The notes under the pieces were generated by a model. It was not told the origin of the DNA, made no database searches, and saw only the letters and a list, made by a program, of their open reading frames with translations. A stretch of 62,939 bases of DNA, filler included, from Stramenopiles sp. TOSAG23-6 (Eukaryota), in the NCBI GenBank assembly GCA_900128565.1. It is 9 parts of 9 records of this genome, joined end to end, with 100 filler letters (N's around TTAATTAATTAA, not from the genome) between each part and the next. Parts side by side here need not be neighbours in the genome. Positions count along the whole stretch, not along the records: positions 54,168 to 61,757 come from LT636543.1; 8 more parts are not named here. The stretch is one strand, 5' to 3'. The position numbers and the translations under genes are program-made. Each line of letters opens with the position of its first letter. The first letter of the stretch is position 1. Shown here in pieces: positions 1 through 62,939 of this stretch.

Positions 1-54
1 AAATTTCGTACCTAACGATTTTTTTTACTAAAAAAATATTTTTCCAAAATACAT
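1..54 (+). other. 3' part of an introner-family intron (hairpin/branch motif TTTCGTACCTAAC, end AATACAT or CATAG)
   Basis: Same motif as the other family copies. The downstream frame reads IDATELENVM (EF-hand). The acceptor could be AT (54) or AG (56). Confidence 0.7.
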
Positions 55-2473
55 AGATGCAACAGAATTAGAAAATGTTATGGTGACTGCAGGTTGGTGC
101 CTCACAGCCCCACAAATTCGAAATTTATTGAATGAATTCGATGATAATGGAGATGGTGTATTAGATTTTGGGGAATTTTTGAAAATAATTGATTATTTAA
201 GAGTCCAAGAAGAAGATTCTATCATATCTGGTGAGGATACTGATAGCAGCGATGAAGACGAAGATAGTGAACAAGTTCATGAAGAAAAAAAGGATAAAGC
301 AAAGAATCGTTTTGGAAGATTCAATTTTGGTAAGAAAGCGAATAATCTCCGAACCAAAAATTCGCGCCGAAATACTTTATTTAATAAGTTAACGGGTGTG
401 ATTAACAGGCCGAAACAAGTGGTGAAACTTCCAGAGAAAACAACAAAAGATTTTCCTGAGGTTGATACCATTGGAATATCTTTGGCTATTTTGCAAAGGT
501 TAGCTAGTATTGTCCCTGAAGGAATGACAAGTGGAGAACTAATTTTGTATATAATTCAGCCAGAAACTAAAGAAAAGCAGAGAAGTTTTCTTCGTGAAAT
601 TTGGAATTTACAGCAAAATAAGATTAAGGTAAATAATAATACGAAGAAAACAAGATTGTCAACGCAGTCTAAAACCAACGAAGATGAGAGGAAGAATAAT
701 ATTGCAGATGCTCGTCGCTCTTTCAAATGGTCAATGTGTATAGATGAAACTAGATCATTAATTGGAACTTCAACACATTATGTGTGTCACTCCTTGAGTT
801 CATCATTTAGTGAAATGGTCGACGCCCTCACAAACTTTGAAAAACAATGGAAATCTGGGGAGATCGAAGGTGGGGGTCGAAAAAATGATCCTCGAACTGG
901 AAAGAATATTGAAGCACCACCGATATATTACTGGATTGATATATTTTCTGTGGATCAAAATTTTTACAAAACTGAAGGGAAAGTAGGCAACCAGCTTCCA
1001 GATGACTTTTTTTCCAGTAAGAAACTTTCCAATTCTATGGGAGTCGATGAAGCTAAAAAAACTGATAATAGAGCAAATATTGTGATGATACCAGGTGAAT
1101 GGAATGATATTAAACCTTTAAATTCCCTCTTTTGTTTATGGTCAATATATGTTGCCATGACAAGAGATATTCCCAAAAGTGGAAAATGCCATAATACGAA
1201 AGAAAATCCATTGACGATTCAAGATAAATATTCTCAAGATACATCTAGTGGAAAGATATATTTAGCGTTTACGAAACAACAACACTTCAACTTAAGAGAA
1301 GCAATGCTTAGCGATTTTGATAGTGTTTTGTCATCATTTTCATCAATTGACTGCGAGAATGCAATTTCCTCGAGTACTAAGGAACGTCAAGATATACTTC
1401 TTAATGTAGAACTTGATGGAGTCGGGAATCTCAACAAAGTTACCGAAAATGCTATGCTTCACTGGCTTGCGGAACATGGGCTTCGGGAATCGGAGATACT
1501 GGAGGAACACCGAGGAAGCAAAAATGACGGTCTACAGTTGCTTCGACTGGGACTTTCAACATTACTGTGTCAGATTGGTCGACATGAAGATGCATCGCCC
1601 CTTCTTCGCAGTGTTGCACAGGCAAGAGAAAAAGTTATTGGACTGACAAATGCGAAGACTTTAGATGTTATGGATGCTTTTGCAAAAAATCTTAAAGATC
1701 TTGGAGAATTCGAAGAATCCGAAGCTGTTTATTGGCGTCTACTGAACGCTAGAGAATTTTCAAATGGAAGCGATGCAGTTTCTACCTTGATGTGTACCAT
1801 TCATCTTGCCGATCTTCTACGTATGAGACAGAAATTAGCTCCTGCGCATAAACTCTACAGTAAAGCTCTTCAAGGCTACGAAAACATCGCAGGAAAAAAT
1901 GCTAGATCAACACAAGAATGTCGCGAACGTTTGAAGTTACTTGAGCGGCACGCCAGTGCTGAAAAAGTGATATCACTTCATCGTCATGAACTTGCTAAAT
2001 TTGAAAGAACATGCGGGCCAAATCACCAAGATACACTGGGGAAAGTCGCGCAACTCGTACATTCTTTAATAGCAACTGAACGTCTTGACGAAGCCGAGAA
2101 GCTAATCATTGAACGAATTTTGCCTGGGTGGATTCCAAAGTGGAGTATTTCACATCCTAAATGTCGTCGAATAATAAGGCAGCTTGCAAAAATATGTCAT
2201 ATACGTGGCGAAATTAAACGTGCAAAAGCGTTATACGCTTCCCTCGGATGCGAAGATATTATTTGCGAGCAAAACGTTACATTTGCAAAAGAAATACTTT
2301 CAGGCCTTTCACGTTACAAGCAAGGAGATTCACTCTTAGAAATACGGAATCATGGCTCAAACAAGCAGCTGAAAATTTACCTGGCTAACAGAGGAGTTTC
2401 ATGCGACGAGATAGACGAAGCCGAGCGTAGAATTAAAGTTGAAGACGACGAGCTACATATAGAAGGTAAATAA
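55..2473 (+). CDS. EF-hand plus TPR (kinesin-light-chain-like repeat) protein, 5'-partial
   Basis: EF-hand loop DDNGDGVLDFGEF; YYWIDIFSVDQ motif; C-terminal TPR-like repeats such as LGEFEESEAVYWRLL and LYSKALQGYENIAG. Confidence 0.75.
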
Positions 2474-2510
2474 ATTATAAGTAAATACATTAATTTATTA
2501 TCTACACATA

Positions 2511-5500
2511 TTACCCAAATAATATATCACCATTTGGAAGAGTTTTTGTTCCTGTTAAACGCAGTTGTGTTTGTTGAATAGTTTTATCTTTTAAATCATT
2601 AATTTTTTTGAATATGTTGTCGTGGTGATCAAATGTGATTCCCACAAGTGACTGTTTATTGGGTGCAATATTTTTTCTATATTTTACAGTGTAAGACGGG
2701 TTTTCAGAATTATGTGATAGATCGATAGTTTGTAATTTTTTAGTAGATACATTAGCTTGTACTGGAACTTCTTTGATGTCAATATCATCATTTTTTATTG
2801 ACGCTTTGACAAGATGATGTCGAAGTATCGCTTCATGATGATCCTTTGATTCTTTGACCGCATTCAATATATGGGTTTTGTGGGCACTGCGCTCACGTTC
2901 CAATGTCAGTTCCAACTCAGCTGTTTTTTTTTTCACGAACTCATTTTTCATTTTACTTGCGTGTTCCTGAATCACAGCAAGTTCTTCCTCGTGTTTTTGT
3001 GCGAGTTTGCTGACTGCATCTTCCGCTGTCTCTGTAAGTCGAGCTAATTGGGATGCGAATGCGTCTTGATCTTTCTGTCGCATCTCGGTAAATTTCTTCT
3101 GCTCTATTTCACAAAATTTGACTGCTTCTTCTTTGACGCGAACAATTTCAGCATTGTGTTTCACTTCCATTGCCTTCACAGCAAATGAGACCTCACATAA
3201 TTCAGCTTCATGTTTCGCTGACAACTTCTGTGCCATTGCGGTGATAAACTCTTCTTTTTTTTCTTTCAATGTTTTCACTGCAATAGCTACTTCGGCTAAC
3301 TCTGTATCATGTTTTGTCTTCAACTCTTTTATACGAAGCGCTACATATTCATTCTTTTTCGATTCCATATCAAGTTTCGCCTTAGAAAGCTCAGTTTCGT
3401 GTTTCGCAATTAATTCTGCAGTCGCCGCTAAAATAGCACTTTCGACATATTCTTCTTTGACTTTGTTTAATTTCTTTACTAGCTTTGTTTGATTTGAATA
3501 ATTCAGCTCTCTGTCGGATGCATTTTTCTGCTTCAATGATGAAGTTACTTGGTTATAATGTATTTGGAATTCTACAATCTTTTCATCTATTTTAAGTGCG
3601 TTCTTTGATGCGAGACTTGCAAGCTCATGTTCGTGTCTAAGCTTCAATGTTGAAATTTCTTGATGATGAACTTCATCTTTTTGCTTTTTTTCACACAAAA
3701 TCAAGTCTTGAATTGCTTTCAATTGGTGTTCACTAGATTCACTATACTGTATTTTTTGTTTTTCAAGTTCTCCTTCCAGGAGTAAAACTTGATTTTGTGC
3801 GACCTCTACGGAACGTTTCGTCGTAGCAAGTTTTCCAGCTGAAATATCTCGTGCTTCCTGTAGCACCAATAAATGATGCTCTGCGCATTCATCATATTGT
3901 GACTCCATCGCTTTCATTTTTTTTTCAAGGGCTGCAGTACGGGATTGAGATATTTCGTACCTTTTTTGTACTACATCAGCATTGTTCTGAACCGTTTCAA
4001 GTTTTTGTGTCAATTTGACACGCGCTTCTTCAAGCTCTCCTAAGTGATGCTCTGTAGATTCGCTATACTGTAACTCCATTACCCTAATCTTTTGTTCAAG
4101 ATCAGTGGCATTAGATTGTGCTGCATCTGCATTATGCTGAACTGTAACAGATGCCGTCTGTGCTTCTTGAAGAGCGATGAATTGTTGCTCCTCATGTTGG
4201 AAATATTGTGACTCTAATTTGTGTATGCTCTCCCTGAGAGAACATAACTCGCCCTCGTGCTGTTTTCTTAAATTCTCCACGAAATCAATATGTATTTTTT
4301 CCAAGGAGGCAATTTGTGCATCATAATTTTCTTTGGGATACATACGATGTTGAGAGACTGAAATACGAAGCTGCTCAAGATCTTTTTTCTTTAAAACAAG
4401 AGATGCTTCAAGCTCTTTACATTTCACCTCGTTGTTTTTGTATTGATCTGTCAGACGTTTATATTCTGACTGCCAATGTTTCGCATCTTTCACAGCACGA
4501 TCTAACTCAATTCTAAGTGTTTTATTATGTGAAGCTGCAGATTTTTCCTCAAAATCTTGCATCGCTTTTGCTAGAGCATTCTTTTGGACAGATGCAAGCT
4601 CATTCAAAGCGGATTCACGCTGTTTAGATGCATCTTGGAGCATACGTTTTACTTCAGATTCATGGCTTTCCTTTAGATGTTCAATTTCTTGGACATGTAC
4701 ATGACACAACTCGGACTCTCGGCGTTCAGCTCGTGTTTTAATGCAAGTACTATAGTTTTCCAACTCTGTAATTTTTTTGTGCAAACTCTCTATGCGATCT
4801 TCAAATTTTGTGTCATTCTCGACACATAAATTTTGCTTTATCTTTGATATTTCCTCATTAAGACGCGATATCTCCGATTTATGCGAAGATTCGATTTCTT
4901 GCCGTTCTTTATTAAAATCTTTTAACTTTTTATTTAATGTAGCAATGGTAGATTGGAGATGACGAACTTCAGTTTCCTCAGATTCTTTCTCTGTAATTGT
5001 TATTGCAAGTCGACTTTGTGCTGTGCGAGCAAGATTGCGTAGCTCTTCTAATCGAGATTTAGCCAATGTTTGTTCATGGTCGGCAATTTGGAGTTTATTT
5101 TGTAACTCTTTAATACGATCAACATGCAGCCTTATACTTTCTTTATCTTTTAATTGACATTCCGATAATTCAACATTTACTGATTTTTGTAATTCAAATT
5201 CACGACGTAAACGATCAACATCAGCATTATGCACAGCCAAATCTTTCATTTCACCTTGAAGTTGCATTTTAACAAATTTGCTATCTTTTCTCAGATCGTT
5301 TGCTATTTTTAGCTGTTGTTGTTCATGACGAACTCTTAAACGATTAATATCTTGCTGTAAAACATTTATTTTACTTTCTTTCTCTGTCAATACAACTTTA
5401 GTATCATCTACAACATCTTGTAACTCACGAAGTTTCATTTCATTAGAATGACACTCACTCTTATAACTTCCTATTTGTGTCAAAAATACATCAATACGCT

Positions 5501-7610
5501 TACGCTGCCGGGCTAATTCGGCCACAAGTGAAGTACATTTCCCCTCAGATACCACACGAGAGGCTTCTGCCTCAGTTACACTATCTTGAAGTATGATATT
5601 TTTTGACCGAAACATTGCAATTTCAGCCTGATGACTTTTAATTATAGCTTCCAATTTTTTCTTCTGATTACTTGCTCGAGCACGACGTATTTCCAATTCT
5701 TTCTCAAATTCCAATGTGTTGGTTGCTGATAAATCTGATGCGTTTTGTATTTCTCGTTTCAATTCTTCACACTCATTTTTTCTCTGATCACACTCGATTG
5801 TCTTTGTTCGCAGATGAACCCTTATTTCTTCAATTCTATGCCGCTGTCGTTGAAGTTCATGAAAATTTGATGAATAAAGGTTTTGTGTACCATCCAAGGA
5901 AGATACAGGTAATGTATTTTCCAAATTCGATTGTGGTTTGTGGTTAGTATTTTTTTGTATTTCACTCAACTTTGATTCCAACTCTACATTTTTAATTTTC
6001 ATCAAACGAAGCTCTTCCATTTTTTCAGAGAATAATAACTTTTGTTCCATATTCCTATTTTCATATTTCAATGATGAAGATTCCAAACTTTCCTTCAGTT
6101 TTGAACTTAGTTTAAGGTCCATATCCTGCAAACTCTTCGCCAGCGCAGCTTCAGCTCTTATTTTCTCCTCTTTCAATGCTAGCCTATGTGTTTCCAATAA
6201 TTGTTTTGTTTTATGTTTCAATGTATTTTTAGCTATTATTTCGTTGTTTTTCAATAATTGTGAAGATTCTGAAAGACGATCTTCAAACTCAATTGTAGAT
6301 AAAGAATACTTTTCAGTAAATGCCTCACTAATACTCGAAATTTCTTCTTTGTTTGAATTAACAACTCTCGATAGTTCTTCTTCATAGGATGAGTGCACTT
6401 TAGAAAACTTTTCTTTTTCTTCCGTTAATTGCTTCAGAATTTCAATTCGACATTTATTTTCACATTTTTGAAGGCTTTCCTCAGATGATCTCTGTGCAAA
6501 CTCCATACGAGATTTTATGTTTGCAACAGCTTCATTTTTTTCATTATCTTTTTTACTCATCATTTTATGCTCCTTATTTATAGCGTTTACTTCATATAAT
6601 TCGTATGCCTCCTCCACATTGTGCAATTTTTGTGTTATGAGAGAAACTTCAGTCTGTGAGAATTTAGCTTCATCTGTCACATGGGCAACTGCCGATTCAA
6701 GTTTTTTACGAGATAATAGAATAGAAGTATCATATTTTTGCTGCAGACTTTTGATATTACTGTTTAAACGTTCCATGACATCATCGTTTTCATTACATTT
6801 ACGTTGTAGAGACCGTAAACGTGATTTTGTTGAACTAACCTCGCGATGAGCAGCAGTGACATCGTTTTTCATCTTTTTATTCCGCATATTTAGTTCTTGT
6901 GTCTCTTTTCGATAAATTCCAGATAGTTCGCACATATCAACCTCTTTTGCCTTTGAAATCGATGCATTTTCTTCAATGAGTTTCATTTCTCGCTCTTTCG
7001 ATTCAGCTAAAGCTTGTTCTACGCTTTGAAAAGACATCTCAAGCTTGGCATTTTCAGCTGCCACACGAGCTCTTTCGCGCTCGATAGGCTCCATAAGGAA
7101 AACTTTCTCGGCCGAAGCTCGTTGTTTCTGAGCACGAAGTAACGAGTGTAATAATTTGATTTCATCATTAGCTTGTTTCAATTCTTCTACAGTACTCTGA
7201 ATTATACTCGCACTTTGGCGCCTTTCTTCCACCAACATTGAGTTTTTTGCTGCTAAAGCCAAATTCGACAAATGCAATTTTTGCTTCAAACTTGAAATAA
7301 GAGCACCAACACCAGCACGATGTACATAAGAATTATTCGTAATAGTTTGTGTAGATGCAGTACAAGCGATAGACCTCGTGGACTTCCTGTAGTCTTGCAT
7401 TTCATTCCTCTGAAGTTCTCTCTGAACGTGTGATTCATTAGAAGATGAGCTTATATTTTTATGTATGGCATTTGAATCATTAATACAGTTATTATGGGTA
7501 TTTGTACATGACTGCTCTATTACTTCTTGATCAAACATCTGCATTGTGATACTTTGCCTTAGAGCTCTCTCGGCAGCTATGCGTTGCTCTCTCGCTTGTC
7601 TCAATGACAA
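2511..7610 (-). CDS. Very long intronless coiled-coil protein (may extend to the contig edge)
   Basis: 1699-aa ORF of E/K/L/Q-rich heptad pattern with no recognisable globular domain. Confidence 0.75.
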   Translation of the reverse strand: MSLRQAREQRIAAERALRQSITMQMFDQEVIEQSCTNTHNNCINDSNAIHKNISSSSNESHVQRELQRNEMQDYRKSTRSIACTASTQTITNNSYVHRAGVGALISSLKQKLHLSNLALAAKNSMLVEERRQSASIIQSTVEELKQANDEIKLLHSLLRAQKQRASAEKVFLMEPIERERARVAAENAKLEMSFQSVEQALAESKEREMKLIEENASISKAKEVDMCELSGIYRKETQELNMRNKKMKNDVTAAHREVSSTKSRLRSLQRKCNENDDVMERLNSNIKSLQQKYDTSILLSRKKLESAVAHVTDEAKFSQTEVSLITQKLHNVEEAYELYEVNAINKEHKMMSKKDNEKNEAVANIKSRMEFAQRSSEESLQKCENKCRIEILKQLTEEKEKFSKVHSSYEEELSRVVNSNKEEISSISEAFTEKYSLSTIEFEDRLSESSQLLKNNEIIAKNTLKHKTKQLLETHRLALKEEKIRAEAALAKSLQDMDLKLSSKLKESLESSSLKYENRNMEQKLLFSEKMEELRLMKIKNVELESKLSEIQKNTNHKPQSNLENTLPVSSLDGTQNLYSSNFHELQRQRHRIEEIRVHLRTKTIECDQRKNECEELKREIQNASDLSATNTLEFEKELEIRRARASNQKKKLEAIIKSHQAEIAMFRSKNIILQDSVTEAEASRVVSEGKCTSLVAELARQRKRIDVFLTQIGSYKSECHSNEMKLRELQDVVDDTKVVLTEKESKINVLQQDINRLRVRHEQQQLKIANDLRKDSKFVKMQLQGEMKDLAVHNADVDRLRREFELQKSVNVELSECQLKDKESIRLHVDRIKELQNKLQIADHEQTLAKSRLEELRNLARTAQSRLAITITEKESEETEVRHLQSTIATLNKKLKDFNKERQEIESSHKSEISRLNEEISKIKQNLCVENDTKFEDRIESLHKKITELENYSTCIKTRAERRESELCHVHVQEIEHLKESHESEVKRMLQDASKQRESALNELASVQKNALAKAMQDFEEKSAASHNKTLRIELDRAVKDAKHWQSEYKRLTDQYKNNEVKCKELEASLVLKKKDLEQLRISVSQHRMYPKENYDAQIASLEKIHIDFVENLRKQHEGELCSLRESIHKLESQYFQHEEQQFIALQEAQTASVTVQHNADAAQSNATDLEQKIRVMELQYSESTEHHLGELEEARVKLTQKLETVQNNADVVQKRYEISQSRTAALEKKMKAMESQYDECAEHHLLVLQEARDISAGKLATTKRSVEVAQNQVLLLEGELEKQKIQYSESSEHQLKAIQDLILCEKKQKDEVHHQEISTLKLRHEHELASLASKNALKIDEKIVEFQIHYNQVTSSLKQKNASDRELNYSNQTKLVKKLNKVKEEYVESAILAATAELIAKHETELSKAKLDMESKKNEYVALRIKELKTKHDTELAEVAIAVKTLKEKKEEFITAMAQKLSAKHEAELCEVSFAVKAMEVKHNAEIVRVKEEAVKFCEIEQKKFTEMRQKDQDAFASQLARLTETAEDAVSKLAQKHEEELAVIQEHASKMKNEFVKKKTAELELTLERERSAHKTHILNAVKESKDHHEAILRHHLVKASIKNDDIDIKEVPVQANVSTKKLQTIDLSHNSENPSYTVKYRKNIAPNKQSLVGITFDHHDNIFKKINDLKDKTIQQTQLRLTGTKTLPNGDILFG

Positions 7611-7668
7611 TATTTGTGGAGATATGTCATCGACAAAGTTAGCTATATCCTCTTGTGGAGATATGTCA

Positions 7669-7768
7669 NNNNNNNNNNNNNNNNNNNNNNNNNNNNNNNN
7701 NNNNNNNNNNNNTTAATTAATTAANNNNNNNNNNNNNNNNNNNNNNNNNNNNNNNNNNNNNNNNNNNN
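7669..7768. other. Artificial contig spacer N-TTAATTAATTAA-N; recurs with cores near 15473, 23227, 30969, 38701, 46412, 54112, 61802
   Basis: Identical stop-in-all-frames 12-mer between N runs about every 7.7 kb. Contig lengths decrease steadily along the window. Confidence 0.97.
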
Positions 7769-7823
7769 TTTTGTACCTAACAAATTTTTTAGATTTTTTT
7801 TGAAATATTTTCCTAAAATACAT

Positions 7824-8283
7824 GGTATTTACTCAAGACACTCGTGGTACAGGAGTTCTTAATAAGACTTTTGACGGCTGGGTTCCACATATGGGTAAAA
7901 TAGGCACATTACGAAATAAAGGTGCTCTATGTGCAACAGAACAAGGTCAAACATCAAGTTATGCACTAAATTTGCTTGAACCAAGAGGGACATTATTTTG
8001 TAATCCGGGTACCGAAGTCTATGAAGGTATGATTGTTGGCGAGCACACACGCAGTAATGACCTTGATGTGAACGCAGTGAAAGGAAAACAGTTGAATAAT
8101 ATACGAACAGTTTTAAAAGATGATCAAGTGAAACTTTCCCCTCCTCGCACATTCACTCTTGAAGAAGCTATGGGGTATGTTCGACCTGATGAAATGTTAG
8201 AAGTTACACCTAATTTTATTAGACTTCGTAAAAAGCATCTTGATCCGAATGTTAGACGACGACATGCACGAAATAACAAGTAA
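7824..8283 (+). CDS. typA: TypA/BipA GTPase, C-terminal exon
   Basis: DTRGTG, YALNLLEPRGTLF, VYEGMIVGEH, KQLNNIR, LEVTPNFIRLRK are BipA C-terminal motifs. It is preceded by an introner 3' end (…AATACAT). Confidence 0.92.
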
Positions 8284-8460
8284 AGTAAAAAAATTAAAAA
8301 ATATGAAGTACATTAAAAGATTAAAAAATATTTTTCAAAAGTGCAAAGAAAATATAAATAATATTGTCAATCTCCAATTTATTGTGTTTGAATATTTTTT
8401 AGTAGTAAATGTACAACAAATACTTTGTTTTTTTTCAGTTTAAACGTTATAAAAATATTT

Positions 8461-9507
8461 TCATATAAATATGGATAATACTAAACTTATACATGCGACA
8501 AAACATAGGTGGCTAATTTGAATAGTAGAAGTAGAACCATTACTATTTCTAAGATTAGTGTCACCATTTGTGTTTGTGTTGTTGCCATCATTTGGTGTAT
8601 TTGGTGTATTTGGTGTATTTGGGGTCGTATTTGGAAGAACAACTTCTTTGGGGTTTGCTGGATAACTTTGAGCTTGAACTCCATTTTTATCAAAAGAATT
8701 CTTCACAATGTTGACAAGTTCAGCAGGACATGCTACAGCTTGATATTCTAATTCAGGGTTTCCAGAGGTCCAACCCCACTGTGTGAAGAGCTCACAACCA
8801 CGTTTAATAAGTTTCTCTGCATCAGTACTCGATGGCAGACTACTACAATCACATCCTTTTGTTGTATCTTTCCCATTTGTGTACCATGAGCCACATACTG
8901 ATGATTGTACTTTAGAAATGGTGGTACCTGAAATATCACCACAAATATTGGCGGTTGAGAATTGTAAGTTATCATAACCAGGAGCTGCAATGTCAAGGTG
9001 ATTTTTTCCGACCTCACAGCCGTTACTCCAAGGTGGGCAACGATTCTTCTTAATGACTACAGCAGACCAATCTTTGTTCACAGCAGTTTTATTTCGCACA
9101 AGGACACATTTACCACAGCCCCCATTTTTTGAAGAGTCACGTCCACAACAAGGGTCGTCTTCAGTTCCCATAAAATCGCTTAGCGTATCAGACACGGCGC
9201 CAGTCAACCAAAGTTGTTCACCATACGACGCACCACCAAAATCAGCAGGATTCATTGGAGCATATGATGGAGCGTATATATAAAGAGGATTCTTTGTGCC
9301 ATCCGTAGGCCAGGAATCACCACGAACAACTGTGGCGTCACAAGATGCACCACTGCAATCCCAATAGTGTGTACCTTTAAGACCATCCAGCCAAGTTCCA
9401 GGTGCGGTATTGGCATTAGAAAGACCAGGAAGAAGTTGTTGTTGTGGCGTACATTTCACTGGGTAATAGTTGATTAGGGGTAAGAATAATAGAAATAGCT
9501 TATTCAT
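8461..9507 (-). CDS. GH45-like endoglucanase with signal peptide and probable GPI anchor
   Basis: GTHYWDCSGASC resembles GH45 TTRYWDCC; HLDIAAPG resembles the HFD motif; hydrophobic N- and C-termini; PNT-rich linker. Confidence 0.75.
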   Translation of the reverse strand: MNKLFLLFLPLINYYPVKCTPQQQLLPGLSNANTAPGTWLDGLKGTHYWDCSGASCDATVVRGDSWPTDGTKNPLYIYAPSYAPMNPADFGGASYGEQLWLTGAVSDTLSDFMGTEDDPCCGRDSSKNGGCGKCVLVRNKTAVNKDWSAVVIKKNRCPPWSNGCEVGKNHLDIAAPGYDNLQFSTANICGDISGTTISKVQSSVCGSWYTNGKDTTKGCDCSSLPSSTDAEKLIKRGCELFTQWGWTSGNPELEYQAVACPAELVNIVKNSFDKNGVQAQSYPANPKEVVLPNTTPNTPNTPNTPNDGNNTNTNGDTNLRNSNGSTSTIQISHLCFVACISLVLSIFI

Positions 9508-9765
9508 TTGCTTTAGAATGTTTGCTTTCAGTTTTCAAGTATTTTTTGAAGTGATGGTTTTCTTAATTGGATCTTATTATTGAAGAACTTGCTCTTATTA
9601 TTGAAGAACTTGCTCTTTTGGTAGTATATCTTGCTCAAGACACAATTATTTGATTTTGAGAGATTTGAATTTAAATTAATTTTTTTTTGAAATGGCAAGA
9701 CATAACTTAAGTATAACACTAGTTAATTCCTGCCCCCCATAAGGATATACCACTGAATAAGTAAG

Positions 9766-10386
9766 ATGACGCCGCTCCTTGACCCGGATAAAAATGACGA
9801 CAACAATGCTGATGAGCCAAGCCATAGCCGTGGTATGGAACTTTGCCAGATTTTCATTGTATTTTGTTGTGGTTGCGTGCCCTGCGTGAGTGCCCTTCAG
9901 GACGAATGTGCATGGGATAAGTTGAAGTATCTCATTCTACCTACGTGGTTTTTTGGTGTTTATAGTGGCTTCGTCATTTTCCAACACTACTACATTCGAT
10001 GTTGCAAGTCAGGAGAAATCAAGGGTGTTTCTGCATGGCTCTACAAGATTGCTTTATACGCGCCTTCCATCCTCACGATTCTTCTCATCGTTCTGTTTGC
10101 GCTAGAAACGTCCATGTGTGGTATAAACGGTGGACCGCAACACATTGCACATGGCCCATCTCCTGGTCCCTCCCATGCACCGTTTGCTACTTTGGGATGC
10201 GCCGTTATTGTAGGAATAGTATGGTTGTGTGGCGGTGGTGCAACCCGCCTACGGAAGAGATTCACCTATTTAAGGACTCATACCTGGCAAGAGCAGAAAG
10301 TCACAACTACATATCATCATGATGGTTCGGTTATTACAGATAGAGGTGAGATCGTCACAAGAAGTGAAGCTACGTACACTGTGTAA
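9766..10386 (+). CDS. Hypothetical multi-pass membrane protein
   Basis: 206-aa ATG-initiated ORF with 3-4 hydrophobic segments. Confidence 0.55.
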   Translation: MTPLLDPDKNDDNNADEPSHSRGMELCQIFIVFCCGCVPCVSALQDECAWDKLKYLILPTWFFGVYSGFVIFQHYYIRCCKSGEIKGVSAWLYKIALYAPSILTILLIVLFALETSMCGINGGPQHIAHGPSPGPSHAPFATLGCAVIVGIVWLCGGGATRLRKRFTYLRTHTWQEQKVTTTYHHDGSVITDRGEIVTRSEATYTV

Positions 10387-10574
10387 TCCAAATGAGACTC
10401 CAAATGAATAAAAGAAAACTCGAATATTTCATATCCCAAATAGGGCGTTTAAAAATTAAATTAATAAAATTTTGAAATTTGACGAAATCAAAATTCTACA
10501 TGATTTGGCACTGCGTTGGCATATGTTTTTTCAAAAATACAAAAACCTTTTGGGGGTGGAAAAACTGAAAACAT

Positions 10575-10631
10575 GAACGACTCTTGTACACTAATCATTA
10601 GGGTTAGGGAATGACTCTTGTACAATAATCA
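10575..10631. repeat. TTAGGGTTAGG insert flanked by a 23-bp direct repeat
   Basis: GAACGACTCTTGTACACTAATCA (10575-10597), TTAGGGTTAGG, GAATGACTCTTGTACAATAATCA (10609-10631). Confidence 0.85.
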
Positions 10632-10767
10632 CATCCAAGACGATGGTGCCTTGTGTAATTTGTCCCATGGGAATTTTTTATTAATTTTTTGTTAGGTATA
10701 AAAAAACACAATTTTATATACGCTTCATATAATATATTAAATATATGAAAACAAATATTTAAAATAT

Positions 10768-11745
10768 TTACAATGTACTCTCTGCTAATTTCCTCTTTCT
10801 TTCTGCTTCACCAGCATATCCAAAAGCGCGCATATGATCGAAGCCATTTTCACGTTGATATTTTACCATTTCGCGTGGTCGAAAATTTGCAATAAATGTA
10901 CGTCTTTTTTTATCAGTGCTATTTCCCCGACTGTAATGTAATGTTCTACCTCCCCATATCACAGCATCTCCAGCATTTAGAGGAACACAGACGGCACCTT
11001 TTGTATTTTCATCAATGTCATCTGTGGTTTTGAGTACGTGGCTGCCTTCCCCAGCTGAAGAATGTGGTCGAAGGCCATTCTCATGAGAATGACTTCCTTT
11101 GATGAACCACATTGCGCCATTGTCTATTGTCGCTTCGTCCAATGCACACCAAACTGTCAAAGTGCGTTTATCGGTCATTCCCTTGGGCCAATATGCCTCG
11201 TCTTGGTGCCAAGGAGTTTCAGTTATTGTTCTTGCATTCTTCCAAATAAGCATGTCAAAATCAAAAGCAGCGTCAATACCAACCAATAAACGTGCTATTT
11301 CATAACCTCTAGAATGTACCGGGCCCTCACGACCATGCTTAAATATATCTGATGGCCACATAATTTGCCCGACATTTTCACTTTCTTTAGTGGTACGTTC
11401 TTTATGAGACCCGAGATCGTGTCTTCCAGGAACTAGGAGATTTTGATTGTTGACAAGGTTATTATGCATTGATTTGTACGTGCTCATACTTTCTTTTGGG
11501 ATAAGCCCTCGGACAACAGCGAATCCATTTTCTTCAAAGCTTGTTTGAACCTCTGCCAATTGTGGAGCTAACCATTTTTTATCAAATTCATTCCAACGTA
11601 CATTTATTTGGTGAAGGTGCATACTTTCTTTGCCAACTGGCTCAGGATTTATTTCAGGATCATATCCATACGCTGCATATGATGATGATAGAGCTCGAAT
11701 GTATCGAATTTGAATTCTACCATGAATTCGAATGGAATGAAGCAT
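10768..11745 (-). CDS. PhyH-family Fe(II)/2OG dioxygenase with probable mitochondrial presequence
   Basis: TPWHQDEAYW, VWCALDEATIDNGAMWFIKGSH, LHYSRGN..RR motifs; Arg-rich N-terminus. Confidence 0.88.
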   Translation of the reverse strand: MLHSIRIHGRIQIRYIRALSSSYAAYGYDPEINPEPVGKESMHLHQINVRWNEFDKKWLAPQLAEVQTSFEENGFAVVRGLIPKESMSTYKSMHNNLVNNQNLLVPGRHDLGSHKERTTKESENVGQIMWPSDIFKHGREGPVHSRGYEIARLLVGIDAAFDFDMLIWKNARTITETPWHQDEAYWPKGMTDKRTLTVWCALDEATIDNGAMWFIKGSHSHENGLRPHSSAGEGSHVLKTTDDIDENTKGAVCVPLNAGDAVIWGGRTLHYSRGNSTDKKRRTFIANFRPREMVKYQRENGFDHMRAFGYAGEAERKRKLAESTL

Positions 11746-12022
11746 TATAATTCTAAAAACTACTAGACTTCTCTCTTTTTGTTTTGATTTTTGTTTTTGA
11801 CGAAAAAAAAGACGATTCGATTCGATTCGATTCGTGATTACGCTCAACTTTTTTTCGAAATTTTGAAAATTTCAATAAAAATTTCTTTGGGTACGAAACT
11901 TAGGATACGATTAGATTAGCCGTAGGTATACAAGTACTATATATTCCAGATACGTTAATTGTTCAGGTACAAAATTTCGTATGAAAAAAAAAACTGGAAT
12001 TTGAAAAAAAACTAAAACATAC

Positions 12023-13305
12023 ATTGATTCTAGTAAAACTGCAAGTTGTAATTCACCTCTTCCCATTACTTCAAATGCACCTGCACCATCATCTTCTCCA
12101 GCAGCCTTTCGTACAGTAATACTAACATTATTATTTGTTTCTTTGAAAAGACGATCTGATAAAACTTGTGCATTTAATTTAGAACCATCTCTTCCGGATA
12201 ATGGAGAATCATTCACGGAAAAGGTCATACTGATAGTTGGTGGATCTATAGGATGTGTTGGTAATGGCGAAATACGATTTTCTAACACTGCGACTGCATT
12301 TACAAGTGTATCGGATACACCTGCTTCTGGAATACCAGCAATTGATATTATATCACCAGCCGTAGCTTCATTCAACTCAACAGTTGCAGTACCCTTTGCT
12401 GCAAGAAGCTTAACAGCTTTTCCGGTAGCTACAACATCACCATCACGACTAAGTCCTTTGAGAGTATCCCCCACGCGAATCGTTCCTGTTGCAACACGAC
12501 CTGTCAGAATACGTCCAAGAAACGTATCATGTGACATCATCGTTGCCAAGAAAGAAAAATCGTCATTCTCATTTGTAGTATTTGTAGAGTTTGGTGGAGG
12601 TAAGTGTTCAACAATAGCATCAAGTAATGGAGCCATTGCATCATCTTGATGATTTGGTCCAAGTGATTCATCAGTGGTAGCCCATCCATTTTTAGCAGAA
12701 GCATATATAAATGGAGCTTCAAGTTGTTCATCCGTTGCGTCGAGGTTCATAAATAGGTCAAAGACAGCATTTTGAGCAGCTGGTAAATCAGCTGTGTCTC
12801 GATCAGCTTTATTAATTACTACAAGTGGAGTTAAACCACGTTCTAACGCTTTTCCAGTTACAAAACGAGTCTGTGTGTTTGGGCCATCTGTNCCGTCAAC
12901 AACAAGAACAACGCCATCAACCAACTCTAAAACACGTTCAACTTCACCGCCAAAATCAGCGTGTCCTGGTGTATCCACAATATTTAACTTGTGTTCTTTC
13001 CAGTTCACCGAAGTAACCTTACTCATTATTGTAATTCCTCGTTCTTTTTCTTGATCCATACTATCCATCACACGCTCTGATCCAGTGTGATCCGAACTGA
13101 GTTCTTCACATTCCTTCAAAAGGCGGTCAACAAGTGTTGTTTTACCATGATCGACGTGAGCAATAATGGCAACGTTTCTAAGTGGGCGTTCTTCTACTGC
13201 AGTGTCTACTTGCTCAGCAGCATTTGACGAAAACAACGCATTGCGTGCACATGAGCTATTACGTGCTGTTCCAATCTGGATTTTACGAGAAAATAGACGA
13301 ATCAT
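12023..13305 (-). CDS. typA: TypA/BipA GTPase, N-terminal exon (organelle-targeted), broken inside the following intron
   Basis: [50 protein letters not shown]. An introner donor (AT|GTATGTTT) follows at 12022. Confidence 0.93.
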
Positions 13306-13532
13306 CTGCTAATTTCAGATGTTACTGTTTGGAATACAAACTGAAAGACACATGTGTACAACGATTTAAAGAGTTGACTGACTACTACTACTTTTTCGAC
13401 ACGTGTCAGTCAGTCAGTCAAATTGAGTGAGTCATGACAGAAATCTCTCATCAATCTCTCAATCTCTCTCAAATTGTCCAGTTTGTTCTTTGTCGTACAA
13501 CAAATCAAACACAACTCAAAAGCACATATATA

Positions 13533-15322
<1,790 letters not shown>

Positions 15323-15528
15323 GTACATTTTCAACATTCATTTGTTTTTTTACCTATTTTTTTTTTCATACGAAATTTTGTACCTAACGATTTTTTTTAT
15401 TTTTACTAAAAAAAAAAAATATATTTTTNNNNNNNNNNNNNNNNNNNNNNNNNNNNNNNNNNNNNNNNNNNNTTAATTAATTAANNNNNNNNNNNNNNNN
15501 NNNNNNNNNNNNNNNNNNNNNNNNNNNN

Positions 15529-16351
15529 TAGGTTGTGAGTCACTTCCACCACCGTCAGCACTAGGTTGTGAGTCACTTCCACCGCCACCCCTATCAATAC
15601 CATGCAATGCAAAAGTAGAGGGATGGTGAATCGCATCTAGTCCAAAGAATCCTCGTTTCCCTCGTCGTGGCTTTGTTCTTTTGCCTCTATACCCCCTCTG
15701 TCCAGAAATTCCGTTCAAAGCAAAATTCGACGGGCTATGTATAGCATCCAATCCAAAGAAGTGTCGCGCTTTTCTCGCTGCTTTCCCATTTCGTCCTCTT
15801 TTCCCAGGACGCCCACGTGCACCATCTCTTCCATCACGTCCTGGTTTCCCTTGAATACCTCGAGTCCCAGCAACACCGCTTTTTCCATCACGTCCTGGTT
15901 TCCCTTGAATTCCTCGCGCCCCATCAACACCACTTTTCCCATCACGACCAGGTTTCCCTTGAATACCTCGAGCTCCTGTTTCACCCCGTACACCAGAAGG
16001 TCCTTGTTCTCCACGTGGTCCCTGTTTGCCTTGCATACCAGCAGGGCCTCTCTTACCAACTATTGTTTGTCCTGGAGGACCGGTTGGTCCTACTACAGTA
16101 TCTCCCTTTGCTCCACGTCGACCACGACGTCCACGACTCCCGCGACCTCCAACAGGCCCCACAGGACCTGTAGCACCTCTCGGACCTGTCGCTCCAGCTC
16201 GGCCTACATGTCCGTCTTCGCCATTCAAACCGTCACGACCATCACGACCTCGAGCACCTGTTTCACCTTTTACACCAGCAGTTCCTTGTTCTCCACGCTC
16301 ACCTTTCTCACCTTTCAAACCTTGAAGGCCCCTATCACCTTTAAATCCCAT
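15529..16351 (-). CDS. Collagen-like Gly-X-Y protein, partial
   Basis: Long Gly-X-Y run; repeated FFGLDAIH motif; runs into the contig end. Confidence 0.85.
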
Positions 16352-16377
16352 CTGACCATTTATTTAGTAAAGATCTT

Positions 16378-18843
16378 CTACATTGAATCATTCTTTTTAG
16401 CTTTTTTTGTTACAGAAGAAATATTGTTTTTTACTTTTCGCTTTGTATTTTTCTTTCCACGTTTTGATTTATTCGCTTTACTAAATGCTTTCTCAATGTT
16501 ATCTCCAGGATACACCGTCTCCTTTTCTTCTAACGAAAGTAATTGGCTTAATCGTTCTAAACTTCGGAGATAAATAGGAGTCAATAATTCACGTGCTTTT
16601 TTTGTCTTTTCTAGTTCAAGGTCTTTTTCTTCTCTCGACGGACCAAGACCCGCTGGACGAACCCTACCTTCATTTGCAATAGATACATCATTAAAAACAA
16701 CACCAGGCGTACACTCAATGAGTCCTCTACCTTGTAAGCGATCAGCTTGATCGAGCATTCGACGAAAATGGCGTACTTGATCTCCTCTTAATAAGGAATA
16801 CACACAACCCCGTCTACCAGCTCGAGCAGTTCTACCAGACCGATGTATATACGTTTTTACTTTCGATGGTACATCATAGTTAATGACTGTTTCAATACTA
16901 CTGACATCAATCCCACGAGCAAATGAATCTGAACAAACTAGAATTTTTAAATGACCAGAACGGAATTTTCCGATGAATGCAGTCCTTTTATGCTGACGGA
17001 TTTTCCCAGAAAATTCAGCGACACCACCTAAAGAACTTTCTTTGTTACCTTCTTTGGCCACTTCATAATCAAACAATTGCAATAATCGCGCAAGACGATG
17101 TGTTGCATTTACAGATGCAGTGAAAATAAGAACTTGACCTACTTCATTCTGTTTCATACTTTTTGATTTTCTATTATTAAACTGTTTTGAGAGAGAGAGA
17201 AGTAATTGAATCAAAACTAAAGGTTTTTCAATATTATTACACACTTGCATGTATTCGGACAATTCTTTTGGAATAGAAAATTTTTCCTTTTTTCTTTGAC
17301 TTAGTGCAATTCGATTCGATGTTTCATCGATGGCAGAGACTGAAATATGAATCGGTGAAATTAGTTTCAATGCTGCAAGTTTTTGAGGATCACTGGTGAG
17401 AGTTGCCGATAGAATGACTCTCAATAATGGTGTTTTCATGAAGCCAAAAGTGCTTGAAGAATTCACTAAAGCTGTAGAGCTATAACGAGCAACTGTGTCT
17501 TGTCGTACCGTTTTTGGTGTAATAGTATATACATCTTCAAAAATAAAATTGTCGTTTTCAACTACATTATGTGAGGTCATTGCATTTGATTCATGACCCA
17601 TAGCGGCAGCATACACATCTTTGACCCAACCATCATAGGCTTGAGATAAAAGTCGATCAGCTTCATCTACAATTAGAAATTTTAAATGTTGTAAAGTAAA
17701 ACGTTGACGTTGTCGCGATACTGTTTCACTAAATAATGCTCCTTTATCTACACCTCTAACATGATCCATCAATCTACCTGGAGTAGCAACAAGAATGTCA
17801 ATACAACTTTCACCATTCACCTCATCAAACAAAGATTTCTTTTCAGCATTAAATGATGTTTGACCAATAGCAATGCCAATTTTAGGAAGATTAAGTGTAG
17901 CAGATAATTCATCATCTGCAGCATCTTTTATGTATTTAATCCATAATTGAAATGTCTCAAAAACTTGAACAGCTAAATCGCGAGAAGGCAATATAATCAA
18001 AGCTCTTAGTCTTCGTACAACGCAATCTATTAAAGAGTTTAATATAGGTATTACATACGCCAATGTTTTACCACTACCCGTCGGTGCAGATACACAAATA
18101 TCCCGAAGTCTGGACCCTGCCCCAATGCCACGAATACCAGTAGCAGCTGCACTTGAAATAATAGAAGGAATCACTCTTTTTTGAACTTGAAAAAACTCTT
18201 TCGGTCCATGCTTAGCAATCGCACGTTTCACCACATGATGAAGATCCCATTTATTTGCTAGTTCTACAGCAGACAATTTGTCATCTATACTTTGCTCTCT
18301 ACTATTGATATCGACCTTGGGAGACGAGCTAACTTTGTCAACTTGATGAATGCTTTTACTTTGACTTCGAGCTTTCTGCATGAGAGCCATTGTTGCCATG
18401 ATACTTGCCGACGATTTCGTTGCTGATGTAGCAACTTCATCATTATCATCANTAGATTTTACTGGGGTTTCTGTTTTTCTCGATTGCTCTTCAATGATAG
18501 CCTTTTGTTTGCGTTTCGCCTCTTTGCGAAGAGATTTTGTTGCAGCTTTGGCATCTACTTCAGCCTGTCGTTTTTCGTTATATTTCTGTATTTCTTGTTG
18601 TTTTTGGACAGCTTCAATTTCCCTCGCTTTAACTATACTTAGCAATGAAGAAACCACATCTTTATCTGCAGTATTTTTAACTACATCGTCTTTATTTTTG
18701 CTTTGTTTTGCTCTCCGCAAGCATTTTTCTTCTTTAAGGGAATTAGTCGCTGACACTTTTTTTGACTGCGACGTAGAATCACTTGTAGCTGCTAACTCAC
18801 GTGCTTTTGATCGAGCTAATAATTGCTCGATAATAGACGCCAT
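16378..18843 (-). CDS. DDX51: DEAD-box RNA helicase of the DDX51/Dbp6 type
   Basis: DICVSAPTGSGKTLAY, VATPGRLMDH, DEADRLL, LSATLT, ARGID, YIHRSGRTARAGR. Confidence 0.88.
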   Translation of the reverse strand: MASIIEQLLARSKARELAATSDSTSQSKKVSATNSLKEEKCLRRAKQSKNKDDVVKNTADKDVVSSLLSIVKAREIEAVQKQQEIQKYNEKRQAEVDAKAATKSLRKEAKRKQKAIIEEQSRKTETPVKSXDDNDEVATSATKSSASIMATMALMQKARSQSKSIHQVDKVSSSPKVDINSREQSIDDKLSAVELANKWDLHHVVKRAIAKHGPKEFFQVQKRVIPSIISSAAATGIRGIGAGSRLRDICVSAPTGSGKTLAYVIPILNSLIDCVVRRLRALIILPSRDLAVQVFETFQLWIKYIKDAADDELSATLNLPKIGIAIGQTSFNAEKKSLFDEVNGESCIDILVATPGRLMDHVRGVDKGALFSETVSRQRQRFTLQHLKFLIVDEADRLLSQAYDGWVKDVYAAAMGHESNAMTSHNVVENDNFIFEDVYTITPKTVRQDTVARYSSTALVNSSSTFGFMKTPLLRVILSATLTSDPQKLAALKLISPIHISVSAIDETSNRIALSQRKKEKFSIPKELSEYMQVCNNIEKPLVLIQLLLSLSKQFNNRKSKSMKQNEVGQVLIFTASVNATHRLARLLQLFDYEVAKEGNKESSLGGVAEFSGKIRQHKRTAFIGKFRSGHLKILVCSDSFARGIDVSSIETVINYDVPSKVKTYIHRSGRTARAGRRGCVYSLLRGDQVRHFRRMLDQADRLQGRGLIECTPGVVFNDVSIANEGRVRPAGLGPSREEKDLELEKTKKARELLTPIYLRSLERLSQLLSLEEKETVYPGDNIEKAFSKANKSKRGKKNTKRKVKNNISSVTKKAKKNDSM

Positions 18844-19190
18844 TGTTCAATATAGATTGAATGCAATACGTATGGGTACTATTTTAATTTCTTTTGTACT
18901 GGTGGTACAACTCTTGAGTTGATACTATATATGAATTTTATGAACAAACACTGACTCGACTTTGCGAGAGAGAGTGTTCGGTATAAGCAGGTTTGTTCCA
19001 CCCGATGCAGCTGATTCTTTTTGACTTGCGCATTATGTTTTCATCAAATGGCGACTGAAGCACTGAAACAGGCTGTTCAAATACACATAGTATATATATT
19101 AAATGCTACTATCAAAATACATGTTTATTTCTTGAATAAAGTGTTACAAATATTCAATAATTCATGTGATAGTGTGCTATCCTATACACT

Positions 19191-20846
19191 CTACAAGGCA
19201 TTAATAGAATCAAGGGCATCTTGTGCTTTTGTATAACCACTATTTAATGACTTGGTGAACCATTTAATCGCTTCATTTATGTCTTTGTTGACACCTTTAC
19301 CCTTTTCATAGCAATTTCCAAGGTTAAATTGTGCAAATTTGTTACCTGCATTTGCGGCTTTAGTATACCATTTAATTGCTTCATTCATGTCCTTAATTAC
19401 ACCTTCACCATTTTTGTAGCAAATTGCAAGGCTATTTTGTGCACTTGCATAACCTGCATTTGCGGCTTTAGTATACCATTTAACTGCTTCATTCAAATCC
19501 TTAATGACACCTTGACCATTTGTATAGCAAATTGCAAGGTTATTTTGCGCAGTTGCATCACCTGCATTTGCGGCTTTAGTATACCATTTAACTGCTTCAT
19601 TCATATTCTTAATGACACCTTCACCATTTTGATAGCAAAATGCAAGTTGATTTTGCACTAATGCATTACCCGATTTAGTATACCATTTCACAGCTTCACT
19701 TATATTCTTATCAACACCACAACCCCACTCATAGCAATAACCAATTCTAAATTTTGCATAATCATTATCATCATTATCCATANATAACTGAAATGCTTTC
19801 TTGAAATTCATTTTGTAACCATTCCAACCAAAATNATGACATTCTGCAATAGCTACAGGATATCCTGCAATTGCTGCACATTCGATCATGTTTTGACCAC
19901 TTACTTTATCAATAGTCTTGAAATTACAACCATACCAAAGATCACATCCATTTTCAAACAACATCTGACCAGGTAGTTTTCCATCCCCTTCTCTTCTAGC
20001 TCGCTTCACTGCACCATTCCCACTAGATGATGAACTACTAGCTTTACGTTTACTTTGTCGAGGTGCTACAGAATCATTATCATTACAAACAGTCTCACCA
20101 AATTGTATCAACATTTCACTTTGCTTAGTCACATTTTCTTTCAAAGAAGAATTGAGTTTTTTCAATTTATTTGATTTCTCTACAACTAGTTTCAGTTTTT
20201 TTTTTTCATCAACAAGTTCTTTTTGTGCATTGACAAGTTGTTCTTGAATAGCTGCTACTTCCAGAATTTTACATTCTACTGCTTGCATAATGTTACCTGT
20301 TTGTTCTGCTATATCATCTATTGTTTGATCATTCTCTTGTATCATTTTCCGGAGTTCAGATAACTTATTATGCTCATCCTTTAATTTAGTTGTGCATAGT
20401 TCACATAAACTATCAATGGCGCTTTTGACTTTACTGACAATTACTGATTTTGGAAGACATACCTTGAGAGCACGTATTCGGGGCGGAGAAATGATACAAC
20501 TTTCTGCACCGGAAACAACTTCGTACATTCGGTTAATTATTTCGAGTGCATCTGCTGACTTCGATGCCTTTGAACCTTCAGACCAAAGTTCTTCAATTTC
20601 TTTTATTTTTCCAGCAATACCACTATTCTGCTCTATCAACTCCGCACAGTGTTTCCTCAATATAATGTTTGGTATGAGATTCTTACTTTCCAATCTGACA
20701 TTTGTGAGAGGAGAAGTATCGTGGTTTTGAAAGTGTTCTTCGATGGCAGAGCGTTCGTATGTGTGACCATCAGTGGCAATCACTGGATCCTTGAATATTT
20801 CGAGAGTAATTGGACAACATAGCTCATTTGGCACATTAGATGGCAT
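19191..20846 (-). CDS. U-box plus coiled-coil plus Sel1-repeat protein
   Basis: CPITLEIFKDPVIATDGHTYERSAI (U-box); 36-aa Sel1 repeats AQNNLAICY.NG.GV.KD..EAVKWYTKAA. Confidence 0.9.
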   Translation of the reverse strand: MPSNVPNELCCPITLEIFKDPVIATDGHTYERSAIEEHFQNHDTSPLTNVRLESKNLIPNIILRKHCAELIEQNSGIAGKIKEIEELWSEGSKASKSADALEIINRMYEVVSGAESCIISPPRIRALKVCLPKSVIVSKVKSAIDSLCELCTTKLKDEHNKLSELRKMIQENDQTIDDIAEQTGNIMQAVECKILEVAAIQEQLVNAQKELVDEKKKLKLVVEKSNKLKKLNSSLKENVTKQSEMLIQFGETVCNDNDSVAPRQSKRKASSSSSSGNGAVKRARREGDGKLPGQMLFENGCDLWYGCNFKTIDKVSGQNMIECAAIAGYPVAIAECHXFGWNGYKMNFKKAFQLXMDNDDNDYAKFRIGYCYEWGCGVDKNISEAVKWYTKSGNALVQNQLAFCYQNGEGVIKNMNEAVKWYTKAANAGDATAQNNLAICYTNGQGVIKDLNEAVKWYTKAANAGYASAQNSLAICYKNGEGVIKDMNEAIKWYTKAANAGNKFAQFNLGNCYEKGKGVNKDINEAIKWFTKSLNSGYTKAQDALDSINAL

Positions 20847-21119
20847 ACTGTACACTATATTACAATGTTTGCTTCAGCTACGTAGGTTCTCAATTGGACG
20901 TGAGTAAGTTGAACTCAACAGGCGCTTGATCATAATGATTGCTAATCAGATTTTCGCGATACGCAACATTGACAATAGTGGTGTCATAAGATTCACAGGC
21001 TAAAAAATAGCAATTCAGTGACGTCATCCATCACACAATCGTCGGTCAAAAAACTGTTCATCAAATATCATCAAATATATCAATCGAAAGAAAAATAAAT
21101 CAAAAACCATCCTCAAAAC

Positions 21120-22037
21120 ATGACAAACGTCACTGATAATGCTGATACTCCAAACAAAGACGATGTTCCATCGCAGCCACAAGCTCCCCCGAATCCCTTT
21201 GCCAAGATCATGGAAGTTGACAAAGACGGTCTTACATTTGCAAACAAGACTGCCCAGTGGATAGCGTATGAGCGCGATATTGAGTCTCAGAGATCTGATT
21301 GCTTATTTCACGACCCTCTCGCAAAGCACCTCACAGGAAAGTACGGTAAAACTTTATCAGACCTATTCGGCAAGTATGCTTCAAACGCCCACTTTTTCCC
21401 AGGACTTGGTGAGCAAGGATTCATTTTATACCACGGTGCAAGAACAAAACTTATTTCTGACCACTTAATGGAATGGGCAAAGAGTGTCTCTACTGGTGGA
21501 AAGCAAGTATTAAACCTCGGGGCTGGATATGACACTCGAGCATTCTGGGACACAAGCCTTGGAGACGTTGACCTCTATATAGAAGTTGACGAAATGAGAG
21601 TTAACACACCAAAGGAGAAAATTTTACAGGAACTCGAGTCTTTACCAAAGTTAATATGTCCACGACGTTGTATCTCTCTGAATTTTGAAACTGAGACTAT
21701 TCAAGATTTACCCAAGTATGATTTCAATTCTTCAATTCCTACTTGTTGGGTACTTGAAGGGTTGATTATGTATTTGGAAAAAGATGCTGTGCGTAATATA
21801 TATGAAAATATTGCTGAACTTTCTGTCCCAGAGAGTTATGCAATCATAAACTTCATTGGTAACTCCAAAGAGCATCATCAAGTTGAGTTTGCTGATTCAA
21901 TCTTACTTGGTAAAGGTTGGATTCAGGTAAAGAAGGTTTTGTTTGGTGAGACAGATTTTAGGTATGGACGATATCCAAAAGATGTTGAGTCGAATAAAAA
22001 TCTCGGTTTTGTTTTTTATCGCAAAATTAAAATCTAA
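21120..22037 (+). CDS. SAM-dependent methyltransferase, leucine carboxyl methyltransferase (LCM) family
   Basis: LFHDPLA, ARTKLI, QVLNLGAGYDTRA, WVLEGLIMYL. Confidence 0.85.
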   Translation: MTNVTDNADTPNKDDVPSQPQAPPNPFAKIMEVDKDGLTFANKTAQWIAYERDIESQRSDCLFHDPLAKHLTGKYGKTLSDLFGKYASNAHFFPGLGEQGFILYHGARTKLISDHLMEWAKSVSTGGKQVLNLGAGYDTRAFWDTSLGDVDLYIEVDEMRVNTPKEKILQELESLPKLICPRRCISLNFETETIQDLPKYDFNSSIPTCWVLEGLIMYLEKDAVRNIYENIAELSVPESYAIINFIGNSKEHHQVEFADSILLGKGWIQVKKVLFGETDFRYGRYPKDVESNKNLGFVFYRKIKI

Positions 22038-22327
22038 GTATTCTACATTTATAAAAATAACTTGGTTATGGACTTATATTATTATACCGTAGGTATTTTT
22101 TTTAGTTACTAGTGTACCATGTACCATTAATAGATACTCCATTTTGATTCAAGAAAAAAAAAAGTACATTTAGTTTTATTTCTTAAAAACAAAATATTGA
22201 ATGTAATTATTTTTACTACAATGTGTTTTAAAAAACATTATTTTTTATTCATCTAGTATCCTATCTATCTGACTTCTTCTCTATTACACTTTTCAATTAT
22301 TCATTGAAATTTCAATACTGTACAATC

Positions 22328-23181
22328 TCAGTAATTTCGATTATTTCGTGTTTTATTTTCTTCTTTCATTTTTTTCTTTCCAATCGTTTTCTTTAATCGA
22401 TTTTTACTTTTAAACAACGTATTTCGTGCTTTATTAATAATCACATTGTGAACTCCTCCATCTAATTCTAATGGATTAAATTGGTTTTCACGATATTTAT
22501 CCAACTCAAGCGCAATTTCAGAATCATTTTCAGTCAAATTTTTACCATAATTTATAGAACTCTTCATACTTGAAGGAATAAACATTTCTCTTGAAGCAAT
22601 TCGTAACAAAATCATAGACAGTGTAAAAAAATATTTTTTTTTTTTTGAAAAAAAAAATGTTAGATGCAGAATTTTCATACAAAAAAAAAATATTTTTAAA
22701 ATTGAAATTGATAAGTAAAACATATTTCCTGTATATGAACACAAGAATCAGGTAATAATAAATAATATTCAGTTTGACTGATTTGGTGCTCTGGAGCTTC
22801 ATCACTTATAGAACAATACCATTTAAGTAGTAATGCTGATTCAGTTGTTCTTAAATGATTCGAAATGGAAAAATATTTCAAAAAAATCAAAAAAAATTGT
22901 TAGGTACAAAATTTCGTACGAAAACAAAATCGATATTTTTGTTTAAAAAAAAAATAAAATATACGTTTGAAATGGAAGAGAATCGATCAAAGTTATCTCT
23001 AAAACTTTTTATATCATTAAAGTTTTTTGCAGCTGTTATACATGTATTGTGAAAAAAAAATATAAATTTTTTTTTGTTAGGTACGAAATCGAAATTGAAA
23101 AAAAAAAAAATAAATTCGAAATTTAAATTCGAAATTGAAAAAAAAAAAGAAATTTTTTAAAAACATACGATTTGATACTCC
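22328..23181 (-). CDS. 3' exons of an unidentified gene interrupted by three introner-family introns
   Basis: Exons join as GVSNR-ITAAKNFNDIKSFRDNFDRFSSISN-HLRTTESALLLKW… Introns at 23042-23168 (GT-AT), ~22858-22964 and ~22620-22725. Confidence 0.5.
23042..23168 (-). other. Introner-family intron, GT-AT
   Basis: AATC|GTATGTTT…CACAATACAT|GT ATA; keeps the frame; branch motif GTACCTAAC present. Confidence 0.65.
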
Positions 23182-23450
23182 ANNNNNNNNNNNNNNNNNN
23201 NNNNNNNNNNNNNNNNNNNNNNNNNNTTAATTAATTAANNNNNNNNNNNNNNNNNNNNNNNNNNNNNNNNNNNNNNNNNNNNTTTGTTTTTCCAAAATTT
23301 TTTAAATTTTTTTTTCTTTTTTTTTGTAAAAAAATTTTTTCCCAAAAAAAAAAAAAAAAAAAAAAAATTTAAAATATTTTCCTAACTATTTTTTTAAAAG
23401 ACTAATAATAATAATAATAATAATAATATATATATATATATACAATACAG

Positions 23451-25715
23451 ATAACCAATTCAACAAATGGTATTGAAAGCAAAACTAAAATCATTGATAC
23501 AGTACCAAACTCTTTACCATCAAACCCAAAAAACCCTAACCCTACTACTACAGACACTTCAAAAATATGTTTAGTAGCAACTAGGGGTGGAATTATTTTT
23601 GATCATAAAAAAAAAGGAGAACAAGATCGTTCTGGAGTCTCTGGTTTACCTAAAATGACATCAAAATCATTTCATTCTGAACATTCATTTAATACAAAAT
23701 CAAGTACAAAATCAAGTACAAAAAATGATAAAAATGATAAAAATGATAAAAATTCAGTTTCATATGAAAATGGTACAGAATTTTGTACTTCTGATGTTAC
23801 AGTGAGTTCAAATATTCAATCATCCTTTGCTCAAATAGTTTCAAAACATATTTTATATTGTGATTCAGTGAATGAAAGAAACAAAATAGTAACATTTTGG
23901 TTAAGTTTGATTTTATCTATTGATGACAACTCAAACAAAAATCATAAAAATCATAAAAATGATACAAATCCTAAAACTCAAATAGAGAGTATTAATGCTT
24001 CGAATACTACAACTACTACTACAATCTATAAAAACAAAAGCAAACACAATTTGAATTCAATGCCTAACCCTAACCCTAATTGTACATCTATTTGTAGACC
24101 TATACGAAATTTATTACAAAACTCAATGCAATTCTTTACTGTTAAAAAAACATTAAATATATTATCAAATACTTTACTGAATATTGCTATACTAAACAAT
24201 ACAAACAGTACCTTGACAAATATATCCAAAACAGTCAAAGATAAAACAAAACTAAAAACACTAAAAACACGAAATCCTGTAAAAATATATTCAAAAAGTA
24301 TATCAACATTTGTCAATGTATTATGTGAAAAAAGCCGAATGTTGACAATACGAAATTATAATCCATTAAATGATACTGGACATCAAACAATAACAATACA
24401 TGTATGTTTTATTTTTTTAAATTTGAAATTGAATTTTTTTTTTTTTTTTTTTTGGTAAAAAAATTTTGTACCTAACAATTTTTTTTTTTATAGAAAATTT
24501 TGAAATATTTTTCCATAATTTATGGAGAAAATCATTATCATTGGTTTTTACCCTATAGACGTACATTGAAAGACGACATCACTGCTAACCCTAACCCTAA
24601 TGGTACTTGTATCCCGTCAAAAGAGGATTTAAAATGTGATACAATGAAAGATAAATTATGTAGGTTTTTTTTTTTCAAATTTTACATTTCATGGATTTTT
24701 TTTTTCGTAGATAATTTTGTACCTAACAAAAAAAAAAATTTTTACTAAAAAAAAAAAAATATTTTTCTTTCATTACATGTACAAATACTGCGTATAATTT
24801 TCTTATTTTACTATCTGAAACACAAATTGAAAAAGATGTCCGTTTATTACTTGGTCGTTGTTGTTTGAATAACCCTAACCCTAATCGAAGTACAACCAAA
24901 AAAACAAAAAATATCAAAAATATTCAAAATATCAAAAATATTCAAAATACTACAAATATTCAAAATACTACAAATAGTACAAATAGTACAAATACAAATT
25001 TGGATTTTCCGTCTGAGATTCAAATTGATGAAATTTCAATAAATGATTTAAATTTTGGTTCTGAACGATATAATTGGGATGTCTCGAAATTTTGTGTTCA
25101 TGAATGGCTGCAATTTGTTCTCACTCTTCCCGAAAATGTATGTTGACTTTTTTTTTTTGTTTTTTTTTTCATACGAAATTTTGTACCTAACAAAAAAAAT
25201 GTTTCACTGAAAAAAAAAAAATTTTATAATTTTTTTTTCATACGAAATTTTGTACCTAACAAACATGTACAACAAAACATTGTAAATATTTTTGTACACT
25301 ATATGAGCCTATTTTATTATTATTCTGGCAATTATTATTTATTCTCTATTTTGAACGATATGAAAATTATTTTTTTGGTCACTTATTTTTTACGGAAGAA
25401 ATGCGACATAAAATGAAAAATCGATTGGATTATTTAGCTGAATATTTTTCAATGTATAAGTATAATAATGTACCTACAAATTCTCAAAATTCGCAAAGCC
25501 CTAACCCTAGTACTGATAACAAAAATTTTGAAAAAAATTCTGAAAAATTTTTTGAAAATTCGTTAGGTACAGAATTACCTACGAAAAAAAATAAATTTGA
25601 AATTGAAAAAAAAAATGCGCAATTTCATGGAATATATAGTGCCATGTCATTATGGATTAGTCAATCAAATGTAACTGAATTTTTAGGACAAAATAAAAAT
25701 GATCCTATAGTGTGA
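23451..25715 (+). CDS. EPG5: EPG5-like autophagy tether, more C-terminal fragment (introns 24402-24523, 24660-24778, 25138-25304); mirror copy on - at 28492-30756
   Basis: Spliced VHEWLQFVLTLPEN-EPILLLFWQLLFILYF…FFGHLFF…MKNRLDYLAEYF…YSAMSLWI resembles, from memory, the EPG5 W..QAL.TP.DHPLLPLIWQKFFLLYL region. Confidence 0.55.
24660..24778 (+). other. Introner-family intron, GT-AT
   Basis: TTAT|GTAGGTTT…TTTTGTACCTAAC…CATTACAT|GT ACA; restores an open frame KLC-TNTAYNFLILL. Confidence 0.7.
25138..25304 (+). other. Introner-family intron, GT-AT, with duplicated branch module
   Basis: AAT|GTATGT…CACTATAT|GAG; two copies of CATACGAAATTTTGTACCTAAC; joins LPEN-EPILLLFWQ. Confidence 0.78.
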
Positions 25716-25780
25716 AACATATTTTTTTTTTTTTTTTTTTTTTTTTTGAAATTTTAAAATTTTTAAAAATTTTTTTTTTT

Positions 25781-25813
<33 letters not shown>

Positions 25814-27216
25814 TTTTGAAATTCAAATTGACAAATTGACTTAAATTGATATGAAATATAAAAACATACAAATTGAAAAGGAAGTGAACACAACGATAAT
25901 CTTAATTGACGAACCATTGTATCACCACCAGTGTGTTTTGCATCAGTAATTGTATTGATTGAAATCATTAATAATCTATGTATCAAATTTCGTATATTTA
26001 ATTTCATATTTGAATTAGGGTTAGGGTTTTGACATGTTGATAATTGTTGTGCAATTTCATTTGTCATCCAAACTAACGCATTTGATAAGTATAGAATTGT
26101 CTTTGGTAGTAATGAAAGTCTTTTTATGGCTGTTGAGATACTTGTCATAAGCACTTCAATTGTGCTAAGAAATTCAATAGAATTATTTTTACTAAATGTA
26201 TTTTTAGGAAAATATTTTTGAAAAAAAATTTACAATTTTGTTAGGTACGAAATTTCGTATGAAAAAAAAATATTTTTGAAAAAAAAAATTTTAATTTTGT
26301 TAGGTACGAAATTTCGTATGAAAAAAAAACAAATAAAAAAAAAAAACATACATTTGTCAATTTGAGCCAATACAAAAGATTTCATATCAAGTTGTATAAG
26401 AATTGCAATAATATCTACATCATTAATTATAAATGGAGATACAACTGGCATAGGTGTAATAAATATCCAATCTTTTTCACCATCTGAAAAATTTTCATCA
26501 TCTACAGATAATTTTTTTTGAGTTGCATTTTTGTCTCTTCTAGGGTTAGGGGTTTTATCTTGTCTAGGGTTAGGGGTTTTATCTTGTCTAGGGTTAGGGT
26601 TGTGTAATTTTGAATTGACAATTTTTGGAGTAAGTATATAATGAATTGCAGCAATAAATTCAACATATGAATCATTTTGATTTGGATAATATGATTGTTT
26701 TGAAAGAATATTTAGTAATACACAACCCCAAGGTAAATCTTTCATTGTACAATTTGAATTATTTGAATCACATTTTGAATTATTTACATTACATTTTGAT
26801 TTCGTTTCGTCATCTAGGGTTAGGGTTTTTGTTTTGTCTAGAATTTTTGTTTTTGAGCCAAAACCAAAAGAAAAAAAACATTCTGAACCAAAACCACGAC
26901 AATTTAATAATTCAACAAGAAAAAAATCAAACCAATTCAATTGTTGAGTTACAAATTTACTTTTGTTCTTACTCAAAAATGACGGAAAAAATAAATTGTG
27001 AAAAAATATTTTGAATTTTTTTTTGTTAGGTACAAAATTTCGTACGAAATATTTCAAAAAAAAATTTCAAAAAAAAAAAAAAAAAAAAATAAAAAAAAAA
27101 AAATTTTTTTTTTTTTATTTTTTTTTTTTTTTTTTTTTGAAATTTTTTTTTGAAATATTTCGTACGAAATTTTGTACCTAACAAAAAAAAATTCAAAATA
27201 TTTTTTCACAATTTAT

Positions 27217-28337
27217 TTTTTCCGTCATTTTTGAGTAAGAACAAAAGTAAATTTGTAACTCAACAATTGAATTGGTTTGATTTTTTTCTTGTTGAATTAT
27301 TAAATTGTCGTGGTTTTGGTTCAGAATGTTTTTTTTCTTTTGGTTTTGGCTCAAAAACAAAAATTCTAGACAAAACAAAAACCCTAACCCTAGATGACGA
27401 AACGAAATCAAAATGTAATGTAAATAATTCAAAATGTGATTCAAATAATTCAAATTGTACAATGAAAGATTTACCTTGGGGTTGTGTATTACTAAATATT
27501 CTTTCAAAACAATCATATTATCCAAATCAAAATGATTCATATGTTGAATTTATTGCTGCAATTCATTATATACTTACTCCAAAAATTGTCAATTCAAAAT
27601 TACACAACCCTAACCCTAGACAAGATAAAACCCCTAACCCTAGACAAGATAAAACCCCTAACCCTAGAAGAGACAAAAATGCAACTCAAAAAAAATTATC
27701 TGTAGATGATGAAAATTTTTCAGATGGTGAAAAAGATTGGATATTTATTACACCTATGCCAGTTGTATCTCCATTTATAATTAATGATGTAGATATTATT
27801 GCAATTCTTATACAACTTGATATGAAATCTTTTGTATTGGCTCAAATTGACAAATGTATGTTTTTTTTTTTTATTTGTTTTTTTTTCATACGAAATTTCG
27901 TACCTAACAAAATTAAAATTTTTTTTTTCAAAAATATTTTTTTTTCATACGAAATTTCGTACCTAACAAAATTGTAAATTTTTTTTCAAAAATATTTTCC
28001 TAAAAATACATTTAGTAAAAATAATTCTATTGAATTTCTTAGCACAATTGAAGTGCTTATGACAAGTATCTCAACAGCCATAAAAAGACTTTCATTACTA
28101 CCAAAGACAATTCTATACTTATCAAATGCGTTAGTTTGGATGACAAATGAAATTGCACAACAATTATCAACATGTCAAAACCCTAACCCTAATTCAAATA
28201 TGAAATTAAATATACGAAATTTGATACATAGATTATTAATGATTTCAATCAATACAATTACTGATGCAAAACACACTGGTGGTGATACAATGGTTCGTCA
28301 ATTAAGATTATCGTTGTGTTCACTTCCTTTTCAATTT
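27217..28337 (+). CDS. EPG5: EPG5-like, more N-terminal fragment (intron 27856-28011); mirror copy on - at 25870-26990
   Basis: VDDENFSDGEKDWIF…INDVDIIAILIQL resembles, from memory, EPG5 VDEGGEEDED..SWILLNEDDLVTILAQF. Confidence 0.5.
27856..28011 (+). other. Introner-family intron, GT-AT, with duplicated branch module
   Basis: AAAT|GTATGTTT…AAAATACAT|TT AGT; two copies of CATACGAAATTTCGTACCTAAC; no AG inside. Confidence 0.78.
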
Positions 28338-28393
28338 GTATGTTTTTATATTTCATATCAATTTAAGTCAATTTGTCAATTTGAATTTCAAAA

Positions 28394-28426
<33 letters not shown>

Positions 28427-31079
28427 AAAAAAAAAAATTTTTAAAAATTTTAAAATTTCAAAAAAAAAAAAAAAAAAAAAAAAAATATGTTTCACACTAT
28501 AGGATCATTTTTATTTTGTCCTAAAAATTCAGTTACATTTGATTGACTAATCCATAATGACATGGCACTATATATTCCATGAAATTGCGCATTTTTTTTT
28601 TCAATTTCAAATTTATTTTTTTTCGTAGGTAATTCTGTACCTAACGAATTTTCAAAAAATTTTTCAGAATTTTTTTCAAAATTTTTGTTATCAGTACTAG
28701 GGTTAGGGCTTTGCGAATTTTGAGAATTTGTAGGTACATTATTATACTTATACATTGAAAAATATTCAGCTAAATAATCCAATCGATTTTTCATTTTATG
28801 TCGCATTTCTTCCGTAAAAAATAAGTGACCAAAAAAATAATTTTCATATCGTTCAAAATAGAGAATAAATAATAATTGCCAGAATAATAATAAAATAGGC
28901 TCATATAGTGTACAAAAATATTTACAATGTTTTGTTGTACATGTTTGTTAGGTACAAAATTTCGTATGAAAAAAAAATTATAAAATTTTTTTTTTTTCAG
29001 TGAAACATTTTTTTTGTTAGGTACAAAATTTCGTATGAAAAAAAAAACAAAAAAAAAAAGTCAACATACATTTTCGGGAAGAGTGAGAACAAATTGCAGC
29101 CATTCATGAACACAAAATTTCGAGACATCCCAATTATATCGTTCAGAACCAAAATTTAAATCATTTATTGAAATTTCATCAATTTGAATCTCAGACGGAA
29201 AATCCAAATTTGTATTTGTACTATTTGTACTATTTGTAGTATTTTGAATATTTGTAGTATTTTGAATATTTTTGATATTTTGAATATTTTTGATATTTTT
29301 TGTTTTTTTGGTTGTACTTCGATTAGGGTTAGGGTTATTCAAACAACAACGACCAAGTAATAAACGGACATCTTTTTCAATTTGTGTTTCAGATAGTAAA
29401 ATAAGAAAATTATACGCAGTATTTGTACATGTAATGAAAGAAAAATATTTTTTTTTTTTTAGTAAAAATTTTTTTTTTTGTTAGGTACAAAATTATCTAC
29501 GAAAAAAAAAATCCATGAAATGTAAAATTTGAAAAAAAAAAACCTACATAATTTATCTTTCATTGTATCACATTTTAAATCCTCTTTTGACGGGATACAA
29601 GTACCATTAGGGTTAGGGTTAGCAGTGATGTCGTCTTTCAATGTACGTCTATAGGGTAAAAACCAATGATAATGATTTTCTCCATAAATTATGGAAAAAT
29701 ATTTCAAAATTTTCTATAAAAAAAAAAATTGTTAGGTACAAAATTTTTTTACCAAAAAAAAAAAAAAAAAAAATTCAATTTCAAATTTAAAAAAATAAAA
29801 CATACATGTATTGTTATTGTTTGATGTCCAGTATCATTTAATGGATTATAATTTCGTATTGTCAACATTCGGCTTTTTTCACATAATACATTGACAAATG
29901 TTGATATACTTTTTGAATATATTTTTACAGGATTTCGTGTTTTTAGTGTTTTTAGTTTTGTTTTATCTTTGACTGTTTTGGATATATTTGTCAAGGTACT
30001 GTTTGTATTGTTTAGTATAGCAATATTCAGTAAAGTATTTGATAATATATTTAATGTTTTTTTAACAGTAAAGAATTGCATTGAGTTTTGTAATAAATTT
30101 CGTATAGGTCTACAAATAGATGTACAATTAGGGTTAGGGTTAGGCATTGAATTCAAATTGTGTTTGCTTTTGTTTTTATAGATTGTAGTAGTAGTTGTAG
30201 TATTCGAAGCATTAATACTCTCTATTTGAGTTTTAGGATTTGTATCATTTTTATGATTTTTATGATTTTTGTTTGAGTTGTCATCAATAGATAAAATCAA
30301 ACTTAACCAAAATGTTACTATTTTGTTTCTTTCATTCACTGAATCACAATATAAAATATGTTTTGAAACTATTTGAGCAAAGGATGATTGAATATTTGAA
30401 CTCACTGTAACATCAGAAGTACAAAATTCTGTACCATTTTCATATGAAACTGAATTTTTATCATTTTTATCATTTTTATCATTTTTTGTACTTGATTTTG
30501 TACTTGATTTTGTATTAAATGAATGTTCAGAATGAAATGATTTTGATGTCATTTTAGGTAAACCAGAGACTCCAGAACGATCTTGTTCTCCTTTTTTTTT
30601 ATGATCAAAAATAATTCCACCCCTAGTTGCTACTAAACATATTTTTGAAGTGTCTGTAGTAGTAGGGTTAGGGTTTTTTGGGTTTGATGGTAAAGAGTTT
30701 GGTACTGTATCAATGATTTTAGTTTTGCTTTCAATACCATTTGTTGAATTGGTTATCTGTATTGTATATATATATATATATTATTATTATTATTATTATT
30801 ATTAGTCTTTTAAAAAAATAGTTAGGAAAATATTTTAAATTTTTTTTTTTTTTTTTTTTTTTTGGGAAAAAATTTTTTTACAAAAAAAAAGAAAAAAAAA
30901 TTTAAAAAATTTTGGAAAAACAAANNNNNNNNNNNNNNNNNNNNNNNNNNNNNNNNNNNNNNNNNNNNTTAATTAATTAANNNNNNNNNNNNNNNNNNNN
31001 NNNNNNNNNNNNNNNNNNNNNNNNATTTTGTACCTAACAAATTTTAGTTTTTTTTTTGAAATATTTTTTCACAATACAT

Positions 31080-32587
31080 TAAGTAAATCTTTCGGTTTAC
31101 AGAGACTTTTGAATATCCAAGATAAAAAGCAGATAACGGATGTTACTAACAATGTGGATACTAGAAAAAAATATTCTTTCTTTTTTGATTCTGATGGTGA
31201 AAGCTCAATTTTTAATACATCAAAAGAAATATCAAGAAAAAAAAATGATTCTCCAAAAAAAGGATGGTTAAATTTTTCTACTATTTTTGCTTCGTCTTCT
31301 ACAAAACATCATAAATCTTGTACAAGTAAAGTTAGATTACCAGTAAAAATGGAAATATGTTCAGGTGCTGGTGAATGGGCCGTTGCACAAGCTTTAGCTA
31401 GTCGTTCCTCCGATGGAGTATCATCTGTAGAAAATAATAATAATATACATGTTGCTAATTGGGTTACAGTAGAACTACGCCGTGATCGCTTATATCATAC
31501 AATGTTACGTGCACTATTTTCTGGTGCAGATAATATGTGTTTCATGTCTGGCGATGCATCAAAAATTCTTCCTTCAAGTATTGCAACTTCATCGATATCA
31601 AACATTTACGTGAATCATCCTGAGCCACCGGAGCGTACATCTGATGGTGCTTTTGATTCCCAAGGAAAGCATTTATTGACTGCATCATTTTTTAAGGATA
31701 TTGCAAGAGTTCTTACCCCTGGTGGTACTATTACTATTGTCACAGATAATTTAGGGTATGCCAAACTTTTAGCTGGTATTGTAGCTGGTGCGAAATATGA
31801 CGGAAATTATACTGACTGTGAAGCATTTGAAGAATTAAAAAATAATAATGACAGTATGAATGATGGCGAGATAGATAATAATTTACCACCGGTATTTAAT
31901 CGACCTGCTCCAGGAAGAATTCGTACATGGGAAACTACATCCCTTACACCTAATCCTAATCCTAATCCTAACCCTAACCCTAATGATTCTTTTCGTAGAC
32001 ATTCAAAAGAAAATACACAAAAAGAGAAACGCAAAAATGTAGATATTAAAAAGAGGTTTTTTGCGTCTGTTCCTGTTAGAAAAGTTGCAAGTGATGGCAG
32101 ACAAATTAAAATGAGCATTTATGGTGTTGATATTTGTGTTGGTATACCTGGCCGACGTGTTATCGGAGGGCATGTCACTCATGTACGTTTTCATCATGAA
32201 TTTCAAATTTGTTTTTTTTTCATACGAAAATGTGTACCTAACACATTATACATTTTTATTTTTTTCACAATACATGCATCATCATATTTTGATCGATTGT
32301 GGAGGAAAGGTAAAAATGTAGAACGATTTTCTTTAGTCCTACGTACAAAAGATATTTCTGGTATTTTTGAAAGTTCTACTTTTATTTCAAAAGATAATTT
32401 TAAATTAGTAGATTCATTTTCTTCTTCCTCTTCTTCGTCTGCTCCTATGTCACGTAAACGCATTATTAAAGCCGTTCGTGTTTCACCAGTGCGACCTGAC
32501 AAGCGAAGTACCACAGAAATTTTAAAACACCAGAAAGCAAAAAAACAAAGAACGAAATTGTCGAATGTTAAAAAAGTTATTTTTTAG
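31080..32587 (+). CDS. TrmB-like (tRNA m7G46) methyltransferase-domain protein, 5'-partial, intron 32183-32275
   Basis: MEICSGAGEW, VTVELR, IYVNHPEPP, HLLT..FF..IARVL.PGG.ITIVTDN..YA, SSYFDRLW. Confidence 0.75.
32183..32275 (+). other. Introner-family intron, GT-AT, 93 nt (stop-free, in frame)
   Basis: CAT|GTACGTTTTC…CATACGAAAATGTGTACCTAAC…CACAATACAT|GCA; no AG inside. Confidence 0.8.
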
Positions 32588-32633
32588 ATTTTTTAGATAA
32601 AGTATCATTTAAATGGACTTTTAAATGTTTTTT

Positions 32634-33940
32634 TTATTGTTTTGCTTTTTTACGTTGCTCAAAAAAAGGATCTGGAAATACTTCTGGAAAAAATTGACCC
32701 GCTTTTCCAAGCTTTCCTGCTAATGGAGGTTTTTGGAGTGAAAAAATATTTTAAGGAAAAAAAATGTCAGGTACAGAGTTAGGTACGAAAAGAAAATTTT
32801 TAAAATTTTTAAAATTGATGATTATGGTTGTTAACATACTTTGGATCGAGGCACTGAGTTCTACCGTCAATATAGTTGACACTGAAAGCTCGTCTAGGGC
32901 AAGCTGTAACATTACTCCCACTTTTATGCACCGTAAAATTGTGGACGAGGAAGGTATCACCAGGTTTGCCTGTATGAAAAAAAAAGTTGTATTTTTATCT
33001 TTTTGTTAGGTAAAAAGCCTTTGGATTAGGGTTAGGATTTATTTAAAAAAATATATTTTAGATGCAATTTTAGCAACGTACATTGAAGAGATACAGTATT
33101 CTCAGGTCTACATATCTTCTTTACTAGTTCTGAAGATAATGTATTTTAGAAAAATATTTCAAAAAAAAACGTTAGGTACAAAATTTAGTATGAAAAAAAA
33201 ATCGAAATTAAAAAAAAATAAAATCATACATGTATGTCCTCGAGCCGATAAAAGACCAAATTTATGAGAACCGCGAATTACTTTCATACAACCTGAATTT
33301 TCTGTGACGTCATCGAGGGCTGTCCAACAAAATATTTTTGGGTCTCGGTCCAAGGCCCACCAGTCACCCCCATCTTGATGATAAGGCATGTATTGTCAAA
33401 ACATGTTTGGAGGATTTGTAGAAAAAAAATATTAGGTACAAAATTGTGTATGAAATGTTTTTTTTTGAAATTGGTGATAAAAATATACAGTGGCATTCCA
33501 CCGCCACACTTTTTAAAATGTGCAGGCTTATTGAATAGCATTGCTCTATACACAGAAATTTTGGTATGTGGCCCATATGCGCGACTACATATATCTCTAA
33601 AAATAGATTTCTTCATAAAAGATGCAAAGAGGTCATCACATTCAAGGCCAGCTCCAGCTTCACCGATTTTGCGATACATTCGTGTGGCACCCTTCCAACC
33701 TACAGTCTGACCAGAAATTTCAACATTTTGCTTTTCATAATCGAGCTCTTCGCCATTTTTGTTGGTGGTAGGGTCTAACTGCATTAATAATTTGTCACCG
33801 TATTGTATTTTTCCCATCATGATATCATCGATACGTTTTATGAGAGCTTCAAGTTCAACTTTTGAAAGTACATTTTCGATTCGAAGGAAACCATCCTCGA
33901 GAAACTGCTCCCAATCTGCATCAGAAATACACGTAGACAT
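32634..33940 (-). CDS. PhyH-family dioxygenase, five exons
   Basis: Spliced product …GGGMPLPYHQDGG…WTALDD..ENSGCMKVIRGSH…LSARGHTLSS…CKPGDTFLVHNFTVHKSG…RRAFSVNY…. Confidence 0.88.
32731..32839 (-). other. Introner-family intron, probable GT-AA
   Basis: CCAAA|GTATGT…TTCGTACCTAAC…CACTCCAAAA|A CCT gives LDPKPPLAG; no AG inside. Confidence 0.6.
32970..33081 (-). other. Introner-family intron, canonical GT-AG variant containing CCTAACCCTAA
   Basis: CAAT|GTACGT…TTTTTACCTAAC…CATACAG|GC AAA gives LQCKPGD. Confidence 0.82.
33139..33229 (-). other. Introner-family intron, GT-AT
   Basis: ACAT|GTATGA…TTTTGTACCTAAC…AAAATACAT|TA TCT gives RGHTLSSE. Confidence 0.85.
33388..33488 (-). other. Introner-family intron, GT-AT
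   Basis: CCA CT|GTATAT…GACAATACAT|G CCT gives MPLPYHQD; no AG inside. Confidence 0.85.
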
Positions 33941-34467
33941 TCTTTTCTATGACAATATAATGATCACTGAGTTATGAATAAATAGCTTTTGTAGAAGAGG
34001 AAAAGAAAACAGAGAGGAAACGAGGCAAAGACTCAAAGTGGGCTTCCCTTGGAGAGAGGTATTATATTATTTTATTCGTATCTTCGTATATTTATTATAT
34101 TATATTGCGGCCATCGCGCGATGATTGATGTCAAAATTTCTCCGTTGATGTCCGTTCTTTCTATTTTTTCGCTTTCCGTTTCATCGGAGTTTTTTTTGAC
34201 GTACTAGTAGTAGAAACACGTAAGTATGTGTGGCTATTTTATTCTATAATATAGACAACAAATACAGACTGTAGCTAGTAGTGTTAATTGCTCTTTACTA
34301 CGTACTATACAACTACCTCCATACAGTACGTCGTAGTATCCTACAGCCAACTTTGAATCTCAATTCTAATGCAGTGCCACTTGCAGTAGATTGGCTAGGG
34401 TTAGGTTCAACAATTTCAATATTTTCATGGTACGAATACTTTGATTATTATTAGTAAATAGAAAAAA

Positions 34468-36628
34468 ATGTCTGCCCAAGTGCACCCTTTAGATGCATCA
34501 TCTAAGGTTAATTTGGAAGATCAATTTTCAAAGACTTCTGCTGTACCAACTAGTCACCAACCATCGAATGGTTTCAAAAGCAAGGGAACTAGGGTTAGGG
34601 TTCTTGACAAAAGGAGAGTAACTATTGAAGAAAGACGTCGGTCTCTACGTACTGCAGTAAAAAGTGTGGAGAGTACTCTGCAAGATTTGGATAGAATTAG
34701 GCGAAATGTCATTTCCCCCAATAGTAGTGTAATGCATTATTGGGATTTTTTCATGTTTATACTTCTTGCATTCACTGCAAGTATGTTTTATTTTTTTTTC
34801 AATTTCGAAATTATTTTTCATACGAAATTTTGTATCTAACATTTTTTTTAGATTTTTTTTTGAAATATTTTTCCAAAATACAACGATTACGCCGTATGAA
34901 GTAGCATTTTTAGAAAGACAAACAGGAGCCCTGTTTTTTATTAATGTAGTAGTAAATCTATCCTTTTTCATAGATTTGATTCTACAATTCTTCTTGGTAT
35001 ATTATGATGAAAAACGCGGAATGTGGGAGTATGACCATAAACTAATTGCACAAAATTATATCCGAGGTTGGTTTATAGTTGATTTTGTATCTGTGCTACC
35101 GTTTGATATTCTTGGCAAAATAACAAACAATGAAGAAATCGGAGGTGCAAAATTTCTTCGTATTGTTCGTTTGATGCGCTTATTTAAACTAGTAAAAATT
35201 GTAAAAGCGTCAAACATTTTACTAAGATTTCAAGCTAGTATCAGTTTGTCCTTTGCACTACTAGAATTAATAAAGTTTCTAATTGGTGTTATCGCCATAT
35301 CCCATTGGTGTGCCTGCTTATGGTACTTATCAGCATTTATAGAGGTCGGCCGTGAAAATTGGATCACAAATTATGGAATTGAAGACTCCACTTTAGTTGA
35401 TAAATACGTTGTTTCATTATATTGGTCTGTAATGACAATAACTACAATTGGATATGGAGATGTTCTCCCAATGAATATTTCGGAAAGAATCTGTGCTACT
35501 TTTACAATGATGATTGGAGGAGCAGTGTATGCATATGCCATCGGAGCGGTTTGTGGGATTATTAGTAGCATGGATCGTGATATTGCTGATTTTCACCAGG
35601 CAATGGATCAGTTAAATGCGTATTTAGAAGAAGTGAAAGCTCCACCAGCAATGTGTATGAGAATGAGAAGTTATTTTACTGAAAGTCGAAGTTTACATCA
35701 ACACAAATATAATCTTGGTATCATAAGACAAATGTCTGCTGGTCTTCGACGAGAATTTGCAGGGTATTGTCATGGTCATTGGATTCGTTCAGTTCCCTTT
35801 TTTAGTGGTGGATCATATGAAAAAGACTTTATTTCAGCAATAGCATTAAAGCTGTATAATAGATCATATCCAGCATTTGAGGAGTTGATCCGTGAAGGTG
35901 AACCAACAGAAAAAATGTATCTTATTCGAAGAGGTTTGGTTGGCAAAACGGGTAGAGTGTATGGTACAGGCAGATATGTCGGCGAAGATATGATATTATT
36001 TAATTCCAAGAGAAACTATAGAGTGACTTGCTTAACCTTTGTTGATGTTATGGTTTTATCCAGTGAAGATTTAAGAGAAATATTAACAAATCCGCTCTTT
36101 TCAGAGCAATCGCATATAATAAGAACAGCTTCTATTTGGATGCGACTTCGAGTTGCGTTTATTCAGATGGCAAGAGATATTTCTGTATTTAAGATGCTAA
36201 CTGGGCATACTCCTATTTTCAAAACAAAGGATGATGGAATCCGATTTTTATTATCACTCAATAATCCAGATTTGAAAAAAACAAATAGACCTGTGTCTAA
36301 TTATGAAAACACAAAAGATATAGAAAAAGTAGAAAACATAAAAAAAGAACTTGANAAAAATTCACCACATATTTTGAAAGATATTGATGATACCTTGGAA
36401 GCTTGGACGAAAAAACAAAATTGTGTTGTAAAAAAAGCTGTACGAGAGACATATAACACAAGTACTAAAATACTTCAAGATAAATTAGAGAAAATGATCA
36501 AATCTAAGTTAAGAGACATGAGTGTTCATGTTGTAAATGAAGCAAAGAATAGAATAACCTTTATTGCAGCATTATCATCATTTTTTATTATCCTGGTAGC
36601 ATCTGTGTTATCAAATTCAATTAAATAA
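34468..36628 (+). CDS. Cyclic-nucleotide-binding voltage-gated channel (KCNH/HCN/CNG-like), intron 34781-34883
   Basis: S4 LRIVRLMRLFKLVK, pore TITTIGYGD, cNMP-binding domain with MYLIRRG and GEDMIL. Confidence 0.92.
34781..34883 (+). other. Introner-family intron, GT-AA
   Basis: GCAA|GTATGTTT…CAAAATACAA|CG ATT gives LLAFTATITPYE (S1 motif). The only internal AG is out of frame. Confidence 0.8.
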
Positions 36629-36863
36629 AATTGTGACAAGATTTTATCATATAATTATTCTTAGAATTTTTGATTGAGAAAAACTGAAAAAAATCAAAAA
36701 AAGTCAGGCGGTGAACAAAACTGCTCGGTCAAGCCACTTCAGATGATTTGATTAGTCTCTCTCGACCACGCACTATCATCTATTATCGATACTGGACCTC
36801 GCGACAGTCCTTTTGCCCCACTTGACATTATCTTAAGTCTTGAATTCAGCGACATTTAGATTA

Positions 36864-37592
36864 ATGCAGCGTTCTTTATCTTTAGCACGGCGTGCGATCG
36901 TTGCATCCACGTCACCACTAAAGCAAACATTCAACTTAGCTGCAGTACGTTGTAGCAGTGCCGGTGCTCCAGGATGGTCTTGGCATGAAGATTTGACAAA
37001 TATCGTCAAGGCTATTGCGCTTTGGGGGCCTTCTTTAACAATGCGAAAGTTTCTACATATGAAGGATATTCGTTTTGGTAATAAGGTAGGAGAGGATTCC
37101 ATGGGAAATAGCTACTATGAAAATACAAATTATCAATATGGAAGACACCGATGGGTTGAATATGCTGGTCTTCCATGGTCTTCAGAAGTGGAACAGACGA
37201 CAGTTGACGCTGATTGGTATGGATGGCTACACTACACAACTGATCAGAAAGGCAACGATTATCGATTACAAGAAGGTGAAAAGATAAATCAAGGCTCTGA
37301 CGTACCATACAATCATGGTGTTGGTGGAGTTATTGAACCTTTTAGTCGAAATAACACATCTGTGAAACGTCGGGCTTATAACGATGGTGTGAGTCCTGCC
37401 GTTGATAGTTATTGGAAACAGCCAAGTCATCCTTCATTTAAGGACAAGAATAAACGAACAGGTCCTGTCTTTCACGAAGCTCGTGTTGAAGAGTGGACTC
37501 CTCCAAACGAGGAACCAAAAAAGATCGATCCAAAGAATCAACCTGCTGGGTTCACTGACGGTAAGTTTACACGTGATCTAAACGATTATTAA
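36864..37592 (+). CDS. NDUFA12: NADH:ubiquinone oxidoreductase subunit NDUFA12 (B17.2)
   Basis: G..VGEDSMGNSYYE…GRHRWVEY…WYGWLH…EEWTP; mitochondrial-type presequence. Confidence 0.9.
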   Translation: MQRSLSLARRAIVASTSPLKQTFNLAAVRCSSAGAPGWSWHEDLTNIVKAIALWGPSLTMRKFLHMKDIRFGNKVGEDSMGNSYYENTNYQYGRHRWVEYAGLPWSSEVEQTTVDADWYGWLHYTTDQKGNDYRLQEGEKINQGSDVPYNHGVGGVIEPFSRNNTSVKRRAYNDGVSPAVDSYWKQPSHPSFKDKNKRTGPVFHEARVEEWTPPNEEPKKIDPKNQPAGFTDGKFTRDLNDY

Positions 37593-37802
37593 CTGGCGAA
37601 GACTATTCTTGTCAATATGTGTGATATGCATGATTCAGAAACAATCTTCACCACTCAGTTTATCTTTGTTAAATAAATTATTATACAGAAAATGTCTAAA
37701 AATGTTTATAATATATACTAAAAGTAAATTACAAATTCACTTAAGGGAAACAAACATTACTGTTTTTTCAAATAAATCACAAATTCACTTAGGGAAACAA
37801 AC

Positions 37803-38618
<816 letters not shown>

Positions 38619-38971
38619 TCAAAAAAAAATCGTTAGGTACGAAATTTCGTATGAAANNNNNNNNNNNNNNNNNNNNNNNNNNNNNNNNNNNNNNNNNNNN
38701 TTAATTAATTAANNNNNNNNNNNNNNNNNNNNNNNNNNNNNNNNNNNNNNNNNNNNAAAAAAACAATTTATCAGAACCCCAAAGTTTGAGCGACAGAGCA
38801 GAGCGAGTTCAGTTTGAACAAAATGGAAAAAATGGTGGTCATCCATCGCGTCCATCAAACCAAAGTCAAAAGTCAGAGTGAGTCAGAGACTCAGAGTATG
38901 AATTATTTAGTAAGTGTGCAATAATAGTAATTGTGTGCCTCCAACATTAAACGCTCGTGAAAGCTTAGAAT

Positions 38972-39873
38972 ATGGCTCTCCTGTCTGTTGCGGATGCTCG
39001 TTCGGCATTAAAGGACATGATTGCACGTCTTGACGATGAATCAACGAAGGCTTTTCTTGAAAAGTGTGTAGAAGAAGCTGCTGGTGACGTCAACCGCATT
39101 ATGGAAATAATTATGCCAAAAGTAAGTGGAACAAAACCTCATATGTTTCTCGCTAATAACTTGTTATAACTTTACTCAACATGCTTTCATTTATATCATA
39201 TCCCACAATATTCAGATTATGGAAATTCAAGGACATGTAATGCTCAAATTCCCTGGATTTGAAGTTGGTGATGAAGGTTTTAAACAGTTTGCGACTCAAT
39301 TGCAAGCTCGGGAAGCAGAGGACGAAGAAGTCAAGANNNNNNNNNNNNNNNNNNNNNNNNNNNNNNNNNNNNNNNNNNNNNNNNNNNNNNNNNNNNNNNN
39401 NNNNNAAGACATTGGGTGAAACTTTTAAAGCTAGAATGAAAGCGTTGACAAAGGTTGCTGTCTCGTCGGAGATCAAAGAAAGCTCTTTGGATAATACTGA
39501 AAAACAGCAGCTTGCACCATTATCAGTCGTCGATGCTAAAAATGCACTGACTGACATGATCGAGCGTCTCAATGAGGAAAGTACTAAAGAGTTCCTCGAT
39601 ACATGTGTGAATGAAGCAGGTGGTAATTTAGATCGTATTATGGAAATCATAATGCCTAAAATTATGGAAATTCAAGCGCACGCAATGCTTAAATTTCCTG
39701 GATTTGAAGTTAGCGATGAAAGTTTTGAGCAATTTGCGACTCAGTTACAAGCTCGCGAAGCAGAGGATGAAGAAGTAAAATCTTTGGCTGATGAGTTTAA
39801 ATCTAGAATGAAAGCATTGACTAAAGTTGTTGAGAGCCAACCAGTTTCGAATGATAGCAGTACTTTGGAATAA
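38972..39873 (+). CDS. Tandem C10 (Grcc10/C12orf57)-like domain protein, ordinary GT-AG intron 39122-39215
   Basis: Two repeats of LSV.DA..AL.DMI.RL…EA.G…IMEIIMPKIMEIQ.H.MLKF.GF…F..QLQARE.ED.EV. Confidence 0.7.
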
Positions 39874-40341
39874 TTTTCAAAACAACGCAAACAGTTATCT
39901 TTATTAGTATTCATTTTCTTATTGATAAATTTATCTTTGCATCACTATCTATTTTCACCTGCATATTACTATCTAGTTTATTCTCGCCAAATAGAGCACT
40001 TAATGCTGTAATATCAGATTCTTCACACAAAATACTACAATGTGAGTCAAATGAACTCTCTTCAGTGTCCTTCTCGGCGGCGGGGTCAGTTGTTTGCGTT
40101 TCTTCTGAGATAATTTTATCAATCGCTTTACTATTATTATTATTATTATTATTATTATTTGAATGAAAAATTGACGAAGAATTATGTTTACTCACTTTAG
40201 TCGAGGTGCTCCTCTGAAGATCAACAGGATGACCAATTAACTTCAAATTTAAAATTGAATCTGTACCAAATTTCATACCTAACGAATTTGACATTGATTT
40301 TACAGGGGTCCATGTGCTACTATGTATTTTGTAAAAATATT

Positions 40342-41433
40342 TCAAAAAAAAATACTTATATTTTTAATTTTACATGTAGATTGCGATTCACATGGAGTAT
40401 TTATCATATCTTTATTTTCCAAACTATTACCAAGAAAATTTTCGATTGCTTCTGAAGTAGACATTGAGCTTCTAATTGTCGAATTTCTTGAGTTTGGCAT
40501 TGGATAACTAAAAAAATATTCATTCGTAAGAGACTCACGGGGCGAAATTCGCTTCAAAGGATTCAATTGTAAAATTTCTTGTAGGAGTTTAATTGCACTA
40601 GACGATGCATTAGGTGCTATAATGGATAAGTGAAGAGGATGCATTTCAGGGAAATTTAACTTTTTATAGTCGGGAAGATTTTCCACATCAGGCCAATCAT
40701 GATGAAGGTTAGGTGTACCAAGTACCTGCATGACACGAAATATTTGATCAATATCATTACTTCCCGGAAAGGCTGGGTTAAGACTTAGTAGTTCTGCAAA
40801 TATACACCCGACACTCCATGTATCAATACCAAATCCATAAGAACGAGAACCAAATAATAGTTCCGGTGCTCGATACCAACGAGAAGCCACTTGATGGGAG
40901 TATCCACCATTAGGCAAAGGCATGCCTTCTTTATGAATTCGTGCAAGACCAAAATCAGCTATTTTTAGTAAACCATTTCTTCCAAGAAGCATATTTGATG
41001 GTTTAATGTCTCTATGTATGATGTTATGATCGTGTAGATAGCTGACACCTTGAAGTAACATCTGGAACAGATGTTTAACTAACGGAACTGGCAAAAGTTC
41101 ACCACCGCAACCATCACCGCCACGTTTCCGATGGTAATCCAGAAGTCGTCTCAAGTCAGTTTCCATATATTCCATAACAATCACTAAGGTAGAACCATCT
41201 GCAAAACTATCTTGTAATTTTATCACATTGTGATGACCAGGTCGAGAAAGTTGTTTTAGTGCCTGGAGCTCACGTAAGATTGTGTTTGCTGCACTACGTT
41301 CAGCCCCAGGAGCATTACTTATACACACCCGCTTCATAGCGACAATATTACCAGTTGGGCGATGACGCCCACGATGAACACTTCCAAACGCACCCGCGCC
41401 TTTATGGCTAAGTATCTCATATCTTTCAGACAT
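40342..41433 (-). CDS. CDK20: Cyclin-dependent kinase, CDK20/CCRK-like (3' end uncertain)
   Basis: GAGAFG, HRDIKPSNML, DFGLAR, YSHQVASRWYRAPELLFGSR, FPGSNDIDQI. Confidence 0.8.
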   Translation of the reverse strand: MSERYEILSHKGAGAFGSVHRGRHRPTGNIVAMKRVCISNAPGAERSAANTILRELQALKQLSRPGHHNVIKLQDSFADGSTLVIVMEYMETDLRRLLDYHRKRGGDGCGGELLPVPLVKHLFQMLLQGVSYLHDHNIIHRDIKPSNMLLGRNGLLKIADFGLARIHKEGMPLPNGGYSHQVASRWYRAPELLFGSRSYGFGIDTWSVGCIFAELLSLNPAFPGSNDIDQIFRVMQVLGTPNLHHDWPDVENLPDYKKLNFPEMHPLHLSIIAPNASSSAIKLLQEILQLNPLKRISPRESLTNEYFFSYPMPNSRNSTIRSSMSTSEAIENFLGNSLENKDMINTPCESQSTCKIKNISIFF

Positions 41434-41566
41434 TACAAATTTCTTCTTTTTTGTAGGTGGTGTGCAAACTTTAAGGTTCAAAATCAACTTTAAAATTAAA
41501 AATGAAATTTTAATCAATCAAGTTGATTCAACAATCCATCAACGTCAAGGGCAGAATCTTGACCGA

Positions 41567-41596
41567 CCCTAACCCTAACCCTAAAACCCTAACCTA
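41567..41596. repeat. Interstitial telomeric tract (CCCTAA)n upstream of CDK20
   Basis: CCCTAACCCTAACCCTAAAACCCTAACCT. Confidence 0.85.
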
Positions 41597-42184
41597 TTTT
41601 TTTCAATATTTTATTCTTCAAGCCGTTTAAGATTCCCCATTAATAAATAGGGCCAAGGTAGTATCCCGGCACATTGTAACATTAATGACACTGTAATAGT
41701 TCGATTTTCTTCATCAACACGTAAGTAAACTTCAGGGTGCTTCAGGATGCCCGAAAAAAAACGAAACAAGTGCATACAAAAAAGTGTAATAAAATTAAGA
41801 ATTGTCGGGGGTTTTTTTTTTCGTACGAAATTTTGTACCTAACAATTTTTTTTTGTATGAATTTTTAATCTTCAGCCAGACAAAAAAATGTAATAAAATT
41901 AGGAACTGTCTCTTCAGCCAGAGAACAATGTTACGTATTTGTAAAAAAAAACTGAAGAAACGTACGATCATGAGGCTATTGATGTGTGGAAGAACGTGAA
42001 GAAATCCAAATTGAAAGAAAAACTGCACAAGCAACAGCAGCTTGATACTGTCATACTGTATAGTAGTCGGTTAGAAGAAGTTTATAATGTAGCTATGAAA
42101 AAAATGAACCACAGCTTACTATACATTATATTCTACACGTGTAATAAAGTATGCATAATAATCATTTCGGAATATTGATTGTGT

Positions 42185-42550
42185 TTACCATAGCCAGGGA
42201 CCTTTCGCATCCCAGGGCGTCTCTAACTCACGTACAGGAAGGNTCCATGACGGAGGATAAACTGTAACCTGAAAGTATCTGACACACTGGCGAATATCGT
42301 TGAAGCGCCCAGATCCCTTCCCAATCCCCCTACCAACAAAATCTTGAATTTTTCCAGAAGCAATATAGAGTTCGCAGGCGCGAATGCCATCGGCAACGTC
42401 TCCGTCTTCAAACCTGACTTTTACGGAGGGCATGAGAAGCTCCCTGTTCTTAACCTTTACAACTTGACCAAGAAACCATGGGTTATCGCGCTTTCCACGG
42501 TGTGCAGGAAACTTGGCAAGAACAAGTGTCTTTTTACGAAGGACGGGCAT
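42185..42550 (-). CDS. Small protein with a Tudor-like beta-barrel motif
   Basis: VLAKF…WFLGQVVKV…VKVRFEDGD; ATG-initiated and GC-richer than its flanks. Confidence 0.4.
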   Translation of the reverse strand: MPVLRKKTLVLAKFPAHRGKRDNPWFLGQVVKVKNRELLMPSVKVRFEDGDVADGIRACELYIASGKIQDFVGRGIGKGSGRFNDIRQCVRYFQVTVYPPSWXLPVRELETPWDAKGPWLW

Positions 42551-42714
42551 TTTATCTTTGCATCGATCTTTCGGAAGTGAGCTACAAATCTATCTTTTAT
42601 TATCCAATAATATTCTCTTTGACAAAAGGTCTCTCTCGAAGAATTAATTTTCGAAAATAATAAATCAAATCAAAAAATGTTTCCGTTAAATTTCGTTAAA
42701 TTGCAATTTCAAAT

Positions 42715-44475
42715 TTGATTGGCCCGGTCAGCCATGCGAAAAAACATTCAGCAAAGCAAACGTCGGAACTTGAAGTAAAGTGTGAGAGTATGTTACCAAG
42801 AAAGGGGGAAACTATTACATTACTTGTCGATTTAGACTCAGATGTCCCTGGCACAGAATTAAAGAAGGGTACAAAAGCAACTGTACGTTTGTTACCGTGT
42901 GAAAACTCTGGTTTATATGAAATCGTAGTAGGTAATAAGTTGTATGATGTTGATTTGTCTGAAATACAAACGTCAAATCCGAGTTGTGAGTTTACTACTC
43001 CCATAAAAATGCCTTCTGTAATATCTCAAAATCGCGACCAGGCTAAATATTTATGGGAAAGAGGTACTCAAAAATGGCGCTTGGCTCTGGATAACTCTTG
43101 CCAACCTAGTAATGGTGTAAGTGTAGCTAAAGAACTTATTTTACAATCCATTTATGATTTCCTTGACTCCAATCGCTTTGATAGTCAAAAATACATTGAT
43201 AATTCTGCAAGTTGCAGTTCAAAGATTTCTCTAGCTGAGAGATGCCTTTTCACTGGTATTTGTCTGGTTGATCTTGGCTCAAAGCATGTCAAAATGGGTT
43301 GTTCCTTGATGCGTCAAAGTTTAGCTCTGAATAGTCTAGATATTCGAGCATGGCGTGAGTTATGCTGTGTTTTAGAAGAAGAAGGAGATATGAAAAGTGC
43401 AAGAAATCTAGTGTCTGAAGCTGTCGCGAAAGGCTTCGGTCCATGGTATCATCCCAGTGGATATCAACGGCCAGGTTATTTGGTGTCAAATCTGCGTGCC
43501 TTTCCATTTTGGCTTGCAGACAGTAAAAAAACAATCTTGGGCACGAAATTTTGTATGAAAAAAAATAGTAAAATTGAAATTCATAATGATCAAACAGAAT
43601 TCCCGTGGATAAAGAAATTGGCAGAAAATACGCATATCATAAAGTCTGAATTAGAATCTGTTGTAGGTAGTAATATTGGTTGTACAAAAAAATCTTCTAA
43701 AAAGTGGAATGCAGTAGGAGGTAATCATAGACTATGTACATTTTATTTTTTTTTCAATTTTGATTTTTTTTTTTCGTACGAAATTTTGTACCTAACGAAT
43801 TTCATTTTTTTTTTGAAATATTTTCCCAAAATATATCTGGTCGCGATGATTCTTCCGTATTAACTCAAGGAAACTGGGATGAAATAATAGTATTTAATGG
43901 GGATCCAAATAATACGACAATAATGCCAAAAACTGCAGCTTTGTTGGAGAAAATATGCCCTGATGCTGTTGATCTTGCATTGAGAGGTGGTGGTGAAATA
44001 ATTTTCTCAAGGTTAGCTCCTAAAACACGAATATCGCCTCACTGTGCGACTACTAATTTTAGATTGACTGCACATTTAGGCATATCAATTCCTTCAGAAT
44101 GTGTCAAAGGACCACCTGGAAAGCTGAGTCCAAGCAATGTTTGCTCCATTCGTGTTGGTACACAATGGGAAACCTGGGAGGAAGGGCGAGTTTTAGTTTT
44201 TGATGATTCTTTTGAACACGAGGTAATCAACGATACGGATCATACACGAATAATCTTACTTTTGAGATTTTGGCATCCGGATATTTCAATTCACTCTACA
44301 ATAACAAAAACAAATAGATATAAAGAATACCAAGTAAAAAAAAACAAATAGATATAAAGAATACCAAATAGAAAATAATTTTAATAATGCAACAAAACAA
44401 GCTGCTATCAAAGGAGCTTGTGCCTATCGTGAGGCTGCATCGCAGTTTAAATTAATGCCTCCAGTGTATTCCTGA
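42715..44475 (+). CDS. Aspartyl/asparaginyl beta-hydroxylase family protein with TPR-like N-terminal region (introns 43523-43597, 43736-43836; 3' end uncertain)
   Basis: FSRLAPKTRISPHC..TNFRLTAHLG, WEEGRVLVFDDSFEHEV, LLLRFWHPD. Confidence 0.85.
43523..43597 (+). mobile_element. Antisense-oriented copy of the introner element, probably spliced as a 75-nt GT-AG intron
   Basis: Reverse complement reads TCATTATGAATTTCAATTTT…TTTCATACAAAATTTCGTGCCCAAG. Removal gives FPFWLADKFPWIKKL. Confidence 0.65.
43736..43836 (+). other. Introner-family intron, GT-AT
   Basis: CTAT|GTACAT…TTTCGTACGAAATTTTGTACCTAAC…AAAATATAT|CT GGT gives NHRLSGRDD; no AG inside. Confidence 0.85.
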
Positions 44476-45099
44476 AAATAAAACTTTTTTTTTTTCCTTT
44501 TTTTAACCGTGAAACTTTTAATGGGGCAAATCATTGGACATTTGTTTTGTAATGAACTCCATCTTTGGCTATAATTGAGCTATCATTGATTTTTTAAAAG
44601 TATAATTAAAAGTGAAGAANATATGCTCATTTTTGAGAACTCTTAAATGATTTTTACTGAGAGTGCTTTTTCAAATAAATTTGAAATTAACTATAGTATA
44701 AATTGAACAAAAATTTCATTGTACAAAACAGTACTACTGGTATACGATCTCGTGTTGATAAGTTAAAATTTATTTCCCAAATCGGGCGTTTCATCAATAA
44801 AACAATATCTTTTCAATTTGAAAAAATAAACTTAATTACAGTGTTTTCAAATATAATAATCACCAAGGCATCATATTCAAAAAATGACAAAAAATCATTT
44901 TCTTCCAAGTTTTTTTTTATTCTCAAACAATAATTTCAGTCAGTTGTGTCAGCAGCAATAAGTAAATCAACTAATTTCATGACCATTTTTTTTGAATAAT
45001 ATGTCAAGGGGTGGGTGTTGGGAATGTTGCTGCGTTGTGTATTGCTGTTGCTGCTTCTTCTGGGCCTTCTACATCTAATATTTTTTCTGCTGCTGCTGT

Positions 45100-46365
45100 T
45101 TAATCAGGTTCTGCTATTCCGTCTGCTACTCTTTCTGCTTCTGCTTTGGTGAGTAATTCAACTACTCGTTCATGACCTTGATGTGAAGCAATCATCAATG
45201 GTGTTTCTCCGTCTTCATCAGCCAGATTGGCATCAGCACCAACAGCTATAAGTTTTTCAACTACTCCAACGTGACCAAACGTTGAAGCAATAAGCAATGG
45301 GGTATCTCCTTCTTCATCCGCCTTATCGACAGCAGCACCTTTACGAAGAAGTAATTCAACTACTCCAACATTACCCATTGATGAAGCAATAAGCAATGGG
45401 GTTTCTCCGTCTTCATCAGCCAGATTGACATCAGCGCCAGCATCGATGAGTTGCTTAACTACTCCTGTAGAACGATTCCCTGAAGCCATCATTAATGGGG
45501 TCCATCCATATTGATTATCCTGATTGACGTCAGCTCCAGCAGTGATAAGTAGTTGAACTACTCCTTCATTACTATGTGAAGCAAAAAGCAATGGGGTAAC
45601 TCCGTTGTTATCAGCCTTATCGACTTCAGCACCATGATCAATGAGTAGTCGAACTACTCCCTCATGACCATTCTTTGAAGCAATAAGCAATGGGGTTTCT
45701 CCGTCTTCATCAGCCAGATTGACATCAGCACCAGCAGCTATAAGTCGTTTAACTACTTCAACATGACCATTTTTAACAGCAAAGAGAAGTGCTCTTGCTT
45801 TCTGTTCTTCTGACAAGATTCTGATATTAGCACCAGCCGCGATGAGTTTTTCAACTACTTCTACATGACCATTATGTGAAGCAATAAGCAATGATGTATC
45901 TCCTGCATTAGTAGCCTTATTGACATCTGCTTTTGCTTTGAGAAGTATTTGAACTACTTCTGTAAGACCATACTCTGAAGCAACATACAATGGGGTATAT
46001 CCGTATTTATCAGCAAGATTGACATCAGCCTTAGCAGCGATAAGTAATTCAACTACTTCTACATGACCATTATGTGAAGCAATAAGCAATGGGGTATTTC
46101 CATTATTGTCAGCAATATTGACTTCAGCACCTGCTATGATAAGTTTTTCAACTACTTTATCATGACCTTCAGCAGCAGCAAAAAACAATGCATTGTCTTT
46201 TTGGCCCTCTGACAAGACGCTAATGTCAGCACCAGCATCAATAAGTTGTGCAACTACATTGTTTTTACCTTCTAGCGCAGCAGAAAATAATTTTTCATTA
46301 TTATTTTTGCGGTGGGCAGCTTGAATCTTTCTTGCAGCTTCCTGTTGTCGTTGATTTTCTTTTCT
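45100..46365 (-). CDS. Ankyrin-repeat protein with N-terminal IQ-like motif, 5'-partial
   Basis: About 11 repeats G.TPLLIAS..GH..VV.LLI.AGADVN; the upstream frame is open through AARKIQAAHR. Confidence 0.92.
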   Translation of the reverse strand, partial: RKENQRQQEAARKIQAAHRKNNNEKLFSAALEGKNNVVAQLIDAGADISVLSEGQKDNALFFAAAEGHDKVVEKLIIAGAEVNIADNNGNTPLLIASHNGHVEVVELLIAAKADVNLADKYGYTPLYVASEYGLTEVVQILLKAKADVNKATNAGDTSLLIASHNGHVEVVEKLIAAGANIRILSEEQKARALLFAVKNGHVEVVKRLIAAGADVNLADEDGETPLLIASKNGHEGVVRLLIDHGAEVDKADNNGVTPLLFASHSNEGVVQLLITAGADVNQDNQYGWTPLMMASGNRSTGVVKQLIDAGADVNLADEDGETPLLIASSMGNVGVVELLLRKGAAVDKADEEGDTPLLIASTFGHVGVVEKLIAVGADANLADEDGETPLMIASHQGHERVVELLTKAEAERVADGIAEPD

Positions 46366-46467
46366 AGNNNNNNNNNNNNNNNNNNNNNNNNNNNNNNNNN
46401 NNNNNNNNNNNTTAATTAATTAANNNNNNNNNNNNNNNNNNNNNNNNNNNNNNNNNNNNNNNNNNNN

Positions 46468-47305
46468 GACACTTCTTTGAACAATATGACACAGCCTTAC
46501 ACTGACTACAAAGAAGCATTTTTTTATTTTTACCCTCTAAACCACAAGTAAAACATTTTGATTTACTCTGTTTGATTATGAGTTCTCTTAAAAAATCATC
46601 ATCTGTGTCTTTCATCTGCTTTTTTGCTTTTCCGTTCCATTTTGCTGCGGTTTTCAAACATTTAGTGACACCAATACCATCACAATAACTCATAGCAAGA
46701 GCGACTTGTGCGTTCTTACATCCTTGATTTGCAGCCTTTTTCAACCATTCAACTGCTGTTTTATAACATTGAGTGACACCATCACCTTTATGATAACATA
46801 TACCAAGATGATACTGTGCTTTTACATGGCCTTGATTTGCAGACTTTTTCCACCATTTAACTGCAGTTTTATCACATTGAGTGACACCATCACCTTTAAA
46901 ATAACAATTACCAAGAATATACTTTGCTTCTACATGGTCTTGATTTGCAGACTTTTTCAACCAATCAACTCCTGTTTTATAACATTGAGTGACACCATCA
47001 CCTCTCAAATAGCACGTAGCAAGAGCACACTGTGCATCTGCATGGCCTTGATTTGCAGACTTTTTATACCATTTAACTGCTGTTTTATAACATTGAGTGA
47101 CACCATTACCTTTCAAATAGCACATAGCAAGACTGTATTGTGCTTCTGCATAGCCTTGTTCCCCAGACTTTTTCAACCATGTAACTGCTGTTTTATAACA
47201 TTGAGTGCCACCATCACCGTTAGAATAACATATACCAAGATTGAATTGTGCTTCTACATCGCCTAGTTCTGCACACATTTTCCAAAATTTAACTACTGCA
47301 TCCAT
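46468..47305 (-). CDS. Sel1-repeat plus MYND zinc-finger protein, 3'-partial
   Basis: Six Sel1 repeats followed by CFTCG…LLCSQCKAVSYCSKKC. Confidence 0.9.
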
Positions 47306-47756
47306 GTTGAATTGAACTCTAGCCTTGCCAATGATTATGTTTGAATTGTGGTATTATTATTGGTGCCCTTATTGTCTTCTAGCAGACAACTCTCCGTGTG
47401 AACGCGAGCGCATGTGTGTGCACTGGCTCGACAGATTGCTACAGGTCTGAGAAATTCGGATAAAGTTTAAACCTCCGACTCCAACAAATCATGTTTGTTC
47501 CATCAAAAGAGAAAAAAAACTTCTAAAAAAAAATCACTACGTAAAGGTCAAACAAACCTGCTCAGCTGACATAAAATTTTTTTTTTCTAAAATCTCGAGA
47601 AAATGAATCTAATTCTTCTTCTTCCCGATTATTCGACGACACTCAAGATCTTCAGACTTTTAGATTAGATCAATATGATTTACACTGTAGTTTAAATATT
47701 TTTTTAAGAAAGCAGAAGCAGAGTATGTATTAGAATATTACTCTAGAGTTGCTACA

Positions 47757-50158
47757 ATGGCATACGCTAATCCCCTTAAAAACTTCCATTTGAAGAATAA
47801 CCCAGAGGTCAATGAACCTGGAGTACTGACTGAAGCGACTGGAGACTATAGAGAACAGTCGCACTTGGAAATTTCTAGCACACTCCTGTATAGTAAACAA
47901 TCTTTTTTACCTGCACTTCCTGTACCTCCACTTCGAAAATCCGTAGAACGGTATCTCCTTTCTCTTAAACCTCTATTGACTATACAAGAGTTCAACGCTT
48001 CAAAAAAAGCTGTGAATAGTTTTATTCAACCAGGAGGTATGGGTGAAGTACTTCAGGCTCGTTTAATAAAGCGTGCCACAGAGCATAACGCGGATGGTAG
48101 TAATTGGCTTCAGTTATGGTGGAACCAGTTTTCTTATTTAGATTATCGAGCGCCAATTGCTATTAATGTTAGTTATTATTTTCACTTTAAAGACCTCCCT
48201 ACCAAAATTGATCCAATCTGTCGTGCCTCAAACTTAGCAGCAGCAATGCTTTGCTTTCGTCACCTTGTTATCTCCGGAAAATTATCCCCTGAAGTATCTG
48301 GGAAAAAGAAAGTGTCATTATGTTCAACTGCGTATAAATACATGTTTAACGCCTGTCGTATCCCGGGAACTAGTGGACGCGATACTGTTCGTTTGTATGA
48401 TCACAATCTAGTTGATAATAATACAATTATTGTAGCTTTGCGTGGACAATTCTATGAAGTCAAAGTTCCAGAAAGTAGTAGATTACATATACATCCAAAA
48501 GATATCGAGAAATTATTTCGTGAAGTCATCCAATTATCAGAAAAAATGACTTCTAATAGTGTTAATACTGTAGGTATCCTTACTACATGTAATAGAGATG
48601 TTTGGGCCCATGAAAGAACAAAATTGATTGTAAATGGTAATATAGAATTTCTCCATCGAATTCAACGAGCCGCATTTATTGTGTGTCTAGATGATTCATC
48701 TCCAAGTACAAGAGATGAAGTTGGTAGTTGCCTCTGGAAGGAAAACGGAGAGAAGTTAGGGTTAGGAAATCGTTGGTACGATAAATCACTTCAACTTGTT
48801 GTATTCAAAAATGGTAAAGCAGGTTTAATTGGAGAGCATTCCATGTTTGATGGTCAACCATGTCTTAGAATGACTGAATGGATTCTTCATGCGGAATATT
48901 TGTACTACAGTAATAATTTAGTAAATTCAACTTCAACGTTACATTTGAATAGTACTACAAATTGTGATTCTAACCCTAATCCTAACCCTAAACAAGGTCA
49001 AGTGTCATTACTGAAACCAATATTGAATGAAGATCTGAAATGGAAAATTCGGTCGGCAAGAAATGAATTCAAATGCCTATCAAACAAAAATTTGTTACAC
49101 TCACTCGCTTGGTTTGGTTTTGGTTCTGATTTTATCAAAAAAACAATGTACGTTTTCATCAACCCTAACCCTAATTTCATTTTTTTTTTCTAGATCAGAA
49201 TTGAGATGCTGAGACGTAATCCAAAGCCTTGCAAATTCGACATATTTTCTACAATACAGAAAGGTCAGTCCTGATGCTCTGATTCAAATGGCAATCCAAT
49301 TAGCATATAAGACAATGTTTGGCTGCTGTAGAGCAACATATGAGCCAGTATCAATGCGAACATTTAGGCATGTATGTTTTCATCAAAAAATTTTATGTAT
49401 ATTTTTTCATTGAATTTTTTTTTGTACATAACTGTTTATTTTGACCAATTTTGATTTTTGAAATATTTCCGCAAATACATGGAAGGACTGACACCGTTCG
49501 AAGTGTTTCTGTAGAATCTGTACAATGGGTAAATCTAATGACACGTGACTCGACCTCTACTTTACATGAGCAATGTAGTACGGACTCTAACCCTAACCCT
49601 AGTAATCAGAGAAATGAACAACTCCGGCTTCTTCGGAAAGCTTGTCATACACATTCTCAACAAATTCGGTTAGTCGCTAGTGGGTATGGTTTTGAGAGGC
49701 ATTTATTAGGTTTGCGGTTACTTTTACGGAAAGACACAAAAGAAACTGCAGACATTTTTGAAGATCCATCCTATTGGAAATCATGTCATGTACGTTACCC
49801 TAACCCTAATCATGAAATTTCAATTTTAAATTTTTTTTTTTTTTTATAATATCATTTTCGAATTTGGTACCAAACATTTTTTTTGAACAATTTCGAATTT
49901 CTGAATTTTTTCACAATACATTGGACACTATCGACAAGTAGTATGGCTACAAATGCATTAGATGGCTGGGGATACGGACCTGTCGTGACTGAAGGTTTAG
50001 GCATTTCTTACGTAGTTGGACCTGATACTGTAAAGTTTTTTGTGACGTCATCACAAAAATTTTCAAAGCAGTTTTGTCAAGAGTTAGAAAAGGCTTTGTT
50101 AAACATTTGGGCTCTAGTAGGGAAAGGTCCCAAACACAGGAATGTTGCTAAATTATAA
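47757..50158 (+). CDS. CRAT: Carnitine O-acetyl/acyltransferase, probably peroxisomal (C-terminal AKL), four exons
   Basis: LPALPVPPL, NRWYDK, GEHSMFDG, SPDALIQMAIQLAY, FRH-GRTDTVRS, H-WTLSTS, YGPVV..GLGI.Y; ends in AKL (PTS1-like). Confidence 0.9.
49148..49259 (+). other. Intron with family-type ends, GT-AG, containing CCCTAACCCTAA
   Basis: ACAAT|GTACGTTTT…ACAATACAG|A AAG gives FIKKTIKVSPDA. Confidence 0.85.
49372..49480 (+). other. Introner-family intron, GT-AT
   Basis: CAT|GTATGTTTT…GCAAATACAT|GGA; junction fixed by the conserved FRHGRT; no AG inside and the next AG is out of frame. Confidence 0.9.
49790..49921 (+). other. Introner-family intron, GT-AT, containing CCCTAACCCTAA
   Basis: CAT|GTACGT…CACAATACAT|TGG; junction fixed by the conserved HWxLSTS; in-frame stop inside; no AG. 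Confidence 0.9.
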
Positions 50159-50376
50159 TAATTTACTATTTTTAAAGAGAACATTTTAGTGAGATACCAA
50201 AGTCATTAAGGATATATATAACTCTCTGAAAAAAAAAAAAAAAAAAAAAAAAAAGAATTTAAAAAAATTTTTTTAAATTCTTTTTTTTTTTTTTTTTTTT
50301 TTTTTTCAGAGAGTTATATATATCCTTAATGACTTTGGTATCTCACTAAAATGTTCTCTTTAAAAATAGTAAATTA

Positions 50377-52778
50377 TTATAATTTAGCAACATTCCTGTG
50401 TTTGGGACCTTTCCCTACTAGAGCCCAAATGTTTAACAAAGCCTTTTCTAACTCTTGACAAAACTGCTTTGAAAATTTTTGTGATGACGTCACAAAAAAC
50501 TTTACAGTATCAGGTCCAACTACGTAAGAAATGCCTAAACCTTCAGTCACGACAGGTCCGTATCCCCAGCCATCTAATGCATTTGTAGCCATACTACTTG
50601 TCGATAGTGTCCAATGTATTGTGAAAAAATTCAGAAATTCGAAATTGTTCAAAAAAAATGTTTGGTACCAAATTCGAAAATGATATTATAAAAAAAAAAA
50701 AAAATTTAAAATTGAAATTTCATGATTAGGGTTAGGGTAACGTACATGACATGATTTCCAATAGGATGGATCTTCAAAAATGTCTGCAGTTTCTTTTGTG
50801 TCTTTCCGTAAAAGTAACCGCAAACCTAATAAATGCCTCTCAAAACCATACCCACTAGCGACTAACCGAATTTGTTGAGAATGTGTATGACAAGCTTTCC
50901 GAAGAAGCCGGAGTTGTTCATTTCTCTGATTACTAGGGTTAGGGTTAGAGTCCGTACTACATTGCTCATGTAAAGTAGAGGTCGAGTCACGTGTCATTAG
51001 ATTTACCCATTGTACAGATTCTACAGAAACACTTCGAACGGTGTCAGTCCTTCCATGTATTTGCGGAAATATTTCAAAAATCAAAATTGGTCAAAATAAA
51101 CAGTTATGTACAAAAAAAAATTCAATGAAAAAATATACATAAAATTTTTTGATGAAAACATACATGCCTAAATGTTCGCATTGATACTGGCTCATATGTT
51201 GCTCTACAGCAGCCAAACATTGTCTTATATGCTAATTGGATTGCCATTTGAATCAGAGCATCAGGACTGACCTTTCTGTATTGTAGAAAATATGTCGAAT
51301 TTGCAAGGCTTTGGATTACGTCTCAGCATCTCAATTCTGATCTAGAAAAAAAAAATGAAATTAGGGTTAGGGTTGATGAAAACGTACATTGTTTTTTTGA
51401 TAAAATCAGAACCAAAACCAAACCAAGCGAGTGAGTGTAACAAATTTTTGTTTGATAGGCATTTGAATTCATTTCTTGCCGACCGAATTTTCCATTTCAG
51501 ATCTTCATTCAATATTGGTTTCAGTAATGACACTTGACCTTGTTTAGGGTTAGGATTAGGGTTAGAATCACAATTTGTAGTACTATTCAAATGTAACGTT
51601 GAAGTTGAATTTACTAAATTATTACTGTAGTACAAATATTCCGCATGAAGAATCCATTCAGTCATTCTAAGACATGGTTGACCATCAAACATGGAATGCT
51701 CTCCAATTAAACCTGCTTTACCATTTTTGAATACAACAAGTTGAAGTGATTTATCGTACCAACGATTTCCTAACCCTAACTTCTCTCCGTTTTCCTTCCA
51801 GAGGCAACTACCAACTTCATCTCTTGTACTTGGAGATGAATCATCTAGACACACAATAAATGCGGCTCGTTGAATTCGATGGAGAAATTCTATATTACCA
51901 TTTACAATCAATTTTGTTCTTTCATGGGCCCAAACATCTCTATTACATGTAGTAAGGATACCTACAGTATTAACACTATTAGAAGTCATTTTTTCTGATA
52001 ATTGGATGACTTCACGAAATAATTTCTCGATATCTTTTGGATGTATATGTAATCTACTACTTTCTGGAACTTTGACTTCATAGAATTGTCCACGCAAAGC
52101 TACAATAATTGTATTATTATCAACTAGATTGTGATCATACAAACGAACAGTATCGCGTCCACTAGTTCCCGGGATACGACAGGCGTTAAACATGTATTTA
52201 TACGCAGTTGAACATAATGACACTTTCTTTTTCCCAGATACTTCAGGGGATAATTTTCCGGAGATAACAAGGTGACGAAAGCAAAGCATTGCTGCTGCTA
52301 AGTTTGAGGCACGACAGATTGGATCAATTTTGGTAGGGAGGTCTTTAAAGTGAAAATAATAACTAACATTAATAGCAATTGGCGCTCGATAATCTAAATA
52401 AGAAAACTGGTTCCACCATAACTGAAGCCAATTACTACCATCCGCGTTATGCTCTGTGGCACGCTTTATTAAACGAGCCTGAAGTACTTCACCCATACCT
52501 CCTGGTTGAATAAAACTATTCACAGCTTTTTTTGAAGCGTTGAACTCTTGTATAGTCAATAGAGGTTTAAGAGAAAGGAGATACCGTTCTACGGATTTTC
52601 GAAGTGGAGGTACAGGAAGTGCAGGTAAAAAAGATTGTTTACTATACAGGAGTGTGCTAGAAATTTCCAAGTGCGACTGTTCTCTATAGTCTCCAGTCGC
52701 TTCAGTCAGTACTCCAGGTTCATTGACCTCTGGGTTATTCTTCAAATGGAAGTTTTTAAGGGGATTAGCGTATGCCAT
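50377..52778 (-). CDS. CRAT: Mirror copy of the carnitine acyltransferase (fold-back arm)
   Basis: Reverse complement of 47757-50158. Confidence 0.6.
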
Positions 52779-53229
52779 TGTAGCAACTCTAGAGTAATAT
52801 TCTAATACATACTCTGCTTCTGCTTTCTTAAAAAAATATTTAAACTACAGTGTAAATCATATTGATCTAATCTAAAAGTCTGAAGATCTTGAGTGTCGTC
52901 GAATAATCGGGAAGAAGAAGAATTAGATTCATTTTCTCGAGATTTTAGAAAAAAAAAATTTTATGTCAGCTGAGCAGGTTTGTTTGACCTTTACGTAGTG
53001 ATTTTTTTTTAGAAGTTTTTTTTCTCTTTTGATGGAACAAACATGATTTGTTGGAGTCGGAGGTTTAAACTTTATCCGAATTTCTCAGACCTGTAGCAAT
53101 CTGTCGAGCCAGTGCACACACATGCGCTCGCGTTCACACGGAGAGTTGTCTGCTAGAAGACAATAAGGGCACCAATAATAATACCACAATTCAAACATAA
53201 TCATTGGCAAGGCTAGAGTTCAATTCAAC

Positions 53230-54067
53230 ATGGATGCAGTAGTTAAATTTTGGAAAATGTGTGCAGAACTAGGCGATGTAGAAGCACAATTCAATCTTGG
53301 TATATGTTATTCTAACGGTGATGGTGGCACTCAATGTTATAAAACAGCAGTTACATGGTTGAAAAAGTCTGGGGAACAAGGCTATGCAGAAGCACAATAC
53401 AGTCTTGCTATGTGCTATTTGAAAGGTAATGGTGTCACTCAATGTTATAAAACAGCAGTTAAATGGTATAAAAAGTCTGCAAATCAAGGCCATGCAGATG
53501 CACAGTGTGCTCTTGCTACGTGCTATTTGAGAGGTGATGGTGTCACTCAATGTTATAAAACAGGAGTTGATTGGTTGAAAAAGTCTGCAAATCAAGACCA
53601 TGTAGAAGCAAAGTATATTCTTGGTAATTGTTATTTTAAAGGTGATGGTGTCACTCAATGTGATAAAACTGCAGTTAAATGGTGGAAAAAGTCTGCAAAT
53701 CAAGGCCATGTAAAAGCACAGTATCATCTTGGTATATGTTATCATAAAGGTGATGGTGTCACTCAATGTTATAAAACAGCAGTTGAATGGTTGAAAAAGG
53801 CTGCAAATCAAGGATGTAAGAACGCACAAGTCGCTCTTGCTATGAGTTATTGTGATGGTATTGGTGTCACTAAATGTTTGAAAACCGCAGCAAAATGGAA
53901 CGGAAAAGCAAAAAAGCAGATGAAAGACACAGATGATGATTTTTTAAGAGAACTCATAATCAAACAGAGTAAATCAAAATGTTTTACTTGTGGTTTAGAG
54001 GGTAAAAATAAAAAAATGCTTCTTTGTAGTCAGTGTAAGGCTGTGTCATATTGTTCAAAGAAGTGTC
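53230..54067 (+). CDS. Mirror copy of the Sel1-MYND gene (fold-back arm)
   Basis: Reverse complement of 46468-47305. Confidence 0.6.
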
Positions 54068-54224
54068 NNNNNNNNNNNNNNNNNNNNNNNNNNNNNNNNN
54101 NNNNNNNNNNNTTAATTAATTAANNNNNNNNNNNNNNNNNNNNNNNNNNNNNNNNNNNNNNNNNNNNTTCGTACGAAATTTTGTACCTAACGATTTTTTT
54201 TTGAAATATTTTTTCACAATACAT

Positions 54225-54732
54225 ACACCTCATTCTTGTACCATCCAACCGTGGAAACGTGATGCATTTGTTGTGAATACACTATGGGGTATACCAAAAA
54301 AACAGATTAATCTTGGTATTGGATTTTTCTCGTATAACCACACAGGAGTCTCTGGTGAGTTACCGTGGGATTTTCATGGTGAACCGACGTGGCATGTATG
54401 TTTTAATTTTTTTTTTTTTACGGTAAAAAAAAAATCGAATTTATTTTTTTCGTACGAAATTTCGTACCTAACAAATTTTTTTTTATAGAAAAATTTTGAA
54501 ATATTTTTTCATAATACATGGTATTTCGAAACTTTGTCCAAATATTGACAAAAATAAATGTGTTTGTAATGGAGTTTGGTTTACATCTAAATCTATGTGT
54601 ACAGAGATTGGTCGGTTTGTAAAAGAAGAAGGATTTCGTGGTGTGTTTCCTTGGGCAGCAAATTATGATAGTCCAGATTCAAAAGACTCATTAGCTTATT
54701 ATGTTGGTATGGGACTCGGTCTTGTTAATTAG
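54225..54732 (+). CDS. GH18 (chitinase-like) C-terminal exons, intron 54396-54519
   Basis: WGIPKKQINLGIGFF and FVKEEGFRGVFPWAANYD match the GH18 beta7/beta8 pattern. Confidence 0.65.
54396..54519 (+). other. Introner-family intron, GT-AT
   Basis: CAT|GTATGTTTT…TTTCGTACGAAATTTCGTACCTAAC…ATAATACAT|GGT; the internal AG is out of frame. Confidence 0.82.
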
Positions 54733-54912
54733 GGTTAGGGTTAGTCAAGAGACTAGAAATTATGACAGACCTGTTTTTTTACACAGACACGAGTCAAAAT
54801 TGAAAATTCATCTCTCTTTTCATACCTCGGATCCTCGGACAAACAAAAAATTGACTACAACTACATATAGTAGTAGTATTGGACAATAAAAAAGTTTGTA
54901 GTCATATACATC

Positions 54913-56921
54913 ATGTTTTTATGCTCACGGCGTTTTCTATTTGGTATTCACAACTTGTCAAAAGCAAATGGATATCGTTTGTTTTCAACGACTCCTATTG
55001 CATCACCTACTATTGTAAAGACAAAAGGTCGTGTGTTGCTTCTTGAACTTGATTATCGGGCGACAAATGTTGCGCCGGGAACACTTTTACGTCTCCCAAA
55101 TGGTGGAAACGCGTGTACTCTTTTTGAAATCAATGGAATGCACATTGCGCTTGTAATGGATAGTACCATACAATTACCAGAGATTGGACAAAATGTATCC
55201 ATATCAGAAAAAGTGCTTGGAGTCGATGCCAAGCGTGTCTTGAGCACAGACACACCAGTGAATATACAGAATTATTTTCAATCTATTCCTTCCAAAAAGG
55301 ATATAAAGGACAACACAGATACTAGTAGTACTACTTGTACTATTACTACTACTGATATGTACAACTTTCCTGTATTTCAAGAGCATCCAGAAGGCTCAAA
55401 TCGACAAGTTATTTCAAAACAATTTCATACTGGAGTCATTGCTGTCGATGCTCTCACACCCATTGGTCGTGGACAAAGTATGTTGATTTTAGGTCAAGAT
55501 GGTGATAGGGGTCAATTTGATATTGCTTTAGATGCAATCAGTGTTCAAAAAGAGAATGATGTACAATGTATTTGGGCTTTACTTGGTGAGAACACTTCTG
55601 ATGAAGTCACCATTGAAAATAACTCTGATTATAATGATACCAATTCTTTAGAGCATTTACAACATCGTTTATCAAAACGTGATTGTGTTTCTACAAATAC
55701 ATTTATATCAACTACAAACACATTGCCTAGTATAGTTGATTGTGATATCAATGATAGTCATCAAGATGATATTATACACGACAAACACGAAATACGACGT
55801 ATTGAAAAAGATGCTGATCGATTTGTTGGAGCTGCTGCAGCGTGTGCCGTATGTGAAAGTTTGAGAGATAATGGTAAATCTAGTGTACTTGTACTTGATG
55901 AACTCACGCCTCTACGTCGTCTTTGGTCAGCTGCTGGCGATATGGTGAATGAACATTTAAAAGATGTAGGAAAAAGACGAGCGAGTGGTGCAGAAGAATT
56001 AGCAAATCTTAGAGATTATTATTCCCGATTGATACAACGCGCTGCCTGTCTACGTCCGGATCTTGGAGGGGGGAGTATGACAATACTTGCACTGTGTACA
56101 GAAACAACAAAAGATGTTGTTGAGAAGAAACAAAGAATACATAAAAATAGCTCTATACTTGACAATGAACAAAATCAACAAAATCAACAAAATCAACAAA
56201 ATCAACAAAAACAACAAAATCAACAAAATGAGTTGATTAATATAACAAACAAAGTGAATGATTTGCCACTTGAAATGAATGATTTACTAGAGATGGGTGT
56301 TTCATCAAAAGATATACAACGTATTGAACTTCTTTGGTGTCGTGGAGCAAAAATTAATAGAAATGTTTTACAAATTTTATCCATCCCTTACAATGAAACT
56401 GTATACCCTAACCCTAACCCTAATTTGACAGAGACATTTGAAACACCTACAAAATATTCAAAATATTCAAAACATTCAAAAATATCCATGCAACATTGTG
56501 AAGAATTAAAGTCACTAGCAGATGGTCATATAAATTTAACTACAAAAATATGGGACACTGGATATCGACCAGCATTTGATGTCTCACATTCATTATCACG
56601 ATTAGGAATTACTTTTGGTACTTTTTTTTTTTCAATTTCGAATTTATTTTTTTTTGGTACGAAATTTTGTACCTAACAAATTTTTAATTTTTTTTTGAAA
56701 TATTTTTAACACGATGGGAGGTCAAGAATTAGCTGATGTTCGTCCACCTGCTTTACGTAGTGTGGCACAACCTATTCGAATGCAAATGACCGCAGCTCTA
56801 GAAGCTACAAACTCAGCGACATCTGCGGCATCGATTCTTTCACGCGAAAACGTCACTCCACAAGAACATACTGCTGCAATAGCAAATGTATTTTTTCATT
56901 ACAATTACAATTACAATTACA

Positions 56922-56955
<34 letters not shown>

Positions 56956-57362
56956 GTACATTACATTTCATACCTAACAACAAAATATCCAATCATTTTT
57001 TGACATACGGTTTCACAATATATGGTATGAGATTGCATGCATGGCGAGCAGTTATGCATCAGTATCCTACTCAGACTCTTCCTCTGGCAAGTCAAGTTGC
57101 ATTACTTAAAGCTGTTGGTGGTGGATATTTTGATTTGAAAGATTTCGTGTCACATTCTTCTTTACGAGGTGGGAAAGAGTCACCATTAGTTAAACATTTA
57201 GAAGAAGCCGCAAATGATGTGTTGGAAGAGATTGAGGAGTATGGTATATTACCTGAAAATAGTTTGCTTGAAAAGAGACTTGATGTTAGTACTCGATTAT
57301 TTTTAGCACTTTATGATGCTAATGCTTTTGATGTAGATGAATCATTTGAAAAAGAAGAATAA
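54913..57362 (+). CDS. Highly divergent F1-ATP synthase alpha-like protein (introns ~56618-56717, 56888-57023)
   Basis: HTGVIAVDALTPIGRGQ, ESLRDNGK..LVLDEL, YYSRLIQRAA, GGGSMTIL, SLADGHI, GYRPAFDV..SLSRLG; Walker A degenerate. Confidence 0.8.
56888..57023 (+). other. Introner-family intron, GT-AT
   Basis: AAT|GTATTT…TTTCATACCTAAC…CACAATATAT|GGT; joins two ORFs in frame; no AG inside. Confidence 0.75.
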
Positions 57363-57689
57363 ATGAAAAATACAAAAAAATATAATATATTATTTATGAC
57401 ATTGTATGTCAGAGTTAGTTACCCGGTACTAAATAAAATTCAGTCAATATAAACGCGAGTCACTTTTTGCTTTCTCTCGATAGTCTGTCTCATAATATTA
57501 TGTACTACAGTCGACGACACGACAATCCTTCTTTTACACCAATGATTATTATTAATGTCTGTGCATTATAAATATCAGGAATATGATTCTGTGATTTTGC
57601 AACTAAAATCCATCCTGTATACTCCTTACAATACTAACAAATTTAATGCTCATTTGCTATTATAAAAAAGAGCTAGGGCAGTAACAAAC

Positions 57690-58520
57690 ATGAAACAGTA
57701 CAATGAAAGATCTTTTGACTCCTCATGTTACAATAGAGCTGACACTCACCAGAATATACTTTTGGAAAGGGCAAGACAAGCTTCGAAAATGTTCACTCAA
57801 ATGCGCTCACGTAGAGTAGATTCTCCAGTAAATATCAATCATAATTCTCACAAGGAACTACAAAAACCTTCGAGTGATATATGGAATTTTGCCAAGAGAT
57901 CAGCTAGTTGGTTTCATCAGAATAGCAACACAAGAATAGAATATCAAAATACTTTACAACATGTTTGGACACCACCACCACCCCCACAATTCTATTCAAA
58001 AGGAATGTATCCGGTTTCTACTCAGGATAACCGTGATGTAACACCACCACCTCCGCCACAAATACCACCACCACCTCCGCCACAAATACCACAACATCAA
58101 CAACAACTACGACAACAACAACAACCACCACCACCTCCTCCATTCAACTACACTCCATCCAAACAAAATCTCCATAGGGAGAGTTATCCAGTTGAAGATA
58201 TCCCAATCGAAGAAGAAATATTAACAACAAAATCAAAGAAAAATGTATCAACAACAACAACTTCTGCACAACTGAAAATGAAACGTGAACAAATTCGGAA
58301 TAGTTTAGCTAAAGATCGAAAAGAATTTCGACGTAGAGCCGCGGAAAAACGTAAGATTGAAAAACAACATCAATTTCATCGAAATGCGACAATTATCCAA
58401 AGTGCATATCGAATGAAGATTGCACGAAAACAGTTTGCTTTACGGGTAAAACACGTACAGAAAGATTGGAAACAATTACTTTTGTATGACGTCAGAGCTT
58501 CCCTTGAATTATGCTCATAA
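57690..58520 (+). CDS. Proline/glutamine-rich protein with IQ motif
   Basis: Poly-Pro tracts; ATIIQSAYRMKIARK. Confidence 0.6.
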   Translation: MKQYNERSFDSSCYNRADTHQNILLERARQASKMFTQMRSRRVDSPVNINHNSHKELQKPSSDIWNFAKRSASWFHQNSNTRIEYQNTLQHVWTPPPPPQFYSKGMYPVSTQDNRDVTPPPPPQIPPPPPPQIPQHQQQLRQQQQPPPPPPFNYTPSKQNLHRESYPVEDIPIEEEILTTKSKKNVSTTTTSAQLKMKREQIRNSLAKDRKEFRRRAAEKRKIEKQHQFHRNATIIQSAYRMKIARKQFALRVKHVQKDWKQLLLYDVRASLELCS

Positions 58521-58648
58521 TTCCTGATTATTTTAAAATATAAAAGAATGTATATGAAAGTTTATTAAAATGTTTCAAATGCATAAATGCGCTGTTTAGT
58601 TTTGTCAAACGTTGAAAATATAATTCGTGTTATATCTATAGTTTAGTA

Positions 58649-59569
58649 TTAATCATCAACCAGTGGAATTCTTACACGATTAGTTCGATTAGTTAAGTCT
58701 CCCAATCCTTGTCTTGCTACCGGTTTACGATTTCTAACATCTGAAGAGAATACACTACGGGAAGGACGGCGACCAGTAAAAACACTACCAGTATGTGTAG
58801 AATCTGCAGAACGGAATGAACCTGTACGTCCAGCACTTTGACCTAATACACTTGTTGATCCTCGCTTATGTGGATCAAAAATACTACTAGAGCCTCCAAA
58901 GTATTGCGTAGAACCTGAAGCTGTAGAATCTGCAGAACTGAATGAACCTGTACCTTCATCATCTGCATCTACAGAACGGAATGGATTTCTAATTCCAGCA
59001 TCTGGACTTAGTAAACTCTTGAAAGGGCGGGGTGAAGTTGTAGAATCTGCAGAACGGAATGAACCTGTACCTTCAGCATCTGCATCATCAGAAGGGAATG
59101 GATTTCTAAATCCAGCATGTGGACTTAGTAAACTCTCGAAAGGGCGGAGTTTCATTCGTTCCACTGGCGTTGCTCCTGCTTCAAGGAGACGTTTTTTTAT
59201 TTCTTCGGCGTGTAATCTATCTTTTGACCACATCAATGCGGAGAGCCCCTGAGAATAATCAACAAAATCTAAATATTTTTTCGTTTCTTTTCGTGTCCAT
59301 CCTATTTTTGATTCCTCCAATAATTTCAATTCATTCAATATTGTTCTCACGTCATCCAAATTAGTATAGTGAATAGCCTTAATTAGGGGTGTCACTAGAT
59401 CATCCCTAGCCATGACCTCCCACGCACGATATTTCTCAAGCAAAGCAATAGTTGTCAACGGTAGTTGCGATACCTCAGATTCTGCAGCAGCAGGTTTTTC
59501 AAAGCCCAGCATTGCGCTGATTACAGGAACAGCCAAAAAGATTAATGATACAGATAGTAAACCTTTCAT
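58649..59569 (-). CDS. Secreted-type hypothetical protein with internal repeats
   Basis: Signal peptide; repeated RPF.SLLSP.AG.RNPF and GTGSFRSADST. Confidence 0.6.
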   Translation of the reverse strand: MKGLLSVSLIFLAVPVISAMLGFEKPAAAESEVSQLPLTTIALLEKYRAWEVMARDDLVTPLIKAIHYTNLDDVRTILNELKLLEESKIGWTRKETKKYLDFVDYSQGLSALMWSKDRLHAEEIKKRLLEAGATPVERMKLRPFESLLSPHAGFRNPFPSDDADAEGTGSFRSADSTTSPRPFKSLLSPDAGIRNPFRSVDADDEGTGSFSSADSTASGSTQYFGGSSSIFDPHKRGSTSVLGQSAGRTGSFRSADSTHTGSVFTGRRPSRSVFSSDVRNRKPVARQGLGDLTNRTNRVRIPLVDD

Positions 59570-59814
59570 TTTTGTTTAGCTTTATATATATATACAGTAT
59601 CACAGTAATACTATTTGCTAGTAGGATCTTTTAAAAAAAATAACGTATCTTACATACAAAAAAAAAAATAGAAACGGGAGACCGGGTAACTTTGAATCAT
59701 AAAAATTAAAAAAAAAACATTTTCTTTTTATACTTTGATAATTCAATATTCCAAACACGAGAGAAAATTTCATACAATAGTTCAATTCGAATTTATTTTG
59801 TTCATTAAAATCTC

Positions 59815-61444
59815 TCATTTTTTTTTGTGTGATCTACGACGAGGTGAAAAACCTGTCCGCGACGAAGACCTCAAAAGAGCCGATTTCGTTACATCTGATT
59901 CAATACCAAATCCAGAATGTCCAGAATGTCCAGAATCTAATCCAGAATGTCCTAACCCTAATCCAGAATGTCCTAACCCTAATCCAGAATGTCCAGAACT
60001 TGTCAAGGCGACTTCTTGTCCAATAGTAGGTACTTTTTCACCACTTCGTACTATATTAAATATTGGTTTCTTCCAAGTACTTACACCAGTTTTATTATTT
60101 ACATAATAATACGACAATGATTTTTCATCCCAAAACGTCGACCAATTTTTTTCTATTTTTTCTATTTTTTCTATTTTTTTCGTTTTTTTAGGGTTAGGGT
60201 TAGAGTGTATTGAATTCGTGTTATTATTGTCCTCATGCCAAACTGATTGATTTGTTGATGGGGAATACCAATACCATGCTTTTTCATATGAATCCCAACA
60301 CGATTGCCAATCATTCGGATCATCATGGTCTAAATTTGTTGTTGTACTTTTTTCAATATTATTATTTTTATGTAGTGATTGAAATGAATTCTTGGATGCA
60401 TCCATTTTTTTTTTAAGATTTTTTTCTTTCCTCGTTGGTGTGTTTAATGTTACATCAGATTGCATAGACGCAGCCCATGCTATTGATGTCGATGTAGCTT
60501 GTTTTGATGCAGATGTACGATTTACCTTTGTACTAGAAAAATCTTTTTTTTTAGATGATTTCACTGAATTAACTGAATCAGATTTGTTGATTTCATTTTG
60601 TAAATTTCGTGTTGCTTTTGATTTTTTTTGTTTTGGCTCAGCACCATATTTTTCAACTAATTGTTGAATCAAAATGTTTTCATAACCAATTGGATACTGT
60701 CTTAGAACTGCAGCAACAAAATCAGGATTTTCAAGTCTTTCTGGTTTATATTTTTTATAAATGGCTCGTACTCGATGAGCAATTTCAGATCGAGATGATG
60801 GAACAAAACTGTTAGAATCTGGTGTTTTCATATCTAAAGCCATTTTAGGTCCAATCGATGGATAAACAGTTTTATTACGTGATGAAGGAACAAAACTGTT
60901 TGAATTTGGTGTTTTCATAGTATTAAATGTAATTGTATGATTAGGGTTTGTTGAATGTGGATACACACTTTGACTATTATGATGAGATTTCGTGTTTGTT
61001 GTCTGTTGTGCAGACAATTGTCCATTCGGTTGATTCAGGATATTACTAGGGTTAGGGTTATTTGGCGTATTTTGCAAATTATTTTGATTCACTTTGTTGA
61101 TTTTCTCAGGTGTAATTTTTGTATTTTTTGTATTTTTTGTATTTGTAGTTATTTCATAGAGATTTTTCATTTCTGTTTGTTTTGATTCCTGAAAAGTGAG
61201 TCTTTTTTTTAATGTTGGATTTCGTGTTTTATCTTGTTTCACAACATTTTCAACATTTTCAACTAAAACCATTCGAGTGGTTGGCACATTTCTAATGACT
61301 ACATTAGAAAATGAACGTAAATGATTGGTATAATTAATTGTACAAATATCATGTACTGTGAAAAAAATATTACATGTATATATAGTTGAAATTCATTAGA
61401 TATATATTTTTTTTTTGTAAAAAAAACTTTAAAAAAAAAAATGT

Positions 61445-61483
<39 letters not shown>

Positions 61484-61490
61484 GAAAAAA

Positions 61491-61525
<35 letters not shown>

Positions 61526-61549
61526 TGAAATTATATTAAATGATGGTTA

Positions 61550-61584
<35 letters not shown>

Positions 61585-61757
61585 AAATTCATAATGAAAC
61601 TGTACATATTGTAAAGACGAAAGATGTTTTGATATAATTCGTGCTTGAAGCGTCTCTCCAGCTAATATTCCTTTCTTGACCACAACTTGAACTAAGTCAT
61701 CAATAATAAAAGATGTTTTATTATTTCTATAATTATATTTATGTTTTTGTGTTTTTT
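59815..61757 (-). CDS. WW-domain protein, 5'-partial, intron 61351-61605
   Basis: W..CWD…YWYSPSTNQSVW and WSTFWD…YYYVNNKTGVSTWKKP; upstream exon joins as LQY-DICTINY. Confidence 0.78.
61351..61605 (-). other. Long poly-T/poly-A intron with family-type ends, GT-AT, bypassing a CAG 5 nt upstream
   Basis: TAT|GTACAGTTTCATTATGAATTT…CACAGTACAT|GAT; use of the CAG leads to a stop. Confidence 0.65.
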
Positions 61758-61858
61758 NNNNNNNNNNNNNNNNNNNNNNNNNNNNNNNNNNNNNNNNNNN
61801 NTTAATTAATTAANNNNNNNNNNNNNNNNNNNNNNNNNNNNNNNNNNNNNNNNNNNNT

Positions 61859-62939
61859 AGTGATTTAGATCATAGTGATGATATTTTTTCAAATACAAAT
61901 AGTGATTTAGATAATAATGATGATATTATTTCAAATACAAATAGTGATTTAGATCATAATGATGATATTATTTCAAATAAGAGTTGTTATGAAGAGGAAA
62001 TTGCAGATCAAACTTGTCACAAAAAACATAAAAAACAATCTGAAGTCAATGAAATTGTTCCTGAACAAATGTCAACGTCACCAAAACCTCCCCACACACC
62101 ATGTATGTTTTATTTTTTTTCAAATTCTAATTTTTTGTTTCGTACGAAATTTGATACCTAACAAAAAACTTTTTTTTTTTTGAAATTCTAATTTTTTTTC
62201 GTACGAAATTTTGTACCTAACAAAAAACTTTTTTTTTTTTTAAATATTTTTCCGAAATACATGCCCTGCTTATGCTGAAATGCAAATACCTGCTCTCCAG
62301 TATGCAATGGCAAATTATGGAATGAGAAAAGCTTCAAAGAAAGTAATGGTACAAAAACTAACTGAGTTTTGGCACTTTTTGAGAAAGGATAAACTCATTC
62401 AAAAGACTAAAGAAAAAAAAAAAAGAAAGAAAAAGAAGAAGACTAATTTGATTTGTCGACAGAATTGTAATGTAGTTGCTCTTCCTGTACCTGATGAAAA
62501 TGGTCATATAGATGCGGTACTTGCACCTGTACGTTTTCAGTATGAATTTCAAATTTTTTTTTCGTACGAAATTTCGTACCTAACAAATTTCGAATTTAAT
62601 TTTTTTTACGATACATGTTATCCAAGGCTGTAAAGCTGGAAAAACAACGTGTACGAATCAAAGTGATCAAAAATGTAGTGAATGCAATAATAACAGCACA
62701 CGAGAGAGCAATGGAAAAATCTGTAAATGTAAAGACGGGTTTTACGGAGACTGCACCCAAACATGCACCAACAGGGCAAATTCAACTTGTACTAAATGTA
62801 GTTCAATTAATGTATGTACTGCTTTAACTTGCACTAATGGTTTTCTTAATGCAGATAATGATGCCAGTAATGGTTGTGAAAAAGCATGCACCAACAGGGC
62901 AAATTCAACGTGTACTTCATGCACTTCAAATGACACATG
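61859..62939 (+). CDS. SLX4-type SAP-motif protein fragment continuing into Cys-rich repeats (introns 62103-62262, 62529-62616); possibly two genes joined
   Basis: TPCPAYAEMQIPALQYAMANYGMRKASKKVMVQKLTEFW resembles the SLX4 SAP motif; then CKCKDGFYG and CTNRANSTC repeats. Confidence 0.55.
62103..62262 (+). other. Introner-family intron, GT-AT, with duplicated branch module
   Basis: CCAT|GTATGTTT…CGAAATACAT|GC CCT; two TTTCGTACGAAATTT..TACCTAAC units; no AG inside. Confidence 0.82.
62529..62616 (+). other. Introner-family intron, GT-AT
   Basis: CCT|GTACGTTTT…TTTCGTACGAAATTTCGTACCTAAC…ACGATACAT|GTT; opens the Cys-rich frame to the window end. Confidence 0.75.

Follow-up and report, generated by a model that had tools for sequence, protein, structure and literature searches.

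Introners of Micromonas and Aureococcus, reported by Huff et al. in 2016, are said to carry a splice donor and to draw the acceptor from a duplicated target. In the tunicate Fritillaria, MITE-derived non-canonical introns have lost the donor GT, and U12-type (minor) introns tolerate AC, AG, AT and AA at their 3' ends. Gozashti et al. (2022, PMC9860276) describe a Chrysochromulina introner family in which the donor is carried and the acceptor comes from the target-site duplication (TSD), as well as fungal introner-like elements that are canonical GT-AG introns without TSD or terminal inverted repeat (TIR). Amoebophrya introner elements, as described by Farhat et al. (2021, PMC7789003), are repeated non-canonical introns with inverted repeats of 8-20 bases in hairpins and terminal dinucleotides that are not fixed. 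A literature search that left supplementary files aside found no paper tying MAST-3-type stramenopiles to introners or non-AG introns.

In common with the introners of Chrysochromulina, Micromonas and Aureococcus, the introns described here would derive from a short, non-autonomous repeat turned into an intron by its insertion, be present in unrelated genes in many copies, carry one splice site and take the other from the duplicated target, and be removed without a scar. In contrast, duplications in those three systems are fixed, span 3-9 bases and yield a canonical AG, whereas here they would be of 1-2 bases or variable and mostly yield AT, with inverted termini of 4 bases. As in the Amoebophrya introns of PMC7789003, short direct repeats over the exon/intron borders make the exact border ambiguous; for those a transposon-like spread is proposed, a transposase not being evident there either. 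Unlike what is described for Amoebophrya, GT is invariant here, the branch motif is yeast-like, no conserved hairpin occurs and the departure is confined to the last base. Fungal introner-like elements share sense orientation, restriction to genes and decay into ordinary-looking introns, but their sequence is unrelated. As in Fritillaria, most introns break the GT-AG rule and appear tied to transposon insertion; there the donor GT is lost and AG-AN patterns occur, while here the donor is intact and the acceptor alone is changed.

The window, i.e. the whole 62,939-nucleotide stretch analysed, is a chain of ~7.7-kb eukaryotic contigs joined by linkers, and its nearest named protein (98% identity) belongs to the EukProt entry GSMAST32, which makes it stramenopile-like. 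It is well supported that almost every intron in the genes of this marine protist is a copy of a single short repeat (Table 1). A profile built from six seed introns (nhmmer) gave 47 window matches at E<0.01, including the 6 seeds and 10 mirror copies, and matched one copy in metagenome contig L001. These matches are spread over at least 12 different genes, with E values of 1e-8 to 1e-21 across unrelated ones (Trm8-like, PhyH-like, K+ channel, glucose-6-phosphate isomerase, carnitine acyltransferase, ATP-synthase-alpha-like and others). The motif GTAYCTAAC occurs 36 times in the window against 0.49 expected (mirror copies in the palindromic contig account for 8 of these), and for TTCRTACGAAA, allowing at most one mismatch, the 58 strand-matches compare with an expectation of 4.3. 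Copies at 27141..29808 are mirror-image duplicates of 24399-27066 on the second arm of that contig and were left out of counts. The sequence-only reading had noted the same intron layout in unrelated genes, which these numbers place far beyond chance. It had also confined the family to 32183-62616, which is incorrect, as copies also lie at 1-54, 7769-7823, 12022, 15084-15428 and 22651-27066.

Table 1. Copies of the element in the window (^ marks an exon/intron boundary).
Coordinates	Strand	Intron	Gene or context	Ends	Evidence
1..54	+		3' part of copy; window start falls inside	..AAAATACAT	profile and alignment
7769..7823	+		3' part of copy; contig start inside conserved core	ATACAT	profile
11957..12022	-		5' half of copy, TypA/BipA-like GTPase gene, after LLESM codons; 3' half is unrelated sequence	AAT^GTATGT	
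15084..15200	+	i04	prolyl-hydroxylase/GlcNAc-transferase fusion gene; 45-N gap inside	ACAT^GTACGT..ATACAT^	reading frame only
15323..15428	+		5' part of copy, truncated by contig end	CCAT^GTACAT	
22866..22964	-		family copy, gene without assignment; candidate boundaries		nhmmer E=6e-12
23042..23168	-	i06 (putative)	upstream exon is 14 bases before contig end	ATC^GTATGT..ATACAT^	
24402..24523	+	i09	AT-rich gene	ACAT^GTATGT..AATTTAT^	frames agree
24660..24778	+	i10		TTAT^GTAGGT..TTACAT^	frames agree
25138..25266	+		dimer variant, two branch-site modules; excluded from statistics, downstream frame inconsistent		
25527..25613	-		copy without recognisable ends, within overlap of two convergent genes		
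26196..26351	-	i12	dimer variant	AAAT^GTATGT..ATACAT^	
26991..27066	-		3' part of copy; centre of palindromic contig	CACAATTTAT	
31025..31079	+		3' part of copy; contig start inside core	ATACAT	
32183..32275	+	i15	Trm8-like methyltransferase gene; 93 bases, in frame, stop-free	TCAT^GTACGT..ATACAT^	
32731..32839	-	i19	PhyH-like gene; GT..AA	CCAAA^GTATGT..CTCCAAAA^	LDPK^PPLAGKLG gap-free vs homologues
32970..33081	-	i18	PhyH-like gene; canonical AG	CAAT^GTACGT..CATACAG^	homology
33139..33229	-	i17	PhyH-like gene	ATACAT^GTATGA..ATACAT^	RGHTLS conserved
33388..33488	-	i16	PhyH-like gene; flanks CT/AT	CACT^GTATAT..ATACAT^	Leu in 6/6 homologues
34781..34883	+	i20	cyclic-nucleotide-gated K+ channel gene; AA/AA	GCAA^GTATGT..ATACAA^	gap-free in 7/7 homologues
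37962..38056	-	i23	glucose-6-phosphate isomerase gene; family copy with AG	G^GTACCT..AATACAG^	homology
38307..38414	-	i22	glucose-6-phosphate isomerase gene; 5' half family-like, 3' end canonical	TCAT^GTATGT..CTTGTAG^	7e77_A
38601..38656	-		3' part of copy; contig ends inside core; boundary inferred	CACAATAT^GTT	
41811..41854	+		core fragment flanked by divergent genes on both sides; possible 5'-UTR intron		
43516..43586	-		degenerate copy, antisense to host ORF		
43736..43836	+	i25	TAT on both sides	CTAT^GTACAT..ATATAT^	
49148..49259	+	i26	carnitine acyltransferase gene; AG; (CCCTAA)2 motif inside	CAAT^GTACGT..AATACAG^	
49372..49480	+	i27	carnitine acyltransferase gene	GCAT^GTATGT..ATACAT^	FRH^GRTDTVRS
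49790..49921	+	i28	carnitine acyltransferase gene	TCAT^GTACGT..ATACAT^	SCH^WTLSTS
54168..54224	+		3' part of copy; contig start inside core	ATACAT	
54396..54519	+	i30	weakly chitinase-like gene	GCAT^GTATGT..ATACAT^G	
56618..56717	+	i31	ATP-synthase-alpha-like gene; alternative end is in-frame AG 3 bases downstream	TTTG^GTACTT..ACGATGG^	
56888..57023	+	i32		AAAT^GTATTT..ATATAT^	frames agree
62103..62262	+	i33	dimer variant	CCAT^GTATGT..ATACAT^G	
62529..62616	+	i34	flanks CT/AT	ACCT^GTACGT..ATACAT^	

Alignments give the block order GTAYGTTTT, optional CATCATGAATTTCAA, T run, TTTCRTACGAAATTTYGTACCTAAC, TTTTGAAATATTTTTC and AATAC plus two bases. Best-partner identity between introns is 73-92% over 79-148 aligned bases. 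Much of the similarity is T-rich low complexity, however, and just 22.5% of the 231 pairwise intron comparisons lie above the shuffled control's 95th percentile. Donor and branch region are the most conserved blocks, the tail between branch motif and 3' end is free of AG in 13 of 16 non-AG introns, and every intron of the window is family-like to some degree, the AG-ended ones included. Such features would suit old, non-mobile introns that look alike through the unusually long splicing signals of a divergent lineage spliceosome. We regard this as improbable, because copies also have in common idiosyncratic features that are not signals (CATCATGAATTTCAA, TTTTGAAATATTTTTC and TAGA in the tail) and three loci carry dimer variants of the same two-module architecture. 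Two of the latter (i12 and i33) share 89% identity across 148 bases, which suggests that a variant was copied, rather than shaped by convergent constraint. A conserved RNA fold or end-to-end helix was not found (the consensus folds at -1.9 kcal/mol, and its 6 pairs all lie close to the branch region). Five of 16 contig ends fall within the element, as expected of a high-copy repeat (binomial P=0.004, the element share of sequence being taken as 7%), and homologues of ~50% identity appear as single continuous proteins (e.g. P0245; longest contig 18 kb); both points also speak against old introns. A euglenid- or Amoebophrya-type non-conventional intron was rejected on the weak fold and on the presence of GT in 23/23.

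An amplification or assembly artefact, consisting of chimeric or collapsed repeats in a single-cell-type assembly, might be suspected from two contigs that are perfect palindromes and from the shortness of the linker-joined contigs. It is hardly credible, as copies differ from each other and occupy frame-preserving positions in conserved genes, the copy in L001 comes from an independent metagenome contig, and P0241, encoded on a separate contig from a related strain, keeps i16 with small differences.

Almost all copies lie in sense orientation within genes; there are one clear antisense copy, which is degenerate, and one fragment outside genes (Table 1). The terminal inverted repeat, GTAT/ATAC, measures 4 bases, below the minimum of 6-10 bases expected of a MITE. 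It is imperfect in the 9/23 copies that start with GTAC, grows to 7 bases only when the flanking CAT/ATG is counted, and its 5' arm doubles as the donor consensus. No transposase domain was found among 22 ORFs scanned in the window, where an autonomous element with the same termini was not seen either. Of the proposed introner/MITE-like nature, the existence of one family in unrelated genes is borne out, whereas the short TIR, the unseen transposase partner and the mostly sense copies leave the MITE part not established; the inverted repeat is real, albeit short and often imperfect. A DNA-transposon origin with an acceptor supplied by target duplication is plausible.

Twenty-three complete introns were placed by coordinates. 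All start with GTA, GT being invariant, and they end in AT (16), AG (4), AA (2) or GG (1). At ten junctions intron-free homologues fix the boundaries exactly (4 AT, 2 AA and 4 AG), so the non-AG ends, 6/10 in this set, appear real. Spliced models of the carnitine acyltransferase, PhyH-like and K+ channel genes align with homologues free of gaps at the junctions, and the exons flanking i22 abut at residues 427 and 428 of chain 7e77_A. Both AA..AA introns (i19, i20) are verified by homology, with the 5' G at 34781 (+) and 32839 (-) as originally assigned. Judged from protein homology, scarless removal at the ten junctions, from GT to 2 bases beyond ATAC and with no need of AG, appears supported, and would probably be spliceosomal. 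The earlier claim of scarless removal at a non-AG acceptor is supported by homology at six of these junctions, but four members end in canonical AG.

The true boundaries could instead lie two bases upstream (^ATGTAYGT..ATAC^), with splicing either by the known A-C rule, under which an initial A is compatible with a terminal C, or by a U12-like system. AT/AT and AA/AA introns give the same messenger in either register, and in the shifted one most copies start with A and end with C. However, the shift turns into Met the Leu of i16 that is conserved in 6/6 homologues and kept solely by the GT..AT register, i19 has no register yielding AG or AC, a stop codon arises at i23, and GT is found in 23/23 introns while the upstream AT is found in only 16/23. 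AT-AC introns are therefore very improbable, and the failure at i16, i19 and i23 also removed the U2-type AT-AC class from the candidates. A rigid donor and branch site combined with a relaxed terminal dinucleotide recall U12-type introns. These require, however, RTATCCTT as donor and TCCTTAAC as branch, placed 10-20 bases before the 3' end, whereas here the donor is GTAYGTTTT and the branch motif TACCTAAC lies 33-52 bases from the end; the U12 type was rejected. The 33-52 spacing, measured from CTAAC, applies to 18 introns, and two outliers (91 and 118) stem from telomere-like motifs.

Exon-end/intron-end dinucleotides (n=23) are AT/AT in 13 introns, AT/AG in 3, AA/AA in 2, CT/AT in 2, and TC/AT, GG/AG and TG/GG in 1 each. 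The two dinucleotides are the same in 15/23 (11.3 under random pairing, P=0.009) and differ in 8/23, so that the flanks are usually, not always, alike as had been stated. Position -1 shows a locus-specific match in 19/23 introns against 13.2 expected (P=0.0006), and in 7/10 against 3.6 in the homology-verified subset (P=0.012). Across the 23 introns, position -2 gives no locus-specific signal because the base there is nearly always A, and position -3 is borderline (P=0.056). The significant P values depend on four non-T matches (2 A/A and 2 G/G). The correlation between exon -2/-1 and intron ends put forward by the sequence-only reading is thus present for the dinucleotide and for position -1, and null for position -2 alone. 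An RNA helix fails to account for the match, since it is one of identity (AA/AA, G/G), not complementarity. The spliced junction is AT in 16/23 (background 9.5%, P=6e-12), and CAT^G at 7/16 junctions (background 3.6%, P=7e-7); this bias explains the His, Asn, Tyr and Met junction codons, as had been proposed. By eye, the direct repeat ranges from 0 to 6 bases in the 23 introns, which looks more like microhomology or site preference than the fixed duplication of a transposase. Of the 2-3-bp AT/CAT duplication suggested earlier, the position -1 match survives, whereas neither a fixed length nor the 3-bp CAT form is established. The flank data are compatible with a target duplication of 1-2 bases, short of proof.

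A mobile intron family could also have spread without target duplication. The element itself would end in ..ATACAT and spread as RNA, by reverse splicing or microhomology cDNA insertion, into CAT^G-like sites, the shared AT being a proto-splice-site preference comparable to the AG^G..AG preference of other eukaryotes. The variable repeat length, the nearly uniform sense orientation, and the three AT/AG and two CT/AT introns, in which exon AT and intron end vary independently, fit this account, and family-wide matches cannot tell TSD from site preference, as pointed out by Gozashti et al. (2022, PMC9860276). Yet, from one locus to the next, the final intron base follows the final exon base, both homology-verified AA ends adjoin AA exon ends, and an antisense copy is present. 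We consider spread without duplication possible, if rather unlikely.

We lean towards the reading that the introns are decayed copies of one introner whose acceptor comes from the insertion site, via a 1-2-base duplication. A single introner-type element of 88-160 bases would be the source, its copies having decayed to varying degrees. Each copy would bring its own donor (GTAYGT, then TTT), an extended branch region (TTTCRTACGAAATTTYGTACCTAAC) and a tail rich in T and poor in AG that closes with AATAC. Spread would take place at the DNA level, by insertion at AT sites, C-AT-G being preferred, with creation of a 1-2-base duplication; the flank repeat would be the TSD. The final two intron bases would be A and a variable base, mostly T and sometimes A or G, that is the same as the base at the end of the preceding exon. 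Being the duplication's second copy, these last bases would make the acceptor a product of the insertion site, usually AT rather than AG. The RNA would be cut before GT and two bases past ATAC, and the messenger thereby restored without a scar. More tentatively, the major spliceosome of this lineage may routinely accept A-T (and A-A) acceptors, with one introner that takes its last 1-2 bases from the insertion site behind most introns, and with the 3' splice site set by position after ATAC, not by AG.

The element, which looks like a mobile intron borrowing its end from the insertion site, starts with GT, mostly ends with AT and defeats standard gene prediction. If the acceptor truly derives from a duplicated target, the family would be a natural experiment in which an invading element either drove the spliceosome to do without a terminal G or took advantage of one that already could, with bearing on 3' splice site choice and on introner colonisation without AG-compatible sites. 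If the major spliceosome does routinely use such acceptors, the introns would form a class of their own, U2-type GT-AT, that is new, and published GT-AG-only gene sets of these protists would be systematically wrong, in that gene counts would be too low and some genes would pass for pseudogenes. Introner surveys starting from annotated introns would overlook a GT..AT family. Both public models compared, built on GT-AG only, are wrong at these introns, and GT-AG-based functional inventories of the protist group may therefore be biased. P0121 drops GRTDTVRS, with the conserved GRT(D/E)T block, and P0242 drops the HQD iron motif, the catalytic HxD.

Complete introns of the repeat family end predominantly in AT. 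Coordinates were assigned to 23 of them; 22 of these lie in the window and one lies in the metagenome contig L001, and the evidence base is one 63-kb window and one 3.2-kb contig. The intron counts exclude i11, because its downstream frame is inconsistent, and a candidate of 52 bases from the kinase gene, because its removal runs the frame into a stop codon. Two copies that were not verified, every partial copy and every mirror copy are likewise excluded. All 23 introns start with GTA, followed at position 4 by T (13), C (9) or G (1). Sixteen of them end in AT, 4 in AG, 2 in AA and 1 in GG; in the GG intron, an in-frame AG 3 bases downstream provides an alternative end. The base at position -2 is A in 22/23. 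Six more copies, of which only the 3' end is present, all feature an AT end.

The predicted branch point is the A of TACCTAAC, a motif that precedes the 3' end by 33-52 bases. No AG occurs between this motif and the end in 13 of 16 non-AG introns, and an unused tail AG is found in three non-AG introns, 30-32 bases before the 3' end. As AG is mostly absent from the tails, it still seems to be avoided there, yet it is used at the intron end; AT and AA would be accepted two bases after ATAC. A full-text literature search for the branch motif string returned primers only, and an Rfam scan of the window gave no matches, leaving no snRNA gene for comparison with the intron signals.

Ten junctions were verified by homology, and these comprise four AT, two AA and four AG ends. 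For instance, the spliced model of the carnitine acyltransferase is gap-free relative to six other homologues (P0122, P0124, P0137, P0139, P0140 and P0147), and its junctions FRH|GRTDTVRS and SCH|WTLSTS each require an ..ATACAT| end. Gap-free alignments were also obtained for all four junctions of the PhyH-like gene (six homologues) and for the K+ channel junction (7/7 homologues), and the exons flanking i22 of the glucose-6-phosphate isomerase gene abut at 427|428 of 7e77_A and 434|435 of 3ujh_A. Searches of solved structures revealed no match for the Trm8-like junction (i15), and matches too weak for use for the chitinase-like junction (i30); these two introns therefore rest on reading frame only.

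The public models P0121 (carnitine acyltransferase) and P0242 (PhyH-like) use GT-AG alternatives only. GRTDTVRS is missing from P0121 and the iron-binding HQD motif from P0242, and one of the two models runs on into an intron. Both models are wrong at the non-AG introns. In a paper on MAST-3 assemblies, gene counts are low and dynein 'pseudogenes' are described, to which non-AG introns might contribute. In P0241, a 94%-identical relative encoded by an independent contig, i16 is read through and terminates in ..ATATAT, as opposed to ..ATACAT in the window; the C at position -3 is thus polymorphic, and the terminal AT is kept.

When flanks are equal, the GT..AT register and the AT..AC register, set two bases upstream, give rise to identical messengers. 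The introns able to discriminate between the two favour the GT register. In i16 (CT|GT..AT|G), the Leu of 6/6 homologues is obtained only in the GT register, and is changed to Met in the shifted one; the shifted register introduces a stop codon in i23, and no register of i19 ends in G or C. In the ..ATACAG| copies, G is found precisely at the position occupied by T in other copies. U12-type and AT-AC readings were rejected on the basis of these register cases and of the donor and branch signals.

In the window, GTAYCTAAC occurs 36 times, versus 0.49 expected, and TTCRTACGAAA, allowing up to one mismatch, has 58 strand-matches, versus 4.3 expected. A profile derived from six introns identified 47 matches in the window at E<0.01, of which 6 are the seeds and 10 are mirror copies, and one additional match in L001. 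The common intron layout described in the sequence-only reading is visible in oriented extracts and alignments; copies do lie within the range it had assigned to them (32183-62616), but the family is also present upstream. In the collection scan, a 24-base core detected one metagenome contig, L001, which carries a true copy, and no match was found in prokaryote genomes. A 17-base version of the core detected 42 genome and 6 viral loci. As none of these matches the element profile except the marginal L042 (E=0.00057), they were treated as chance pattern matches and not as family copies.

That the family is mobile is argued by features common to the copies which are not splice signals, by best-partner identities of 73-92% over 79-148 aligned bases, by the dimers i11, i12 and i33, which have the same architecture, with two branch-site modules and a tail-like spacer in between, by contig breaks (an element is interrupted at 5/16 contig ends and at one scaffold gap) and by the absence of a conserved fold. 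A conserved RNA structure that would pair the two ends of the intron, or the donor with the branch site, was rejected, as the fold reaches -1.9 kcal/mol with 6 pairs, and flanks match by identity, not complementarity. The T-richness of the introns limits what pairwise identity can tell (real median 0.60 vs 0.56 in shuffled sequences, with 22.5% of 231 pairs above the control's 95th percentile). All window introns resemble the family, so that a clearly unrelated class of introns is not available as a contrast.

Flank matches within loci were compared with random pairings, according to the methods of Gozashti et al. 2022 (PMC9860276). The last dinucleotide matches in 15/23 introns (random pairing 11.3, P=0.009), position -1 in 19/23 (13.2, P=0.0006), position -2 in 18/23 (17.3, not significant) and position -3 in 13/23 (9.8, P=0.056). 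In the homology-verified subset, position -1 matches in 7/10 (3.6, P=0.012). Two A/A and two G/G pairs beyond the T/T majority are the source of the signal. The correlation between exon-end and intron-end dinucleotides, anticipated from the sequence, is locus-specific for the dinucleotide and at position -1, but not at position -2. The spliced junction is AT in 16/23 introns (background 9.5%), and CATG in 7/16 (background 3.6%).

Flanks are mismatched in 8 introns, direct repeats vary in length from 0 to 6, and inverted termini measure 4 bases only, all of which argues against a classical target-site duplication. By our own rough estimate, the 35% mismatch rate corresponds to 8-10% decay per site over four bases, and the data are thus compatible with a duplication of 2 bases, eroded after insertion. 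Site preference, or insertion guided by microhomology, could have operated in place of such a duplication.

The nearest mechanism, as described in Gozashti et al. 2022 (PMC9860276), is that of introners that carry their own donor and draw the acceptor from the target-site duplication. The nearest non-canonical precedent is Amoebophrya, the elements of which have long hairpins and lack fixed borders (PMC7789003). The window family differs from both in its intact donor, yeast-like branch site, minimal termini and mostly AT acceptor. The literature searched revealed no paper describing an AT-acceptor introner family.

The telomere-like motif CCTAACCCTA occurs 49 times in the window, versus 0.02 expected, or about once per gene, and is found in exons, introns and directly 3' of stop codons. 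Exonic copies in the carnitine acyltransferase gene encode NPNP stretches located in gaps of all homologues, and one such stretch is excised as an 'intron' in P0121. CCTAACCCTA is possibly a regulatory motif, or possibly the mark of telomerase-healed breaks.

Coordinates of introns, family copies, gene models, motifs and contig features (window positions unless stated)
Feature	Position	Strand	Detail
i11	25138-25266	+	dimer
i12	26196-26351	-	dimer
i33	62103-62262	+	dimer
Kinase-gene candidate	40322-40373		left out
Two unverified copies	22651-22964		left out
Upstream family sites	1-54, 7769-7823, 12022, 15084-15428, 22651-27066
P0121	47691-50149	+	public model
P0242	32635-33940	-	public model
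CCTAACCCTA examples	14256, 24063, 26541-26598, 31967, 34590, 48981, 49164, 49592, 49799, 54730, 56407
CCTAACCCTA in L001	about 2270-2330		contig positions
Linkers	7669-7768, 15429-15528, 23183-23282, 30925-31024, 38657-38756, 46368-46467, 54068-54167, 61758-61857
Palindromic contig	23283-30924		centre about 27100
Palindromic contig	46468-54067		centre about 50270
Low-G+C region	23283-27100
TypA/BipA-like ORF	11914-13308	-	half intron copy at 12022
Fusion ORF	13431-15428	+
Collagen-like ORF	15476-16363	-

The eight linkers are identical (44 N, TTAATTAATTAA, 44 N), and the intervals between them fall steadily from 7760 to 7690 bases, indicating that separate contigs of ~7.7 kb were strung together in order of length, and that the window does not represent a continuous piece of one chromosome. 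Consequently, genes across a linker are not true neighbours. Two whole contigs are perfect palindromes, in which all ORFs and elements are mirrored; they look like hairpin chimeras of whole-genome amplification, or an assembly artefact, and one arm of each was counted. In the low-G+C region, the G+C content is only 22-24%, versus about 35% elsewhere. Long ORFs split by family introns are still present, and the one ORF tested has no Pfam match.

Window genes are eukaryotic, and include TPR/EF-hand, PhyH dioxygenase, TypA-like GTPase, prolyl-hydroxylase/GlcNAc-transferase fusion, DEAD helicase, U-box/Sel1, Trm8-like methyltransferase, cyclic-nucleotide-gated K+ channel, NDUFA12, kinase, ankyrin repeat, carnitine acyltransferase and ATP-synthase-alpha-like genes. 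The carnitine acyltransferase ORF shows 98% identity to the EukProt record GSMAST32.ASY1.ANO1.554.1, and its next matches are brown-algal, oomycete and diatom proteins (36-44%), which we take to mean that the source is probably a stramenopile near what the name GSMAST32 implies. The homologue search for the ATP-synthase-alpha-like ORF revealed no close relative (best identity 26%).

The TypA/BipA-like GTPase ORF does not continue beyond domain 2, where it meets the 5' half of an intron copy; 3' of this half copy, unrelated sequence separates it from the next gene. The gene may be truncated, or the junction may be chimeric. The fusion ORF combines 2OG-Fe(II) prolyl-hydroxylase and GlcNAc-transferase domains (PF13640 and PF11397), and is the fused form of both Skp1-modifying enzymes, known from oomycetes. 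An ORF adjoining a contig end features collagen-like G-x-x repeats (..GDRGLQGLKGEKGERGE..).

Follow-up and report, generated by a model that had tools for sequence, protein, structure and literature searches.

Introners may co-opt an acceptor from a duplication, as exemplified by Chrysochromulina in part of a 2022 study (PMC9860276). The introns analyzed here, from the genome of Stramenopiles sp. TOSAG23-6, resemble the introners covered in that part of the study in that they comprise a repeated short family with a locus-specific duplication at the boundaries, and their removal would exactly restore the mRNA. Unlike those introners, which co-opt AG, they end with AT (also GT, TT or AA), and they differ further in having a 2-bp duplication, a 4-bp inverted repeat and a strict branch word of their own. 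The expected acceptors named in the accessible part of another article (PMC12130899) are AG and AC only. As the commonest acceptor, 3' AT is reported for Fritillaria borealis and F. pellucida (34% and 44%, respectively; Soo et al. 2026, PMC13326754), where, to the extent of the excerpt considered, U2-type splicing and YAY before the donor and at the acceptor are further points of similarity to our family. Fritillaria, however, is a tunicate with mostly AG-starting donors and duplicated U2AF subunits, whereas here the donors are GT and no U2AF35-type finger is found among 17 matches; moreover, both Fritillaria versions of U1 share one 5' end that, in the same excerpt, is not strongly complementary to the donor, whereas the U1 described below matches the donor (PMC13326754).

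Co-evolved U1 arms are described for Mastigamoeba balamuthi (ACGUAC) and Entamoeba (ACAAAC) (Roy and Bowser, 10.1101/2022.06.08.495308, in part). The ACGUAC arm, which pairs with a donor that has a pyrimidine at +4, is common to Mastigamoeba and the present genome; beyond Mastigamoeba, for which the relevant portion of the preprint reports no extended pairing, changes at arm positions 2 and 9 extend the pairing here to the +7 U and to an exonic -1 U supplied by the duplication, and the host is a stramenopile with AG-less introns. The introner elements of Amoebophrya likewise form a non-canonical repeated class, with direct repeats that span the intron boundaries (Farhat et al. 2021, PMC7789003); in the sections of that paper that concern us, 8-20-nt inverted repeats join the ends and the splice motifs vary widely. 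The present family, by contrast, has a strict donor and a strict branch word, and its two ends are predicted to pair in just 31 of the 126 copies. A literature search, with most subscription journals and supplements (where tables of introner families might be found) outside its scope, returned no article that describes GT-AT introners or an altered U1 in a stramenopile.

The sequence under study, hereinafter the window, is a stretch of 62,939 nucleotides composed of 9 parts of 9 records of this genome (GCA_900128565.1) joined by filler; the features of the focal locus and of three further full copies are listed in Table 1. A eukaryotic 18S is present in the genome, and a public gene model with 100% identity bears a label that points to MAST-3, a marine lineage being in question. 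For the focal GH18 chitinase-like gene, all 702 open-frame joins of the flanking exons were scored against 17 homologues, of which 11 carry PF00704. The top-scoring join removes the GT...AT intron listed in the table and leaves a junction without a gap in the closest homologues (15 alignments shown), and the sole open join of the GT-AG type has a much lower score. Five cut registers yield the identical mRNA, as both ends are flanked by CATG.

Table 1. Features of the focal intron and its host gene, and other full copies, by position in the window.
Feature	Positions	Strand	Basis
3' half of a second intron copy in the same gene, truncated by the contig start	54168..54224	+	sequence
Upstream exon of the GH18 chitinase-like gene, ends CAT	54225..54395	+	open frame; gap-free junction against homologues
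AT at the exon end, presumed left copy of the 2-bp target-site duplication	54394..54395	+	covariation at -2/-1; pairs with U1 A9-U10
124-nt GT...AT intron, one family copy	54396..54519	+	best join against 17 homologues
Donor GTATGTTTT, of which bases 1-4 form the left arm of the 4-bp terminal inverted repeat	54396..54404	+	family logo, U1 duplex, end comparison
Palindrome TTTCGTACGAAA	54448..54459	.	sequence; in 43/126 family copies
Palindrome GTACGAAATTTCGTAC	54452..54467	.	can form a 6-bp hairpin, -6.5 kcal/mol; no covariation
Branch-site word GTACCTAAC (CTAAC, 54468-54472)	54464..54472	+	overlaps right palindrome arm
Skipped AG, 17 nt past the branch A; its use shifts the frame	54487..54488	+	
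GAAATATTT, "second palindrome", within the 3' block at fixed distance from the acceptor	54498..54506	+	
3' end block: ATAC (right inverted-repeat arm), then AT (acceptor, right duplication copy)	54507..54519	+	
Downstream exon through the stop codon	54520..54732	+	17 homologues at E <= 0.001
Full copy, GT...AT	32183..32275	+	member of the 126-copy set
Full copy with AA as its last two bases, preceded by an exon that also ends in AA	34781..34883	+	member of the 126-copy set
Full copy, GT...AT	43736..43836	+	member of the 126-copy set

The preliminary description of this DNA centered on overlapping palindromes that abut CTAAC, and these are confirmed at the positions given in Table 1. The branch A would be at 54471, judging by the likeness of the word to the U2 branch consensus. 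In the window, the 14-mer has 48 strand-hits with at most one mismatch (0.13 expected), and in the 21.1-Mb genome, the 20-mer TACGAAATTTYGTACCTAAC has 4852 exact matches compared to 0 for the reversed control; an Rfam scan of the window produced no match. The variant that had been named as the commonest, with T in place of C, indeed prevails, at 16 exact places in the window versus 7 for the C variant. The part of the window between 23283 and 30924 is a perfect inverted duplication throughout, probably an amplification or an assembly artefact, so that the intron copies there are counted twice; with the doubles removed, the counts are 13 versus 5. The fully perfect 16-mer is rare, with 2 places in the window and 7 of the 126 copies of the family set defined below. 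In some copies (25183-25260, 27900-27967 and 62154-62221 of the window, and L074), the palindrome-branch block is duplicated in tandem, so that a single intron contains two branch words.

Other observations in the window concern the surrounding genes. A gene for a Sel1-repeat protein that has a MYND finger at its C-terminus lies at 53230-54066 and is truncated by the contig end; at 54913-56607 there is an ATP synthase alpha/beta-like ORF of which only part of the nucleotide-binding domain is matched, and element introns follow it near 56620 and 56970. Telomere-like CCCTAA runs occur within coding regions and a few introns (26540-26600, 31950-31990 and 56400-56420). Elsewhere in the assembly, one contig (L037, G000:C137) has bacterial-type LSU and SSU rRNA matches and is probably mitochondrial or a contaminant.

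Reading frames were surveyed over 657 kb that contain 212 TACCTAAC sites, with both ends modelled in 143. The frame is open at the modelled ends in 117 of the 143, compared to 46 and 34 for shifted ends and 18 without splicing. Re-anchoring on CTAAC and the two ends in 857 kb yielded 136 copies, of which the 126 with an open frame were kept and 10 were dropped; only 4 window copies pass the strict cut-offs of this set. The 126 copies are related by descent and were chosen by end profiles that include the 3' block, so that the conservation of the ends is inflated. They share an interior consensus in unrelated genes, as expected of introners, i.e., many alike introns at unrelated loci, and their splicing restores motifs that we take to be those of SNF2 helicase and ClpB. 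A metagenome scan gave 1 locus with the same architecture. In 11 of the 126 copies, the start is not GT but AT, GC, GA or GG, and the frame is kept (L047, L068, L069, L074-L076).

Instead of the AG acceptor of U2-type introns, which is found in only 6 of the 126 copies, the family ends with AT in 103, GT in 7, TT in 5 and other dinucleotides in 5. An earlier AG is bypassed in 33 copies; its use would keep the frame in only 7 of these and shift it in 26. In 33 of 95 cases, the first AG past the intron end is in frame, as expected by chance. The claim that the 3' end is chosen without AG is supported by the reading frames and the homologues. Two further parts of the preliminary description hold with restrictions. 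The second small palindrome exists in the form AAATATTT (87/126), which in 86 of the 87 carriers stops 12-13 nt short of the exon, but the form GAAATATTT(T)C occurs in just 2 of the 126 and is absent from the focal copy; the spacing of about 35-50 nt between branch and acceptor applies to 89 copies, but the full range is 22-58 nt (median 38; 48 nt in the focal copy). Given that AAATATTT is located at 12-13 nt from the exon whereas the branch distance spans 22-58 nt, the cut appears to be set relative to the 3' block rather than to the branch or the palindrome.

The genes for U5, U2, U1 and U4 are arranged head to tail within 640 bases (L001:9-645; G000:C1146:1-650), and of the four, only U1 is divergent, in the 5' arm and in loops I and II. 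It scores 54 bits, below the Rfam cut-off of 69.5, and is the only U1 found in the genome, with two identical records. The U1 arm reads AAACGUACAUGG compared to AUACUUACCUGG in Rfam. The 5' arm AAACGUACAUG contains three changes, all of which pair with the family donor AU/GUAYGUUU: G5 with C or U at donor position +4 (46 and 78 of the 126 copies, respectively), A9 with the exonic U at -1 (109/126) and A2 with the U at +7 (125/126). The complementarity spans positions -3 to +8, and 115 of the 126 donors start with GT, in line with U2-type donors. The mean predicted energy of the U1-donor duplex is -10.2 kcal/mol, compared to -2.8 kcal/mol for the Rfam-consensus arm, with the altered arm pairing better in 121 of the 126 copies. 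A few introns outside the family, AG/GTAAGT...YAG with ordinary branch words, appear to persist (L044, L068 and one identified by eye in L116); these fit the altered U1 less well, so that the assembly may lack a second U1.

The remaining components are mostly ordinary. The U5 loop and the ACAGAGA box of U6 are canonical, as is U2, which reads GUGUAGUAUCUG exactly as in Rfam; because its branch-pairing arm is canonical, the extended complementarity of U2 to GTACCTAAC that had been envisaged does not exist. CUAAC fits the usual pairing register of the U2 GUAGUA, and the predicted U2-branch duplexes are weak, at about -1.8 kcal/mol. Changes in the Prp8 acceptor pocket were considered and rejected: the loop region aligned to human Prp8 1334-1700, which we take to be this pocket, is nearly identical. 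A U2AF65-like gene is present (L120:664-2628, minus strand); both RRMs of its product match the first RRM of the family model, its nearest named relatives are in stramenopiles, and close forms are found in others of this group. In the incomplete assembly, the SF1-HH profile had no match anywhere, controls included, and none of the 17 PF00642 matches, judged by eye, is a zinc finger of the U2AF35 type; one further RRM locus is not U2AF35 either. U12 snRNA was likewise not found in the incomplete genome, and the donor GTAYGTTTT is distinct from the U12-type donor, RTATCCTT.

The evidence of a mobile origin comes from the ends of the copies. The dinucleotide that closes the intron co-varies by locus with the one that closes the exon, at offsets -2 and -1 only, and matching non-AT pairs number 15 compared to 1.4 expected (at most 7 in 10,000 shuffles). 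Pairs of the form X/AT outnumber those of the form AT/X, 22 to 5 (p 0.0015), which indicates that AT is favoured on the intron side. This pattern reads as a 2-bp target-site duplication with AT preferred on the intron side, and such a locus-specific duplication supports a mobile-element origin. A 4-bp duplication of CATG was rejected because positions -3 and +1 do not co-vary. The terminal inverted repeat is 4 bp only (GTAY/ATAC; position 5 matches in 2 of the 126 copies), i.e., shorter than the 6 bp or more expected of a MITE or another DNA transposon derivative; a suspected 22-bp degenerate inverted repeat was likewise abandoned because the column matches drop after 4 bases.

The duplication signal at the ends, the interior shared by copies in unrelated genes and the TTTCR/YGAAA words repeated in both orientations would also be compatible with the palindrome being kept as DNA, that is, as a site for transposase binding or target recognition in an element that is still mobile, the overlap with the branch site having enabled its spread as an intron; the palindrome, however, is central in the element rather than subterminal, and we consider this explanation unlikely. 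ISL2EU (PHIS) transposons produce AT duplications of the same 2-bp length (Han et al. 2015, PMC4482050), but the target that the pertinent part of that article gives as preferred is A/AT/T, whereas the flanks here lean to C and G (C-AT-G, with C at -3 in 48 of the 126 copies, not fixed), and no transposase is linked to the ends here. Genes for Harbinger-type transposases do exist in the genome (L147, G000:C2432; L148, G000:C4153), but without the intron ends: the DDE_Tnp_4 loci read, two of the five matches (the three others have identical coordinates and scores), contain no element end words. An autonomous partner with the same ends was found at neither of these 2 loci in a search confined to the single family PF13359. 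L147 also has a second convergent ORF, with four records at identical coordinates.

Still less probable is the explanation proposed at the outset, namely, that the palindrome forms a hairpin in the RNA and thereby exposes the branch A or, in place of AG recognition, determines where the 3' splice site lies. A hairpin is predicted in the focal copy, within a fold of serial stems (z -2.1, with an equally good fold in 7 of 200 shuffles), pairing probabilities average 0.96 in the perfect form and 0.78 in the G-U form (predicted fold energies of -6.5 and -4.4 kcal/mol, respectively), and in 55 of the 126 whole-intron ensembles, the pairing probability exceeds 0.5, so that the hairpin can form. Over the 126 copies, however, there is no covariation that would betray a structural role: 598 of 756 cells are paired compared to 594 by permutation (p 0.18), and all six stem pairs are intact in 55 copies only. 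These counts refer to copies that share ancestry rather than to independent events, but shared ancestry inflates apparent covariation and does not account for its absence. The G-U bias that had been noted is real at one of the six stem pairs, where G-U (67) far exceeds A-C (6), but A-U is about as frequent there as the column counts predict by chance (20 observed versus 21 expected), and at the other five pairs, 136 changes break the pairing and 16 keep it; the broken pairs include A-C in 39 copies and G-G or A-G in 29. Stem integrity has no effect on spacing (p 0.24) or on the use of AG (3/55 versus 3/71), the distance from branch to acceptor varies although the 3' block is fixed, and the stem would bury the GUAC beside the branch site.

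The two arms of the palindrome differ in conservation: GTAC is intact in 111 of the 126 copies in the right arm and in 63 in the left arm. The integrity of the left arm tracks that of the linker (rho 0.33, p 1e-4), and the C/G columns of left arm and linker are 47-71% conserved. The left arm is best read as an inherited relic of the founder element, and the common C-to-T variant as a family allele rather than a selected G-U pair, T being the majority base at this position (98/126). CpG deamination as the source of the C-to-T change is unsupported: the genome-wide CpG observed/expected ratio is 0.88, and the middle CpG mostly changes otherwise. The hairpin itself would be of little importance, and the interest would lie in the surrounding system.

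Five RNA runs contain 6-9% of the words of window positions 31100-38600. The RNA contigs from 4 runs placed on the neighbouring contig are mostly other element copies and, among the joints listed, include none at a modelled intron; contigs of X1 and X3, two runs of one sample, are unspliced where they enter or cross copies. One X2 contig halts 2 bases into an AG-ending copy at 38056, with 41 letters unplaced, which is only a hint. At 31025-38656, in two RNA runs of one sample, the summed depth is thousands-fold over element words and 2-6 over exons; the excess may come from DNA, from pre-mRNA or from stable introns excised at many loci. Exact removal of the elements from the coding sequence fits the frames and the homologues, and splicing is accordingly deduced from the sequence rather than observed in the RNA joints listed. 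It is nevertheless very improbable that the elements are not spliceosomal GT-AT introns at all and are instead removed with AGs close by as acceptors, by minor-type machinery in an AT-AC register or by another route: the lack of a listed joint, the AT on both sides, which lets the AT...AC register yield the same mRNA, and the resemblance of CCTAAC to the U12-type branch word are countered by copies with unequal ends, in which the AT-AC register creates stops (L090, L096) or breaks residues that we take to belong to conserved motifs, by U1 pairing in the GT register, by the failure to find U12 in the incomplete genome and by the frameshifts that most bypassed AGs would cause.

The explanation that we favor, with moderate confidence, is that the motif belongs to a MITE-like introner that the major spliceosome removes, with the cuts defined by the altered U1, the canonical U2 and the 3' block. 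The motif would be the core of a non-autonomous element of about 97 nt, GTAYGTTTT...CAMAATAC, which would have been inserted at thousands of coding positions, presumably by transposition, with duplication of 2 target bases, mostly AT. The altered arm of U1 would pair with exon-AU/GUAYGUUU, the complementarity being evident and the function presumed, and U2 would bind CCUAAC of the right palindrome arm as the branch site. The 3' cut would follow the duplicated dinucleotide and would be set by the 3' block, AAATATTTTT...CAMAATAC-AT, rather than by the first AG or the distance from the branch; the frames and the homologues point to the cut position, and recognition would probably proceed through the terminal block. 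Removal of the element together with one copy of the duplication would restore the original mRNA, and the left palindrome arm would be a legacy of the founder that decays like the adjacent linker.

The exonic U paired by A9 of U1 is supplied by the duplication, which makes it probable that U1 adapted to the invasion; alternatively, the element might have exploited an already shifted U1. More tentatively, and with less confidence than the introner model itself commands, a transposon invasion may have re-programmed the spliceosome, with the U1 arm changed at three positions so as to match both the terminal repeat of the element and its target duplication, and an AG-blind choice of the 3' end via a factor that binds the 3' block; U2AF35 and SF1 might have been lost or replaced, and this U1 might be dedicated to the elements, with another U1 serving the old AG/GTAAGT...AG introns.

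The annotation of this genome is affected by these introns. The ClpB gene (L078:281-959, minus strand) contains several element introns, and at one ClpB junction, the public gene model P0138 carries six intron-derived residues and lacks the first motif of the next exon; a search for a transcript-derived ClpB protein returned this gene model alone. The system would represent a natural experiment on the choice of the 3' end without AG and on splicing machinery that co-evolves with invading introns, and it is testable through thousands of near-identical substrates, a base-for-base match of U1 and an unchanged Prp8 core.
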